Assembly: GCF_030028105.1 (NCBI RefSeq)
Contig: NC_092383.1
Span: forward strand, 11,051,796 to 11,115,795
Origin: Mobula birostris
Lineage: Eukaryota
Direction: 5' to 3'
Length of the DNA stretch: 64,000 bases
Part shown: in pieces, positions 1-64,000 of the stretch
Numbering within the stretch: the stretch's first letter is position 1
How the letters are laid out: the number at the start of each line of letters is the position of its first letter
Made by a program: the position numbers and the translations under genes
Notes under the pieces: generated by a model
The model's database searches: none
The model's input: the letters and a program-made list of their open reading frames with translations, nothing else
Told to the model about the DNA's origin: nothing

Positions 1-54
1 ATCACCCCATATTTTCCACATTATGTTCAATTGGCCATGTTCTCATCCGTCTAC

Positions 55-440
55 ACAGAATCAGAATCAGAATCAGGTTTCACATCACCAGTATACGTCA
101 TGAAATTTGTTGTTTTGCGACAGCAGTACATAATATAACTATAAATTACAATAAGAAATATATATATATTAAAATAAATTTATTAAATAAAGTGCTGCAA
201 AGAGAGAGCAAAATGTAGTGAGTGAGTGTTCATGGGTTGGTTCCTTGTTTGTTCAAAATCTGATGGCAGAGGGGAAGAAGCTGTTCCTAAAACATTGAGT
301 GTTTATCTGCAGGCTCCTGTACCTGCTCTTTGATGGTAGCAATGAGAAGAGGGAATGTCCTGGGTGATGGAGATCCTTGATGATGGAAGGCACCTTTTTG
401 AGGCATTGCCTTTTGAAAATGTCTTTGACACTTAACTTAT
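55..440 (-). mobile_element. Rex1/Babar LINE 3' fragment
   Basis: C-terminal peptide SIIKDLHHPGHSLFSLLPS..RYRSL...TQCFRNSFFPSAIRF and a (GATTCT)n tail. Confidence 0.85.
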
Positions 441-747
441 CTACATCATTCATCCTCTGCACAGCCTGCACTGCCACCCAGCTCAGTATCATCAACAACT
501 TGGACATATTACGCTTGTTCTCCTCATACAAATAGATCGTGAACTACCTGTGGACCCAGCACTGATCTCTATGGTACTCTACTAGTCCAAAAGCTCAATC
601 CCAAAGATGAACTGTTTATTCCTGTTCTCCTTTCTCTTTCTCTAAATAACTACTGTACATACTGAGCACTCTATTACCCTTATCCCATTTTCTCTAATCT
701 TATCATTTTTTTTTTGTGTGGTAACTTACTGAAGGTTTTCTGAATGC

Positions 748-1060
748 CGGATGGTAGAGTAGTGGTTAGTGTAATGCTTTACAGGTCGGGGTTTGATTCC
801 CACCGCTGTCGGGGAGGAGTTTGTACATTCTCCCCATGACCGCACGGATTTCCTCTGGGTGCTCCAGTTTCCTCCCATGTTCCAAAGATGTACGGGTTAG
901 AGTTAGTAAGATGTGGCCATACTATGTTGGTACTAGAAGCCTGGCAACACTTGTGGGTTTCCCGTAGCACAGTCTTCACAGATTTGATTTGATGCAAATC
1001 AAAGCATTTCACTGCATGCTTCGAAGTTTTCATGTACATGTGACAACTGCAGCTCATCTT
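748..1060 (+). mobile_element. tRNA-derived V-SINE (HE1-like)
   Basis: A-box and B-box-like head (GTAGTGGTTAG...GGTTTGATTCCC) plus V-domain GGAGTTTGTACATTCTCCCC...GGTGCTCCAGTTTCCTCCCA. Confidence 0.75.
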
Positions 1061-1424
1061 TAAATGCACGGCATCTATTGGCTCCCTATTGTTCATTCTG
1101 TTACATAAAACCTCCAACATCTTGAACAGATTTGCTAAACACAATTTCCCTTTTCATCCATGTTGACTGTGCCAATCCTGTTATTATCTACTAAGTGCTA
1201 TGTACCACTTCCTCAATAATAGATTCGAACATTTACATTATTACTCCTGTCAGGATGATAAGTCTGTAGTTCCCATTTTCTCTCTCTGTAGTTTTTAAAT
1301 GGTGATGTTATGTTTGTTCCCTCCAATGCATGGCAGCCATCCGATAGCCAATGGAACTCTGGAAAATGCCAGCTTATCCCCATAGGTATAGTATATTTTA
1401 TATAATTCTGGAATACAGGTTGTA

Positions 1425-2180
1425 GAGTCACAGAGCACCACAACACAGGAACAGGCCCTTCAACCTATCTAGTCAATGTCAACCCACACCAGACCATAGA
1501 CCTCCATACCCCTCCCATCCATATACTTATCCAAACTTATCTCAGATGTTGCAATCAAACCTGCATCCACCTCATCCACTGGCAGCTCATATCACACCCT
1601 CACCACCCTCTGAGCATAGAAGTTCCCCTCAGGTTCCCTTCAAATATTTCTCTTTTCACCCTTAACCTATGACTTCTAATTCTAGTCTCACCCAACCTCA
1701 GTGGAAAAAGCCTGCTTGCATTTACCCTACCTATACCCTCATAAATTTGTATATCTTTATTGTATCACTTCTCATTCTCCTATGCTCCAGGAAATAAAGT
1801 CCTAACTCAGGGTCCAGGACTCCTTGACTAATGATATTGGCCCATGGCATAAAAAAAATGGTTGGGAACCCCTGTCCTAACCTATTCAACTTTTCCCTAT
1901 AATTCAGGTCCACAAGTCCCAGCAACATCTTTGGAATTTTTTCTGTACTCTTTCAATTTTATTGATATTTTTCCAGTAGGTAGGTGACCAGAACTACACA
2001 TAATACTCAGTATTAAGCCACAACAACATCTTATACAACCTCAACATCACAACCCAACTCCAATACTCAATTCACTGATTTGTGACGGCCAATGGGCCAC
2101 AAGCTCTGTTTTTTTATCTCTATCTATCAGTGATGCCACATTCAAGGAATTATGGGTCTGTATTCCCAGATCCCTTTGCT
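1425..2180 (-). mobile_element. CR1/HER1 LINE 3' fragment (interrupted)
   Basis: Remnants LGLYFLEHRRMR.D.IKIYKFM and QRDLGIQ.HNSL of CR1 ORF2 with a typical 3' UTR. Confidence 0.8.
1808..1874. mobile_element. Tiny hAT-type MITE
   Basis: CAGGG...AACCCCTG ends; 8-bp TSD TCCTAACT/TCCTAACC. Confidence 0.75.
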
Positions 2181-2773
2181 CTCCAGTGAAATGATATTGT
2201 ATTTGTAAGTAGGATGCTGTGCACAACTCTGATTTGATGGAGACAGACATGAGAAGCACAGAGGAACATCTAGAGAAACTTCTGAAATGCCCGGTTCGCT
2301 GCCGCTGCTACTGTGCGATCGAGAATTTCCGGAGGGAAGGCCCAAAAATCCCCAGCTTTGCCTGCTGCTGGTGACTGAGGCTGGGGTCGAAGCATTCAGC
2401 AGAGATGGTGCACGGTGCTCGGTGTCGGAGGGCTGGTCAGAGGCTCGAAGTTTTCGGACGACTCAGAGTCGGACTGTGGTCGGGCATGGCAGGGAGAGTT
2501 TTCTTCCTTCTCCCGTCTGCGTGAGATGTGGGACTTTCGAGAGACTTTGAACTTTTTTACTGTGCCCATGGCCTGTTCTTCATCAAGTTATTGTATTGTT
2601 GCACTGTTGTAACTATATGTTATAATTATGTGGTTTTTGTTAGTTTTTCTGTCTTGGTCTGTCCTGTGTTTCTGTGATATCACACCGGAGGAATATTGTA
2701 TCATTTCTTAATGCATACATTACTAAATGACAATAAAAGAGGACTGTGTGTCCTCATAATCTAATCTAATCTA
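2181..2773 (+). mobile_element. Young non-autonomous retroelement with (AATCT)n tail, copy 1 (5' truncated)
   Basis: Highly similar to 57974-58591 on the opposite strand, CpG-rich, ends AATAAAAGAGGAC...(AATCT)3, inserted in a CR1. Confidence 0.75.
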
Positions 2774-3094
2774 CCACACTTCTCAGTGCCCCAGCATTCA
2801 CTGTGGAATACTTACTATAGTTTATCCTCCCAAAATGCTTGTGTTGAACACTGTGGGCATGGAAAGTGTGTGGTGACACTTGCAGGCTGCCCCAGCACAT
2901 CCTTGGGTGTGATGGTTGTTAATGCAAACAACACATTTCACTGTTTTGATGAATGTGCACGAAATAAATCTGACTCCAAATCTGAATTCGGGTTTACTGA
3001 TCTGCGATGGCTCTATTGTCTTGATTTCAAAATGTTGCCCTCCCTCATAAGTCAGTGGAAATTTGGCATGCCCCTGATGACACTCCAATTTTTA

Positions 3095-3545
3095 CAGATG
3101 CCCCATAAAAAACATATTTTCCAGATGCACCATAGCTTGGTACAGCAACTACTCTACCCAAGACCGAACAAAATTTCAAATAGTTATGAACGCAGCCCAG
3201 CCCAATGAACCAATTAACCTTCCTACCACTGACTCTCTCCGCATTCTGCCTGCTGTCTTGGGAAAACAGCCAAACTAATCAAGGACCCACTCCAATCCTG
3301 GTAATTCTCTCTTCTCCCCACCTCTTCCAATGGACGTAGGACACAAAAATGAGCACACACTCCAGAAGGTTCAAGGACAGCTTCTACCCCTCTTGAATGG
3401 ATTTCTTATACAATAAAGATGAACTCTTGGTCTCCCAATACACCTTGCCATTGCCCTTGCACTTTATTTGTCAACTGGGCTTTCTCTGTAACTACAGTAT
3501 ATTCTACATTCTGTATTTTTCCCCATTTTGTACTACCGAAATGTG
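3095..3545 (+). mobile_element. Rex1/Babar-like 3' fragment (old)
   Basis: Degenerate ATCAAGGACCC...TTCAAGGACAGCTTCTACCC C-terminal coding remnant. Confidence 0.6.
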
Positions 3546-3559
3546 CTTATACACACAGC

Positions 3560-4025
3560 AGCTATTTATTAGGTACACCTGTACATCTGCTCATTAATGC
3601 CAATATCTAACCAGCCAATCATGTGGCAGCAACTCAATACACAGGAGCATGCAGTTATGGTCAAGAGGTTCAGTTGTTGTTCAGAGTGGGGAAAAAATGT
3701 GATCTCAGTGACTTTGACTGTGGAATGATTGTTGGTGCCAGACAGGGTGGTTTGAATATCTCAGAAACTGCTGATCTCCTGGGACTTTCATGCACAACAG
3801 TCTCTAGCGTTTACAGAGATTGTAGCGAAAAACAAAAAGGAATCCAGAGATTGGCAGTTCAGTGGGTTATTAATTATTAGTGAGCAAGGTCAGAGAAGAA
3901 TGGCCAGACTGGTTGAAGCTCACAGTATCCACGGGTTACAACAGTGGTGTGCAGAAGAGCTTCTCTGAACGCACAAAGCTTGAAAGTGGGTAGTCTACAG
4001 CAGCAGAAGACCACAGACATACACT
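3560..4025 (+). mobile_element. Tc1-like DNA transposon, internally deleted
   Basis: Tc1 N-terminus GKKCDLSDFDCGMIVGARQGGLNISETADLLG.SCTTVSSVY; related to 50470-50740 and 57108-57664. Confidence 0.85.
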
Positions 4026-4478
4026 TAGTGCATATGTGGAATGATTTCTCGAGGTGTTATGCAAACAAAATCTTTTTACTCAGTACATGTGACGATAACA
4101 AACCGATTTCCAAGATGTGGTATTAGGATAAACCTTTAAAACCCACCCTATCTTGCCAAGTGGTAGATCACAACAAATGACTCCATCTTCACGACTTAAT
4201 CTGAAGAAAACACCCACAAATCAACAAAACATAGAGTAATTTCCAAAATCCAAATTTACCCTGCCTCTCTAATACTGACACATAAACCGTGTCAATGGAC
4301 ATTTCTTTTTTCAGTGCACCTGAATGGAGGTAGAGCTGTGATAAAGAGTTTGATTCTATTCGTTAATAATAAAAACCTTTGCGGTGACCAAAACCCTGTT
4401 CAACAGATAATCTCTGTTTAAAAGTAATTAAATTGATACAAGAGTGTTCTACTCCTATTGGCTATCATATTCTGTTAT

Positions 4479-4495
4479 GGCGCCACCTCCTGACA
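4479..4495 (-). promoter_or_regulatory. Possible CTCF site upstream of the promoter
   Basis: Minus strand TGTCAGGAGGTGGCGCC resembles the CTCF core CCAGCAGGTGGCGC. Motif match only. Confidence 0.3.
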
Positions 4496-4899
4496 CAAGG
4501 CTCATAGACGAAACTGGCGAGGAGTATACAACCTGAAATTCTTACTCTTCGCAGATACTCACAATACAGAAATGCCCCCCCATATTGAATTAGACATAAT
4601 TTAAAAGTTGTTTAGTTGCATTCAGCTAATCAGTGTAATGTGGTTGACATAATTTCTTCAGGGGCCCTTTCTGACAGTGGGATTCCAATTAATGTCATGT
4701 TCTACAGTGATAAATTCAATCCTGCACTCACTTTGCTTTGCTTTTTAGCAAACTTATATTCATTGGAAGAATTGAATCTAAATATTCCTTGAATGTTACA
4801 CACTGACCGCCCTCCCCTCACCCCCCACTATTACATTTAATTCTGGCTACGCAAATACAACAGTTGAACTGTTCAAGACAGATCGAGGACATATATGGA

Positions 4900-5345
4900 A
4901 AGATGGAGGAATAAGGTGAGCAATACCTTGAGGGCTCGCACCCATCCTGCTCGTGGACTGTTTGTTCCATTCCGATCAGGGAGAAGACTACGTAGCAATC
5001 ATGCCAGGACCAGCAGACTCGTACTGTTACCTTCACCAAAAAGTAAGACTGATTAAAAACTCTACCCACTAACCCAACCCCACCAAACACCCCCACCAAC
5101 ACGACTACTTTATCATTTCTTCTGAGAGTCACCTTAAGCACAGACACTCCTGTTCCCGGCATCACCTGTATGGACATACAATCAATCTACAGTACGAGAT
5201 AAGCTATCTTATGTATTTATATTTATGGTTATTATTAATTATTGTGTTATTTATCTTATGGTGCTTTTTTGTGCTGTATTATTTCGTTCTTCCTTCTATT
5301 TGCGTATTGGAAATTACGTTAAACAACCTTGATACTGATCTTGAG
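4900..5345 (+). mobile_element. Rex1/Babar 3' fragment
   Basis: Degenerate C-terminal coding remnant and 3' UTR shared with 33525-34190. Confidence 0.65.
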
Positions 5346-5979
5346 AGCACAACTTGAAGATGCTGTGTTGGTAATATCTAATACTTATTAACAGCTGTTA
5401 GAATAAACGATCAAACATAATGCAATCAAGTTGTGAATTACAATTTTCAAAAAAAAATCTAAACAACAACTGTTCCTTTTTAAAAATTTCAATCACCGTG
5501 GTTTGCAAAGGATGGTCATTTTTGCGTACGGGGCAAAGTAGGTCTCGTGTTACGCAGTGCAGAATGAACCTATTCCTTATGGATTTGGTGAGCTGGTGTT
5601 GCAAAGAATTGGTTGGGCTGCAAGTTTCTCGGTTGCGCTATGAATTCACTTAAAGACATTACACCAAAGAGTAACCCGTAAAGGTTGAACACGGTCACAG
5701 CCGGATGCAGCTTCCGGCAGCATGTGGCATACTTGAAACAGACTGGGCTACCGTCAACTTTACAATGGGAAGAATTTTCCAAAACAATTTTGAATGAAGC
5801 CATTTATTGGCTATTGACAAAAAAATGTTTAAAAATCAAATCCATTCTATTTAGGTGTTAAAGTGGATGAATAGCTACCTGCATTACATCGAAGTAACAG
5901 TGCATGGTATAAAAGATGGGTACTTGGAGATTGCCGTGTTAGGGTAATCTCAGGCTAATATCCAGCATAATCAGAGGAA

Positions 5980-6720
5980 AATGACAAGGCGTTTTCCAGT
6001 TTTAACTAGACTCGCTGGCCGTCTTTTCTCCCTCACTGTGGCGGACAGCAGGATGTGGCACCCCCCTTCCCTCCTTTATATGCAAATCCAGAACTAAAAT
6101 GAACCCCCCCCCCCCCCCGTCACAGAGTGTGAACTGCGGGCGGCGTGTTACAGGTGAATGCGCGCTCGGCTGCATAATTGTTCCCCCCACTCCGCCCTTC
6201 CTGGTAGATGAAGCGGTTGAGTGGCAGGCAGGGGAGGATTAAGGAGACCGGTGGAAGCGGGCAGCCGCTGACGGCCTCCCGGTTCCTGGCCAGGAGATGC
6301 CGGCAGTATCCAAGGTCCGCAGCTCGCAGAATTAGCATGCCTCTTTCCTGCCCCGTAGACGCGGGGAGGGGGTGAGGAGAGGAGGCTGTCCTGTGCGCTG
6401 GAGAGGAGGAGGGTCCCGAATGAGGTGACAATGGAAGGACACCAGAGATGAGCAGGATATTGGAGCGGGGTGATTGAGAAGGATCCGGACTCTCTCTCTC
6501 TCTCTCTCTATTTCTGTGTCTGTCTAAGGGGGAAAGCGCCTGAGACAAACATAGGAGGATGCAGAGTGGACAACTGCGGAGTAGTGGCGCCAGCAATGTC
6601 CAAAAAGGCGAGAAGAAATCTTGCTTTTCCAACATCAAAATCTTCCTGATCTCGGAGTGCGCGCTAATGCTGGCACAGGGGACAGTCGGGGCTTATCTGG
6701 TAAGGCGAATTAAGTACCTG
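5980..6720 (+). promoter_or_regulatory. CpG-rich promoter / 5' UTR of SLCO3A1
   Basis: Locally high GC and CpG in a CpG-depleted window, with no recognisable TE. TATA-like TTTATA abuts the octamer ATGCAAAT (6080-6087). C15 run at 6104-6118, GC boxes at ~6137 and 6192, (CT)n at 6490-6509. Confidence 0.75.
6559..6699 (+). CDS. SLCO3A1: SLCO3A1 (OATP3A1) coding exon 1
   Basis: Manual translation gives MQSGQLRSSGASNVQKGEKKSCFSNIKIFLISECALMLAQGTVGAYL, matching the OATP3A1 N-terminal/TM1 motif SCFSNIKIFL.SECALMLAQGTVGAYL. In-frame TGA at 6541-6543 upstream, A at -3, donor CTG|gtaagg at 6700 (phase 0). Confidence 0.95.
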
Positions 6721-7614
6721 GGAGACTAAATATCTCAAGACAATTCGTCTTAACATCAAGCCTCATTGTTGTTATCTTGTATTTTTTAAAAAGTTGATAT
6801 GGGACTTTGAGATCTTACGCACGAAACTGTACCGAAATGAGACGGAAGATTATCTCTCAGCGACGGTTCACAGAAAATATGGTTTTGTAAAATGTGTTCA
6901 GCACTTGCGAATTTGCAATGATCAGACTGAGTGTTTTTTTAGAAGTGAAATCAGGTAATAATGTTTTCGCACTTGAGATGTTGAAAAAGATTGGCGTGTA
7001 TAAGAATTTCATATGTTAATATGGATAGCTAAATCCTGTTATTAGCTGGTGTTATAATTCAGAGTCTGATAAGCTTCTGATCGAGTTATATGTAAGCAAC
7101 TTGTTTAAATGACAGCTTTAATATAGCAATCACTCCTCAATATCAAATTCATTGCAATTTTATTTTGCAAGCTTATTTAGCCTTATTTCGTCCCCAGTAT
7201 CCTACTGCAGTGAAAGGGAAGGGTAAACTGATTTCATTCACCCAGTTCGGGTAATGCGATTCTGTTATTTTGGCTCTGTATATGATGCAATTCTTGCGTG
7301 TGGAGGGGCACGACACATGTACAGTTACATGCAAACACGAGGAAACAATCATTTTGGAACAAAGAATTGGGATAATCGTTAGCCAAAGCATGATAGATTG
7401 CTGTTTCTATGGAAACATACAGTGGTTGCTGGGGACTCTTACATAACTGTTATCAATCAGTTACAAAGTATGGTCCCAGGGATTGTGTCTCATCGTTTAG
7501 AACCATTTTGCTTTCTGTTTGCATTTTTTGCAGCTCATAATTGCTTCTTTGGAGAAGAACTGAATAATGTGTTCATGTTATGGAGATAGACTAACTTTAA
7601 ATTCAGGATGGTAA

Positions 7615-8200
7615 TGTGCCTGTTTATCTGCAACACTCTCTCTCTGTTGATCTTTCGCTCTCTCTTTCTGTTGGTCTCTGGCGCTCTCTTTCTCTCTGTT
7701 GGTCTCTTACTCTTTCTTTCTCTGTCTCTCGGTTGGCCTTGCTGTCTCTGTTGGGCTATCTTTTTCTCTCTCTCTGTTCGACCTTCTCTGTTGGACCCTT
7801 TCTCTCTGTGGTCTCTTTTGTTCTCTCTCTCTCTCTCTCTCTCGTACTCTCTAGTGGTCTCACTCTTTTTCTCTGTTGCTCTCTCTGTAGGTCTATCTTT
7901 CTCTCTGTTGGTCCCTTTCTCTCTCTGTCAGTCTCTCACTCTCTGTTGACTCTCTGTTGGTCTCTCAATCTCTGTATCTCTATCTCTGTTGGTCTTTCTT
8001 TCTCAGTCTTCACCTCTGTTGGTTTATTTCTCTCTCTCTCTTTCTGTTGGTCTCTCTCTCTCCCTCTATCTCTTGTTAACTATCAGTGCCTTTCTGTTTT
8101 ACTCTTCTGCTCCTTTCCCCCTCTTTGTATCTGTCCAAGTCCATTCTTTTTCTGCTATTCCTTCTCTTGCCGACCCTCTCCCTCTTCCCTAACTCTGTGA
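7615..8200 (+). repeat. Pyrimidine-rich (CT)n-based low-complexity repeat
   Basis: About 600 bp of (CT)n punctuated by recurring CTGTTGGTCT; the overlapping ORFs are compositional artefacts. Confidence 0.9.
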
Positions 8201-9435
8201 AAGACGCACAGTCACTGAGTCATACATCAGCATGGCAACAGGCCTTTTGGCCCAACTCGTCCGCGTTGACAAAGATGCGCATCTAAGCTCACGCTATCTG
8301 CCCGCATTTGGCCCATAGACCTTTCCATCCATGGACCTACCCTAGAGTCTTTTAAATGTTACTGTGCCAGCCTCAACTACCTTCTCTGGCAGCTCATTTC
8401 ATATTAAAGATATGGGGGGGGGGCGGGATTGTCAGTGGTAAGGTTTTTACACAGAGAGTAGAATTCCCTGCCAGGGTAGTGGTAGAGGCAGATACATTAG
8501 GGGCATGTAAGAAGCTCAGAGATAGGCGCATAGACAATAGACAAGTGGAGTGGGAAGTGTTAGATTGAGCTTAGAGTAGGTTAAAAGGTCGGCACAACAT
8601 CGTGGGCCAAAGGGCCTGTTCTGTGCTGCAGTGATCTACATTGACAGCCCCCTGCAAGAAGAAGATGCCCCACAGCTGCCTTTTAAATCTTTCCTCTCAC
8701 CTTAAATCTATCTCACACTAGGCATGAGGAACCTGTGCCGTTTAAAATTTATCTGCAGGGTCTGCACAGCAGTTTAATTTTCATCCACCTTCCTGGAGAC
8801 GCTGCATTTAACGGAATTACGGCTCTGTGCCAGGCTCCTGGAGAACCTGAATGCTTCAAAGGTCTGCATGAAATTGCCCGTAAGAAGTAAGTCATTGACA
8901 GCAATAGCAAATGGCCCTTGAGCTACATTTCCATATCGCTCAGTTGCTTAATATTGACTGACTCGTCCGTTATCCAGGGTGATAACTTCGTAAATCTGAG
9001 CAACTATCTTCACCTTCTATTTCTGCAGCTGCTTTCAAATAATGCATGAGGATTTTTTAGATCACCTGTGCTATTTTTGTTCATTGAGGCTCGGTCAGTA
9101 GTGCTCAGTCACACCCGAGACAGCAGCTTCTGGGCGCAAGTTCTCTTTGACACTTAAGCTGAAAGAGCCATCGAGTCACATACCACAGGAAACGGGCCCT
9201 GTGACCCGACCTGTCTATGTGGATCGTCTGTCTGTAATAATCCTATTTGCCGCCATTTGGTTTATAGCTAAGTATGCCTTGGCGATTTAAATGTTCATTT
9301 CGATACTTCTTACATGTTGTGACATTTTCTGCCTCAGCTATCTGAAACATTCCAGATTTCTTCCACTCTCTAGGTGAAAAGCATTCTTCTTCAGATTCAC
9401 TCTAAACCTCCGGCTTTTACAAGCTCCTGCTCGGG

Positions 9436-9516
9436 CAGGGGTTTCCAACATGGGGTCCACGGACCCTTTGCTTCATGGTATTGGTTCATGGCATTTAAAA
9501 AGGTTGGGAACCCCTG
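9436..9516. mobile_element. 81-bp hAT-type MITE
   Basis: TIRs CAGGGGTTTCCAAC / GTTGGGAACCCCTG; degenerate 8-bp TSD TGCTCGGG/TGCTAGGC. Confidence 0.75.
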
Positions 9517-9532
9517 TGCTAGGCAAAAAGGG

Positions 9533-9800
9533 TGCCACGGTAGAGTAGCAGTTTGGTGACGCTATTACACGTTGGAGTTCAGAGGTCAATTCCAGCGCCG
9601 TCTGTAAGGAGTTTGTACATTCTCCCTGTGAATCACCTGAGTTTCCTCTGAGTGCTTTGATTCCCTTCTACAGTACAAAGATGTACTGGTTGATAGGTTG
9701 ATTGATCATTGGAAATTGTCCTGCGATTAGGCTCGGGCTAAATAGGTGGGTTGCTGTATGGTGTGGCTCTGTTGCAGGCTGTATCCCTAAATAAACAAAC
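9533..9800 (+). mobile_element. V-SINE
   Basis: tRNA-like head and V-domain GTCTGTAAGGAGTTTGTACATTCTCCCTGTG; ends in TAAA repeats. Confidence 0.7.
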
Positions 9801-9949
9801 AGGTCGCTAGATAAAACTTTCTTACTATCTACCTTGTCCATACTCCTCATAATTCCTCAATCAGCATCCCCTTACCCTCAAACTCCTTTAAGCCATGGAG
9901 TGCAGCGCAGAAAAATGCCCTTCAGCCTATCTAGGTCATGCAGCTTAGT

Positions 9950-10295
9950 TTTTCACCTGGGCTCGGCATGGTCACCTGGAGTCTGCATGGTCACCTGGAC
10001 TACTGCATTGTCACCTGGTCTACCGCAATGTCACCTGGACTACTGCCGGGCCACCTGGACTACTGGGGGTTATACCTAGGCTATTGCATTGTCACCTGGT
10101 CCACTTGAATTATAGAGTCATCTGGACTACTGTAGGATCCTCTTGGACCACTGAAGTCTCCATCTGGACTACCTCAGTCTCCACTTGGACGACTGCAGGG
10201 TCAGCTGGACTACGGCTTGGTCAGCCGGGGCTACTGCAGTCTTCATCTGGACCACTGAAATCCCCACCTTGTCTCTACCTGGACCACCGTAGGGT
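9950..10295 (+). repeat. Degenerate ~20-21-bp minisatellite
   Basis: About 17 units of consensus TCACCTGGACTACTGCANNG. Confidence 0.85.
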
Positions 10296-11329
10296 CCACA
10301 ATTACTGCTAGAAGTCCAACTGAGTTGGCTGCAACTATGTTCTACTTGAGGCAGTGAACCTCAACAACGTGCTGACTTTGAAATGGGGCAGAACACAGAT
10401 CCATGGATCGACACCAGGCCTCAAAGGATCAAACCCTGAGGGAAGATAACACCAAAATTTTTTTATTGCTGAGTTTAGAAGGTTATTCAAGATTCAGGGA
10501 TTTGACGGGCGGATACAGAGAAGCTCTTCCTTCTGCCTGTAGAAACAGAGAGGTTTACAGAAGAAACCTGTAATTGGACTTCCCTGCTATTGGTCCAAAG
10601 ACTCAAAGTCTGTGGCTCCTCATTGTTCATCCAGATTCTGTTTAAACTGGTTATTGGCTAAATAGAAGGGAGGCGTTAGATTGATCGTGGAGTAGATTTA
10701 TGTAGGCTAGCGCATCATGGGCTGAAGGGCCTGTACTGTGCTATACTGTTCCATGTTCTATAAACGTGGTGAAGGTTTCTGCCTTGACAACTCCTCTTTG
10801 CCGTGAGTACCAAAACACCAGCAGGAATAAGTGGCACAATTTAGTTTTCTCATTTCCTCTCCAACTTTTTCACAAATAATCTTAAATCATTGACCCTGTT
10901 AGCAGCCTTCTCTCCAAAGTGAAATATGCCCTTTCTGTGTATCCTCTTTAGACCTTATAGAAATTACTTCACCCTGGACTCCCTTATTGCAACCCCAGCC
11001 GGACACTTTCTCCTCCTAACTCTAACTCTAGCCCGAGCAACACCCTGCTCCTTCCCGGTGCTGTTGTGCCCTTCCTCCTGCAGACTGGCATTGGAACCAG
11101 AGCTAGAGTATCAGGATCATTGAGGAGTGAATTCTGGAAGGCATGTGGTGCACAGGGTGGTACAAATCTGGAAGTCGCTCTCCCAACGGTTTGTGGTGCC
11201 AGTAGAAGATTTCAAGGTGAACTCTAAATTTACTTGGGTAAAGGTGTCAAAGGGAAGATGAAATACACTAAGGTTCAGAGCACCTGTGTTCTCTTTGAAA
11301 CGCAGAAGGATGGAGGGCACATATTAAAC

Positions 11330-11870
11330 ACCTGGGACATCAAACAATCCAGCACAGCAACAGGAACTTCAGCCACCATGTCTGCACCAAAATACAATGT
11401 CAAATTAAACTAAACCTCTTCTGCCTGCACGTCATCCATATACCCCCATTTCCCCCATATTTGTGTGTCCCTCTAACAGCCTCTTAAATGCCACTGTTGT
11501 ATCTGCTTCCACCATTACCTCTGATAGCTTGTTCCAGGCACCAACCACTATCTGTATAAGATAACTTGTTCCTCACGTCTCCTTTATATTTCCCCTTTAT
11601 ATTTAAATATACATTTCTTCCCTGGGAAGAGATTCTGATTGCCTACTGTATCTATGTCCCTCACAATCTCATATTCTTCTGTCAGCTCTCCCCTCAATCC
11701 AGAGAAAAGAACCTAAGTTTGTCCAACCTCTCTCTATAGCTTATACCCTGTGATCCAGGCAGCATCCTGGTAAAGCCCTTCTGCACCTTTTCCAAAGCCT
11801 CAACATCCTTCCTATAGTGGGATGACCACACTCCAAGTGCAGCCTCACCTAAGTTTTGTACAGCTGCAAG
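11330..11870 (-). mobile_element. CR1 3' fragment
   Basis: Typical CR1 3' UTR and ORF2 end (CCAGGCAGCATCCTGGTAAA, CACTCCAAGTG). Confidence 0.7.
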
Positions 11871-12279
11871 CTATTCTATAGTTCACATAGTTAAATGGAC
11901 AGTGAAATTCTGATAATTTGGTACTTTTAGAAGTAATTTCAGATAATAAGATTTCCTGGGCTTTTGAGTGATACTTTAATTAATATCTACTTTTACTTTT
12001 CTTAAGAGTAATACATTTTGCTATGAATTCAGTGAGGTTAAAGGCAGCAGGAAATATACAAGCATTCCCGACCTCGGTTCTGGCCACAAACAGGCCCTGA
12101 CCCCTGGGCCTTCTCAACCCCAAACCTGGTTCCAGCCACACACCTGCCCCATGGTCATGACCCCCACACTGGCTGCACTCCGATTCTGTCCTAGCTGTAT
12201 TCGGATCATCTTCTGAATAAATGAGTGAGATGGATACCAGACCCTCGGAATCTCTGTACAATCAAATGCCAGATTATTG

Positions 12280-13040
12280 GAGTTTTTACTACTTTGTACT
12301 AGCTATTCTACATTGGCTTCCTGTATCTTTTAGAATTGAAGTACCTAGCTTGGGTGTTATCTTTGATTCTGATTTGAATTTTAAACCCCACAAGAAGGAA
12401 GTGACCTGAGCAGCATTACAAAATATTGCAAAGGCATATTCGTTTCTGCCATGTAGTGGTGCTAAAAAACTAATTCACACCTTTATATTGAATAGACTAG
12501 GTTAGTGCACTGCACTTTTTACTGACCTTCCAACGCAATCTATTGACATACTTCAACTCATTCAGAACCTCGCTAAAAGACTTTTAACCAAAACCAGGAT
12601 GAATGAACATATCACTCCCGTGCTAGCTACTCTGCAATGGCTTCCTGTATCTTTTAGAATTGATTTTGACATTCTCTTACTTCTTGTTAAAGCTCTTAAT
12701 GGTCTGGGACTGGAGTATACCGCAGAATCTTTTTTTGTTTTATAATCCTGCTCGCGCTCTCAGGTCTTCTGCTGCTCTGTTAAATTTAAACAACCTCCCT
12801 CAAAAGATAATTGACAAGTCAGCTTTTTTGAACTATGCTCCTAAACTGTGGAATTCAATACCTAAAACTATAAGGGACGCTGACTCAGTTGGCACTTTTA
12901 AACATCGGCTCAAACCCGATTTATTTAATCTTGCTTTTAACTAACATCTTTTTGTCTTTTATTTTCATGTTTTTACTTTTATCCCATTGCAAAGCAGTTT
13001 GAGCTACATCATCTAAATGAAAAGTGCTCTACAAATAAAG
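12280..13040 (+). mobile_element. L2-clade LINE 3' fragment
   Basis: LHWLPVSFRI and YNPARALRSS...AFLNYAPKLWNSIP...FKHRLK..LF..AF, followed by an AATAAA plus (TTA)n tail. Confidence 0.8.
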
Positions 13041-13329
13041 TTATTAATATTATTATTAATCAGATGCATCAACCAATTGGCTTGTTACAATTGTTTTAAA
13101 CTGAATCCCAGGATTAGGGCATCACTGTCCTTGCCATGGTTTATTGCCCCGAATGTGGTGGCTGTGAAAACCATTTCAGGTGATAGTCAGCATAGGTGCG
13201 GGCTCAGGAGAAAGCGATCATATATCAGCTTTTTATCCTCAGACGTCATTAGTGAACCAGATGGTATGTTCCAGGTGACCATTACTAATGATAGATTAAT
13301 GTTACTTGAAAAGACCTTTACTAATTCTT

Positions 13330-13720
13330 CAGAATCAGAAACAGGTTTAATATCACTGGCATATGTGGTGAAATTTGTGGCTTTGCGGCAGCAGTAAATT
13401 GCAATAGATAATAATAAAACCTGTACGTTACAAAATGAAGTATATATATTACAATTAAATTAGATATGTAGTGCAGGAAGAAAGGGGAAAAATAGTGAGG
13501 TGGTGCTCATGGGTGGGTTCAATGCCCATTCAGAAATCTGATGGCAGAGGGGAAGAAACTGCTCCTGAAACATTGAGTGTGTGTTTTCAGGCATCTGTAC
13601 CTCCTTGATGAGAAGAGGCATGGCCTGGGTGATGGGGGCCCTTAATGATGGATGCTGTCTTTTTGAGGCATTGCCTTTTGAAGGTGTTCTGGATGCTGGG
13701 GAGGCTAGTGCCCATGATGG
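13330..13720 (-). mobile_element. Rex1/Babar 3' fragment
   Basis: SIMGTSLPSIQNTFKRQCLKKTASIIKGPHHPGHA plus tail. Confidence 0.8.
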
Positions 13721-13729
13721 AGTGCTTCA

Positions 13730-14900
13730 ATATTCTGGACATCCCCTTTTCATCCAATGGGAGGCCACAAATTCTTGTAGTAGTATTCGAACTCATGCCT
13801 CCAACTGGATGTCCGGACTTGTGTTTACTGGTTCATAACTTAACCAGTAGCCAACCACACTTGTTACTGCATCAATAGAACAGAACATCGCACAATACAG
13901 CAAAGGAACAGGTACTTTGTGTGACACTTTCTGCAGACTTTTTCTTTGAGCCAACAGTCACATGTATCAAGGGAGGATTTGCCACATCAATAACATCTTT
14001 GGCTTTTTGTACCATTCAGGGACATTTTGTGCATCTCACATCCTAATCTCCTTTTCTGTAGTTCTGCTGCATCCTCTGCTGCAGTCTCTAATGACATTGC
14101 AATGGTCAATGCCCATTCTAAGGTTAGGTCTGTTAAGAACAGTAACCTTGTTTGAGTGCTTTGGCTATGCATGCCACATACAAGCCTGTCCTTTAATGCA
14201 CCAGAAAGTCCATCTCTAACGTCACAGTACTGGGAAAGTTTGCACAGTTCTGCAATGTATTGTAAATAGTTTCATCTTTTGACTTGTTTCTTTTGTAAAA
14301 TCTAAATCACTCAGCTATTACCAGCGGTTTGGGGCTCAAGCGATTTTGCAAAATTGTAACAATTTTGTCGAATGCTTTGCTTGCTGACTTTTCAGGGTTA
14401 CTAGGTTGCGTAAGAGACTGTGTGTTCTTGGGCCCATTAGGCTAGGAAGCTTAGGGGCTTTCTTTTGCTCCTCTGAGTTGTTTGCAATACAATACAGTTC
14501 AACCCTCTCGCTATACGACTCCCAGCCTTCATTAGTGCTACCAAATTCGTCACCTTTCCTGACTGAAGCCATCGCCACGTTATCTTCACTTTAAATGCAG
14601 TGCATCTTTCATTGTTGCTCAGGGGTCCTTTGGCTTTCTCGTGCTGTTCAATTCTCGCTGTTTTGTCCCGTGACTATCAGTGCAGTCCATGATATTTTCT
14701 GACATTCAGGTTCATACTTTTTGCCAATTTGTCGTGTCTGTGCACAACTATATATCTATTAACTGAAAGCACGAATATGGGAGATGACTCCAGCTGGTGT
14801 ACTCATATTGCAATGAGAGAGACAGAACAATGTGCATACATGGACAATACTGCATGCACAAACAACAGGTCAGTATGTGGTGCTAAGCAGGGTGGCGGGG
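13730..14900 (-). mobile_element. Ty3/Gypsy LTR retrotransposon gag remnant with probable 5' LTR end
   Basis: EF...NEGWESYSERVELYCIAN...LLRNLVT followed by frameshifted gag motifs (…DLTLEWALTIAMSLE). Confidence 0.7.
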
Positions 14901-15487
14901 GGGCGGGGGGTTGGTCATTGCTCCAGAAGAAATAGATCCATACATTACGGCTCGGATCCCAATATCCTGTCTTTATAGTCTATCTGGGCCGGTGTTTAAA
15001 TTGACCAAACAGCAGAACAGCAAAAAGTTCCGGCACCCTGAAGAGAGGAGTGAACATCATGGAGAGGGAGTGAAATCAGCTCTCGCCTTTGATCTGGGCC
15101 AGTATTTAAATCATCTAAACAGCAAATCGTACCTCACACTCGGACCCAGCTGCAGCAAAATGTTTTGGGCATTGACTGCGGTGCCCAGCGACTCACTCCA
15201 GGCCCAGATTTCGCCGCCCAGCCCAAAGCCGCTCCAAAGTCTTCAAACTAGCTTGACACCCAGAGTGATCCAACCTCACTCCCAGGCTAGTAGTACAGGT
15301 ACTGAATCTCCTCAGCCCAAGCCCCGACTTCTCCTCTCGGCTCCCAAGGTGATCCAACCATAACTATGGTTATGGTTAGTGAGTTCTAGCCATGTTATGT
15401 TGGCGCCAGAAGTGTGGCGACATTTCTTGCTGATTCAATTTGATACAAAGCACAGTTTGCTTTATAAAGTCATAGTCATCAAACGTT

Positions 15488-15803
15488 CATCATCATCATC
15501 AAGTGCCGTGTTGTATGACATCATCATTATGTGCCATATCGTATGACATCGTTATGTGCCATGTTGTATGATGTGGGTGATCATGTTCTTATCCATGACC
15601 ATGATTGTTCTTGCCAATTTTTTGACAGAACTGATTTGTCATTGCCTTCTTCTTGAACAGTGTCTTTATAAGACAGGGACCCCAGCCATTATCAATACTC
15701 TTCAGAGATTGTCTGTCTGGCATCAGTGGGTGCATAAGCAGGACTTGTGATGTGCACCAGCTGCTCATACAACATGCTCCCTTGGTTTCATGTGACCCTG
15801 ATT
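15488..15803 (-). mobile_element. RTE-type non-autonomous element (family copy, 5' truncated)
   Basis: Similar to 26997-27366, 39122-39461, 46520-46823 and 63176-63525; the tail is tandemly triplicated. Confidence 0.7.
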
Positions 15804-16065
15804 GCAACAGAACACAACAGTGTAGAAACAGGCCCTCTGACCCATCTAGTCTATGCCAAACTATTATTCTGTCTAGTCCCATTCACCTGCACCAGGGATG
15901 TAACCCTCCATTCCCCTCCCATCCATCGAGTTATCCAAACTTCTCTGAAGTGTTGAAATCAAACCAGCATCCATCACTTCCGGTGGCAGCTCGCTCCATA
16001 TTTTCACCACTCTCTGAGTGAAGATATTTTCTCTCATGTTCCCCGTAAGTTTTCCACCTTTCACT

Positions 16066-16680
16066 TGTAATTCCCTGGTTCACATCTTTACTGTTATGCT
16101 GTAGGTATTCCACTTAGCAGCTCTGTAAGAGCTGCTTGTTCTGCTTTCAGCCTGTTTGGGTTATTGTTGAAGATAAGGGATGATGTGGAATGTGTGCCAT
16201 CCAATTAGCGTGGGGTTTTCTTGGTGAGGGACAATAAGGTTGGGTCTGGGGTTTTTTTTTGTTCGAGAGGAGATGAAGAGAGAAGACGCTGGGGAGAACT
16301 GGTCGTAGCATACTATCCGGTGGGAGACCTGTTTGTTCAAGATGGATTGCGAGCAACATTCAAAGGGTTTTCACGTTGACCAAGGGTCCAACGCAAGATG
16401 AGCTCCAACTTGTGTACATTTGACCGTTTAATTAGAATGAGCCCTTTTTGTTGTTCTTTACTAACCCTTCAGTTAAGATTCATAAATGTAATTCCTTTGC
16501 TCGTATGCAGTGTGCTGTCTGATATTTTGTGGCACTAATCTGTAACAAGGTAACAAACGACACAGCAGCCACACAAACCGGGTTTGGGCTGGGATCAGGC
16601 GCACCTCAATCTCACGAGTTTGGCGGGGCCGGAGGTGGTTTTCCCTAGCCTTACGTAGCTAAGGAAACCGGGGTGTTTCA
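16066..16680. mobile_element. Solo LTR (615 bp)
   Basis: TG...CA termini and an exact 4-bp TSD CACT (16062-16065 / 16681-16684); interrupts a CR1 3' end. Confidence 0.75.
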
Positions 16681-16818
16681 CACTCATAATCTTTGATCTC
16701 TGCTTCTAGCCTCACCAGACCTCAGCAGAAAGAGCTTGCTTGCATTTGCCCGAACCGTACCCCTCACATATGTTTTGATGTTTCGATGTACATATGACAA
16801 ACAGAGCTAATCTTAATC

Positions 16819-16939
16819 CCTTACTCACTCTTCCTTCAGTTAGTCCTGACGAAGGGTCTCGGCCTGAAACGTTGACTGCACCTCTTTCTACAGGTGCTGC
16901 CTGGCCTGCTGCGTTCACCAGCAACTTTGATGTGTGTTG
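16819..16939 (+). mobile_element. 121-bp Penelope terminal (pLTR) insert
   Basis: 16-bp TSD AGAGCTAATCTTAATC (16803-16818 / 16940-16955); same terminus as the GIY-YIG-bearing copy at 52400-53330. Confidence 0.85.
16841..16878 (+). ncRNA. Minimal type I hammerhead ribozyme motif (Penelope-associated)
   Basis: UAGUC-CUGACGA-AGG GUCUCGG CCU-GAAACGUU-GACUG: intact core, stem II, palindromic ACGU in place of helix III, and helix I UAGUC/GACUG. Confidence 0.7.
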
Positions 16940-16974
16940 AGAGCTAATCTTAATCTTATTTAGTTCCAGAAAAG

Positions 16975-17720
16975 TGGGACGAGGATATTTGGACATTGCA
17001 GCAGGGTATGGATTAGTTGCAGGAGTGGGGAAAATCTTGGCAAATGGATCTTAATGAAGGGAAGCGTGAGGTTGCACATTTTGAGAGAAGGTATGAAAAG
17101 TCATACTGTTACTCAGAGAGAGATTGCAGATGAGAGCAGTACAGAGGGCTCTGGATTTTATTGTACATGAAGCACAAAAGATTAGTAATATCACGCTGCA
17201 AATGATTAAGAAGGCAAATGGCACATTTGCATTTATTGTTAATGAGTTGAAGTTTAAAAATAGAGAGGCATTGTTACAACTGGTCAGGGTATTGGTGAGA
17301 TTGGATTGGGAATACTGAGCAGTTTTAGTCCCATCAGACCATTAAATACAGGAGCAGAATTAGGCCATTTGGCCCATCGCATCTGGTCCACCATTTCATC
17401 ATGGCTGATCCATTTCCCCTCTCAGCCTCAATCTCCTGCCTTCTCTCCGTATCCCTTTATGCCCTGACTAATCAGGAATCTATTAATCTCTGCCTTAAAT
17501 ATACCCAATGGCTTGGCCTCCACATCCTCCTGTGGCAACGGATTCCACAGAATCACCTCTTTCTGGCTAAAGAAGTTCCTCCTCATCTCCGCTCTAAAAG
17601 GACACCCCTCCTTGAGGCTGTGTCCTCTGGTCTTAGACTCCCCCGCTTTTGGAAACATCCTCTCCACATCCACTCCATCAAGGCCTTTCAGCAGTCCAGA
17701 GGTTTCAATGAGGTCAGCCC
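16975..17720. mobile_element. Two nested CR1 fragments (+ at 16975-17330, - at 17338-17720)
   Basis: KKANGTFAFI...LLQLVRVLVRL.WEY on +; MDVERMFP.AGESKTRGHSL...EMRRNFFSQ on -. Confidence 0.8.
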
Positions 17721-18059
17721 TCTAAATTCCTTTGTATAAGATGTACTGGCATTGGAGTCGGTGCATAAGAGGACTACTTGGCTACTGGGATGAGAGAATT
17801 ATCCTATCACTAGGAGTCTGAACTTTGGTAGAATGAGAGGAATCATATTGAGACATCTCTTAAAGGAGTATGGCAGGGTGGACATCGAAATACCTCAATG
17901 ATGCAAGAATGTCATCCATTTTATGTGCCATCATCCTGGTACATTCCACCTCAGGCCAATGTCAGGCAGGTACTGTAGGAGCTGAGCACTGTGATTAGCA
18001 GGCATGAAACAGCGCAACAACCGATGGAGGGCAATTTTAAGGCAAAAACAAACCCAATT

Positions 18060-19680
18060 CCAAATTAATATTAGTGACAGAATCAGATGCACGCCAGCTC
18101 TGACAGGGTTTGCAGACCGTTACTTCCTACAAGGCGAAACCCAACATCATGAATAACTGTGACGCTTCACTCCAAGGTCAGCTCAATGCTGCTTATTGAC
18201 TTTGAAATGAGGCATAAAACTACGCCTGTGCAAATCCCTCTAGCATCTGGTGACCCTCTGATCTTTGTCTTGAAGGCCGACGTCAGAACATCTTTCAAGC
18301 GTTTGAACCCTCGCAAGGCGTCGAGCCCTGATAGTGTACCTGGAAGGGAATTGAAAACCTGTGCCAAACAACTGGCAGGAATGTTCAAGAACATCTTCAA
18401 TCTCTCACTGCTGCAGTAAGAGATTCCCACCTGCTTCAAATGGACAACAATCGTTCCAGTGCCCAAGAAGAGCTGGGTGAACTGTCGCAACAACTATCAC
18501 CCACATCCACTGCATTCACATCTACTGTGATCAAGTGCTTTGAGAGGTTGGTCAGGCCAGAATCAACTCCTGCCGAAGCAAGAACCTAGACCCGCTACAA
18601 TTTGCCTATTGTCACAAAGGCTACAGCAGATGCCATCTCACCCCTCTCCAGTCAGCCTCGGATTCCCTGGACAATCGCAAGAAAGGCTGCTGTTTATTGA
18701 TTACAGATCAGCATTCAACACAATTAAACCCTCAGTACTAATCAAGAAGCTCCAATACCTAGGCCTCTGTACCTCCCTCTGCAACTAGATCCTTGACTTC
18801 CTCACTGGGAGACTGCAATAAGTGCGATCAGAAAGAACATCTCCTTGCTGACAGTCGACACTGGCACACCTCAAGGATGCATGCTTTGCCCACAACTCTA
18901 CTCTCCCTACACCCACGACTGTGTGTCTAGGAACAGCTCAAGCACCATCTATAAATTTGCGGATGACACACAATTATTGTTGGCAGCATTTCAGGTGGTG
19001 ATGAGGAGGCATACAGGAGTGAGACGGGTCAGCTGGTAGAGTGGTGTTGCAACACCAACCTTGCACTCAGTGTCAGTATGAACAAGGAATTGTTTGTAGA
19101 TTTCAGGAAGGGGAAGCCAGGGAAACACACATGAATCTTCATTGAGGGTCAGCGGTGGAAAGGGTGAATAGTTTCAAGTTCCTGGGTGTCAACATCTCTG
19201 AAGTTCTATCCTAGGTCCAACATATTGATGCAATTACAAAGAAGGCATGTGCAGCTATATTTCATTAGGATTTTTAGGAGTCTCGCAGATTTCTATAGAT
19301 GTACCGTGGAGAGCTTTCGAACTGGTTGCATCACTGTCTGGTATGGAACGGCCACTGCACAGGTTCAGAAAAAGCTGCAGAAAGTTGTAAACTCAGCCAG
19401 CTCCATCGTGGGCTCTGGCCTCTCCAGCGTCAAGGACACCTTCGAAAGGCCATGCCTCAGGAACACAGCATCCATCATTAAGGACCCTTGTCATCCAGGA
19501 CATGCTCTTTTACCATCCAGCAGGAGGCACAGGAGGCTGAAGACACACACTCAATGACTCAGGAACAGCTTCTTCCCCTTTGCCATCAGATTTCTGAACG
19601 GGCATTGAACCTATGAACACTACCTCATTATTTTGTTTTTGCTCTCTTTTTGCACAAATTACTGAATTTACTTTTTATAT
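18060..19680 (+). mobile_element. Rex1/Babar LINE, decayed RT and C-terminus (tail resumes at 20492-20600)
   Basis: [51 protein letters not shown] and IYKFADDT, with frameshifts and stops. Confidence 0.9.
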
Positions 19681-19683
19681 ATA

Positions 19684-20491
19684 CGGTGGATTCCAGTAAA
19701 TTGGAACACATCAGAAGCAATTCAGTTTGGTCCAATTAAACAGTAGCCCCAATTAGTCAAAGTTTCTTGGAAATAGTTGAAATGTATGAAAAAAGACAAA
19801 CTGCTGTTTAACTGAGTAACAAATTGTGTTTTAAATGAAATACGGAACAAATTAAAACAGTAGCAATACTACCACAGTCCTATAAAACTGTAGTTTCTAA
19901 TAGCTGTCGACAGATGATTTCATCCAGTGCACACTGCCGATTTCTTTGATGAATTGTAAATGAACAAAATCAGTGCAGACACTTAGTACAGATAATGGAC
20001 TGCCTTCATACAGTGCTTTTGACAATTGCATCCTCCAAATCTTCATATTCGTGATAACATTCAGGATGATTGTAGATACCTTCAAAATCTTAGTAGTTTC
20101 TAACTCTTTAAAGTAGTGGTATTCACTGTCACCTGTTTCTGGCATCTCCAAGCTTGAATAATTGAAACTGCACAGAGCAAAACCGTTCAGAATTGTCTGA
20201 CTGCTATTTCTTGCAACAGTCAGTAACAAAAATGACTGTTGTTTGAACATAAACACAGGCAACAATGCTATTTAAAAACTGTGTAGTGTTTAACGGCCAC
20301 ACAAGTGCACGCGCAACTGATGGCTAGTTAGAAACTTTGGCAACGGCCTCCTGTCTCAATTAAGTGCACTTTGTCCCAAATAATCAAAGGGAATCCTGGC
20401 TACTTTCTCAATTAGTTTTTGTTCTTTAAGAGTTGGTCCAGCTAAGTCGTTGCCCTGATTAACTGATGGCCCAATTACCCAGAATCCTCTG
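19684..20491. mobile_element. Tc1/mariner (Tigger/pogo-like) non-autonomous element
   Basis: Imperfect TIRs CGGTGGATTCCAGTAAATTGG / CCAATTACCCAGAATCCTCTG, inserted at a TA-rich site in the Rex1 3' UTR. Confidence 0.65.
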
Positions 20492-21038
20492 TTTCTTATT
20501 GTAATTTATAGTTTTTAAAAAGATTATGAATTGCATTACTGTATACTGCTTCCAAAAAACAGCAAATTTCAGTGATATTAAACCTGATTCTGATTCTAAT
20601 GGGAAACTCTCAAATGTGGGATCATAGTAAGAACATAAGAGGCCACAGAAGGCTGTGAGTCTCTGAAATTCTCTACTTGAGAAGATTGAGGTGGCGAGAT
20701 CACTAGAGGTATTTGAGAGGTAGATTTTTCAGTTAGTTTGCGGCATTGGCACAGAAGAGAAGTTGAATCATGAGGTAAATCAGCTAGCATTATATTAAAT
20801 GGCAAGACATGTTTGAGGGGTTGGGATATACAGCTGCTCCCGGTTTCTTGTGATCCTCTGTTCAGCTACACGGTCAAACTAGGGCAGCAGGGGTTGCTCT
20901 GGCAGTAATCATAGCTGAGGGGAGACTTGCTGGGGAGCGGTGGAAGATCTTGGCTTGTGTGGGGTTAAAAGAGAGTAGATTTAAGGTTCATTTACCATGT
21001 GTACACGGAAACATACAGTGAAATGAGTTTAAAAATGC

Positions 21039-21200
21039 AAACACAAGGAAATCTGCAGTTGCTGGAATTTCAAGCAACACACATAAAAATTGCTGGTGAA
21101 CGCAGCAGGCCAGGCAGCATCTCTAGGAAGAGGTACAGTTGACGTTTGCGGGCTGAGACCCGTCATCAGGACTAACTGAAAGAAGAGCTAGTGAGAGATT
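21039..21200 (-). mobile_element. Penelope pLTR insert (hammerhead core disrupted)
   Basis: Near-identical to 25887-26020; GAAA changed to GCAAA. Confidence 0.8.
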
Positions 21201-22099
21201 CTTGCATTAACAACCAACACACCTGAGGGTGTGCTGGGGAAAGTCTGCATGTCGCCACACATTCCAGTGCCCGCATGCCCACAATGTTCAGCAGAACAAC
21301 ACAGAACACAACAAGCAACAAAACAACAGTCGCAAAGCAAGCCTCATTCCTCCTTCCCACCCCGACCATGCATATTCTTCTAACTCCAAGCCATCTGCTT
21401 TAGTGTCCAGCCTCAGATTTGGACTGGAACACGCAGGTGTTGGGCCTTTGACTGCCCCAGCAGACTCACAGGGATTCGCACACTTGGAGCTCCAGCCAGA
21501 AGGCCACGACTGCCGGTCTTCTGATTCGATCCCTGGGCCTCGATCCTCGGCATCACCACCAGCAGCCGCTTATCTTATTAGTGGAGGATTCAAGGAGCAG
21601 GTGGCGTAGATTTAAAATGCTGAGCAAAGGTACAAGGAGAGAACAAAGAAATACATTCTAGTTCAGGGAATGGTTACGTATAGGAACCCAGTAACCAAAA
21701 AGTGAAAAAAAGAGAATCAGATTCAATTCTAAAGAGAATTTGTGCAGGTACTTGAGAGGGCAGTTACAGAGTTAGAGAGAAAGGCCATAAGACAAAGGAG
21801 CAGAAGTCGGCCATTCAGCCCATCGAGTCTGCTCCGCCATTTTATCATGAGCTGATTCATTCTCCCATTTCGTCCCACTCCCCCGCCTTCTCACCATAAA
21901 GTACGAACTGAACAGATTGCTTAATTAACACCCAATATAATTTGATGGGCCCAATGGCTTCCATTTAACCTATAACTATTCTGTGATCCTTTGGTGAATC
22001 TGTGGGGTACATCACTCTTCTTCCTAGGAAATTATGCTACCAATATATCCCAGTACCTCAGAGAAATATTCTAATTGCTAATTTTTGCTATCATTGAAA

Positions 22100-22780
22100 C
22101 GCCAAGATGGTGCCGAGCTGTGGTCTCTGGTGCGGTTGTGGCACAGGTAGTTGTTTTTTAGCTAGTAGGGATGATTTTGGGAACAGAGTGCGGAGTTAGG
22201 GGTCAAGTTAGTGTTTAGGGACAGTGATGTGGGGGAGTTAGCAGTTAGGTTGGAGTCTAGGCCTCTGCAATCTGCTTTCTAAGATCAGCTTGTGATGAAG
22301 GACATCCGTGGATGGATGTCAAGCTGGCAAGCACCGTGGACAAAGGGCTAATGTTCCCCAAGGTCGGCAAGGTCCCCCCAGGTTGACAGATCCCGGGATG
22401 GGAGACCAGTGCGGGCAGGAGGCACGAGGGCCGGAGACTCCATAGGTCAGTGAGTCTGGAGTTTGGGTTCCATCATCAGCAAGTCCTGAGGTGATACTGA
22501 AGATCAAAGCCCAAAGGTTGATGGCCAAAGATAGCGAGTTTTGGTCAAGGCTGATAGCTGAAGCCTTGGGTCTGGAGGGGAGGGAGAAAAAGGACTTGTT
22601 TTATTGTTGGTGTTGTTGTTGCTGCTTGTGTGGCTCTCTCAAGCATTGTAGGCATGCTATGTTGGCGCCAGAATGTGTGGCGCCATTTGCAGGCTGCCCC
22701 AGCACATTCTTAGGTTGTGTTGGTTGTTAACTGTCTGTTTTCATGTACGTGATAAATAAATAAATGAATCTGAATCTGAA
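22100..22780 (+). mobile_element. Non-autonomous retroelement with shared 3' module and (GAATCT)n tail
   Basis: Begins GCCAAGATGGTG and ends GGCGCCAGAATGTGTGGCG...GGCTGCCCCAGCACAT...AATAAA...TCTGAATCTGAA. Confidence 0.55.
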
Positions 22781-22849
22781 AAACACATTGAAGTCAAATG
22801 TGCTCTGCTCTTCCATGCTGCATCTGACAATGTTATTTAAAACAGGCTA

Positions 22850-23470
22850 AAAGCAATACATAAATTACGGTCGGAAGTATATATATATTTAAAAAGTTAA
22901 ATTAAGTAGTACAAAAAAAGAGAAAAAAAGTAGTGAGGTAATATCCTTGGGTTCAGTGCTCATTCAGAAATCTGATGGCTGAGAGAAAGATGTCCTGGAT
23001 GCTGGGGAGGCTAGTGACCATAATGGGGCTGACTGAATTCGCAACATTCCACAGCTTATCTTGATGCTATGCAGTGGTTCCAACCACCCCACCCCTCCTA
23101 CCACCACCAGCATATCAGACAGTGATGCAGCCCGTTAGAATGCTCTTCACAACACATCTGCAGAAATCTGTGAATGTCTTTGTTGACATACCAAAATTCC
23201 TCAAACTCCAAGTGAAATATAGGCGTTGTGAGACCTTCTTTTTAGCTGCATCGGTACGTTCGGCCCAGGATAGATCCTCAGAGATGTTGACACCCAGGGA
23301 CTTGAAACTGCTCTTTCCATTTCTAATCCCTTGATGAAGACTGGAGTGTGTTCCCTCATCTTACCCATTCTGAAGTCCTCAATCAATTCTTTGGTCTTCC
23401 TGATGCTGAGTGCAATGTTGTTGCTGTGACATCACTCAACCAACTGATCTATCTTGCTCCTGCATGCGTT
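22850..23470 (-). mobile_element. Rex1/Babar fragment
   Basis: DFRMGKMREHTPVFI.G...ER.VSS remnant with the Rex1 3' UTR. Confidence 0.75.
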
Positions 23471-24049
23471 TAGCACTAAATAACACTATTCTGACCATCA
23501 CAGTTACTTAGATCATTACAGCCTGGCTTTAGTGTGCTGTGTAGTCATTACAACAGCAATGGACTGACAAAGAGCAGTATTGCTTCAGGGTTTCATCTCA
23601 CTGTTGCTGACATCCTTCTATATTTTCTGGTTAGACTGATTACAGCAGAAGCTATATTTTTGAAGGTTTAATACAATGCAGATGGAGAACTTATTTTTAT
23701 TTTTCTCACCCTGCTAAATTGGGCAATCAATGAAAGAAATAACATAGTGAATTCCTTCAAATCCATTGGCCCCGGGGGTAGCTGCTATGTTATTCTGATA
23801 TGAATCACAAGTGAAGTTCTTCGTAAATCCACATCTCGCAGTAATAGCCTCATGTTACAACAAGGCAACCACAAGACTGTTTACTCTTGTATTAGTGTTA
23901 TATTCAACATTTATAATCTTTAACTCAAATTCTGCAGATGCTGGAAATCTGGAGCAACACACGCAAACTGCTGGATGTTACTCAGCAGGCCAGGCAGCAT
24001 CTGTGGAAATTAATAAACAGTGGACGTTTCGGCCTGACTCCAACTCCTC

Positions 24050-24268
24050 CTTGACTACTAGCCCCCAGTGGAGCATAGGCCATCGATGTCCTCCAGTCTC
24101 CATCGTCCTCTGAAGTAGATGGCATGGTTGGAGTTCCTCAATGTTTCTGCAATCCATTGTATCCACTGTACAGGGGATAGGCCTATACAGCTTCACCAAA
24201 GCCCTGTTGGCCAGCCTTACCCGTTTCTACCTCTCGCGACAGGGACGTAGGGTTGGACATTGAGAGGC
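24050..24268 (-). mobile_element. Short RTE-like non-autonomous element (second family), copy 1
   Basis: About 200-bp match to 46045-46245; GGCCTATGCTCCACTGGG-type 3' end. Confidence 0.55.
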
Positions 24269-24404
24269 GTGACAGTACTATTTGACCTGTTTTATTTTCA
24301 GGCACTCCTTGAAGATAATAGCTGTTTTGTCCTAGAAACAATTAGCAGAGGTAAAATGCAACTTTAGAAAGGTTCCTACCAGTTTTAATTCGAAATTGAA
24401 CTAC

Positions 24405-24665
24405 ATGCAACCCATAAGGTTGCTTAACAAGATAAAATCCTATAGCATTACATGAAAGATACTGGCATTGATAGAGGAATGGCTGACAGGTAGGAGGCAG
24501 TGAGTTGGAATAAAATGGCCTTTTCTGGTTGGCTGTCAGTGACTAGTGGTGTTCCTCAGGGGTCAATATTGGGGCTGCTGCCTTTCACATTGTTTGTCAG
24601 TGATTTGGATAATGGAATTGATGGTTTTGTGGCAAAGTTTGCCAGTGGTACAAACATAGGTGGAT
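24405..24665 (+). mobile_element. CR1 RT fragment
   Basis: FSGWLSVTSGVPQGSILG..PFTLFVSDLD...VAKFA. Confidence 0.85.
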
Positions 24666-24769
24666 ACCTTGATGCACTGTGTAATGATTTGATCTGTATG
24701 AACAGTACACAAGGCAAGCTTTTTCCTGTATCTCAGTATGTGTGGGACAAAAATAAACCAATCATAGTA

Positions 24770-25224
24770 TCTTGTTTTAAAATACAAACTCATAAAAGAC
24801 ACCAATCTGACCATAAGTACAAGCCCGATCCAGTTTTAGAGTCAGAGTCCCACAAATTAAGTTACGACTGATCCATTTTTACAGATAGGGCAATCCATAA
24901 TAACCATCTGGATATAATATTACAGGATAAATGAGCAAGAACAACTTAATTGATATAACTATTCCAAGCATACATAAACTGAAAGACTTTGGAACATGAA
25001 CATTGTCCCAATAGTAATATCTACAACTTGTATCATCCCAAAATCACTGCACAATAGCATTAAAAATTAGGCCTACGTGGGAATATTTATGTAAATCTTC
25101 ATAAAGCCACAATACTAAACATTCCTACAATAGTCCAAAAGGTCCTAGCAATTAAGGTGCTTGGCTATGCCCCTACCTCAGGTTTTACCAGCTTGAGCTG
25201 ACAAAAAATAAAAATAATAGTAAT
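24770..25224 (+). mobile_element. R4/Dong-clade RLE non-LTR retrotransposon, copy A (short)
   Basis: YKPDPVLESESHKL.YD.SI.TDR.I.NN..DII..DK remnant, same 3' UTR as copy B, A/TAA-rich tail. Confidence 0.75.
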
Positions 25225-25886
25225 GTTAGAGCTCAAAAATAAAAATTTAACAAAACCAGTGAACACTTTCACTCTACCCATGTGATTTTGGATGATACAA
25301 GTTTGGCATAATATCTTGGTCTGAAATCAATCTGGAAAACTTACAAAGAAAAATAAGAACTGTAATGACAGATTTTAGAAAGCACGATGTACACTTGAAT
25401 GGACTTAGGACAGAAGGAAGTAGAAGAATAACAGACATAAAAAATTTACCCAACAGCCAGATAAAACTTTAAAGGATATATTTTCATTAATGAAAACAGG
25501 ATTCAACACTGCATGTGAGCATATGCAATTCTGAAAAGAAGTAGACACCACGAAACTTAAATAAAGCACAATCTAGAAAATTGAAGAAATTATCACGACA
25601 GAGGAAAAAAGTTAACCAATGGAAGAACAAAATCCCATGGAAGACATCCCATGATCTGAACAGACTAGATATCAACAAGGATGCGACGAACGCCTGGCTC
25701 AGAGTTGAAGACTTCTCCCAGAAACAGAAGGGTTCCTTGTGGCAATACAGGACCAGGTGGTTAACACAAAAAATTGTCAAAATACGTTGTAAAAGACCAA
25801 CAAATTCAAAATGATAAATGCAGAAAATGCAGAGGAAAAAAACGAACAATTCAACATATAATAGGATCCTGCAGCAGTTTAACTCA

Positions 25887-26066
25887 AACACGAGGAAATC
25901 TGCAGATGCTGGAAATTCAAGCAACACACATAAAAGTTGCTGGTGAACGCAGCAGGCCAGGCTGCATCTCTAGGAAGAGGTACAGTCGACGTTTCGGGCC
26001 GAGACCCTTCGTCAGGACTCCCCCTCCCACTTTCAAATCTCTTACTAGCTCTTCTTTCAGTTAGTC
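25887..26066 (-). mobile_element. Penelope pLTR insert with inverted 5' piece
   Basis: 12-bp TSD CAGTTTAACTCA (25875-25886 / 26067-26078); removing it restores the host frame GSCSSLTQSDYLHRQNQVA. Confidence 0.9.
25983..26019 (-). ncRNA. Minimal type I hammerhead ribozyme motif (Penelope-associated)
   Basis: Minus strand AGUC-CUGACGA-A-GGGU CUCG GCCC-GAAACGUC-GACU: core boxes, GUC cleavage triplet, ACGU palindrome and helix I AGUC/GACU. One extra A follows the CUGANGA box. Confidence 0.7.
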
Positions 26067-26996
26067 CAGTTTAACTCAGTCTGATTACTTACATAGGCAG
26101 AATCAAGTGGCAAACACCATTCACCAAAATCTTGTTTTAAGATACATACACATAAAAGACACCATACCTTACTATAAATGGAAGCCTGATCCAGTTTTAG
26201 GGTCAGAGTCCCATGAATTATATTACAACCAATCCATTATTACAGATAGGACAATCCAAAGTAGCCTACCGGATATAATATTACAGGATAAACAAGCAAG
26301 AACAACTTCCTTAATGGATATAGTCGTTTCAAACGTACATAACGTACAGAAATCAGTAAGTGAAAAACACCACAGGAATATGTTGAATTAAAGAGGAAAT
26401 TGGAAGACTATGGAACATGAACAGGGTCAATAGAAATATCTACAACTGGTATCATCCCAAAGTCACTACACAATAGCATTAAACAATTAGGCCTACACCA
26501 TAATATTTATGTAAATCTTCAGAAAACCACAATACTAAACACCACTAGAATAGTCTGAAAGTTCCTAGCAATTCACAAGAGAGTGTGCTTGGCTATGCCC
26601 ATACCTCAGGCTTTTCCAGCTTGAGCTGTGAAAAATAAAAATAAAACAATAATAATAATCCTCACATGCACAAGGTGATGCATTTTGAAGGCCATGTGAG
26701 GGTAGGACATTTATCGTCAATTGTAGGGCACGAAGAAATGTTGATGAACAGAGGGACATTGAGGTTCAAGTGCATTGTTCTTTGAAAGTGGCAGCACAGG
26801 TAGAGAGGATGGTGAAGAATGCATATGATATGCAGGCCTTTATTGATCAGGGAACAGAAGATAAAAGTTGGAATGTTATGTGGCAAAGTTACAAAGCACT
26901 GATTCAAACACGTTTGGAGTATCGTGTACATTCTTGAAGTATGGAAACCCTTTGCACTATAGTAAGGCTGGTAATTGTTGCAAATGCTTCAGTCAT

Positions 26997-27366
26997 TCAT
27001 TATGTGCTGTGCCTATAATATAGGCGATCATGGTCTTTCAATGACCACGATTATTCTTGGCAAATTTATCTACAGAAGTGGTTTGCCATTGTCTTCTGGG
27101 TAGTGTCTTTACAAGATGGGTGGCCCCAGCCATTATTAATACTGTTCAGAGATTGTCTGCCTGGCATCAGTGGTCGCATAACCAAAACTTGTGATATGCA
27201 CCAGCTGCTCATACGACCATCCACCACCGGCTCCCATGGCTTCACATGACCCTGGTCGGGGGGGCTAAGCAGGTGCTGCACCTTGCCCAAGGGTGACCTG
27301 TAGGCTAGCGGAGGGAAGGAACGCCTTACACGTCCTTTGGTAGAGAGGTATCTCCACCTCACCTCC
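26997..27366 (-). mobile_element. RTE-type non-autonomous element (near full length)
   Basis: Family match to 39122-39461. Confidence 0.75.
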
Positions 27367-27574
27367 CTGTGTTTAGCTAGGAATATGAGAACAGGAGAAG
27401 TCAATTCAGAAACTGAACTACATCTGCAGTAGAACAAAAATAGTGTGTTTGCTAGGGCAGCTCAGAAATTCAGCTTTCTGGAGTGAATACCTTATTTGTT
27501 CAGTTTCCAAATCAAGTTTTGTCATCAAAAAGGCACAGATCTAGAGTGTGATTCACTTGCCTAGATGAATGCAT

Positions 27575-29770
27575 AGAACGTGGAACAGAGAACAAGACTG
27601 CACAGTACAGGGCCTTCAGCCCATGATACTATGCCGACCTTTAAACCTACTCCAAGATCAATTTAATCCTTCTCTTTCACATAGCGCTTCAGTTTTCTTT
27701 CATCCATTTGCCTTTCTAAGAGTCTCTTAAATGTCTCTAATGTTCTTGCACCTACAACCACTCCTGCACTGAGTTCCATACAAATACCCGGCACTGTGTA
27801 AAAAAATAAATCTTTGACATTCTCCCTGTACTTTTCTCCACTCACCTTAAAATTATGCCCTCTTCTATTAGCCATTTCCATCTTGGGAAAAAGATATTGC
27901 CTGTCCACTCTACCTATGCCTCTTATCATCTTACACAACTCTATCATGTTCAACCTTCCAAAGTGTATCACTTCACACTTTACTGCATTGGCTCCATCTG
28001 CTACTTATCAGTCAAGCTCTGTCACATGTCACATCCCATTGTAAGTAACGACAACCCTTTGCACTATCCATAACACCACCAGCCTTTGTTTCATCTGCAA
28101 ACTTACTGACCCACCTTCCACTTCCTTACCTAAGTCATTTATAAAAATCACAAAGAGCAGGGCTCCCAGAACAGATCTGTGCACAACATCACTAGTTGTG
28201 GATTTCCAGGCAGAATATGCTCCATTTACTATCATCCTCTGCCTTCTGTGGGCAGCCCAATTCCAAATTTGAAACCGTACAGCACAGTTTCCCTGGATCC
28301 CATGTCTCTTGATGCTCTGAGTGGCTGTAACATTGGAAGCCTTGAGAAACGCCTTACTAAAATCCATATAAATTATATCCACCACTCTCCCTTCATCATC
28401 TGTTTTGTCACTTCCTTGAAAAGATCACCTCACAGTCATGCTGACGATCTTTAATTAGACTATGCTTCTCCAAATATTGTCTTTAAGAATCCTCTCCATT
28501 GATGCCAGACTTAGTGGTCTATAATTCCCAGAATTATCCCTATTAACTTTCTTGAGCAAAGGAATAACATCTGCCATTCTCCAATCTTTTGATACTACAC
28601 CTGTGGCCAGTGAGGACTCAAAGGTCATCACTGACAGAGCAGCAGACTCTTCCTTCACATCCTATAGTAACCTGGGGTATGTCCCGTCCAATCCTGGGAC
28701 GAATCTATTCTAATGTTTTTCAGAAGTTCCAACACTGCCTTTTCTTAACCTTGACATGTTCCAGACATTAATCTGTTCTACGCTGACCTCACATTCATCA
28801 AGGTCTCCCTCATTGGTGAATACTGAAGTAAAATATTCATTAAGGGCCTTTCCTACCTCCTCTGACTTCAGACGCATGTTCCTTTTTTTCGATCAAGTCG
28901 GCCCTACCCTCACTGTAGTTATCCTCCTGGTCTTTAAGTTTTATGTTGAACACCTTGGAGTTTTCCCAAATCCTACTCACCAAGGCCTTCTCATGGCCCC
29001 TTACGGCTGATTTATACTTCTGCGTCAAATTGATGCCATAAGTACAGCGTAGCCGCGAACCCTACGCGGATCCCTGCGCCGTAGCCTGACGTGCACCTCT
29101 CCTAAAATGTAACTATGCATTACGGCGATGCAGACCACAACAACTGTGATTGGTCTGCTCTGTAGCATCGCATTTCCTCCAACGTTGCAATAGCTTGCCA
29201 TTGGGCGACTGAAGGGCAGGGAAGGAACTCTGGCTGCAGTGCTTTCCATAAAGCTTTACAGACCTCCGAAATTATGGAGGATACATTTCCCTTTAATGAA
29301 AAAAGACGCTCGCTTTAAACTTGTTTACCCTGAGAAAGACTACCATGACCATGAAGCCTTGCGTGGGCAGGTGTGTGTGTGCATGCGCGACGTGCCCGAA
29401 TTGCAGAGCGACGCAGACACACCAACACTCAAGTATAAGTGCTCACAATGCGCGTAGGCCACTTGCGTAGGTTACGGCGTCGAGTTAACACACAAGTATA
29501 AATCAACCTTAAGTCCCTTCTTAAGCTCCTTCCTGGCTACTTTATAACTTTCAAGAGCCCTGTCTGATCTTTGCTTCCAAAATTTTAAATATGTTTTCTT
29601 CGTCCTCTTGACTAAATGTTTCACCTCTCTTGTCAACCATGGTTCCTTCAATCTACCATCTTTTCCCTGCCCCAATGGGACATGCTTATCCAGAACTCCA
29701 TGCAAATGCTCCCTAAACAACCTCCTCATTTGCATTGTACATTTTCCTGACAATATCTGTTCCACATTCA
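27575..29770 (-). mobile_element. Mosaic of CR1 fragments (RT and 3' end), split by a MITE
   Basis: VDIIYMDFSKAF, DWRMADVIPLLKK..RDNSGNYRPLSL, EPWLTREVKHLVKR.KK.Y. Confidence 0.85.
29005..29508. mobile_element. CpG-rich ~500-bp MITE (PIF/Harbinger-like or TTAA-specific)
   Basis: About 24-bp TIRs GGCTGATTTATACTTCTGCGTCAA / TTAACACACAAGTATAAATCAACC; flanks TTAC / TTAA. Confidence 0.8.
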
Positions 29771-30796
29771 ATAAAAAAGCAATGGAGTGGGAATCTAGTG
29801 AACACCCACCGTAGTAGATCCTCACAGGAGCTGTATCCCAGCTTGGAGGAAAAGAAAACCAACTGGGGGAGGATGATGGGAATGGGAATAGCAGTTGAGG
29901 TTGTTTGAGAGACAATAAAACTGATTTATTTTATCAATTTAACAAAGATGCAAAGTGAGTCACTCCAGGAAAATTACTGAGCAGAGTTCTTCCCATCCAT
30001 TGCAGAACTGGAGCCTCACTGTCTGCCTGTGGCACCATGGTCGTGTGACCATGGGGAATCTTCTGAGTTATCAGCTATGCCATGGAGTGAAGAGGCTGCA
30101 GCAAGCCGATTGTTCCCGTGTAAAAGAAAATGAAGACAAATCCAAGGTGGCTGTCTTTCTTGAAAGCAACACTTCAAAGTGTCACCAAGGCCTTCTGGGG
30201 TAGTTCAGAAGTGAACGAGAACATTTTCTGCTTGGTGGTTTTAATAACTGTTCATTCTCTGTGCTGTAGTTGGAAGTGTAGAAGGGGTCATTTATTTTAA
30301 TCTTTACCAATTACCAACATAAGTTCCAGGGCTGCTTGCTGCTGCATCACTTCTAAGAAGAAAATGTCCCTCTCAGTTTAAAATACTCCTGGATTCTCTT
30401 GTCTTTTTTTACGTGATAGAATGGTGACATATTATGCACATGTTTGATGTGTGATTATGTATCATTCATCCCAGTTTTATGCACTGGATTCTTACAGACA
30501 AGGGAATTAAATGCATTGAAAGGTTGGTTGAGGTGGAGCTCGGTAAATGAATGGGGCCTGCATAATGCCAGGGTCAGGCGGAACCCAGCACTTATTATGG
30601 ATTGAACGACAAAGCAATTAGAATTACGAAAATTATTTCCATGGGGATCTATTCAATCACTAGAAATAACATTGAGAGAAGGGCCCAAAAACATCTGAGA
30701 ACATTTAGTGAAGGTTAAAAGAGACAAGAAGTGATATGCAGAGAATGTGGAAATTTACCTTTGAAAAATCGTTGAAGCCATTCATGACCATTTAGG

Positions 30797-31075
30797 ATGC
30801 TACGGTAGTGTAACGGTTAGCACAAGGCTGTTACAGCTCGGGGCATCAGAGTTTGGAGTTCAATTCCGCCGTCCTCTGTGAGAGGTTTGTACAACCCTCC
30901 CGTGATCTGTTGGGTTTCCTCACACGGTCCAAAGATGTGCTGGCTACGAGGTTAATTGGTCATTGGAAATCGTCCTGTGATTAGGCGAGAGTTAGATAAA
31001 TGTGTTGCTGGGTGCTGGTGCACCTCGTTGGGCTGGATGGCCCAGTTCCGTGCAGAATTTCTAAATAAGTAAATA
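30797..31075 (+). mobile_element. V-SINE
   Basis: tRNA-like head GGTAGTGTAACGGTTAG...GAGTTCAATTCCG and a TAAA tail. Confidence 0.7.
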
Positions 31076-31089
31076 AATCAATCAATGAA

Positions 31090-32560
31090 AGAGGGGAGGC
31101 TGGTTCCTGTAATGTGCCGAACTGTGACCACAACTCTCTGCAGTTTCTTGCGGTCATCTGCAGGGCAGCTGCCATTACCAAACAGTCATGCATCCAGATA
31201 GGATGCTTTATTTGGTGGCTTGACGAAAATTGCTGAGGGTCAACAGCGACATGCCCAATTTCGTTAGCCTCCTGAGAGAGTAGAGGTGTTGGTGAGCTTT
31301 CTTGGCCATGTCATCAACGTGGTTGGAGCAGGGCAGGCTATTGGTGATGTTCATTCTTAGTCAGCCTCAGCACTGTTGAAGGAGACTGGAGCATGTGCAC
31401 TGCCCCCCTTCCTGAAGTCAATGACCAGCTGACACTAAGGGAAAGGCTGTTGCTAGGATCTCTAGCTCCTTCCTGTACCCCAACTTGTTATTTGCGATAT
31501 TTATTTCTGAGAGCAATCAACCACTTCAGAAGTTCCTCCAGATACTCGCAGTTCCAATGAACAGACCACTCTGGGGAAATCTGTACCAAGCAAATGAGAG
31601 TACACAGAAACTGCTGTATTAATCGAGCTTTTTGCGAATGACCAAAGTTGCGACATCATGTTCTCTTGAACTAATCTTAATCATTGTTCTGCAATGTCAG
31701 TAAGGCCAAGGAGCTGATTATTAACTTCAGGTGGAGGAACTGGAGGTCCATGAGCCTGTACTCATGGGAGGATCAGAGACAGAGAGAGTCAGCAACTTTA
31801 AATTCATTGGTGTTATCATTTCAGAGAATCTGTCTTGGGCCCAGCACATAAGTGCAATTGCAAAAAAAGAGAGTGGCAGCATCTCTGCTTCCTTAGGAGT
31901 TTGCAAAGATTCGGCACGACATCTAAAACTTTGATAATATCTACTACAGATGCATGGTGGAGAATATCTTGACTGGTTCCATCATAGCCTGGTATAGAAA
32001 CACCAATGATCTTGAATGGAAAATCCTACAAATGTAGTGGATAAGGCTCAGTCCATCACGGGTAAAGCCTTCCCCACCACTGAGCACGTCCACACAGGGT
32101 GCTGTCACAGGAAAGCAGCATCCATCATCAAGGACCCCCACCATCCAGGCTGTGCTCTCTTCTCACTGCTGCCAACAGGAAGAAGGTACAGGAGCCTCAG
32201 GACCTACACCACCAGGTTCAGGAATAGTTACTACCCCTCAACCATCAGACTCTTGAACCAGTGGGGATAACTTCACTCGCTCCATCACTGAACTGTTCCT
32301 ACAACCTTTGGACTCACTTTCAAGGACTCTTCATCCAATGTTCTTGATACTTATTGCTGATTTATTTATTATTTTTATTTTTTTTTCTTTTGTATTTGCA
32401 CAGATGGCTCTTGCACATTGATTTGCCGCCCTGTTAGGTGTGTTCTTTCACTGAATCTGTTATGTTTCTTGGATTTACTGAGTATGCCCGCACGATAATG
32501 AATCTCAAGGTTGTATATGGTGACATATATATACTTAGATAATAAACTTACTTTGAACTT
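31090..32560. mobile_element. Rex1/Babar fragments (- at 31090-31500, + at 31690-32560)
   Basis: ERVSNFKFIGVIISENLSWAQHI and KAASIIKDPHHPG.ALFSLLPTGRRYRSLRT.TTRFRNSYYPSTIRLLN. Confidence 0.85.
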
Positions 32561-32624
32561 CGATGGATGCACCACTGAGTTGCTGTCATCTCCTGATGAT
32601 CCAGTGGACCTATCACCATCTACA

Positions 32625-32765
32625 ACCCTGTCCTAATGTAGGGTCTCGGCCCGAAACATCGACCGGTTACTCTTTTCCATAGTTGCCGCCTGGCCTGCTG
32701 AGTTCCTCCAGCATTTTGAGTGTGCTGTTCGGATTTCCAGCACCCACAGACTTCCTGCTGTTTGC
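32625..32765 (+). mobile_element. Penelope pLTR fragment (degenerate hammerhead)
   Basis: GTCCTAATGTAGGGTCTCGGCCCGAAACATCGAC...GGCCTGCTGAGTTCCTCCAGC. Confidence 0.75.
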
Positions 32766-33524
32766 AGTACAGCCCAACGTGCATTTGCGATACCCGATTC
32801 TCTTCCTTGATCTCTTCCGTACTCCTTGTTTAGTTGTCATTTTTTTTTTCCTATTTCATTCCAGGGATGAGTATTATTTCCAAGAACACAATTTGAAACA
32901 CTGTCATCTTCTGCCTCTCAAGGGACCCAGTGAGATTTGCGATAATTACTGTTGGCAGCACTTAAACCTAGAAAATTAAGCTAATTTTCATTGAAAGTGT
33001 GAGAAAAAAATAGTCCGATTCATTTTTTGATCAATTATCCCATATTAATGTACATCAGTATGACTGATTTTGATATACTTAATATTCAGATTAATACCAT
33101 TGAGGATGCTCATAATTAGTAGAAGGGGGTAATTAGAATACCTAACACAGGTGACAAAGACAGTTTAGTTACTGTACATCTTGATAATAATGCCTTGGTC
33201 ACTTGCTGATTTAATTTGCAGTTGAGATCAGTGTTTGAGGCAGATCTAAACTGGCAAGATTAATTTTGGATTAAACACTACAGCAAGCTGATGTTAACAG
33301 CAGCAGATAATCAGCCAATTGGCTGCATTAAATCCTGTATGCTCAAAGTCTCCAGAGCTCATACTGTATCACCTTTAGTTGGCTTGCCGCCTTTATACTG
33401 AGCAGATGGAGAATCAGGGGACATGATTGTCTACATGAGCAGCGTGCATTAGCTACTGGCAAATCTCACTGATAGTTTATGCTAGGGAGATAATTTCCTG
33501 AGATGGCTACTCTAGGCCAATGAT

Positions 33525-34190
33525 TCAAGATTGTTTAATGTCATTTCCAGTACACAATATGTAAAGGATTGTTACTCTGGATCTGATGCAGCATGTGATA
33601 AAAAACACACTAAGATAAAGAATATAACAATAAAGAGGCACACTAACTATAAATACAAGCATTAGGGCTCTGAAGAAGGGTCTCGGTCTGAAACATCGAC
33701 TGTTTCTTCTTTTCCATAGATGCTGCTTGGCCTGCTGAGTTCCTCCAGCATTTTGTGTTGTCTTGGATTTCTGCAGGTTTGCTCGTGTTTGTTACATAAG
33801 TTAGCTGATATACGTAGACTGATTACATGTAGACAAAGTGTCACGAGATGCAGGAGTGTCTGTACATAAGGTGACTCTGGCAGGAAATGATAAAGTAGTG
33901 GTGATGAGTGGAGTTCATGAGTGGAGGTGTTGATCAGCTTCACTGCTTGGGGAAAGTAACTGCTTTTGAGTCGAGTAGTCCTGGCGTGGATACTACATAG
34001 CCTCCTCCCCGATGGGAGTGGGGCAAACTGTCTATGAATAAGTGTCATGATACTGCTGGCCTTTTTCCAGCACCGTTCTGTCTAAGCGTCCTTGATGGCG
34101 GGTAGTCTGGTGCCAGTGATGCGTTAGACAGAGTCCACCGAAGGTTGGTGTTCCCAACTCTCTGCAGTTTCTTGCAGTCACGTGCACAGC
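33525..34190 (-). mobile_element. Rex1/Babar 3' fragment with nested Penelope pLTR (+, ~33667-33790)
   Basis: PLPSGRRLCSIHARTTRLKSSYFPQAVKLIN; nested CTGAAGAAGGGTCTCGGTCTGAAACATCGAC. Confidence 0.8.
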
Positions 34191-35689
34191 AGACTGCCAT
34201 GCCAAGTGCCTGTGTGAAGCTCGCCGTTCTCCTTGTGTCCACCTAGGCTTCCTCCAGATGCTCCAGTTTCCTCCCATAACTGCAAGACATGCAGGTTAAA
34301 TATGTGGAATTGGAATCCAGCCATGTCTTTCTGACCCAGGTGAGGAAATCATAACTTAGTTACACTGATCACCAGCGGGGAGCAGAAGTTTTCTGGCAGA
34401 GAGCCATACGTTGCTTATAGTGAGACTTTGAGTGATGTGGGTGGGACAGGGCTGGCAGTGTAAGAGGAAGTTTCATAAAGAACCCTGAACTTTTTATTAG
34501 GCTTCACTTACATAGGCAATGCTATCTCTCAATGATAACGTTCAGCTGCACCAGCCAGCCAAGCCCACTGGTGAAGAGCACCATGTTAAATCTATAGCAG
34601 CCCTTCTCCAAATGCCCGACAGACACAGCCTAATCCGAAGTATTGGTTTATTTAAGAGTGGGGGATGCCTGATGCATTTACACGAGAAGGATTTTCTTCT
34701 GAAGATGTTTTTTTTTAATGGGCTAAGCACTTTGAATCTGTTGCTATAGCAATAAGAACACGCCACTGATATTATTTGGTGACTGCAGGCAATGTTAACA
34801 GGCCAGCATGCCCACTGAATGTGTCACCGAAGCTGCAATATTACATCCCATTACAGCTGATGTTTCAATAATCCGAGGTGAAAACTAGCAATAATAAAAA
34901 CAAGAATGTACTCAGTGTTTAAAATATTATAGTTCGCAAACAAAATTCATGATTTTATGTTTTCCCATGATGAATAATTTGCAAATATGCCCTTCTCAGG
35001 AATTGAATGTTGTTGCTTTAATGTGGCATCAAGAACGTTATGAATTCATGCACTGATGCAGACATTCCTATGTAATATTCTGTTCAGATTTTCTGCTTAT
35101 CAGGGTGTTTGACCCTTGACGATGAAACAGTTCCCTGCTTTAAGCTCCCTAAAGGTCTTGTAGTAGCCGTTTTCAGGGTCATCGCCAGGCTGGGTATCTC
35201 ATCCCACCTCTGTCTTGCCCTCTCACGCTCTTGCAAGTGTAACTCAACCCTTTCCACCCTCTCCCACTAGATAGGTATCTCACTCCCAGCTTGCATATCT
35301 TACCATTCAAGACCACAAGAGATTCTGTAGTTGCTGGAAATCTTGAGTAACACATAAATAATTCCAGAAGAACTCAGCAGGTCAGGCAGCATCTATGGTG
35401 GGGCGGGGGGGAATAAACAGTTGAAGTTTCTTTTCTTCCAAAGTTCTCTGCCCTCTCCTATTAGACATCTTCTCCTTCAGCCCTTTACCTCTTCCACGTA
35501 TCACCTCCCAGCTTTGAACTTGGATTAAGTAAGTATCTTGGAATGTTTTCCATTCTCTGCACAGCCATCCGATTTCAAGGCCTTTTTGAGATTCAGATGA
35601 AAGTGGACAAATCACAGAAAACATTGGTTTCTATGAATGCTGCTTTAATGCAGATCCAAATAATAGTGGGAAGAGCATTGGGTCTGCCC

Positions 35690-35960
35690 TTCATGTTAAG
35701 GAAACCAGGTCCAGTGTTGCCTCAGCAGCCAGGGTATCAGAATGGCAGTGGGGGGGGGGGAATTCAATTCTTGGGTCTATGATCAGAATTTGATGCTCCA
35801 GTTTGGTGAGACCGTTCTCAAATTACTATTAGTGGAAGCTTGCTGTGCATAAATTGGCTGTTGCTTCCTGCAACGTGTCTTACGCACACATGAAAAGTAA
35901 TTCATTGCTTGCAAACTGCTTTTAAGTGTCCTAAGTGCTGAACTCTGAAATGGCCATGCT
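35690..35960 (+). mobile_element. Old DeuSINE (SacSINE1/AmnSINE1-like) remnant
   Basis: Tail TGGAAGCTTGCTGTGCATAAATTGGCTG...AAAAGTAATTCATTG. Confidence 0.5.
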
Positions 35961-36054
35961 TTGGAAGTGGTGATTTACTGGGCTCTCTCACAGGGATGTG
36001 ACGAGAGAAGAGCTGAGATATTGTCCCACTCAACGCACACAAGATGGTGGAGGA

Positions 36055-36790
36055 ATCAGGTTTAATTATCGCTGGCATATGTCGCGAAATTTGTTGTTTT
36101 GCGGTGGCAGTACATTGCAATACATAATGATAAAAAGTATAGAACATTCAATTAAATAAGTAGTGCTAAAAGAGAGCAAAAAGAAGAAAAAGAAAAAAAA
36201 CAGTGAGGTAGTGTACATAGGGTCAGGAATCTAATGGCAGAGGGCAAGAAGCTGTTCTTAAAGTGTTGTGTATGTGTCTTCAGGCTCCTATACCTCCTCC
36301 TTGATGGTGGTAATGAGAAGAGAGTACATCCTGGGTGATGGGGGTCCTTAAAGATGGATGCTGCCTTTTTGAGGATCGCCTTTTGAAGGCGTCCTGGATG
36401 CTGGGGAGGCTGGTGCTCATGATGGAGCTGGCTGAGGTTGCAACTTTCAGCAGCTTTTTCCGATCCTGTGCAGTGGACCCCCTTCCCCCCAAACCAGACA
36501 GTGATGCAACTGGATAAAATGCTCTTCTCAGTTCATCTGTGGAAAATTGCAAGGTTCTTTGGTGACAGAACAAGACTCCTCAAACTCCTAATGAAATGCA
36601 GGTGCTGCTGTGCTGTCTTTGTAATTGCATCAAAAAGTTGGACCAAGAGATGTTGACAACCAGGAACTTGAAATTGCTCACCCTTTCAACCGCTGATCCC
36701 TCAATGAGGACCGGTGTGGTGTTCCCTCAGCATCCCTTTCCTGAAGTCTACAATCAATTCCTTGGTATTATGGACGTTTTTTGCAAGGTT
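36055..36790 (-). mobile_element. Rex1/Babar fragment
   Basis: STAQDRKKLLKVATSASSIMSTSLPSIQD plus tail. Confidence 0.8.
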
Positions 36791-36917
36791 GTCCTCAGCA
36801 GGTCAGATAGGATCTGTGGAGAGGAATATACAGTCCCAGTGAAAGGTCTCTGCCTGAAATGTCGATAGGTTGTTGATGAGTTGGGCTGAAGACAATTTCC
36901 ATGCTGTATATCTCTAG

Positions 36918-37614
36918 TACTTGATGACCGGAGCGACTTAGCTGAACCTGAGTTGGTCTGGGATTGTCCTCACAAAAATACCTCAGCCGGATGTGTTGTG
37001 TCCAGATGGAATGAAAAGAGACTGCAGGTGCTAGGGTCTGGATCAAAAATAACCTGCTGGAGGACTCAACAGGTTGAACAGCATCTTTGGAGGGAAAAGG
37101 AAATGTCGATTGTCCATTTTCCCTCCACAGATGTTGCCCGACCCTCCGGATTCCTTGGGCAGCTCATTTTCTATGGCGAGGCAGATACTGATGCCAGATA
37201 CAGCAGATTCTGCAGACGGTGGAAATCCAGAGGAACACACAAAAAATTGCTGGAGGAACTCAGTAGGTCACGCTGCATCTATAGAGAGAATTAAATAATC
37301 GACGTTTTGGGCCGAGACCTTTCATCAAGGTTGGTAGTTTGTCCAAACACTAACCGTAACTTCCACCACAACCATTACCAACTTGCTGCTTTTATGATAT
37401 TAGCCAGCTCCATATGGGTACTAGCCTCCATAGTATGCAGGTCAACTTCAAGAAGCAGTGCGTCAGAAAGGTGGTGTCCATCATGAAGGACTCCCATTGT
37501 CCAGAACATGCCTTGTCTCATGTATTTACTTGATGACTGGAGCGACTTAGCTGAACCTGAGTTGGTCTGGGATTGTCCTCACAAAAATACCTCAGCCAGA
37601 TGTGTTGTGTCCAG
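36918..37614 (+). repeat. 88-bp direct repeat (36918-37005 and 37527-37614)
   Basis: Copies differ at only two positions, both CpG-type transitions. Confidence 0.9.
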
Positions 37615-37724
37615 TGTTTTTTTTTTCTCTCTGTTATCATGTATTGCATTCTACTGCTGCCGCAAAGTTAACAAATTTCACAACGTATGCTGGTGATATT
37701 AAACGTGATTCTGATTCCAATAAG

Positions 37725-38110
37725 TTGTCCTGTCTATATTCTTTCAACAATAGTGATTACACCTCAAAAAATACTCTAGCATTTGTGGACTGCTTTGAGA
37801 CATTTTAGGGTCAAAAAGTAGATGCTTAAGAGATACGATAGACCACTGAAGTTAATGACCAGGTAATTTAATTACTGCGTTGTTGTTTGGAAAAAAGAAT
37901 GTTGCCAAGAAACAGTAAGATTTCCCTTCTATTCTTTAAGTAGTGCCTCGGGAGCTTTTATATTCATCTAACTTATAAGGATGAATAGATAAGCCATTAG
38001 ATTTTTAATCTGAATCACATTGATGGAGCCTTCAACGATGCAATGCAACTCAGCTTTAATATCACACATCACACTGAACCAGGAATTAATTCGTATCCGT
38101 TAAGACTGCC
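37725..38110. mobile_element. Old DeuSINE remnants
   Basis: Degenerate Deu-domain-like CTTTAAGTAGTGCCTCGGGAGCTTTTATATTCA and tail sequence. Confidence 0.4.
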
Positions 38111-39121
38111 ATAGTGACATATCTAGTGGAACTGCTGACCCACCATACCAAAGCAGCACATAATCTGCCAGAGGAACTCGGGTTGAGCAGCGTCAGCGAG
38201 AGAAAAGAAATTGTTGATATTTTGGGTTAAAACTTAGGACCGAAACATCGACAGTTCCCTTCCCTGCTGAGTTCCTCCAGTAGGTTGCCTGTTGCTTCAG
38301 ACTGCTGCATCTGAAGTCTCTTGTCTCACAAGACCAAAGATCCAGGTTCATTCCTGACTCCGTATGCTGTGGGTGTGGGGTTGCTGTGCTTTCTTCTAGT
38401 TGCTTAGGCCTCCTTCCAGATCCCAGAGACATGTGAGTTGGTAGGTCAACTGGTCATTGCAAATCGCCCCTAGTTTACAGGTGTGACATAAGAATGTTCA
38501 AGGCCTTTGATGTTAATATGGGGAGAACAAATTATAGGATTAATCTCAGATAAGAGTGAATTGATGTGGATGTGGTAGGCTGAAGGGCATAGAGTAATGA
38601 GTAAGAGGAGAAGGTTGGAGAATGGAGTCAAGAGGGATAATAAATCAGCCAGGACTGACAGAGCAGACTCAATGGCCTAAATAGCCTAATTCTGCTCCTC
38701 TGACTTTGTATTGTAAAGGGTGAATCTTTGTGTGTGTCATATGTCTTCACCGCCTGGCCTTGGGTGTACGTGACTTGCTACAGAAGCTTCAGTACTACCA
38801 TGAGATCATGAAAGTCAGGTGAACACAGAGGCGGGACTTGTGAAGAGTGGTGGCAAGTGATGATTGGTTCAGTGGTTTGAGCTGGTGCGAATGTATTGGC
38901 CCATTTGCTGCAGCATTTTGTATCAGTGGAGTAGGTCTAAAAGTAGAGCGGTCAGGGGCAAGTTTTACCAGGGACTGGATTGTAAATGGTACTGCAGATT
39001 GGGCAGAGTGGATGTGTGCTGCAGTGAGTGGGTGGGGGAGGGTGATGGGGGAGGCACATACATCGGGATAAGTATTGTTCTGTCCTAATAAACAAAGTTT
39101 TGAAATAGATAAGGGGAATTT

Positions 39122-39461
39122 GTGAGTGGCAGGGTGGAGATACGTCTCTACCTAAGGAGGTATAAGGTGTTCCTTCCCTCCGCTAATCTGCAGGAATCCC
39201 TTGGGCAAGGTGTAGCCCCTGTTTAGCTTCCCACCCCCTTCCATGGTGGATGGTCATAAGAGCAGCTGATGCATTTATGGCCACTGATGCCAGGCAGAAA
39301 ATCTCTGAAGAGTAATGATAATGGCTGGGTCACCCGTCTTGTAAAGACACTGCCCAGAAGAAGGCAATGACAATGCACTCCCTTAGAAAAATTTGCCAAG
39401 AACAATCATGGTCATAGACCATGACCGCCTGCGTCATACAACACGACACATTATGATGATG
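39122..39461 (+). mobile_element. RTE-type non-autonomous element, full length
   Basis: TSD AAGGGGAATTT / AAGGGGAGTTT (39111-39121 / 39462-39472), (GAT)n tail, RTE-like 3' end GAAGGCAATG...AAAATTTGCCAAGAACAATCATGG. Confidence 0.8.
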
Positions 39462-40786
39462 AAGGGGAGTTTTTGTCTTTTTGCTTAGCAGCCGGCTCTG
39501 CGAATCTTCCGCCGTAATTTAATAGTCTTATGATTCTTTACAATGAGATTCAGATGGAAGGTGCAGCTTAGACGAGGAGATAAAACAATCAACACTGTAG
39601 ATATTTTGGGAGAGAGAAACAGTTAGTGATTCACGATGATGATCTTTCATCAGACCTTTAAGCAATTTCAGACTGATGACTTTTAGATGAAAAGTCCTAC
39701 ACTGAAGAGCTAACTCTTTTTTTCTCCCCTCAGTTTCTGCCTGACCTGCTGAGTATTTCCAGCATTTCTGTTTGTATCTCAGATTTGCAGTATCTAGATT
39801 TGCTGTTTTGGTGACATTTTCAAGAGTTGATTCATTGCTAAATTCTATCCCATGTAAATGAGAAATGATGTTCATAGTGACAGTTCTTTATAAACTGGAT
39901 TATGGAGAGATAAGTACAGATTAAGAACTGAGTTTCCTTCTTGGGATCGTTTTCCAAGATCTTCCAATGCACCTTAAATATTCAGATCAGCTGGGCAGGC
40001 CATTGGTTTTGTGGCTCTCGTGAAGGATTGTAGCTCCAATAGTCTTGCTCTGAGTATCAGCCTTGTTGTGGAATGAGACAAACTCACACCCACTGACTGC
40101 ATCCTACCACTCTAGGCTGAAAGCCGAGTTGGTGAACCTTCAGTAACTGCTGTGACAATATTCTAATCCTAACACCAGATTTGAGACCATCTCCATGGGT
40201 AAAGAAGAGAGATGGTGGGACAAACCAAGACGTCCCGACCTGAAACATTGGCTGTTAATATAGCTGTTAACATAGGAGCAGAATTAGGCCATTGGGCTCC
40301 TTGTGTCTGCCCCACCATTCAATCATGGCTGATTTATTATCCCTCTCAGTTCCATTCTCCTGCCTTTTGACCCCCATAACCTTTGACCTGCACACTAATC
40401 AACTAGCTATCATCCTCCATTTTAAATATACCCAATGAGTTGGCCTCCACAGCTGTCTGTGGCCACGAACTCCACAGATTCACCACCCTCATGCTCGAAA
40501 CAGTCTTGCCTGACTTGCTGAGTTCCGTAAGCATTCTGTGTGTGTTGCTCAACATTTCTAGCATCTGCAGGTTGTTTGTGGGAAATTAGTTGTACCTTTA
40601 ATTAGGTGGGCATTGTAAGAGAGAAAAGGGACTGACCAGAGGTTTCATTTACTGTCCCATCTTGAGTATTTATTATGGCATAATGTACCAGAAAGGACAA
40701 CATGGAACTTGCGTTACAATGTTTCATTTTGCCTCTACAATGCTGGCTACTTCATGGATCTTGTCTGAAGAAGCAACTGCTAAGCA

Positions 40787-41476
40787 CAGGGGTTCTTATC
40801 TGGGGGCCACGACCCACACGGGGCTCCATGGATAGATTCCAGGGATCCTTGAAATTGGATGGCAAAAAATTTATATCTTTATTTTCACTAACCTCTAACT
40901 GACTTTAGCATTTCCTTCAATTATAAATGTTGGCAACAAGCTGCAGTAGTGTTAGCCATTTTTCAGTTATTACAAATACCTCAAAATATCGCTCATCACT
41001 GCTTCGAAATTGCGGTAGGTATTAGACCTGCTGCTAGATCGAACGTGATCGCAATTGTCCTGCCTGCGGACGCTTATGTGACGTAGCTGGCCAACTACCA
41101 GGCAGCCCTGTGATTGGATGTCCAATATGACTTGTGTGTCGCTTTGTCAAAGATTACCCCACAGTTTAATGTTCTTACTCAAGCTAAGCAACAAGAGCCT
41201 TCTCACTGATATGCCTTTAAATAATAAAATTTATTTTTAACTTGCCTATATTTTAAATGTATTGTCTTGATACTTAATATGTTAATAAAGAAGCCCATGC
41301 ATTACTATATCAAAAATTATTTACTATTTTGATAACTCTATTTCAATATAATTGGTTTCTTTTGTAATCCTGTGCATTTTATTTTGATACTTTTAAATAC
41401 ATTATTCTGAAAAGAGGTCCATAGGCTTCACCAGACTGGCAAAGGGTCTATGGTATAAAAAAGGTTAAGAACCCTG
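40787..41476. mobile_element. hAT (Charlie-like) non-autonomous transposon, 690 bp
   Basis: TIRs CAGGGGTTCTTA / TAAGAACCCTG; 8-bp TSD GCTAAGCA/GCTTTGCA. Confidence 0.8.
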
Positions 41477-41538
41477 GCTTTGCACTTTGTTGATGAATGC
41501 TTTGTATAACTCCTGTGTAACTCTGGACCTTTCTTCAG

Positions 41539-42004
41539 GTGAGCGTGCTGACAACATTGGAAAGGAGGTTTAACCTGCAGAGTGCCGACGTCGGAGTCAT
41601 CGCCAGCAGCTTCGAGATTGGCAACCTGGCCTTGATTTTGTTTGTGAGCTACTTTGGGGCGAAAGGGCATCGGCCACGTCTGATAGGATGCGGGGGCATC
41701 GTGATGGCCCTGGGAGCTTTGCTGTCTGCCCTCCCCGAGTTCCTCACCCACCAGTATGAGTACGAATCTGGGGAGATTCCCTGGGGACTGGAAGGAAAGG
41801 ACCTGTGTGTTGGGAATGTATCAGCCAGCAACCAAGGACCAGAGGCAAAAATCATCTGCAGGAACAGGACTTCCACCAACATGATGTACCTCCTGCTAAT
41901 TGGAGCCCAAGTGTTACTGGGCATTGGTGCTACTCCTGTCCAACCCCTTGGAGTCTCCTACATTGATGACCATGTCCAGCGGAAGGATTCCTCCCTGTAC
42001 ATAG
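41539..42004 (+). CDS. SLCO3A1: SLCO3A1 (OATP3A1) coding exon 2 (466 nt)
   Basis: Acceptor ctttcttcag|GTG and donor ATA G|gtaaga. Peptide VSVLTTLERRFNLQSADVGVIASSFEIGNLALILFVSYFG...HRPRLIGCGG...ICRNRTSTNMMYLLLIGAQVLLGIGATPVQPLGVSYIDDHVQRKDSSLYI(G) is the OATP3A1 TM1-TM4 region and joins exon 1 in frame. The ORF-track 41539..42060 call runs into the intron. Confidence 0.97.
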
Positions 42005-42154
42005 GTAAGACATTTGGATATGAATGGTATCGTGGAGATATTAATCCCAGGAAAGTCTGAGATAAGAGATCAGTATGAGGAGCCGTACAATCCTGTCCTG
42101 CTTCAATTTCTTATGTTCTGAGGTATATTAAAGTTGCTAATTAATTTCTATTCA

Positions 42155-43290
42155 AGATACAGACACAGTGTTTCTGAAGGTAAAGTCCTTTGTTTATTGT
42201 CATGTCTTGCTGTTGTGGGGTAGGAGAATCTTGTGTAAAATTCATTTTTAGGTCCACCGCATATTTATTCAAATGAGCTTTCTGGTCGAGGAGGAAGAGA
42301 GAGGCCTATTCACCTTAATGGAGTCCACACACGCTCTCCCTCCTTCTCAGATCAGTTTCAAGTTTATTATTAAATGAATCCGAATCAGGTTTAAAATATC
42401 ACCTGCACACGTTGTGAAATTTGTTAACTCTGCGGCACCAGTATAATGCAGTACATGATAATATAGAGAAAAAAAAACTGTGAATTACAGTAAATATATA
42501 TATATATATATAAAAGAGTTAAATTAAATAACTAGTGGAATAGAAATAGAAATGAAAAGTAGTGAGGTAGTGATCATGGATTCAATGTCCATTGAGAAAT
42601 CAGATGGCAGAGGGGAAGCTGTTTCTGAATCATTGAGTGTGTGCCTTCAGGCTCCTGTACCTCCTTCCTGATGGTAGCAATGAGAAGAGGGCATGTCCTG
42701 GGTGGTGGGGGTCCTTAGTGATGGATGCCCCCTTTTTGAGACATTGCTCCTTGAAGATGTCTTGGACACTACGGAGGCTGGTGCCCATGATGGAGCTGAC
42801 TAGGTTTACAACTCTCTGCAGCTTACTTCGATCCTGTGTAGGAACCCCTGTGAAGTTTTAAAAGATTTGTGTTTTTTTCTCTTTCTCTGCACATTGGGTA
42901 TTGGTCTTTATCTTTTGTTAATTGGGTTTCTTGCTTTGTGGCTGTCTTTAAGCAGACAAGTTTCAAGGTTGTATAATTTATGCATTCCTTGATCATAAAT
43001 GTTCTTTGAATCTTTGAAATGACACAGTTCACTGTCTTTTTTGATGTATACTGTACATGATGAATAAATGAATCTGAAATTGATCTGAGAATGAGAGAGT
43101 GTGTGTGTGGAGTCCATCAAGGTGAATAGGCCTCTCTCTCCTTCCTCAATTAGACAGCTTGATTGAATAAATATGTGACTGACCTAAAAATATGAATTGT
43201 CCAAGTGCTTCTCATGCTCCATAACAGTAAGACATTCTTGTACCTTGCATGAGATTTTTATACACGTTTAGAAACCAATGTTTAGATTTC
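42155..43290. repeat. ~210-bp inverted arms enclosing two opposed Rex1-type fragments
   Basis: 42155-42362 is the degenerate reverse complement of 43075-43290 (e.g. GAGAGAGGCCTATTCACCTT / AAGGTGAATAGGCCTCTCTC). Confidence 0.85.
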
Positions 43291-43744
43291 CAGTTGTCGC
43301 TACTTGACCGACCCAAGACGAGAAGGTGCCTGGATCATCCCTTCTGACATGAATATCTTTTGCCCCACAACCCCTGCCTTTGGTCAGAGTCTGGTGGTCT
43401 CATGCCTAAAACATCTCTGCTCAGCCAAGGCATTGGTTATTTGGTGATGGTCCTAGCAGGCCCATTATCCCCAGTTGCTAGTTTTCTCATGGCTGCTTTC
43501 TGGTATATCTTATCTTGCATTCTATTACATAAGCTAGGTCTGACCTACTTATTCAAGTAGTAGTATATCTTATCTTACACAGTGCTTTATAATATTATGT
43601 AAGTTAACCCTACAGAGTAGATTCGTGACACCTTGTAAGTGAGGTTTAATGAAGTAATATTAGGCCTTTGACTGGGAAAAGTGGTTCTTTACCATCATAG
43701 AGTATTCTTGGTAATCATATCTAGCGTGACAAATGAATAAGTCT

Positions 43745-44685
43745 ATAAGACCAAAAGATAAAAGAGGAGAATTAGGCCATTCAGCCCATCAAGTCTGCTC
43801 CACCCTTCAATAATGGCAGATTATTTTTTCTCAAGCCCAATCTCTTGCCTTCTCCCTGCAATCCTTAACCACTTTACTATCACAGTGTGTGCTGGCAATG
43901 TCGGAACGGAACCCACAGGTGGAGGAAAGACAGACTCTGATATAAAGATGGTGGCCAGAGTTTATTCATAATAATTCCAACTGAACAACTGTGGCTCAAC
44001 AGTTGTGGGACGTAACATTCTCAAAACTAGGACCCTGTGATTAGTGCTAATTGGGCGTCCACTTAATTAATACAAGTAACACGGAATCTCCAAGCCTATC
44101 AAAATAAACTTAAGAAGTTTATACAGGAAGCGCCAGGAGACCGCATTACAAAGAGCGATTTGCTTGAGAAAATTACGAGGAACTCTAAACGATTAAAGAC
44201 TCTTATTTAACAACAATTAACCAAATCAGGTGCTCTAAGACCTCAGAGCCCAATGCTCTCTAGTACCCTGCCAAGCCCTAAGAGCTCATTACACTTTACC
44301 AATCAAGAACCTATCATTCTATGCTTTAAATACACCCTACAACTTGGCCTCCTTTGTGGCAAAGAATTCCATGGATTCACCACCCATTGGCTGAGGAAAT
44401 TCTTCCTCATCTCAGCTTTAAAGGGACGTCCCTTAATTTTGAGTCTGTGTCCTTGGGTCTTCAACTCTCTTACCACCACTTTATCCAGGCCTTTCAGTCT
44501 CAGGTAGGTTTCAGTGAGACACCTCGCACCCCGCCTCCACTGAATCCTTCTGAACTCCATCAGATACAGGCGAAGAGACATCAAATGCCCTTCATACATT
44601 TAGCCTTTCATTCTTGGGATCATTCTTGTTAAACCCCTCTGGACCCCCTCCAGGGCCGGTATATCTTTCCTTAGATAGGTGCCTA
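43745..44685 (-). mobile_element. CR1 3' fragment interrupted by a ~400-bp insert
   Basis: GHRLKIKGRPFKAEMRKNFLSQWVVN.WNSLPQ. Confidence 0.8.
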
Positions 44686-46044
44686 AAAAGAATAGATTTG
44701 AACCAAACCAAATTAAATTTGATATTGTTTAAATCTAGGGCTATAACCATGTTCTTTAACATTTCATTAGCCAAAGCATTTTCTGATCTATGTTTGAAAT
44801 GCTTAGGAGTGACTATATATTACTAGCTGATATCTGCCAGTGTTTGCACATTCTTTCCTGTGTTTGTGAAGATTACAAAAGTTTTAAATTTAACCCCAGC
44901 CTAAGAAATAGCTCCTGACAAAATTTAGACAGCTTTCCAAATGAGAACAAATTTCTTTCTTGCTGGCAGTGACCCTCAGACAACCTGGGGTTAGACTCCA
45001 GAAGTTAATTATTAGTACTTCAGAATCCAGGTCAGCACCCCTCCTGAACATCATCAAACCCCTTTGTTCCATCTCTGACAGCATCAAGACAAGGTCACCT
45101 GCAGTCCACCCACTAATTAAACCATGCTGACAAAATACATGTTATCCAAAAGCATCCAGACACCAGGCATCATGAGACAAGAAAATTCTTCCAAAGGTTA
45201 TCAAATTCAGTTGATAAATATAGGAAAGTGTTTCTTTTTAAAAATATATGATTTGACAGTATTTGTTTACTTTGTGAAATATATTACAACATACAACAGA
45301 TGTTTGATCATAAGACTGAAATGCAGGAGCAGAACTAAGTTATTTAGTCCATCTAGTCTACTCTGCCATTTGATCATGGCTGATTTACTTTCCCTTTCAA
45401 CCACATTTTCCTGCCTTCTCCCTGTAATCATTGATGCCCTTATTAATCAAGAACCTGTTAATCTCCGGTTTAAATATACCCTATGACTTGGCCTCCATGG
45501 CCGTCTGTGGCGATAACTTCCACAAATTCACCACTCACTGTCTAAAGAAGTTCCTCCTCATCTCTGTTCTGAATGAACGTCCTTCTGTTCTGAGGCTGCC
45601 CTCTGGCCCTCTCCATGTCGATCTTTCTAGGCCTTTGAAAACCAAATTGTGTGCAGAGGAACACTAATGATCCATAGTCTAAATATGTCTGGTGTCTGAA
45701 TAATGTTTGGGTCCAAGGATTTTGGACTAGAAATCTTCTATATTCTCTTTACATAACTGGAGTCTCACCATATGTGGGTTGGCTGAAGGTTTCTCTATTC
45801 ATTTTGGCTTTATAACTTGCATGTGTATAGTACCTGTAATGTGATATAATCCTTTAAGGCATTTCGGAATAGTATTAGCAAAGACAATGTTGACACTTAG
45901 ATGCATAAGAAGGAAATCATGCACAATGATGAGAGGGGTTGAAAGAGATGGGAATATACCTGAATTTCAGGCCTTTGCATTACCTGTTAAATTATGAATT
46001 TTGGCTAGAGGGAGTGATAAAGGGATGATTTTTCGTCTTCTTCT

Positions 46045-46245
46045 TGGGTCTCTAGATCCCAGTGGAGCATAAGCCATCGATGACCATCTCCACTGTCCAA
46101 AGTCGATGGCATAGTTGGAGTTCATCAATGTTTCTGCAATCCATTGCATCCACTGTACAGGGGATAGGCCTATACAGCTTCACCAGAGCCCTGTTGACCG
46201 GCCTTACCCATTTCCATGGGACGTAGGCTTGGACCTTGAGAGGCA
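46045..46245 (-). mobile_element. Short RTE-like non-autonomous element (second family), copy 2
   Basis: Match to 24050-24268. Confidence 0.55.
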
Positions 46246-46519
46246 AAGGGATGATTGCTCGCGTTAAATTGACAGTGGGGAAATCGAGCCGAAGAGCAAC
46301 TTGTTGGTGTGTGAAGTGAACTGGGCTGACCTTGAGAATAAGAAGCCAAGTTCATAGTATGGAGGGTGGTGAGGGCTTCATAGGCCTGAAGTGACCACTT
46401 TACACAGAAGAGATAGTAAGAAGTTTGAAAATGGGAGGGAGAGAGGGAGACCTGAAATGATAGGAGAAGACAGGAGGGGGAGGGATGGAGCTAAGAGCTG
46501 GAAAGTTGATTGGCAAAAG

Positions 46520-46823
46520 GCAGAATTTTCTACAGAAGTGATTTACCATTGCCGCCTTCTGGGCAGTGTCTTCACAAGATGGGTGACCCCAGCCATTATC
46601 AAAACTCTTCAGTGATTATCCGCCTGAGGTCAGTGGTTGCATAACCAGGACTTGTGATATGTACCAGCTGCTCATACGACCATCCACCACCTGCTCCCAT
46701 GGATTCACCTGACCAGAGGGGCTAAGCAGGTGCTACACCTTGCCCAAGAGTGACCTGCAGGCTAGTGGAGGGAAGGAGCTTCTTACACCCTGTTTGATAG
46801 CGGTGTACCTCCACCTCACCATC
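46520..46823 (-). mobile_element. RTE-type non-autonomous element
   Basis: Family match to 39122-39461. Confidence 0.75.
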
Positions 46824-47336
46824 CAAAGGGTCTAAAGGGCCCCGAATTCAATGTTTGTTCAGTGGTATGTTGGCAAATATTGCTCAGGTTGATTGTGAGT
46901 GCATCAGTGTTTACATGCAATCATTGCAAAGGAAAACTGCTTCTGATCACTGTCCAGCGACATATGAAGGGGTGGGTATCCCATCTGAGGATTGTCCCTG
47001 GTGATGACATCCTTCACAGTCAAGGAGTCTGATGTTACTCTAGCAGGAAACAACATCCTCAGCAGAGAGGTCAAAAAGAAGAGGCTGCCAAGAAAAATGG
47101 CTGTGTCCACTGTTCAAAGAGTACAACATTGCTGGCACAGTAGACTGGCATGCTGGTATTCTGTTCCACAGAATGATTAGTGGGGATTTAATCTTCAGGA
47201 CCTTCCATGTTGTGTTTTCATTCTCAGTCATGAGGAATTTGTGAAGAATGGTATTGAAAGAAGGTTGGTATGCAACAATGCAATAGAGGAAAAGTTGTGG
47301 CTATAGGTGTGGGTTTAGACCATAAAACCATGAAGT

Positions 47337-47738
47337 TGTCATGGTTCCATTTGGCTGTTCCCCTTTAATGCTCCTTTCTCCCTGATTATGCCCTAATTTC
47401 AGTCATTAGATTTCCCAATTGCTGCTAGTTTACCTAATTACGGTATACCTGGTTTTCATAAGAGACTGTGAAATAAGTACGATGGCTTCTCTATCACAGG
47501 TTGCCAGTTTGCTGGTTTATACTCGTGTGATACCTCATTCTCTTGTCTGTTTAGAACTGTTAGTTCTAAGTTTAGTTGCATGTTCTGCTCTAGTTTCAAG
47601 ATAGTCCTTGTAGATCCCGTCTCCTTGTCAAGATTCCTCCGGTTCACTGTTCTACGTTCACATCCAGGCCAGCATCCCCAACTCAGTCGACGTGCCGGTG
47701 TCCTGCACTTGGGTTCTGCTCAGTCGCCCTGTGTGACA
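47337..47738. mobile_element. Solo LTR (Gypsy-like, ~400 bp)
   Basis: TGTCA...TGACA termini, 5-bp TSD GAAGT/GAAAT, inserted in a CR1 3' UTR. Confidence 0.7.
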
Positions 47739-49624
47739 GAAATAGGCTATTTGGCCCATCGTGTCCACTCCGCCTTCCACCTTGGCTGACTTATTATCAC
47801 TTACAGTTCTGTGCAAAAGTCTTAGTCACGTACTGTATATATAGCTAGGGTGCACAGTCCTGTAGTCATTTTATGAATTGGGTTGTACTGCTGTCACAAA
47901 AAAAGAATTCATGACATGTGTGCGATGTATGAGAGTGGGAAGGGGGCAATAGAGGGGTATTGTGGTTGGGCAAAGGGGAAGGGAGAGGGGAGGGAGTGGG
48001 AAGCACCAGAGAGTAATGATCAATACACCAATTGCTTGGAATCAAATGACCCCACCTGGTTTCTCAGGGCTGGATAGGTCTACACCCATGCCACCTGACC
48101 GCCATGGCACCCCTTCTCTGCCACCTGTTCCACACCCCTCCTGTGGTGCTCCACCCTCACCATTCCCTACATTCTTTGCTCCCACCAGATTTACAAACTT
48201 GCTCTCTGCTCCACATTGACAAATACAGTACTGTGAAAAAGTATATGTCTAAGGTTTTCGCACAATGCTGTAATCCCATTCTTCTGCTTTCTCGCCGTAA
48301 TCTTTGACACCCTTACTAATCAAGAACCTATCAACCTCCACTTTAAATATACCCAATTACAGCCATTTCTGGCAATGAATTCCACAGATAAACCACCTTC
48401 TGGCTAAGAAATTCCTGCTCATCTCTGTTTTCTATGCCCTCTGGTCCTAGACTCCTCCACTGTAGTAATCATGCTTTCCATGTCTGGCATCTTCACTACC
48501 TTCATATGCCTCTTTCTCTACCTTGACTCTGGGGGATGCTTGAAATGGGGTCAGCAATCTTTGTCTTTATAGTGTAGCATACAACTTTGGCCATGGAAAC
48601 TGATTTCTGTCTTGTCGTACCATATGTGGGGATGGGCTGAGGTATGGGGAATAAAGTTGAAGGGGCAGGATAATTAGTATTCATCCTGTCTTACCCATAA
48701 CGTGTGCAGTCGAGCCAGTGGGTGCTAATTTCTCTTTCTGCTCAGTTCTACCTCAGATATTATGAGAGATGGCTGTCCACAACTGCCCTTCTGACAGAGG
48801 TCAGCTAACCCAGTATACTGTCATCAGTGGCTTGGGCCATCCTGATTTATGTGGCCGAGTGCCTCACTGGTTGAACCAATCTCAAGTAGTGCTGAATCGG
48901 AGTACAGGAAGGAGATAGAGAGCTTAGTAATATGGTATTGTGAAAATGACCTTTCCCTCACTGTCAGCAAAATAAAGCAGGTGGTTATTGGCTTTAAAAA
49001 GAGCGCCTGCTTGTGCCTAAATGAGTAACGTTGACTGTGAGAGGGCTGGGAGCTTCAAGTTCCTAGATGTGAGCATCAACAATCGCCTGTCTTGGTCCAA
49101 CAACATTGATGTGACCGCAAGAAAAACTCCCCAATGTCTCTACTTTCTCAGGAACTTAGAGAAATGTCCCTGTCGACTCCTCCCGATTTTATTGATCCAC
49201 CCTAGAAAGCATTCTGTTTGTAGAACTTTGCAAGAGTCTTTGTTATACTTCTGACTATCTGCCTACGTAAACTTATGCCTCTCATAAAATCAGGCCTCCC
49301 CTCAGCCTCTGACACTATATCCAACCTCTCATTCTGATTCAGGTCCTGGTGAACTTCTTCTGCATCTTCTCCAAAGCCTCCACATCCTTCCTGTAATGGC
49401 ACCAGAACTGTCACAATACTCCAGACATGGTCTATTCAAAGTGTTATACAGCTACAAAACAACTCCCTGACTCTTATTATCAGTGCCCCTTGACCAATGA
49501 AGCCAAGCATGCCATATGATCTCTTTACCATCCTAACGACTTAGGATGCCACTTTTGGAGAGCTATGAACTTGCAACTTTCTGCATATTCATCTTCCTAA
49601 AGCAGGGGTTCAATTACCAACTCA

Positions 49625-49825
49625 TGCAAAATACTGGAGGAACTCAACAGCTCTGCAGGTCAGTCCTGACGAAAGGTCTCAACCCGAGTCGTCAACTGTT
49701 TATTCCCTCCATAGATGCTGCCTGACTTGCTGAGTTCCTCCAGCATTTTCCATGTGTTACTCTGGATTTCCAGCGTTTTCCATGTGTTACTCTGGATTTC
49801 CAGCATTTGCAGAATCTCTTGTGTT
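49625..49825 (+). mobile_element. Penelope pLTR with inverted leader and a 30-bp internal tandem duplication
   Basis: CAGTCCTGACGAAAGGTCTCAACCCGAGTCGTC (degenerate hammerhead); CCAGC(A/G)TTTTCCATGTGTTACTCTGGATTT occurs twice. Confidence 0.75.
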
Positions 49826-50469
49826 AGAGATTGACTCAGTTCCGTTGTGGAACTTTGCTGCGTAAACTCTACTTTTGGTATTCCCTGACATTGCACTGCA
49901 GGAATAAGTAGTTGACCGCAAATTGCTTGAGGGAATGTGAAAAGGGTAACATTTTTAATGCAGCAATTTGAAAAAGGAGAACTTTGGTCTTGAAATGTGT
50001 ATCATTGGATAGCTAATAAAATTGCCCTGCTTGTAATTATTTTTTCAGATTTTATAGATCTGATATCCAAAGAAACAGATAGGAAATATCAGAGGTCGGG
50101 AAGAATGAAGCACAAGTACTGCTTTATTTTTGCTGTAGGTCACAGCTGAGGTTTGACTCATACAAGGAGGAAAGTCAGAGATCTGGGAAAGTGATTAGCC
50201 AGGTTTCTGCTAGTATGCCTCTGAACTAGTGTCAGAATTCATCATTCATTCCCACAGAACTTCTCACACTGCATGACTACTGATAACCTGACTCACAGAT
50301 AGCTTTTGAAGGTAACCAGCTGTGGAATGCAACTTTTATATCAGATTGTGTCTCTAAATTATTTAAAAAGTGTTTCTTTGAAAGCTGTGGGACTTTAATA
50401 ATGAATGAGGTAGTGTGGTGGACGCATTGGTCTAACCAATCGTTGCTACATCTGCAGGTCAGAGTAATC

Positions 50470-50740
50470 AACACTCAGTGATCACTGTATTAGTTACACT
50501 TGCACACTTGCTGATTAATGCAAGTATCTAATCAGCCAAACATGTGGCAGCAACTCTATGCATAACAACATACAGACATGGTCAAGAGGTTCAGCTGTTG
50601 TTCAGACCAATCATCAGAACGGGGAAGAAATATGAACTAAGTGGCCTATGGAATGGTTTGCAGAAGAGCATCTCTGAAGGGACAACATGCCAAACCTTGG
50701 GGTGGTTGGGCTACAGCAGCAGAAGGCCATAAACATACAG
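50470..50740 (+). mobile_element. Tc1-like deletion derivative
   Basis: CACTCAGTG...CAGCCAA.CATGTGGCAGCAACTC shared with 3560-4025. Confidence 0.75.
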
Positions 50741-52399
50741 ACTGTTGCCATGCCATACATTTGCTAATCCAATGAATTCAGAATGTTCAAAATCTGGAGT
50801 ATACAATGCTAATATTGAGAAGCTCAACCTATCCTGATTCAGTATCAATGTCTGAAATATTGACCTATTCGTTGCCCTGTTAAAGGTCTTCTTGCTTCCT
50901 GTACCCAATAAAGTGGAGGACATTCCTTGAATGTGATGGAGATGTGTGGGGCAATTATTTTTACACAGAGAGTGGTAGGTGTCTGGAATGGGCTGCCATA
51001 AGTGATGGTGGATGGAGATATTCTAGTGGAATTGGTTTATTATTGTTCAAAGTTCAAAGTAGGTTTATTATCAGAGTGCATATATGTCACCATATACAAC
51101 CCTGAGATTCATTTTCTTGTGGGTATACACAATAAATGTATAGAATAATAATCATTACAGAATTAATGAAAGACTGGCCAATTTGGACATTCAACTAGTG
51201 TACAAAAGACATCAAAGAGACACCTTCCTGATGGAAACAGCGAGAAGAGAGCATGTCCTAGGCGGCGGGTGTCCCTGATGATGGATGTTGCTTTCCTGTG
51301 ACAGCGTTTCATGTAGATGTGGTCAGTGGTTGGGAGGGCTTTACCACTGATGGAAGGGGCCATATCCACTACCTTTTGTAAGAGGCTGATAGACAGATAC
51401 ATGACTATGCAGGGGAAAAGGGATTAGGATCATGTGCAGGCAGAAGTGGTCTGGTTTAAGTCAGCAGCATGTTTGATGCAGACATCATGTGCTGAAGGGC
51501 CTGTTCCTGTTCTGATCTATCTCCAGACCACTGTTACCCTATATTTGGGACAGCCCATTGTCCCAACTGGCACGTGGAACAGGAGAAGAATCTAGACCCT
51601 ATTTCAAGCTCGAACAAGGATCCCTTCAGCATTACGGCAGGCTTTAAGAGCTTCTCGAGTGCTTGCAAACTCCAGGTGACATCCTGGATGGCTGGGCACT
51701 GAGTCTGCACCAGAACTCCTCATCCTGCCTGCCTTCAGGCCTTTCAGCTGTGTGAGGCATAGTAGCTAAGGGTTGAGCCTTCTCTCAGCTGGTGAACATC
51801 AGGAGCGCAGGCTGTCTGTCAAAAGCCCAAAAGCACAACGGTCAAATGTGGCACCCCAAGCTATTTGTTTCACTGACTCAAAGAAAACTGATGCAGGCCA
51901 TTCACCATCTGCTCCTGTACCCTCTTGCCTCCCCTGCACTTGACCCAACATTTCTATCATCCACTTTCTTTCCCTCCTGATGTCCAAGCCAGCAGCGCAC
52001 TATGTGTTGTCCCTGACAACTGATGAGCTCAAAAAGGACAACTGAACATATTGCCAAACGTACCAAATGGGCCACTGAGGAAGTCTCCAAAGATAAAAAA
52101 CATAGCGCGCAATGTGAGTTCTTGTTCAGATCTATGTCACATTAGGAAATGCAGGCATATGATGATATTTTAGAATTTAATTTCCTAACCAGTCACAATG
52201 AGCCTGCAGTCTGCAGAATGAGCCATTAATAAACACGCTGTGGACAGTGAATTAGGTTCACCTGCTGGTTATGTTAATGACAGCTGCAACATTAGAGTCG
52301 GCGTAAACCTCTACAATTCAATAAATCTGCAGGAAGATGACTCAAAATCTGCCACAAAACTCAAGCTGGCTTGTTGATATCACTTAGAAACCTGCAACC

Positions 52400-53330
52400 T
52401 CTCTGCAAATCTATTTAAGGGGATTCTACTACTAAAGCATTTTTACTCCCACTGTCTGCTTTCTGCAGGGATCAATCTCTCCATGATCTGTTGTACATCA
52501 GTCCCTCCCCACTAATCTCCCTCCCGTCACTTATCCCTGCAAGAGGAAAACGTGTCCATTCACCTCCTCCCTCATCACCATTCAAGGCCCCAAACAGTCC
52601 TTCCAGGTGAGGAAATACTTCACCTGTGAGTCTGTCTGTTGTATCTGGTGGTCCCGCTGCAGCCTCCTCTAAATTGCTGAGACCCAACCTAGATTGGAGA
52701 CCATTTTGTTGAGCATCTTGCTCCATCCACAACAAGCAGAATTTCCCAATGGCCAACCATTTTAATTCCACTGTCCATTCCCATTATGACATATTCCCAT
52801 GGCCTTCACTACTGCCGCAATGAGCTCACTTCTGTGTTGGAGGAGCAACACCTCATGTTCCGTCTGGGTAGCCTCCACCACCCTGATGGCATGAACATTG
52901 ATTGCTTAACTTCCTCTCGCCCTCCTCTCTTTTACCTTTCCCAATTATGGTTCCCTTCTTACTTGCTGTCTTCTCCTTACTTTCTATTACCTCTGTCTGG
53001 TTCCTCTTCTCCTTCCCCTTCTCCCATGATTCACTTTCCTCTTCTATTATATTCCTTCTTCTTCATCAGCCCTTTACCTTTTCAACCTATCATGCTCCAG
53101 TTTCTCACTTCACCCCACTCCTCCACCACCACGATACTTCCCCCTTCACTTGGTTTTACCCATCACTTTCTAGCTTGCACTCCTTCCCATCTCCCACACC
53201 TTCTTATTCCGGCTTCTTGTCCCTTCTTTTCCAGTCCTGATGAACGTTCTTGGTCCGAAGCGTTGGCTCTGTATTCCTGTCCATAGATGCTGTCTGACCT
53301 GCTGAGTTCCTCCAGCTTTTTCTAAGTGTG
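52400..53330 (+). mobile_element. Penelope-like element 3' part: decayed GIY-YIG endonuclease, pyrimidine tract and pLTR
   Basis: IQGPKQSFQVR.YFTCES...CIW.SRCSLL*IAETQ.RL.DHFVEHL...PMANHFNS, then HGLHYCRNE....LEEQHLMFRLGSL.PDGMNID; terminal CAGTCCTGATGAA...CCGAAGCGTT. Confidence 0.85.
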
Positions 53331-53527
53331 CCTCTCTACAAACCTGCGTAACTGCATAATGGTCAGTAACTCAGACTCGGCCAGTTTGAATGAATGACAC
53401 TCAGCCAACTCCATCATGGGTACTCACTTCCCTACCATCAACACCTTCAAAAGGCGATGCCCCAGGATCGGAATTAGGTTTAATATCACTGGCATATGTC
53501 ATGAAATTTGTTGTTCTGCTGCAGCAG

Positions 53528-54375
53528 GTGAGAGGGCAAATTCATGGCAGATGCAATTTAATGTGAATAAATGTGAAGTTATCCACTTTGGTGGCAAGAA
53601 CAGGAAAACAGATTATTATCTGAATAGTGGCCGATTAGGAAAAGGGGAGGTGCAACAAGCCTTGGGTGTCATTATACACCAGTCATTGAAAGTGGGCATG
53701 CAGGTACAGCAGGCAGTGAAAAAGGCGAATGGTATGCTGGCATTCATAGCAAGAGGATTTGAGTACAGGAGCAGGGAGGTACTACTGCAGTTGTACAAGG
53801 CCTTAGTGAGACCACACCTGGAGTATTGTGTGCAGTTTTTGTCCCCTAATCTGAGAAAAGACATTCTTGCCAGAAAGGGAGTACAAAGAAGGTTCACCAG
53901 ATTGATTCCTGGGATGGCAGGACTTTCATATGATGAAAGACTAGATCGGCTAGGCTTATACTCTCTGGAATTTAGAAGATTGAGGGGAGATCTTATTGAA
54001 ACGTATAAAATTCTAAAGGGATTGGACAGGCTAGATGCAGGAAGATTGTTCCTGATGTTGGGGAAGTCCAGAACGAGGGGTCACAGTATGAGGATAAAGG
54101 GGAAGCCTTTTAGGACCGAGATGAGGAAAAACTTCTTCACACAGAAAGTGATGAATCTGTGGAATTCTCTGCCACAGGAAACAGTTGAGGCCAGTTCATT
54201 GGCTATATTTAAGAGGGAGTTAGATATGGCCCTGGTGGCTAAAGGGATCAGTGGGTATGGAGAGAAGGCAGGTACAGGGTTCTGAGTGGGATGATCAGCC
54301 ATGATCGTACTGAATGGCAGTGCAGGCTCGAAGGGCCGAATGGCCTACTCCTGCACCTATTTTCTATGTTTCTAT
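53528..54375 (+). mobile_element. Young CR1/HER1 LINE 3' fragment (open ORF2 end)
   Basis: WQMQFNVNKCEVIHFG...RPHLEYCVQF...RGHS.RIKGKPFRTEMRKNFFTQ; (TTTCTATG)n tail. The N-terminus of the 289-aa ORF is read-through from other repeats. Confidence 0.92.
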
Positions 54376-54409
54376 ATAAAGACTGTGAATTGCAGTAAGA
54401 AGTATATTT

Positions 54410-55098
54410 CTTTTTCAATATTTTTATTGATGTCTTATATTAAAAAATACAAAGAACAGTAAGATATATAATATATATCGATTACTATATATTGGAATCA
54501 CAAATATAGTTTCATTACCCCATATCTGTATACATTAAATTTAAACATAATATTGAAAAGATATACTTCGTTATACAAAAAAAACCATCTAAATCCACTA
54601 CCAGAAAAAAAAAGCAGCTGTTTGGTTAAAAAAAAGAAAAGAAACAAATCCTTATCGTAAAATAAAGCATATTGTTAGCCAACATCTGTGCTTAATAGCA
54701 AATCAAAGATTTAGAAAATAATTCAAAAAAGGTCCCCACAATGTTAAAAAATCTTGTCTAGGTTCAGAAATTGAACAGCGAATCTTCTCTGAATTTAAAC
54801 ATGACATAACATCATTTAACCAATGAGTATGAGTAGCAGAGTAGCATCCTTCCTTCAGCAATGCCCTCCTGGCTATAAGAGACATAAAGGCCAAAATATG
54901 CAAACCATGTGACTCCAAAATAATATCATTTCCTCCAACAATACCAAATAAGGCGGTCAAAGGATTAGGTTTAAAATTTACTTTAAAAAGCACCGAAAAA
55001 GTTTGGAACACTTCTTTCCAATATTTTTCAAGACTCGGACAAGTTCAAAACATATGAATTAGTGAAGCTTCTCCATTATTACACCTATCACAATAGGG
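54410..55098 (-). mobile_element. L1-clade LINE 3' fragment
   Basis: CDRC...SLIHMF.TCP zinc knuckle, W.N.VMSCLN.EKIR...WGPFLNY, AATAAA plus A-rich tail, 9-bp TSD AGTATATTT (54401-54409 / 55099-55107). Confidence 0.85.
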
Positions 55099-55107
55099 AG
55101 TATATTT

Positions 55108-55630
55108 AAATATTTTAAAAGTTCAATTAAATAAGTATGCAAAAGGAGGGAAAAGAGGAGTGAGATAGTGTTCATGGGTTCACCGTCCATTCAGTAATCT
55201 GATGGCCGAGGGAAAGAAGCTGTTCTTGAATCATTGAGTGTGTACCTTTAGGCTGTTGTACCTCTTCCCTGATGGGGCATGACCTAGGTGATGGGGAGTC
55301 CTTAATGATGAATGTTGCCTTTTTGCAACATCACTCCTTGAAAATGTCCTGGAAGCTGGGAAGACTAGTGCCCATGATGGAGCTAAGTTTACAACTTTCT
55401 GCAGATAATTTCGATCCTGTGCAATGCCCCCCACCCCAAACCCCCAATACCAGACGCCGATGCATCCGGTTAGAATTCTCTCCACGGTACATCTGCAGAA
55501 TTTGCAAGTGTCTTTGGTAACGTACAAAATCTCATCAAACTCCTAATGAATTATAGCTGCTGGTGGGCCTTCTTTGCAACTGCATCGATATGTTGAGCCC
55601 AGGACAGATCCTCAGAGATGTTGACAGATA
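55108..55630 (-). mobile_element. Rex1/Babar body (tail pieces at 53465-53527 and 54376-54409)
   Basis: RCTVERILTGCIGVWY...LQKVVN and VNISEDLSWAQHIDA. Confidence 0.8.
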
Positions 55631-55839
55631 GTTGCTGGTACTGCAATAGCTTTACGCTAATCACTATGCTACTGTGCCTCTCCAGTTCATTATAGTGCTT
55701 AAGCAGTAGATCAAAATGCCAAACAAGATCTGTGTTACCTGACCAGAACTGGACAGTGCAGCTTGCATTATCTATCTTCTGCTTTGTCTTTATTCCCATG
55801 CTTATTCCTTGCTGCTGTGACTTCTGGCACTTAGACTAT

Positions 55840-56300
55840 AAGGCAATATGACATTGGAGCAAAATTTGGCCACTCAGCCCATCAAATATGCTACACCATT
55901 CCATCATGGCTGATTTATTTTCCCTCTCAACCCCATTCTCCTGCCTTTCCCCCAGAACCTCTGATGCCCTTTTTGTTCTTTACAAACGTACAAAATTTTA
56001 TTCAAATACTAAAGACTTACAAAGGATAGGGGTTAAAATACAGTTACTGAATTCAAATTAAAATGCAGTTATTAGCATCTATAATGCAATCAATGCCCTT
56101 TGACAGCCTTGCTAATCAGAAACATATCAACTTTTGCCTTAAATATACCCAATGGCTTGGCCTCCACAGCCGTCCATGGTAATGAATTCCATAGCTTCAC
56201 CACTCTCTGGCTAAAAAAATTTCTCCTCATTTCTGTTCTAAATGGATGTCCTTCTATTCTGAGACTGTGCCCTCTGGTCTGAGGCTCCCTCACTACAGGA
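55840..56300 (-). mobile_element. CR1 3' fragment with a nested Tx1-like tail
   Basis: TRGHSLRIEGHPFRTEMRRNFFSQRVVKLWNSLP. Confidence 0.75.
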
Positions 56301-57107
56301 CTATGCTTAGTCCTGTTGCCTCCCCAGATCCCTCTATACTGATCTCTTTACACCATCCAAATTCACCCTTGGCCATTATGCTGCCGTGAGATAAGACTTG
56401 AGACATGACAGAACCGTAGCAAGGCAAGGCGGCAGGTCCATCCCATCGCCAAGAGTGAGGAAGACCCAAGGTTCTTTTATTTTTTTATGGTTTTTTTTTG
56501 TGGGCATGATGTGTTTTTTTTTTCTCTTTGCACATTGGTCTTTTTTCATATATGGGATCTTTTGGGGTTCTTTGTTTTGTGGCTGCCTGCTGGGAGGCAA
56601 ATCTCAAGGTTGCATAATGCATACATACCTTGATTATAAATGCACTTTGAACTTTGAACTAGATACATCATTTCCTCTTTTGGCTGTCATCCGCTGAACT
56701 TCTCTCACTGGTTAACTGTCAGCATACTGAGAAGAGCTAAGTTATCAGCCCAGTGTGAGTCTGCCCTTTATCTGCCAGGTTGCACAGTTCCCAGTCGCTG
56801 ACATATGTACTCTTGGTTAACTTGACTTTTTGCAGGCAATCAATACCGGAAATCTCTAAGTCACTAACTAATTTAAGCCTGAAGGTCCCATTTGGTTAGC
56901 GTTGAGGGGAGATGTGATTCATAGAATAGTTATTGAACAAAGGACACCATTCATTCATCCATGTCAGCTCCCAGTAGAACAATACCATCAGCTTTTCCTT
57001 ACTGTACCCTCAAAGCCCTGCAGTCTGTTTCTGCGCTCTCCTTTGGACTTCCTCGACAGCGTTTCACTGTACGTCAGAACCTGTGACAATAATAAACCAA
57101 TTACAGT

Positions 57108-57664
57108 TACTCAGCGGCCACTTTATTAGTTACCTCCTGTACCTAAGTCATGTTTACGTTCGTTGTCTTCTGTTCTTATAGGCCATCCACTTCAAGGTTC
57201 AACGTGCTGTGCATTCGGAGATGCTCTTTAGCACACCACTGCTGTAACACATGGTTATTTGAGTTACTGTCACCTTCCTGTCAGCTTGAACCAGTCTCCT
57301 CTGACATCTCTCATTAACAAGGCATTTTTGCCCACAAAACTGCTGCTCACTGGATTTTTTTTTTTTGTTTTGTTTTTCACGCCATTCTCTGTAAACTCCA
57401 GAGATGTTGTGTGTGAAAATCTCAGATCAACAGTTTCTGAGATTCTCAAACCACCCCATCTGGCATCCAACAATCGTTCCAAGGTCAAAGTCACTTAGGT
57501 CACATTTCTTCCCCTTTCTGATGGTTTGGCCTGAACAATAACTGAACCCCTTGACCACGTCGTCATGCTTTTACGCATTGAGTTGCTGTCACATGATTGC
57601 CTGATTAGATATTTGCATTAACGAGTAGGTGTACAGGTGTGCCTAATAAAGTGGCCACTGAGTG
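57108..57664 (-). mobile_element. Tc1-like deletion derivative with both TIRs
   Basis: ACTCAGCGGCCACTTTATTAG / CTAATAAAGTGGCCACTGAGTG plus TA; transposase remnant ARWGGLRISET.DL.FSHTT. Confidence 0.85.
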
Positions 57665-57973
57665 TAGAATCATAGAGAGATACAGCACATAATCTGGACA
57701 TTTGGCCCACTGTGTACATGCCAACCATCAACCAGCTATCTGGGCTAATCCTGCATTAATCGCATTTTTTGCTCATCCAAGGCTCCTACTGACTTCCTAG
57801 ATTCTACCACTCACCTACACCCTGGGGAAAGTGGCCAATCAGTTCACCAACCAGTACATCTTCAGGACGTGGGAAGAAAGAGGAGCACAGAGCAAGGCAT
57901 CATGGGAACAGACTCTTCAATCCAACTCATCTATGGCAACCATGGGGCCCATTTAGGCTAGACATATTTTTTT

Positions 57974-58591
57974 TTAGATTATGAAGGCACGCAGTCCTCT
58001 TTTATTGTCATTTAGTAATGCATGCATTAAGAAATGATACAATATTTCCTCCGGTGTGATATCACAAAACACAGGACAGACCAAGACTGAAAAAAACTAA
58101 CAAAACCACATAATTATAACATATAGTCACAACAGTGCAACAATACCATAACTTGATGAAGAAGTCCATGAGCACAGTAAAAGTTCAAAGTCTCTCAAAT
58201 GTCCCACATCTCACGCAGACGGAGAGAAGGAAGAAAAACTCTCCCTGCCATACCTGACCACGGTCCGACTCATCTGAAAACTTCGAGCTCTGATCAGCTC
58301 TCCGACACCGAGTACTGAGCGCCATCTCTGTCCGAACGATTCGACCTCCTTCTTGGTCGCCAACAGCAGGCAAAGCCGGGGATTTTGAGGCCTTCCCTCC
58401 GAAAGATTCCCGACCGTGCAGTAACGACAGCAGCGAGCAAGCATTTCAGAAATTTTTCCAGATGTTCCTCTGGGCTTTCACGTCCCTCTCCATCAAATCA
58501 GAATTGTCCACGGCCCCTATTTAATGGATACGATATCATTTTTCACCGGAGGGCTGTGCACACGCGGCGTGCTGCTTTCTTTCCTCCCGCC
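57974..58591 (-). mobile_element. Young non-autonomous retroelement, copy 2
   Basis: Reverse complement of 2181-2773 with about 40 extra 5' bases (GGCGGGAGGAAAG...). Confidence 0.75.
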
Positions 58592-59294
58592 TCCTTACAT
58601 TTGGCCCATGTCGCTCAAAACCATTCTTACCCATCCACCTATCCAAGTGTCTTTTAAATGCTATTATATCTGACTCAGCCGCTACTGCATGGTTTTATGG
58701 TGGAATGGTCTAATCTCAAGTACTCACTGCAACAAGGAATAAGCATGGCCATGGAGACAAAGCCGAAGGTGGCCAATGCAAGTTGCACTAAACAGGTAAC
58801 ACTAATCTTGTTCAGAATAAGAATCAGGTTTAATATTAATGGTTCAATTTAATATCAGAGAGTGTATACGGTATACAAGCTGAAATTCTTACTCTTCGCA
58901 GACATCCACCAAACAGAAAAAGCTCCAAAATGGATGACAGAAAACAGTTAGAACCCCAATGCCCCCTCCCCCTCCCACACACAAGCAGCAGCAAAGCATC
59001 AATCCTCCCCCCTTCCCCCACTTGCTCCAGCAGAAGTGTCAACCCCACCCCCCACCTTGCAAAGCCCCCAAAGACCATGATCTAGAGTTCGTCAAAAAAC
59101 TACTGTCCAACCCAACACCTTGGCATCTCAGACAGTCTCTCTCTCTGATCGGCAAGGGAGAGAGAGAGGTGGCTCCTGCAAGAAACGAAAGGGGAGCCCA
59201 GCCACCCACTGTTTCTATGTTAGGATCTGCAGCATTGCCTATTCGAGTTCCCCTGACTCGAGAACTGGCAAACTCTTACTCACCATCAAGAGAG

Positions 59295-59595
59295 GGAGAG
59301 ATATGTCATAAAATTTGTTGTCTTTATAGCAGCAGAACAATGCCATACATAATAATAGAAAAATGTAAACTACAGTAAATATATATAAATGAGTTAAATA
59401 TGTAGTGCAAAAATAAAAATTAAAAAGTAGTGAGGGAGAGTTCATGGGTTCAATGTCCATTCAGAAATCGGATGGCAGAGGGGAAGAAGCTGTTCCTGAA
59501 TCGCTGAGTGTGTGCCTTCAGGCTCCTGTATCTCCTCCCTGATGGTAGCAATGAGAACAGGGCATGACCTGGGTGGTGGGGGCCCTTAATGATAA
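59295..59595 (-). mobile_element. Rex1/Babar 3' fragment
   Basis: IIKGPHHPGHALFSLLPSGRRYRSLKAHTQRFRNSFFPSAIRFLN. Confidence 0.85.
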
Positions 59596-59864
59596 GCAGT
59601 AAGATATTGCTGAGCATCTTATTGCTTAAACACGGTTTTCGGCTGAGGTGACATAGTAGCGCAGTTGTTAGCATAACAATATTATAGTGCCAGCGACTCA
59701 GGTTCAATTCGGCCGCTCTCTTTAATAACAATATTTAACTTTCCTTATATGCATCATTATCTACATAAAGGGTCCTTTTTAAATCTGTCCCCTTTCACCT
59801 TAAACCTCAGCACCCGGATGAATACCCTGTGGTCACAGGAGAATGTACAACTTAGTGTGACAAT

Positions 59865-60470
59865 AATAGACAATAGGTGCAGGAGTAGTCCATTCGGCCC
59901 TTCGAGCCAGCACCACCATTCACTGTGATCATGGCTGATCATCCACAATCAGTACCCCGTTCCTGCCTTCTCCCCATATCCCTTGGCTCCACTATCTTTA
60001 AGAGCTCTATCTAACTCTTTCTTGAAAGCATCCAGAGAATTGGCCTCCACTGCCTTCTGAGGCAGAGCATTCCACAGATCCACAACTCTGGGTGAAAAAG
60101 TTTTTCCTTAATTCCGTTCTAAATGGCCTACCCCTTATTCTTAAACTTTGGCCTCTGGTTCTGGACTCCCCCAACATCAGGAACATGTTTCCTGCCTCTA
60201 GCGTGTCCAATCCCTTAATGATCTTATATGTTTCAATCAGATCCCCTCTCATCCTTCTAAATTGCAGTGTATTCAAGCCCAGTTGCTCCAATCTTTCAAC
60301 ATATGACAGTCGCGCCATCCCAGGAATTAACCTCATGAACCTACGCTGTACTCCTTCAATAGCAAGAATGTTCTTCCTCAAATTTGGAGACCAAAACTGC
60401 ACACAGTACTCCAGGTGTGGTCTCACCAGGGCCCTGTACAACTGCAGAAGGACCTCTTTGCTCCTATACT
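59865..60470 (-). mobile_element. Young CR1/HER1 3' fragment
   Basis: QLYRALVRPHLEYCVQFWSP...RGDLIETYKI. Confidence 0.9.
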
Positions 60471-61571
60471 GTGTGTTCCTACTTTGTGCTGCATCGGATC
60501 TGAAGTAACAATCATTTTGTTCTCCATTACACTTGTGTACTGGAAATGACAGCAAACAATCTTGAATCTCCATACTCCCTTCAGTCTGCATTTAAAGTCA
60601 GGATTAAACTTGGGTCTGTGGTACAGTGAACTAGTGGCTCTGCTAACTCGCTGCTTTAAGTACTCCCTTGTGTCTTTTGAAGGCCCTTATTGAGTCCTAC
60701 AACCATTATCTGCACAGGTTTCAGAAAACAACCATCTGCATGAAAAAAGATCCTCTTCTTCTTTCCCTTACATCATTTTCATATAACTTTCAAAGTTCAA
60801 AATACTTCAAAGTTCAAAATACCTCAAAGTTCAAAGTAAATTTATTATCCAAGTATATATATGTCAGCACATACTACCTTAAGATGCACTTTCTTGCAGG
60901 CAGACACAGGAAAATAAAGAAATAGTATAGAATTTACAGAAGCTATACATACACAGAGAAAGGCTGACCAACAACCAGTGTACAAAAGAAAGCAAACTGT
61001 GAAAATAAGAATTAATACTGTAAAGAGTCCTTGAAAGTTAGTGTGTAGTTTGTAGAATCTGCTGAGAGTTGTGGTGAGTGAAGCAGGTGAGAAGAACTTT
61101 GAATGGATATCTCCTGAAAATATATCTGTCCGTTAACCCCGTATAGACCAGTAGTCTTGCATACCTCTATTAATAGCAGAGAAGTGGAGTCCTTGACAGC
61201 AGCCCCACATCAGATTGTCAGAGAGACAGATGGCTGGTTTATTCTCCAGGGCCACGCAGCCAGCAAGGTGGCTAAAGTTCTGATTCAGTCGCAGATTTAC
61301 ACCGGCTGGCAGTCCTTGGGGGTCACAGCAAGAGAGGGAGTAAACATAGCTAGAGGGGTTGGCTGAGTGCTATTTATGGCCAAATGCAATTTTAGCATTC
61401 AGTTCTGGAGGACTAGAATATTAGAGCGTCACTGATGCAATTTTGGGCCTCACTAGTCTAAGTGTCCTCAGAAAAGAACAAGACTGACCACTTAATTGAG
61501 TGGCGTGGTTATGTTGGGCTGGAAGGCCTTGTTATCATGCTGTACCTCCATAATATGTATACTGCTTGACA

Positions 61572-62000
61572 TAAGCACAAGAGATCCTGCAGATGCTGGC
61601 ACTCCAAAGCAACTCACACAAAATGCTGGAGAAACTCAGCAGGTCAGGCAGAATCTATGGAAATGAACCAACAGTTTATGTTTCGGGCCGAGACCCTTCT
61701 TCACCACTCAAAAAACTAATACCAGTTTCAGTATCAGTATGGGACCTCGATTTTACCTGAGCCTCAGCTCTTCTGCTGAAGTAATGATTGTACGTTCTAG
61801 TATCAATTGCTTGGCGACAATGAAGTATAAAGTATAAAGTAAGAGTAAACAAGAGGAGATGCAAGAAACTGTAGATGTTGACTTCCCGAGCAACAAGCAC
61901 AAAGCTGAGGAGCACAACAGGTCAGGCAACATCTGTGGAGGGAAATGGGCAGTCGACGTTTCTATTTCTAAGTGTCTTGTCCTGAAACATTGATTGTCCT
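61572..62000. mobile_element. Penelope pLTR fragments
   Basis: CTGCAGATGCTGG...ACTCAGCAGGTCAGGCAG...TTTCGGGCCGAGACCCTTC and a second inverted pair. Confidence 0.7.
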
Positions 62001-62574
62001 TTTTTCCAAATACAGGATTAATGTAGGATCAGTGCAAATGTGTGGTTCTTGTTCAGTGTGGACTTGGGGGGACTGAAGTGCGTTTTATGTCTTTGACAAA
62101 CCAAGCTGATGCTGTTGCTGAGGACAGCTGTGTACAAGATAAAGTGATCACTAAATTGAGCAGAAACACGGGACAAAATTCGTCTTTGTTCACCGCTGTT
62201 AGTACTGGTGCAAGGGTACTAGCCACCAACTCCAGTTACTCTGCCTACATTCTTACATGAGTCCACTCACTGCTTCACAGATACTAGTAGACCGTATCAC
62301 AGCAAACTATGCACGCGAGAAATCCATTTGCGGTTTCTGGAAAGTGTCATTAATGAGCTAGAAACATTGAATAGCAATAAAACCCACAAGTTAAATGGAT
62401 AACGTAACAGCCCATTGGGTTTTATAAAGTAGCATTTCAAACTGATTTCTGTTAATCCTTCATTTCCAGACCACACTCTTCTTGGTAATTCAGACTAAGA
62501 TATTGCTACCATGTAGATGACTCCCTAAAGGAAACATCTTTCTGACTGCAAATGGTCTTTTCCAGTGAAGCCCT

Positions 62575-62855
62575 TCTTTTTATTCAAAACTACAAAGGTT
62601 TATTCACACAAACATACAGGAAATACAAACATAAGACAGTGAACAAATTCAAATTAGAAGATAATCATTACTGTTTATAAAGCAGTCAATTCCCTAGGGA
62701 GCTCACCATTTCTGGAAATCCCATACTGTACCGATGGTGACTGCATGCTCCTACTCCAAGAACATTCGGGTATGAACGTATCCCTGGAGGAGGGGGTAGG
62801 CAGTCAGTCTGGGCAGAGCCTGGACCTGTAAATGTCCATCTTGACCAGGCAAGTA
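62575..62855 (-). mobile_element. Tx1-like LINE 3' fragment
   Basis: Minus-strand remnant LVKM.I..SR....TDCL...QGYV.TR..LE.EHA...followed by an AATAAA/A-rich end. Confidence 0.55.
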
Positions 62856-63175
62856 AAAGCGCCCCAGACAGTTGCCCAGTAATGTTCCTGTTTGCACTTA
62901 CGGCAGAGTCACACTTTGAGATGGCTGGAAATGCAGGAGACCCTGATTAAGATGGAAACGAGAGAGGAACCAAGATGTTCGAACTATGTCTCAAAAGCCT
63001 TGACTTTGGATGGATTAGAGGAAGTGGCTCTTCAGATTACAATGAAATGTTCCAGAGCAGGAGATCGAATGAAGGAAATTGAACAGCAGAATCTTCTTCA
63101 AAAATGTTCATCTTTACCCGGGGGGGGCGGGGGGGGAGGTAAATGATTGCTTATTATACAGGAACCAGGGTTTAG

Positions 63176-63525
63176 AGGAGGTGTAAGGCGCTCCTTCCCT
63201 CCACTAGCCTGCAGGTCACCCTTGGGCAAGGAGTAGCACTTGCTTAGCCCCCCGATCAGGGTCATGTGAAGCTGTAGGAGCAGATGGTGGATGGTCGTAT
63301 GAGCAGCTGATGCATATCACAAGTCCTAGTTACGTGACCACAGATGCCAGGAGACAATCTCTGAAGAGTATTGAAAATGGCTGGGGCCACCCATCTTATA
63401 AAGACACTGCCTGGAAGAAGGCAATGGCAAACAACTTCCGCAGAAAAATTTGCCAAGAACAATCCTGGTCATGGAAAGACCAGGATCACCCATGCCATAC
63501 GACAAGGCACTTAATGAATGAACAA
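63176..63525 (+). mobile_element. RTE-type non-autonomous element
   Basis: Family match to 39122-39461. Confidence 0.75.
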
Positions 63526-63834
63526 CTGTATCATTTATATATATACTCTAATATTTATATATCCTTCCATCTTCCATTTGCCTTGCACTCAGAATAATGC
63601 AGGAACTTTTCTTGCTCTTACGTAAAGAGCTGAATAAATCTTCAGTCCCACACTTCGTTCTCACTTATAAAACATGAGACAGATTTGACCCCCTGCTCTT
63701 GCACTTTACCCATCGAGCGTGGATAGAAAACATGACCTGTTGCTACTTTGTCTTCCTGTCAGCCTTCAGAGCTTAAGTTCATCTTGTTAACCCATTCATG
63801 GGTTCCAACACCGAGAGAGCCAGTTAATTGCTCT

Positions 63835-63987
63835 TGCAACACACAGAAAATGCCCGGATAAAGGGTCTCGGCTGGAAACATCAATTGTACTCTTTTCCAT
63901 AGGTGCTGCCTGGCCTGCTGAGCTCCTCCAGCGTTTTTTGTGTGTGTCGCTCGGATTTCCAGCATCTGCAGTTTTCTTTTGCTCGTA
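63835..63987 (+). mobile_element. Penelope pLTR with inverted leader (degenerate hammerhead)
   Basis: AAGGGTCTCGGCTGGAAACATC...GCTGCCTGGCCTGCTGAG...CCAGCATCTGCAG. Confidence 0.75.
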
Positions 63988-64000
63988 ATTGTTATTGCCT

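Follow-up and report, generated by a model that had tools for sequence, protein, structure and literature searches.

Short hammerhead-bearing fragments of a Penelope-like element in two introns of a ray gene, with 5' ends clustered at the ribozyme

Minimal type I hammerhead ribozymes are carried in the pLTRs of metazoan Penelope-like elements (PLEs), as set out in the covered sections of Cervera and de la Pena (2014; PMC4209133). These motifs have a CUGANGA core, an extra base before helix II, a G-C first pair, a 4-5-bp helix I and, where helix III would be, a palindromic tetramer directly after GAAA. Single motifs scattered in their thousands are ascribed there to truncated PLEs, and nearby dual motifs on opposite strands are also described. 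In the covered part of Craig et al. (2021; PMC8557442), Neptune and Nematis elements have a CX2-5CxxC linker before a C-terminal GIY-YIG domain, strong 5' truncation, adjacent inverted 5'-truncated copies and a 30-40-bp tail at one end. PAc, the Poseidon element of Anolis carolinensis (Frangieh et al. 2024; PMC11167929), has two alternative 3' ends, with the ribozyme some 100-130 nt before them, and inserts from uncleaved RNA. Non-LTR retrozymes, in the covered parts of Cervera and de la Pena (2020; PMC7229834) and of Li, Clavereau and Pollet (2026; preprint 10.64898/2026.07.22.740005), are short, non-coding, PLE pLTR-derived units with a type I hammerhead; the covered part of the preprint includes one chondrichthyan. 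The role of hammerheads in PLEs is still called unclear in the literature.

The inserts described here, found in a 64-kb window of Mobula birostris DNA, share each of the features just listed with the respective system. They also differ from each one. Helix II is short, 3-4 bp, compared with the motifs of PMC4209133, and cartilaginous fishes are unnamed in the sections and supplements of that paper that were covered. Unlike the Neptune and Nematis elements in the covered part of PMC8557442, the window holds no full-length copy and no partial tandem. PAc belongs to another clade, lacks the cysteine linker and has an ORF that starts at helix II. Retrozymes, as far as the covered parts of the two sources describe them, are head-to-tail tandem units with a ribozyme in each, whereas the inserts here are dispersed monomers or head-to-head pairs that end at PLE tail sites. 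The gain is incremental, since earlier publications cover this type of element, its ribozyme and the anatomy of its insertions.

Nineteen insert loci were found, 18 with the element's terminus and one an upstream-only fragment, and together they make up 3,584 bp (5.6% of the window). With nhmmer, 26 matches were obtained at E<=1 and 0 in the reversed-window control; one of the 26 (21253-21196, E=1.0) was excluded from the locus set because it lies inside another repeat. The literal motif with up to 3 mismatches matched 6 times in the window and 0 times in 100 shuffles. Pattern scans of metagenome contigs gave 0 loci, and the scan of viral contigs gave 1 chance-like 19-mer, which was left unused. 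The density of about 0.3 loci per kb is far above the 4,000-9,000 motifs per genome given for coelacanth and Xenopus in the covered sections of PMC4209133, a figure for intact motifs only.

The inserts occupy introns 1 and 2 of a likely OATP/SLCO gene of the ray, as the initial annotation had held for both introns. Exon 1 CDS of this family lies at about 6559..6699 (+) and exon 2 at 41539..42004 (+; Pfam OATP, E 2e-51). All 15 positions in that annotation have an nhmmer match on the strand it gave, but several are fragments rather than separate copies. Three of them (36835, 38240 and 61980) each form one arm of an inverted head-to-head pair, and the one at 40230 is half of a single copy, parted by a later insertion from its other half at 40507. 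The position at 24020 does belong to the repeat but lacks CUGANGA. Absent from the list were the minus-strand locus at 35430, the pairs at 37096/37100 and 39657/39686, and the upstream-only fragment at 46406..46520 (-; subtype A), which ends at about -11. Here and below, positions are counted from core C3, with the predicted cleavage site at +28.

Twelve arms span the whole motif and were scored. The minimal type I hammerhead that had been proposed, with a palindromic ACGT replacing helix III, is present with all its features in one of them and nearly so in 2 more. The perfect copy (26015; 26019-25984) belongs to the terminus at 25887..26020 (-). The motif at 16846 (16842-16877, in the terminus at 16819..16939, +) keeps all pairings, with one G.U and a GUU triplet, and the one at 21169 (in the terminus at 21037..21200, -) is mismatched once in helix I and has gained 1 nt by insertion; all three termini are of subtype A. 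In 9 of the 12 arms CUGANGA, GAAA or the ACGT palindrome is broken, and the ribozyme copies are mostly decayed. Conservation at non-CpG positions is 0.873 in the ribozyme and 0.870 in the downstream DNA, while the CpG positions of the ribozyme stand at 0.758. No Rfam hammerhead was found at the gathering threshold in the window, nor at E<=10 in the best copy; minimal motifs of this kind are absent from the Rfam models. The reading frame that starts with an ATG in the core is just some 21 codons long, and subtype A, judged from the alignment, is without this ATG.

Predicted folds were also examined. The isolated motif is predicted to form an inactive hairpin over -4..+31 (-13.3 kcal/mol), and the modelled MFE structures of monomer and dimer are non-catalytic. 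The whole-stub fold differs from that of the isolated motif and is not significant (z -1.5), and shuffled sequences fold more stably than the cDNA strand does (z +1.4). For the downstream part, a conserved fold was considered and rejected, as covariation (1 of 11 pairs) gives it no support.

The affiliation of the inserts comes from one long copy at 52445-53336 (+), whose ORF remnant has its closest named relatives in rays. Its first part (52445..52915) is a decayed ORF end of Neptune/Nematis type, with the end of the RT thumb, a partly deleted cysteine linker and GIY-YIG, interrupted by stops and frameshifts. This remnant has no Pfam match of its own. In tblastn it matches the protein P0002 (E 6e-31), and it also aligns to the C-termini of full-length RT+EN proteins. 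P0002 starts at the RT catalytic motif, keeps the CX2-5CxxC linker intact and has a Pfam GIY-YIG match (E 4.6e-4) that falls short of the curated cut-off. The cysteine linker with GIY-YIG occurs in 58 of 63 full-length relatives, and PF00078 is found on most of the 63; the RT core is missing from the 5'-truncated window copy. A profile-free protein search gave 31 matches of 96-416 aa, with no full-length ray ORF among them. The second part of the long copy (52916..53336) consists of pyrimidine-rich 3' UTR and the 3' end, with a mutated hammerhead (C3 at 53237) and no tail. The initial annotation had tied the motif to Penelope through this copy, and the tie holds, as the terminus is contiguous with the GIY-YIG ORF remnant. 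The motif does not sit at the ORF stop, as had been stated; about 320 nt of pyrimidine-rich UTR lie between. The protein remains point to a C-terminal EN+ source family of the Neptune/Nematis type, and the inserts are mostly short, decayed 3'-terminal (pLTR) fragments of a known Penelope-like family.

ORF sequence is present at this one locus of the 19. In two ray-like DNA runs, 56,286 and 61,718 contigs could be aligned with the long copy, its ORF part among the regions matched. In a rough estimate from these runs, depth at the ORF end is about a third to under half of that at the terminus, which makes longer copies a common form in the genome as a whole. The main loose contig ends, at 53272 and 53280, lie at the long copy's own mutations and continue with hammerhead-like letters. 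From two probable RNA runs, 3,321 and 4,708 contigs align to the long copy; these contigs may be DNA or intronic.

The initial annotation had credited at least two copies with their own TSDs, and two perfect ones are present. A 16-bp TSD (16803-16818/16940-16955) flanks 16819..16939, and a 12-bp TSD (25875-25886/26067-26078) flanks 25887..26066; among random pairs, at least 12 bp with up to 1 mismatch was seen in 4 of 300. No convincing TSD was found at the remaining 17 loci. Two features had been overlooked, an inverted arm at 9 of the 18 terminus-bearing loci and an optional 30-40-bp tail. The copies have two alternative 3' ends, about +90 without the tail and about +130 with it, and the tail is missing at 16846 and 53237. 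Inverted arms and an optional tail are described Penelope features, and both kinds of end and the adjacent inverted truncated copies match Fig. 2 of Craig et al. (2021) and Arkhipova et al. (2013), within the covered parts of these sources.

Seven of the inverted arrangements join two pieces of the terminus and have no overall strand. At 36794..36868 the arms meet through helix I (CAGTC/GACTG), the minus arm starting at +28, exactly the predicted cut, and the plus arm at -5. At 37016..37190 the minus arm runs from +38 with a tail and the plus arm from +20, with a junction overlap of 4 bp. The pair at 38146..38330, whose subtype is older, has a minus arm that begins at +7 and a tailed plus arm that begins at +16; in the pair at 39608..39797, whose subtype is diverged, the minus arm begins at -4 and the plus arm at +2. 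At 49615..49830 a plus arm from -5 with a tail overlaps by 5 bp a minus arm covering +58..+95 without one, and at 61862..62010 a minus arm from +20 with a tail faces a plus arm covering +7..+45. The insert at 63836..63985 has a plus arm from -1 with a tail, and 5' of it lies an 18-nt piece, an inverted no-tail 3' end. At the other two loci the inverted piece comes from upstream UTR. The terminus at 25887..26020 (tail) is joined to a plus-strand piece of -47..0 (26021..26066) within the same TSD, in a twin-priming-like arrangement, and the one at 35312..35430 (-; tail) adjoins a plus-strand piece at 35433..35518 that matches 53019-53092 (about -218..-135). Since these pieces reach 47 nt upstream in one case and derive from about 135-220 nt upstream in the other, the templates of 26020 and 35430 were likely longer than the inserts, if the twin-priming model applies to both.

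The 5' ends are the unusual feature of these inserts: starts gather at the front edge of the ribozyme rather than at the predicted cut site. The expectation that most copies begin near the ribozyme was correct, and their ends cluster by the core in a non-random way, unlike random truncations. Thirteen of 25 arms begin at -7..+7 (scan-corrected p 0.0005-0.008), where the ends were called by eye and the arms are mutually non-independent. Besides the arms of the pairs, starts within this range are seen at 32627..32766 (+; -6, mutated core), 25887..26020 (-4), 37195..37329 (-; about -1), 33670..33791 (+; 0, broken palindrome) and 61572..61703 (-; +1), all with tails, and at the split terminus at 40227..40580 (+; about +6), which holds a later insertion at 40269-40490. 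Other single termini begin inside helix II at about +12 (23926..24040, -; tail), at GAAA (+20; 35312..35430), at -27 (16819..16939; no tail) and at -31 (21037..21200; tail). Overall the ends span -31 to +76 across several sequence subtypes. A lariat branch-point stop as the cause of the -27 and -31 ends was dropped, with only two copies showing them. Our literature search, which took in passages of the preprint's main text and two of the three PMC4209133 supplement files, gave no report of 5'-end clustering or of chondrichthyan PLE hammerheads, and the abstract, results and discussion of PMC4209133 do not report such clustering. We regard it as a modest, testable novelty.

The explanation we lean towards, at slightly better than even confidence, is that the reverse transcriptase of the element itself copied long RNA that had not been cleaved, and that the inserts are abortive products of this copying, with a hotspot of stops at the ribozyme. 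By analogy with PAc (PMC11167929), the GIY-YIG domain would nick the target and the enzyme would start inside the RNA at one of two sites, leaving a tail or none; PAc is a Poseidon element, and its biochemistry serves as an analogy for the inserts here. The enzyme would usually pass the uncleaved ribozyme and drop off at -7..+7, where the structured motif meets the long pyrimidine tract. The cDNA end would then be joined to the target or to a second cDNA primed off the other strand, or would fold back through short self-complementary bits such as helix I and GAAA/TTTC. Such stubs would be dead on arrival, and their ribozymes would decay, CpG positions faster. The shared terminus, the two 3' ends, the two TSD loci, the inverted arms at half of the loci, motifs of intact length that are uncut and the clustered 5' ends favour this explanation. 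So do the two inserts with inverted upstream pieces, the first arm of 26020 ending at -4 in an insert with sequence to -47, the equal non-CpG conservation of ribozyme and downstream DNA, and the many contigs that align to the long copy. Against it, ORF sequence at 1 of 19 loci is less than the rough genome-wide depth ratio would suggest, a longer template is seen at 2 loci only, and the whole-stub and cDNA folds give the stop hotspot no significant structure.

An alternative that we hold to be unlikely, although it deserves weight, is run-off at the 5' end of an autonomous transcript. On a tandem transcript, reverse transcription would start internally, at the tail site of the 5' pLTR, and would run off where the RNA begins, at a start site or splice boundary immediately ahead of the ribozyme, giving a stub of 100-135 nt; such a stub would still be no independent element. 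This would account for the sharp pile-up. The RT of PAc has an internal start at the pLTR-ORF junction and gives a shorter product on 5'-shortened RNA, and Penelope of D. virilis has a start site and an intron within the pLTR, with the intron end at helix I. Here, too, the core has a pyrimidine tract ahead of it and an AG at -4/-3, but helix I also demands the AG. The short copies share no common upstream exon-like sequence, the first arm of 26020 ends at -4 though its insert includes sequence to -47, and the ends are spread from -31 to +20. No GT..AG joint ending at the ribozyme was found among the 15 of 828 contig joints listed, which is neutral on an intron.

It is rather improbable that the termini form a non-autonomous mini-element that propagates itself in the manner of a SINE or a retrozyme, with transcription from promoters of its own or of the host and copying in trans by Penelope protein. 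Eighteen of the 19 loci are without ORF sequence, the 5' ends are clustered, and the copies that start at -6..+2 would fit. Sequences of the pLTR are enough for mobilisation in trans in Adineta, and the covered part of the preprint reports non-autonomous retrozymes derived from PLEs in vertebrates, one of them a chondrichthyan. The window matches, however, include no tandem unit and no adjacent same-strand full units. No tRNA, 5S or 7SL family, as in a SINE-type Pol III head, was found by Rfam at the gathering threshold in the window, and the stubs begin at the ribozyme. PAc RNA needs sequence past the RT start (the first 172 nt of the ORF, compared with starts at 111-118), and by this analogy stubs ending at the RT start site would lack the PAc-type sequence needed. 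The initial annotation had suggested a self-contained mini-retroelement, and this is not supported: TSDs are expected of any truncated copy, upstream pieces lie at 3 loci, some of them inverted, several subtypes are present, and the ends are clustered yet heterogeneous, with one long copy for comparison. We likewise give little credence to a more specific form, in which the 100-140-nt ribozyme-tipped terminus would be a monomeric ORF-free parasite in rays, with an RNA start just 5' of the hammerhead, as a Penelope-dependent equivalent of a SINE. If true, it would mean that copying in trans has made the terminus extremely numerous with neither tandem arrays nor cleavage by the ribozyme.

A detection artefact is very unlikely to explain the clustering. 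The seed profile was made from motif-bearing copies, and the upstream UTR is low-complexity and subtype-dependent (A and B agree at 7 of 23 positions), so that motif-based recognition could leave a diverged upstream UTR unaligned. However, a profile of the sequence downstream of the ribozyme alone found the same loci again and no credible new motif-free locus in the window, its two weak matches (E 0.09 and 1.6) lying inside another repeat, and pyrimidine content at -30..-8 is 78-87% in the 3 copies that extend upstream and 22-52% in 9 that do not. Least probable is that run-off takes place at an RNA 5' end created when dimers are cleaved after GUC: such cleavage is published for the minimal type I class (reportedly by Luense and colleagues in 2017, as cited in a review), pairing of dimers through the ACGU palindrome is geometrically possible in models and the minus arm at 36835 begins exactly at the predicted cut, but it is the only one of 25 arms to do so, helix I complementarity explains that junction equally well, and 22 of the 25 keep sequence 5' of the cut.

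These last two counts agree with the uncleaved-RNA template seen in vitro, and a family this abundant is a natural record that bears on the role of PLE hammerheads. The excess of ends at the 5' edge of the ribozyme could map an RNA start or a reverse transcriptase stop. Mini-element or not, the clustered 5' ends would mark, as a fossil footprint across the genome, the places at which Penelope reverse transcriptase stops in vivo.

The window is animal DNA with a GC content of 43%, and the first two exons of an OATP/SLCO transporter gene lie on its plus strand (Pfam OATP, E 2e-51), with the exon 1 coding sequence at about 6559-6699 and exon 2 at 41539-42004. Inserts of a Penelope-like element (PLE) family were detected by motif and profile searches. 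The literal hammerhead motif gave six matches at ≤3 mismatches, compared to none in 100 shuffles. A profile built from 10 copies gave 26 matches with E≤1, against none when the window was reversed; all 15 positions listed in the initial annotation were among them. One match was left out (E=1.0, within another repeat). A second profile, made only from sequence 3' of the ribozyme, recovered the same loci plus two weak matches, at E 0.09 and 1.6, that lie inside another repeat (one reversed-control match at 0.92). Therefore, motif-free stubs were not overlooked in number. After grouping, 18 loci with the terminus (the ribozyme-bearing 3' part) and one upstream-only fragment together make up 5.6% of the window (3,584 bp).

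Perfect target-site duplications (TSDs) of 16 bp and 12 bp surround 16819-16939 and 25887-26066; 12 bp was reached by four of the 300 random pairs compared. The first of these copies lies within a short repeat of the AATCTT type (region 16780-16960) that seems to be where another repeat family ends, with self-matches at 1501-1738 and 16676-16762. Three separate family insertions, two inverted pairs and one stub, occur within 540 bp at 36794-37332; later copies may have landed in or beside earlier ones. The surroundings hold a second abundant family of at least eight copies, probably LINE 3' ends (61-432, 13329-13723, 19009-19683, 22860-23467, 36052-36792, 42376-42848, 55087-55626 and 59301-59593). 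Decayed ORFs at 53398-54285 (295 aa) and 60007-60591 (194 aa) belong to another abundant family and resemble CR1-type LINE C-termini; a Pfam search of the window gave no relevant domain for them. Intron 1 also has a short-period tandem repeat (9953-10257) and a CT-rich simple repeat (7633-8073).

The only ORF-bearing locus in the window is the long copy at 52445-53336. Its broken ORF end aligns to P0002, a related protein (E 6e-31), and is separated from the ribozyme by about 320 nt of pyrimidine-rich UTR. P0002 opens with the RT catalytic motif and also contains a CX2-5CxxC linker and a GIY-YIG domain, the latter scored by Pfam at E 4.6e-4, which falls short of the curated cut-off. This linker-plus-nuclease pattern was found in 58 of 63 full-length relatives. 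The nearest named relatives of the protein remnant are from Hypanus sabinus and Mobula hypostoma, which makes a ray the probable host. According to PMC8557442, the CX2-5CxxC linker marks Neptune and Nematis, and Penelope and Poseidon lack it. Immediately 5' of the core, a pyrimidine tract plus AG resembles a 3' splice site at 53220-53236 and 16830-16845, and this is also where the intron of D. virilis Penelope ends. Among the joints listed from contigs aligned to the long copy, none was spliced at the ribozyme.

In two DNA runs, 56,286 and 61,718 contigs aligned to the long copy (1 kb). Summed depth peaked at 3.35 and 5.49 million over the terminus, compared with 1.48 and 2.40 million over the ORF end. 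Such values are not copy numbers and are distorted where the reference diverges locally; they indicate only high abundance of the family and frequent ORF-end sequence.

The motif runs helix I (AGTC), CUGANGA, an extra A, helix II (GGG/CCC), GAAA, palindromic ACGT, C and helix I (GACT). Judged by sequence, this putative ribozyme is the minimal type I hammerhead set out in PMC4209133; Rfam had no matching model. Of the 12 arms that span the motif, only that at 26015, antisense to the host gene, is perfect; two more come close, and in the other nine the core or palindrome is broken. Conservation outside CpGs was not above that of DNA 3' of the motif (0.873 vs 0.870), and at ribozyme CpG positions it was 0.758. 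The monomer is predicted to fold into a non-catalytic hairpin.

The initial annotation overlooked the two 3' ends and the inverted arms of the inserts. One 3' end falls near +90 and the other near +130 relative to core C3, the difference being the optional tail of PLEs. An inverted arm abuts the 5' end at nine of the 18 terminus loci. In seven, the terminus sequence is present as head-to-head copies, and two of these (49661 and 63850) have a tail on one arm only; the loci at 26020 and 35430 carry inverted pieces of upstream UTR. An overlap of 4-5 self-complementary bases is present at three junctions, and at 36831 it is helix I itself. The 49661 copy has an internal duplication of ~30 nt at the no-tail/tail boundary (49769-49826), possibly from re-priming between two RT start sites. 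Inverted truncated neighbours, one-sided tails, palindromic junctions and solo pLTRs have been described for PLEs (PMC3846280, PMC8557442), and PMC4209133 notes opposite-strand dual motifs.

The 5' ends were placed by eye from profile matches and alignment. Counted from core C3, the 21 arms whose 3' end is canonical have starts at -790, -31, -27, -6, -5, -4, -1, -1, 0, 1, 2, 6, 7, 12, 16, 20, 20, 20, 38, 58 and 76, and the other four at -5, -4, +7 and +28. Thus, 13 of 25 arms start within -7 to +7. Positions -30 to -8 are 78-87% pyrimidine in three extending copies compared to 22-52% in nine non-extending ones, which objectively supports the by-eye calls. Clustering near the core, set as a test in the initial annotation, was borne out: tested against constant-hazard truncation, the ends gave a scan-corrected p of 0.0005-0.008 (18-20 canonical arms, under three detection floors). 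A cruder maximum-window statistic gave p 0.001-0.14, varying with the null. The per-locus count (12/18, p 0.0005) is biased towards significance since the longer arm was taken. Clustering is genuine in this window, in a small, non-independent sample of 25 arms. Earlier publications already cover the element class, the ribozyme, the dimer proposal, the dispersed single motifs and the insertion anatomy. Our literature search, which covered the text of a 2026 retrozyme preprint that includes one chondrichthyan, found neither a description of the family in rays nor any published account of such a concentration of 5' ends at the edge of the ribozyme.

We lean, by a little, towards the pile-up being a stop hotspot: a long RNA would be the template, and RT would tend to stop at the ribozyme edge. 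This is favored because the 26020 copy halts at -4 yet its insert has sequence to -47, and because the 35430 insert has sequence from -135 to -218. Thermodynamic modelling gave weak support for a stalling hairpin there. A second possibility, run-off where the transcript itself starts or at a splice boundary, is consistent with D. virilis Penelope, but no upstream exon shared by the copies was seen, and we consider it rather unlikely. More doubtful still is the self-contained mini-retroelement of the initial annotation, whose expected clustering is seen. A self-propagating unit fits the scarcity of ORF sequence in the window and has precedents in PLE-derived non-autonomous retrozymes and in pLTR mobilisation in trans in Adineta (PMC3846280); however, the copies in the window show no uniform start or tandem units, and an Rfam scan at gathering threshold gave no Pol III head. 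The two poorest fits are a detection artefact, which is very improbable, and ends defined by ribozyme cleavage, the least probable of all, with one of 25 arms starting at the predicted site (+28).

For PAc, the Poseidon element of Anolis carolinensis, RT initiates within the RNA at either of two sites, which set whether the product ends with or without the tail; both strands of the target are cut and extended, and insertion is unaffected by ribozyme mutants, the main template being uncleaved RNA (PMC11167929). This biochemistry accounts for the two 3' ends and the uncut motifs of the family in the window, and PAc-like second-strand extension may lie behind its inverted pairs.
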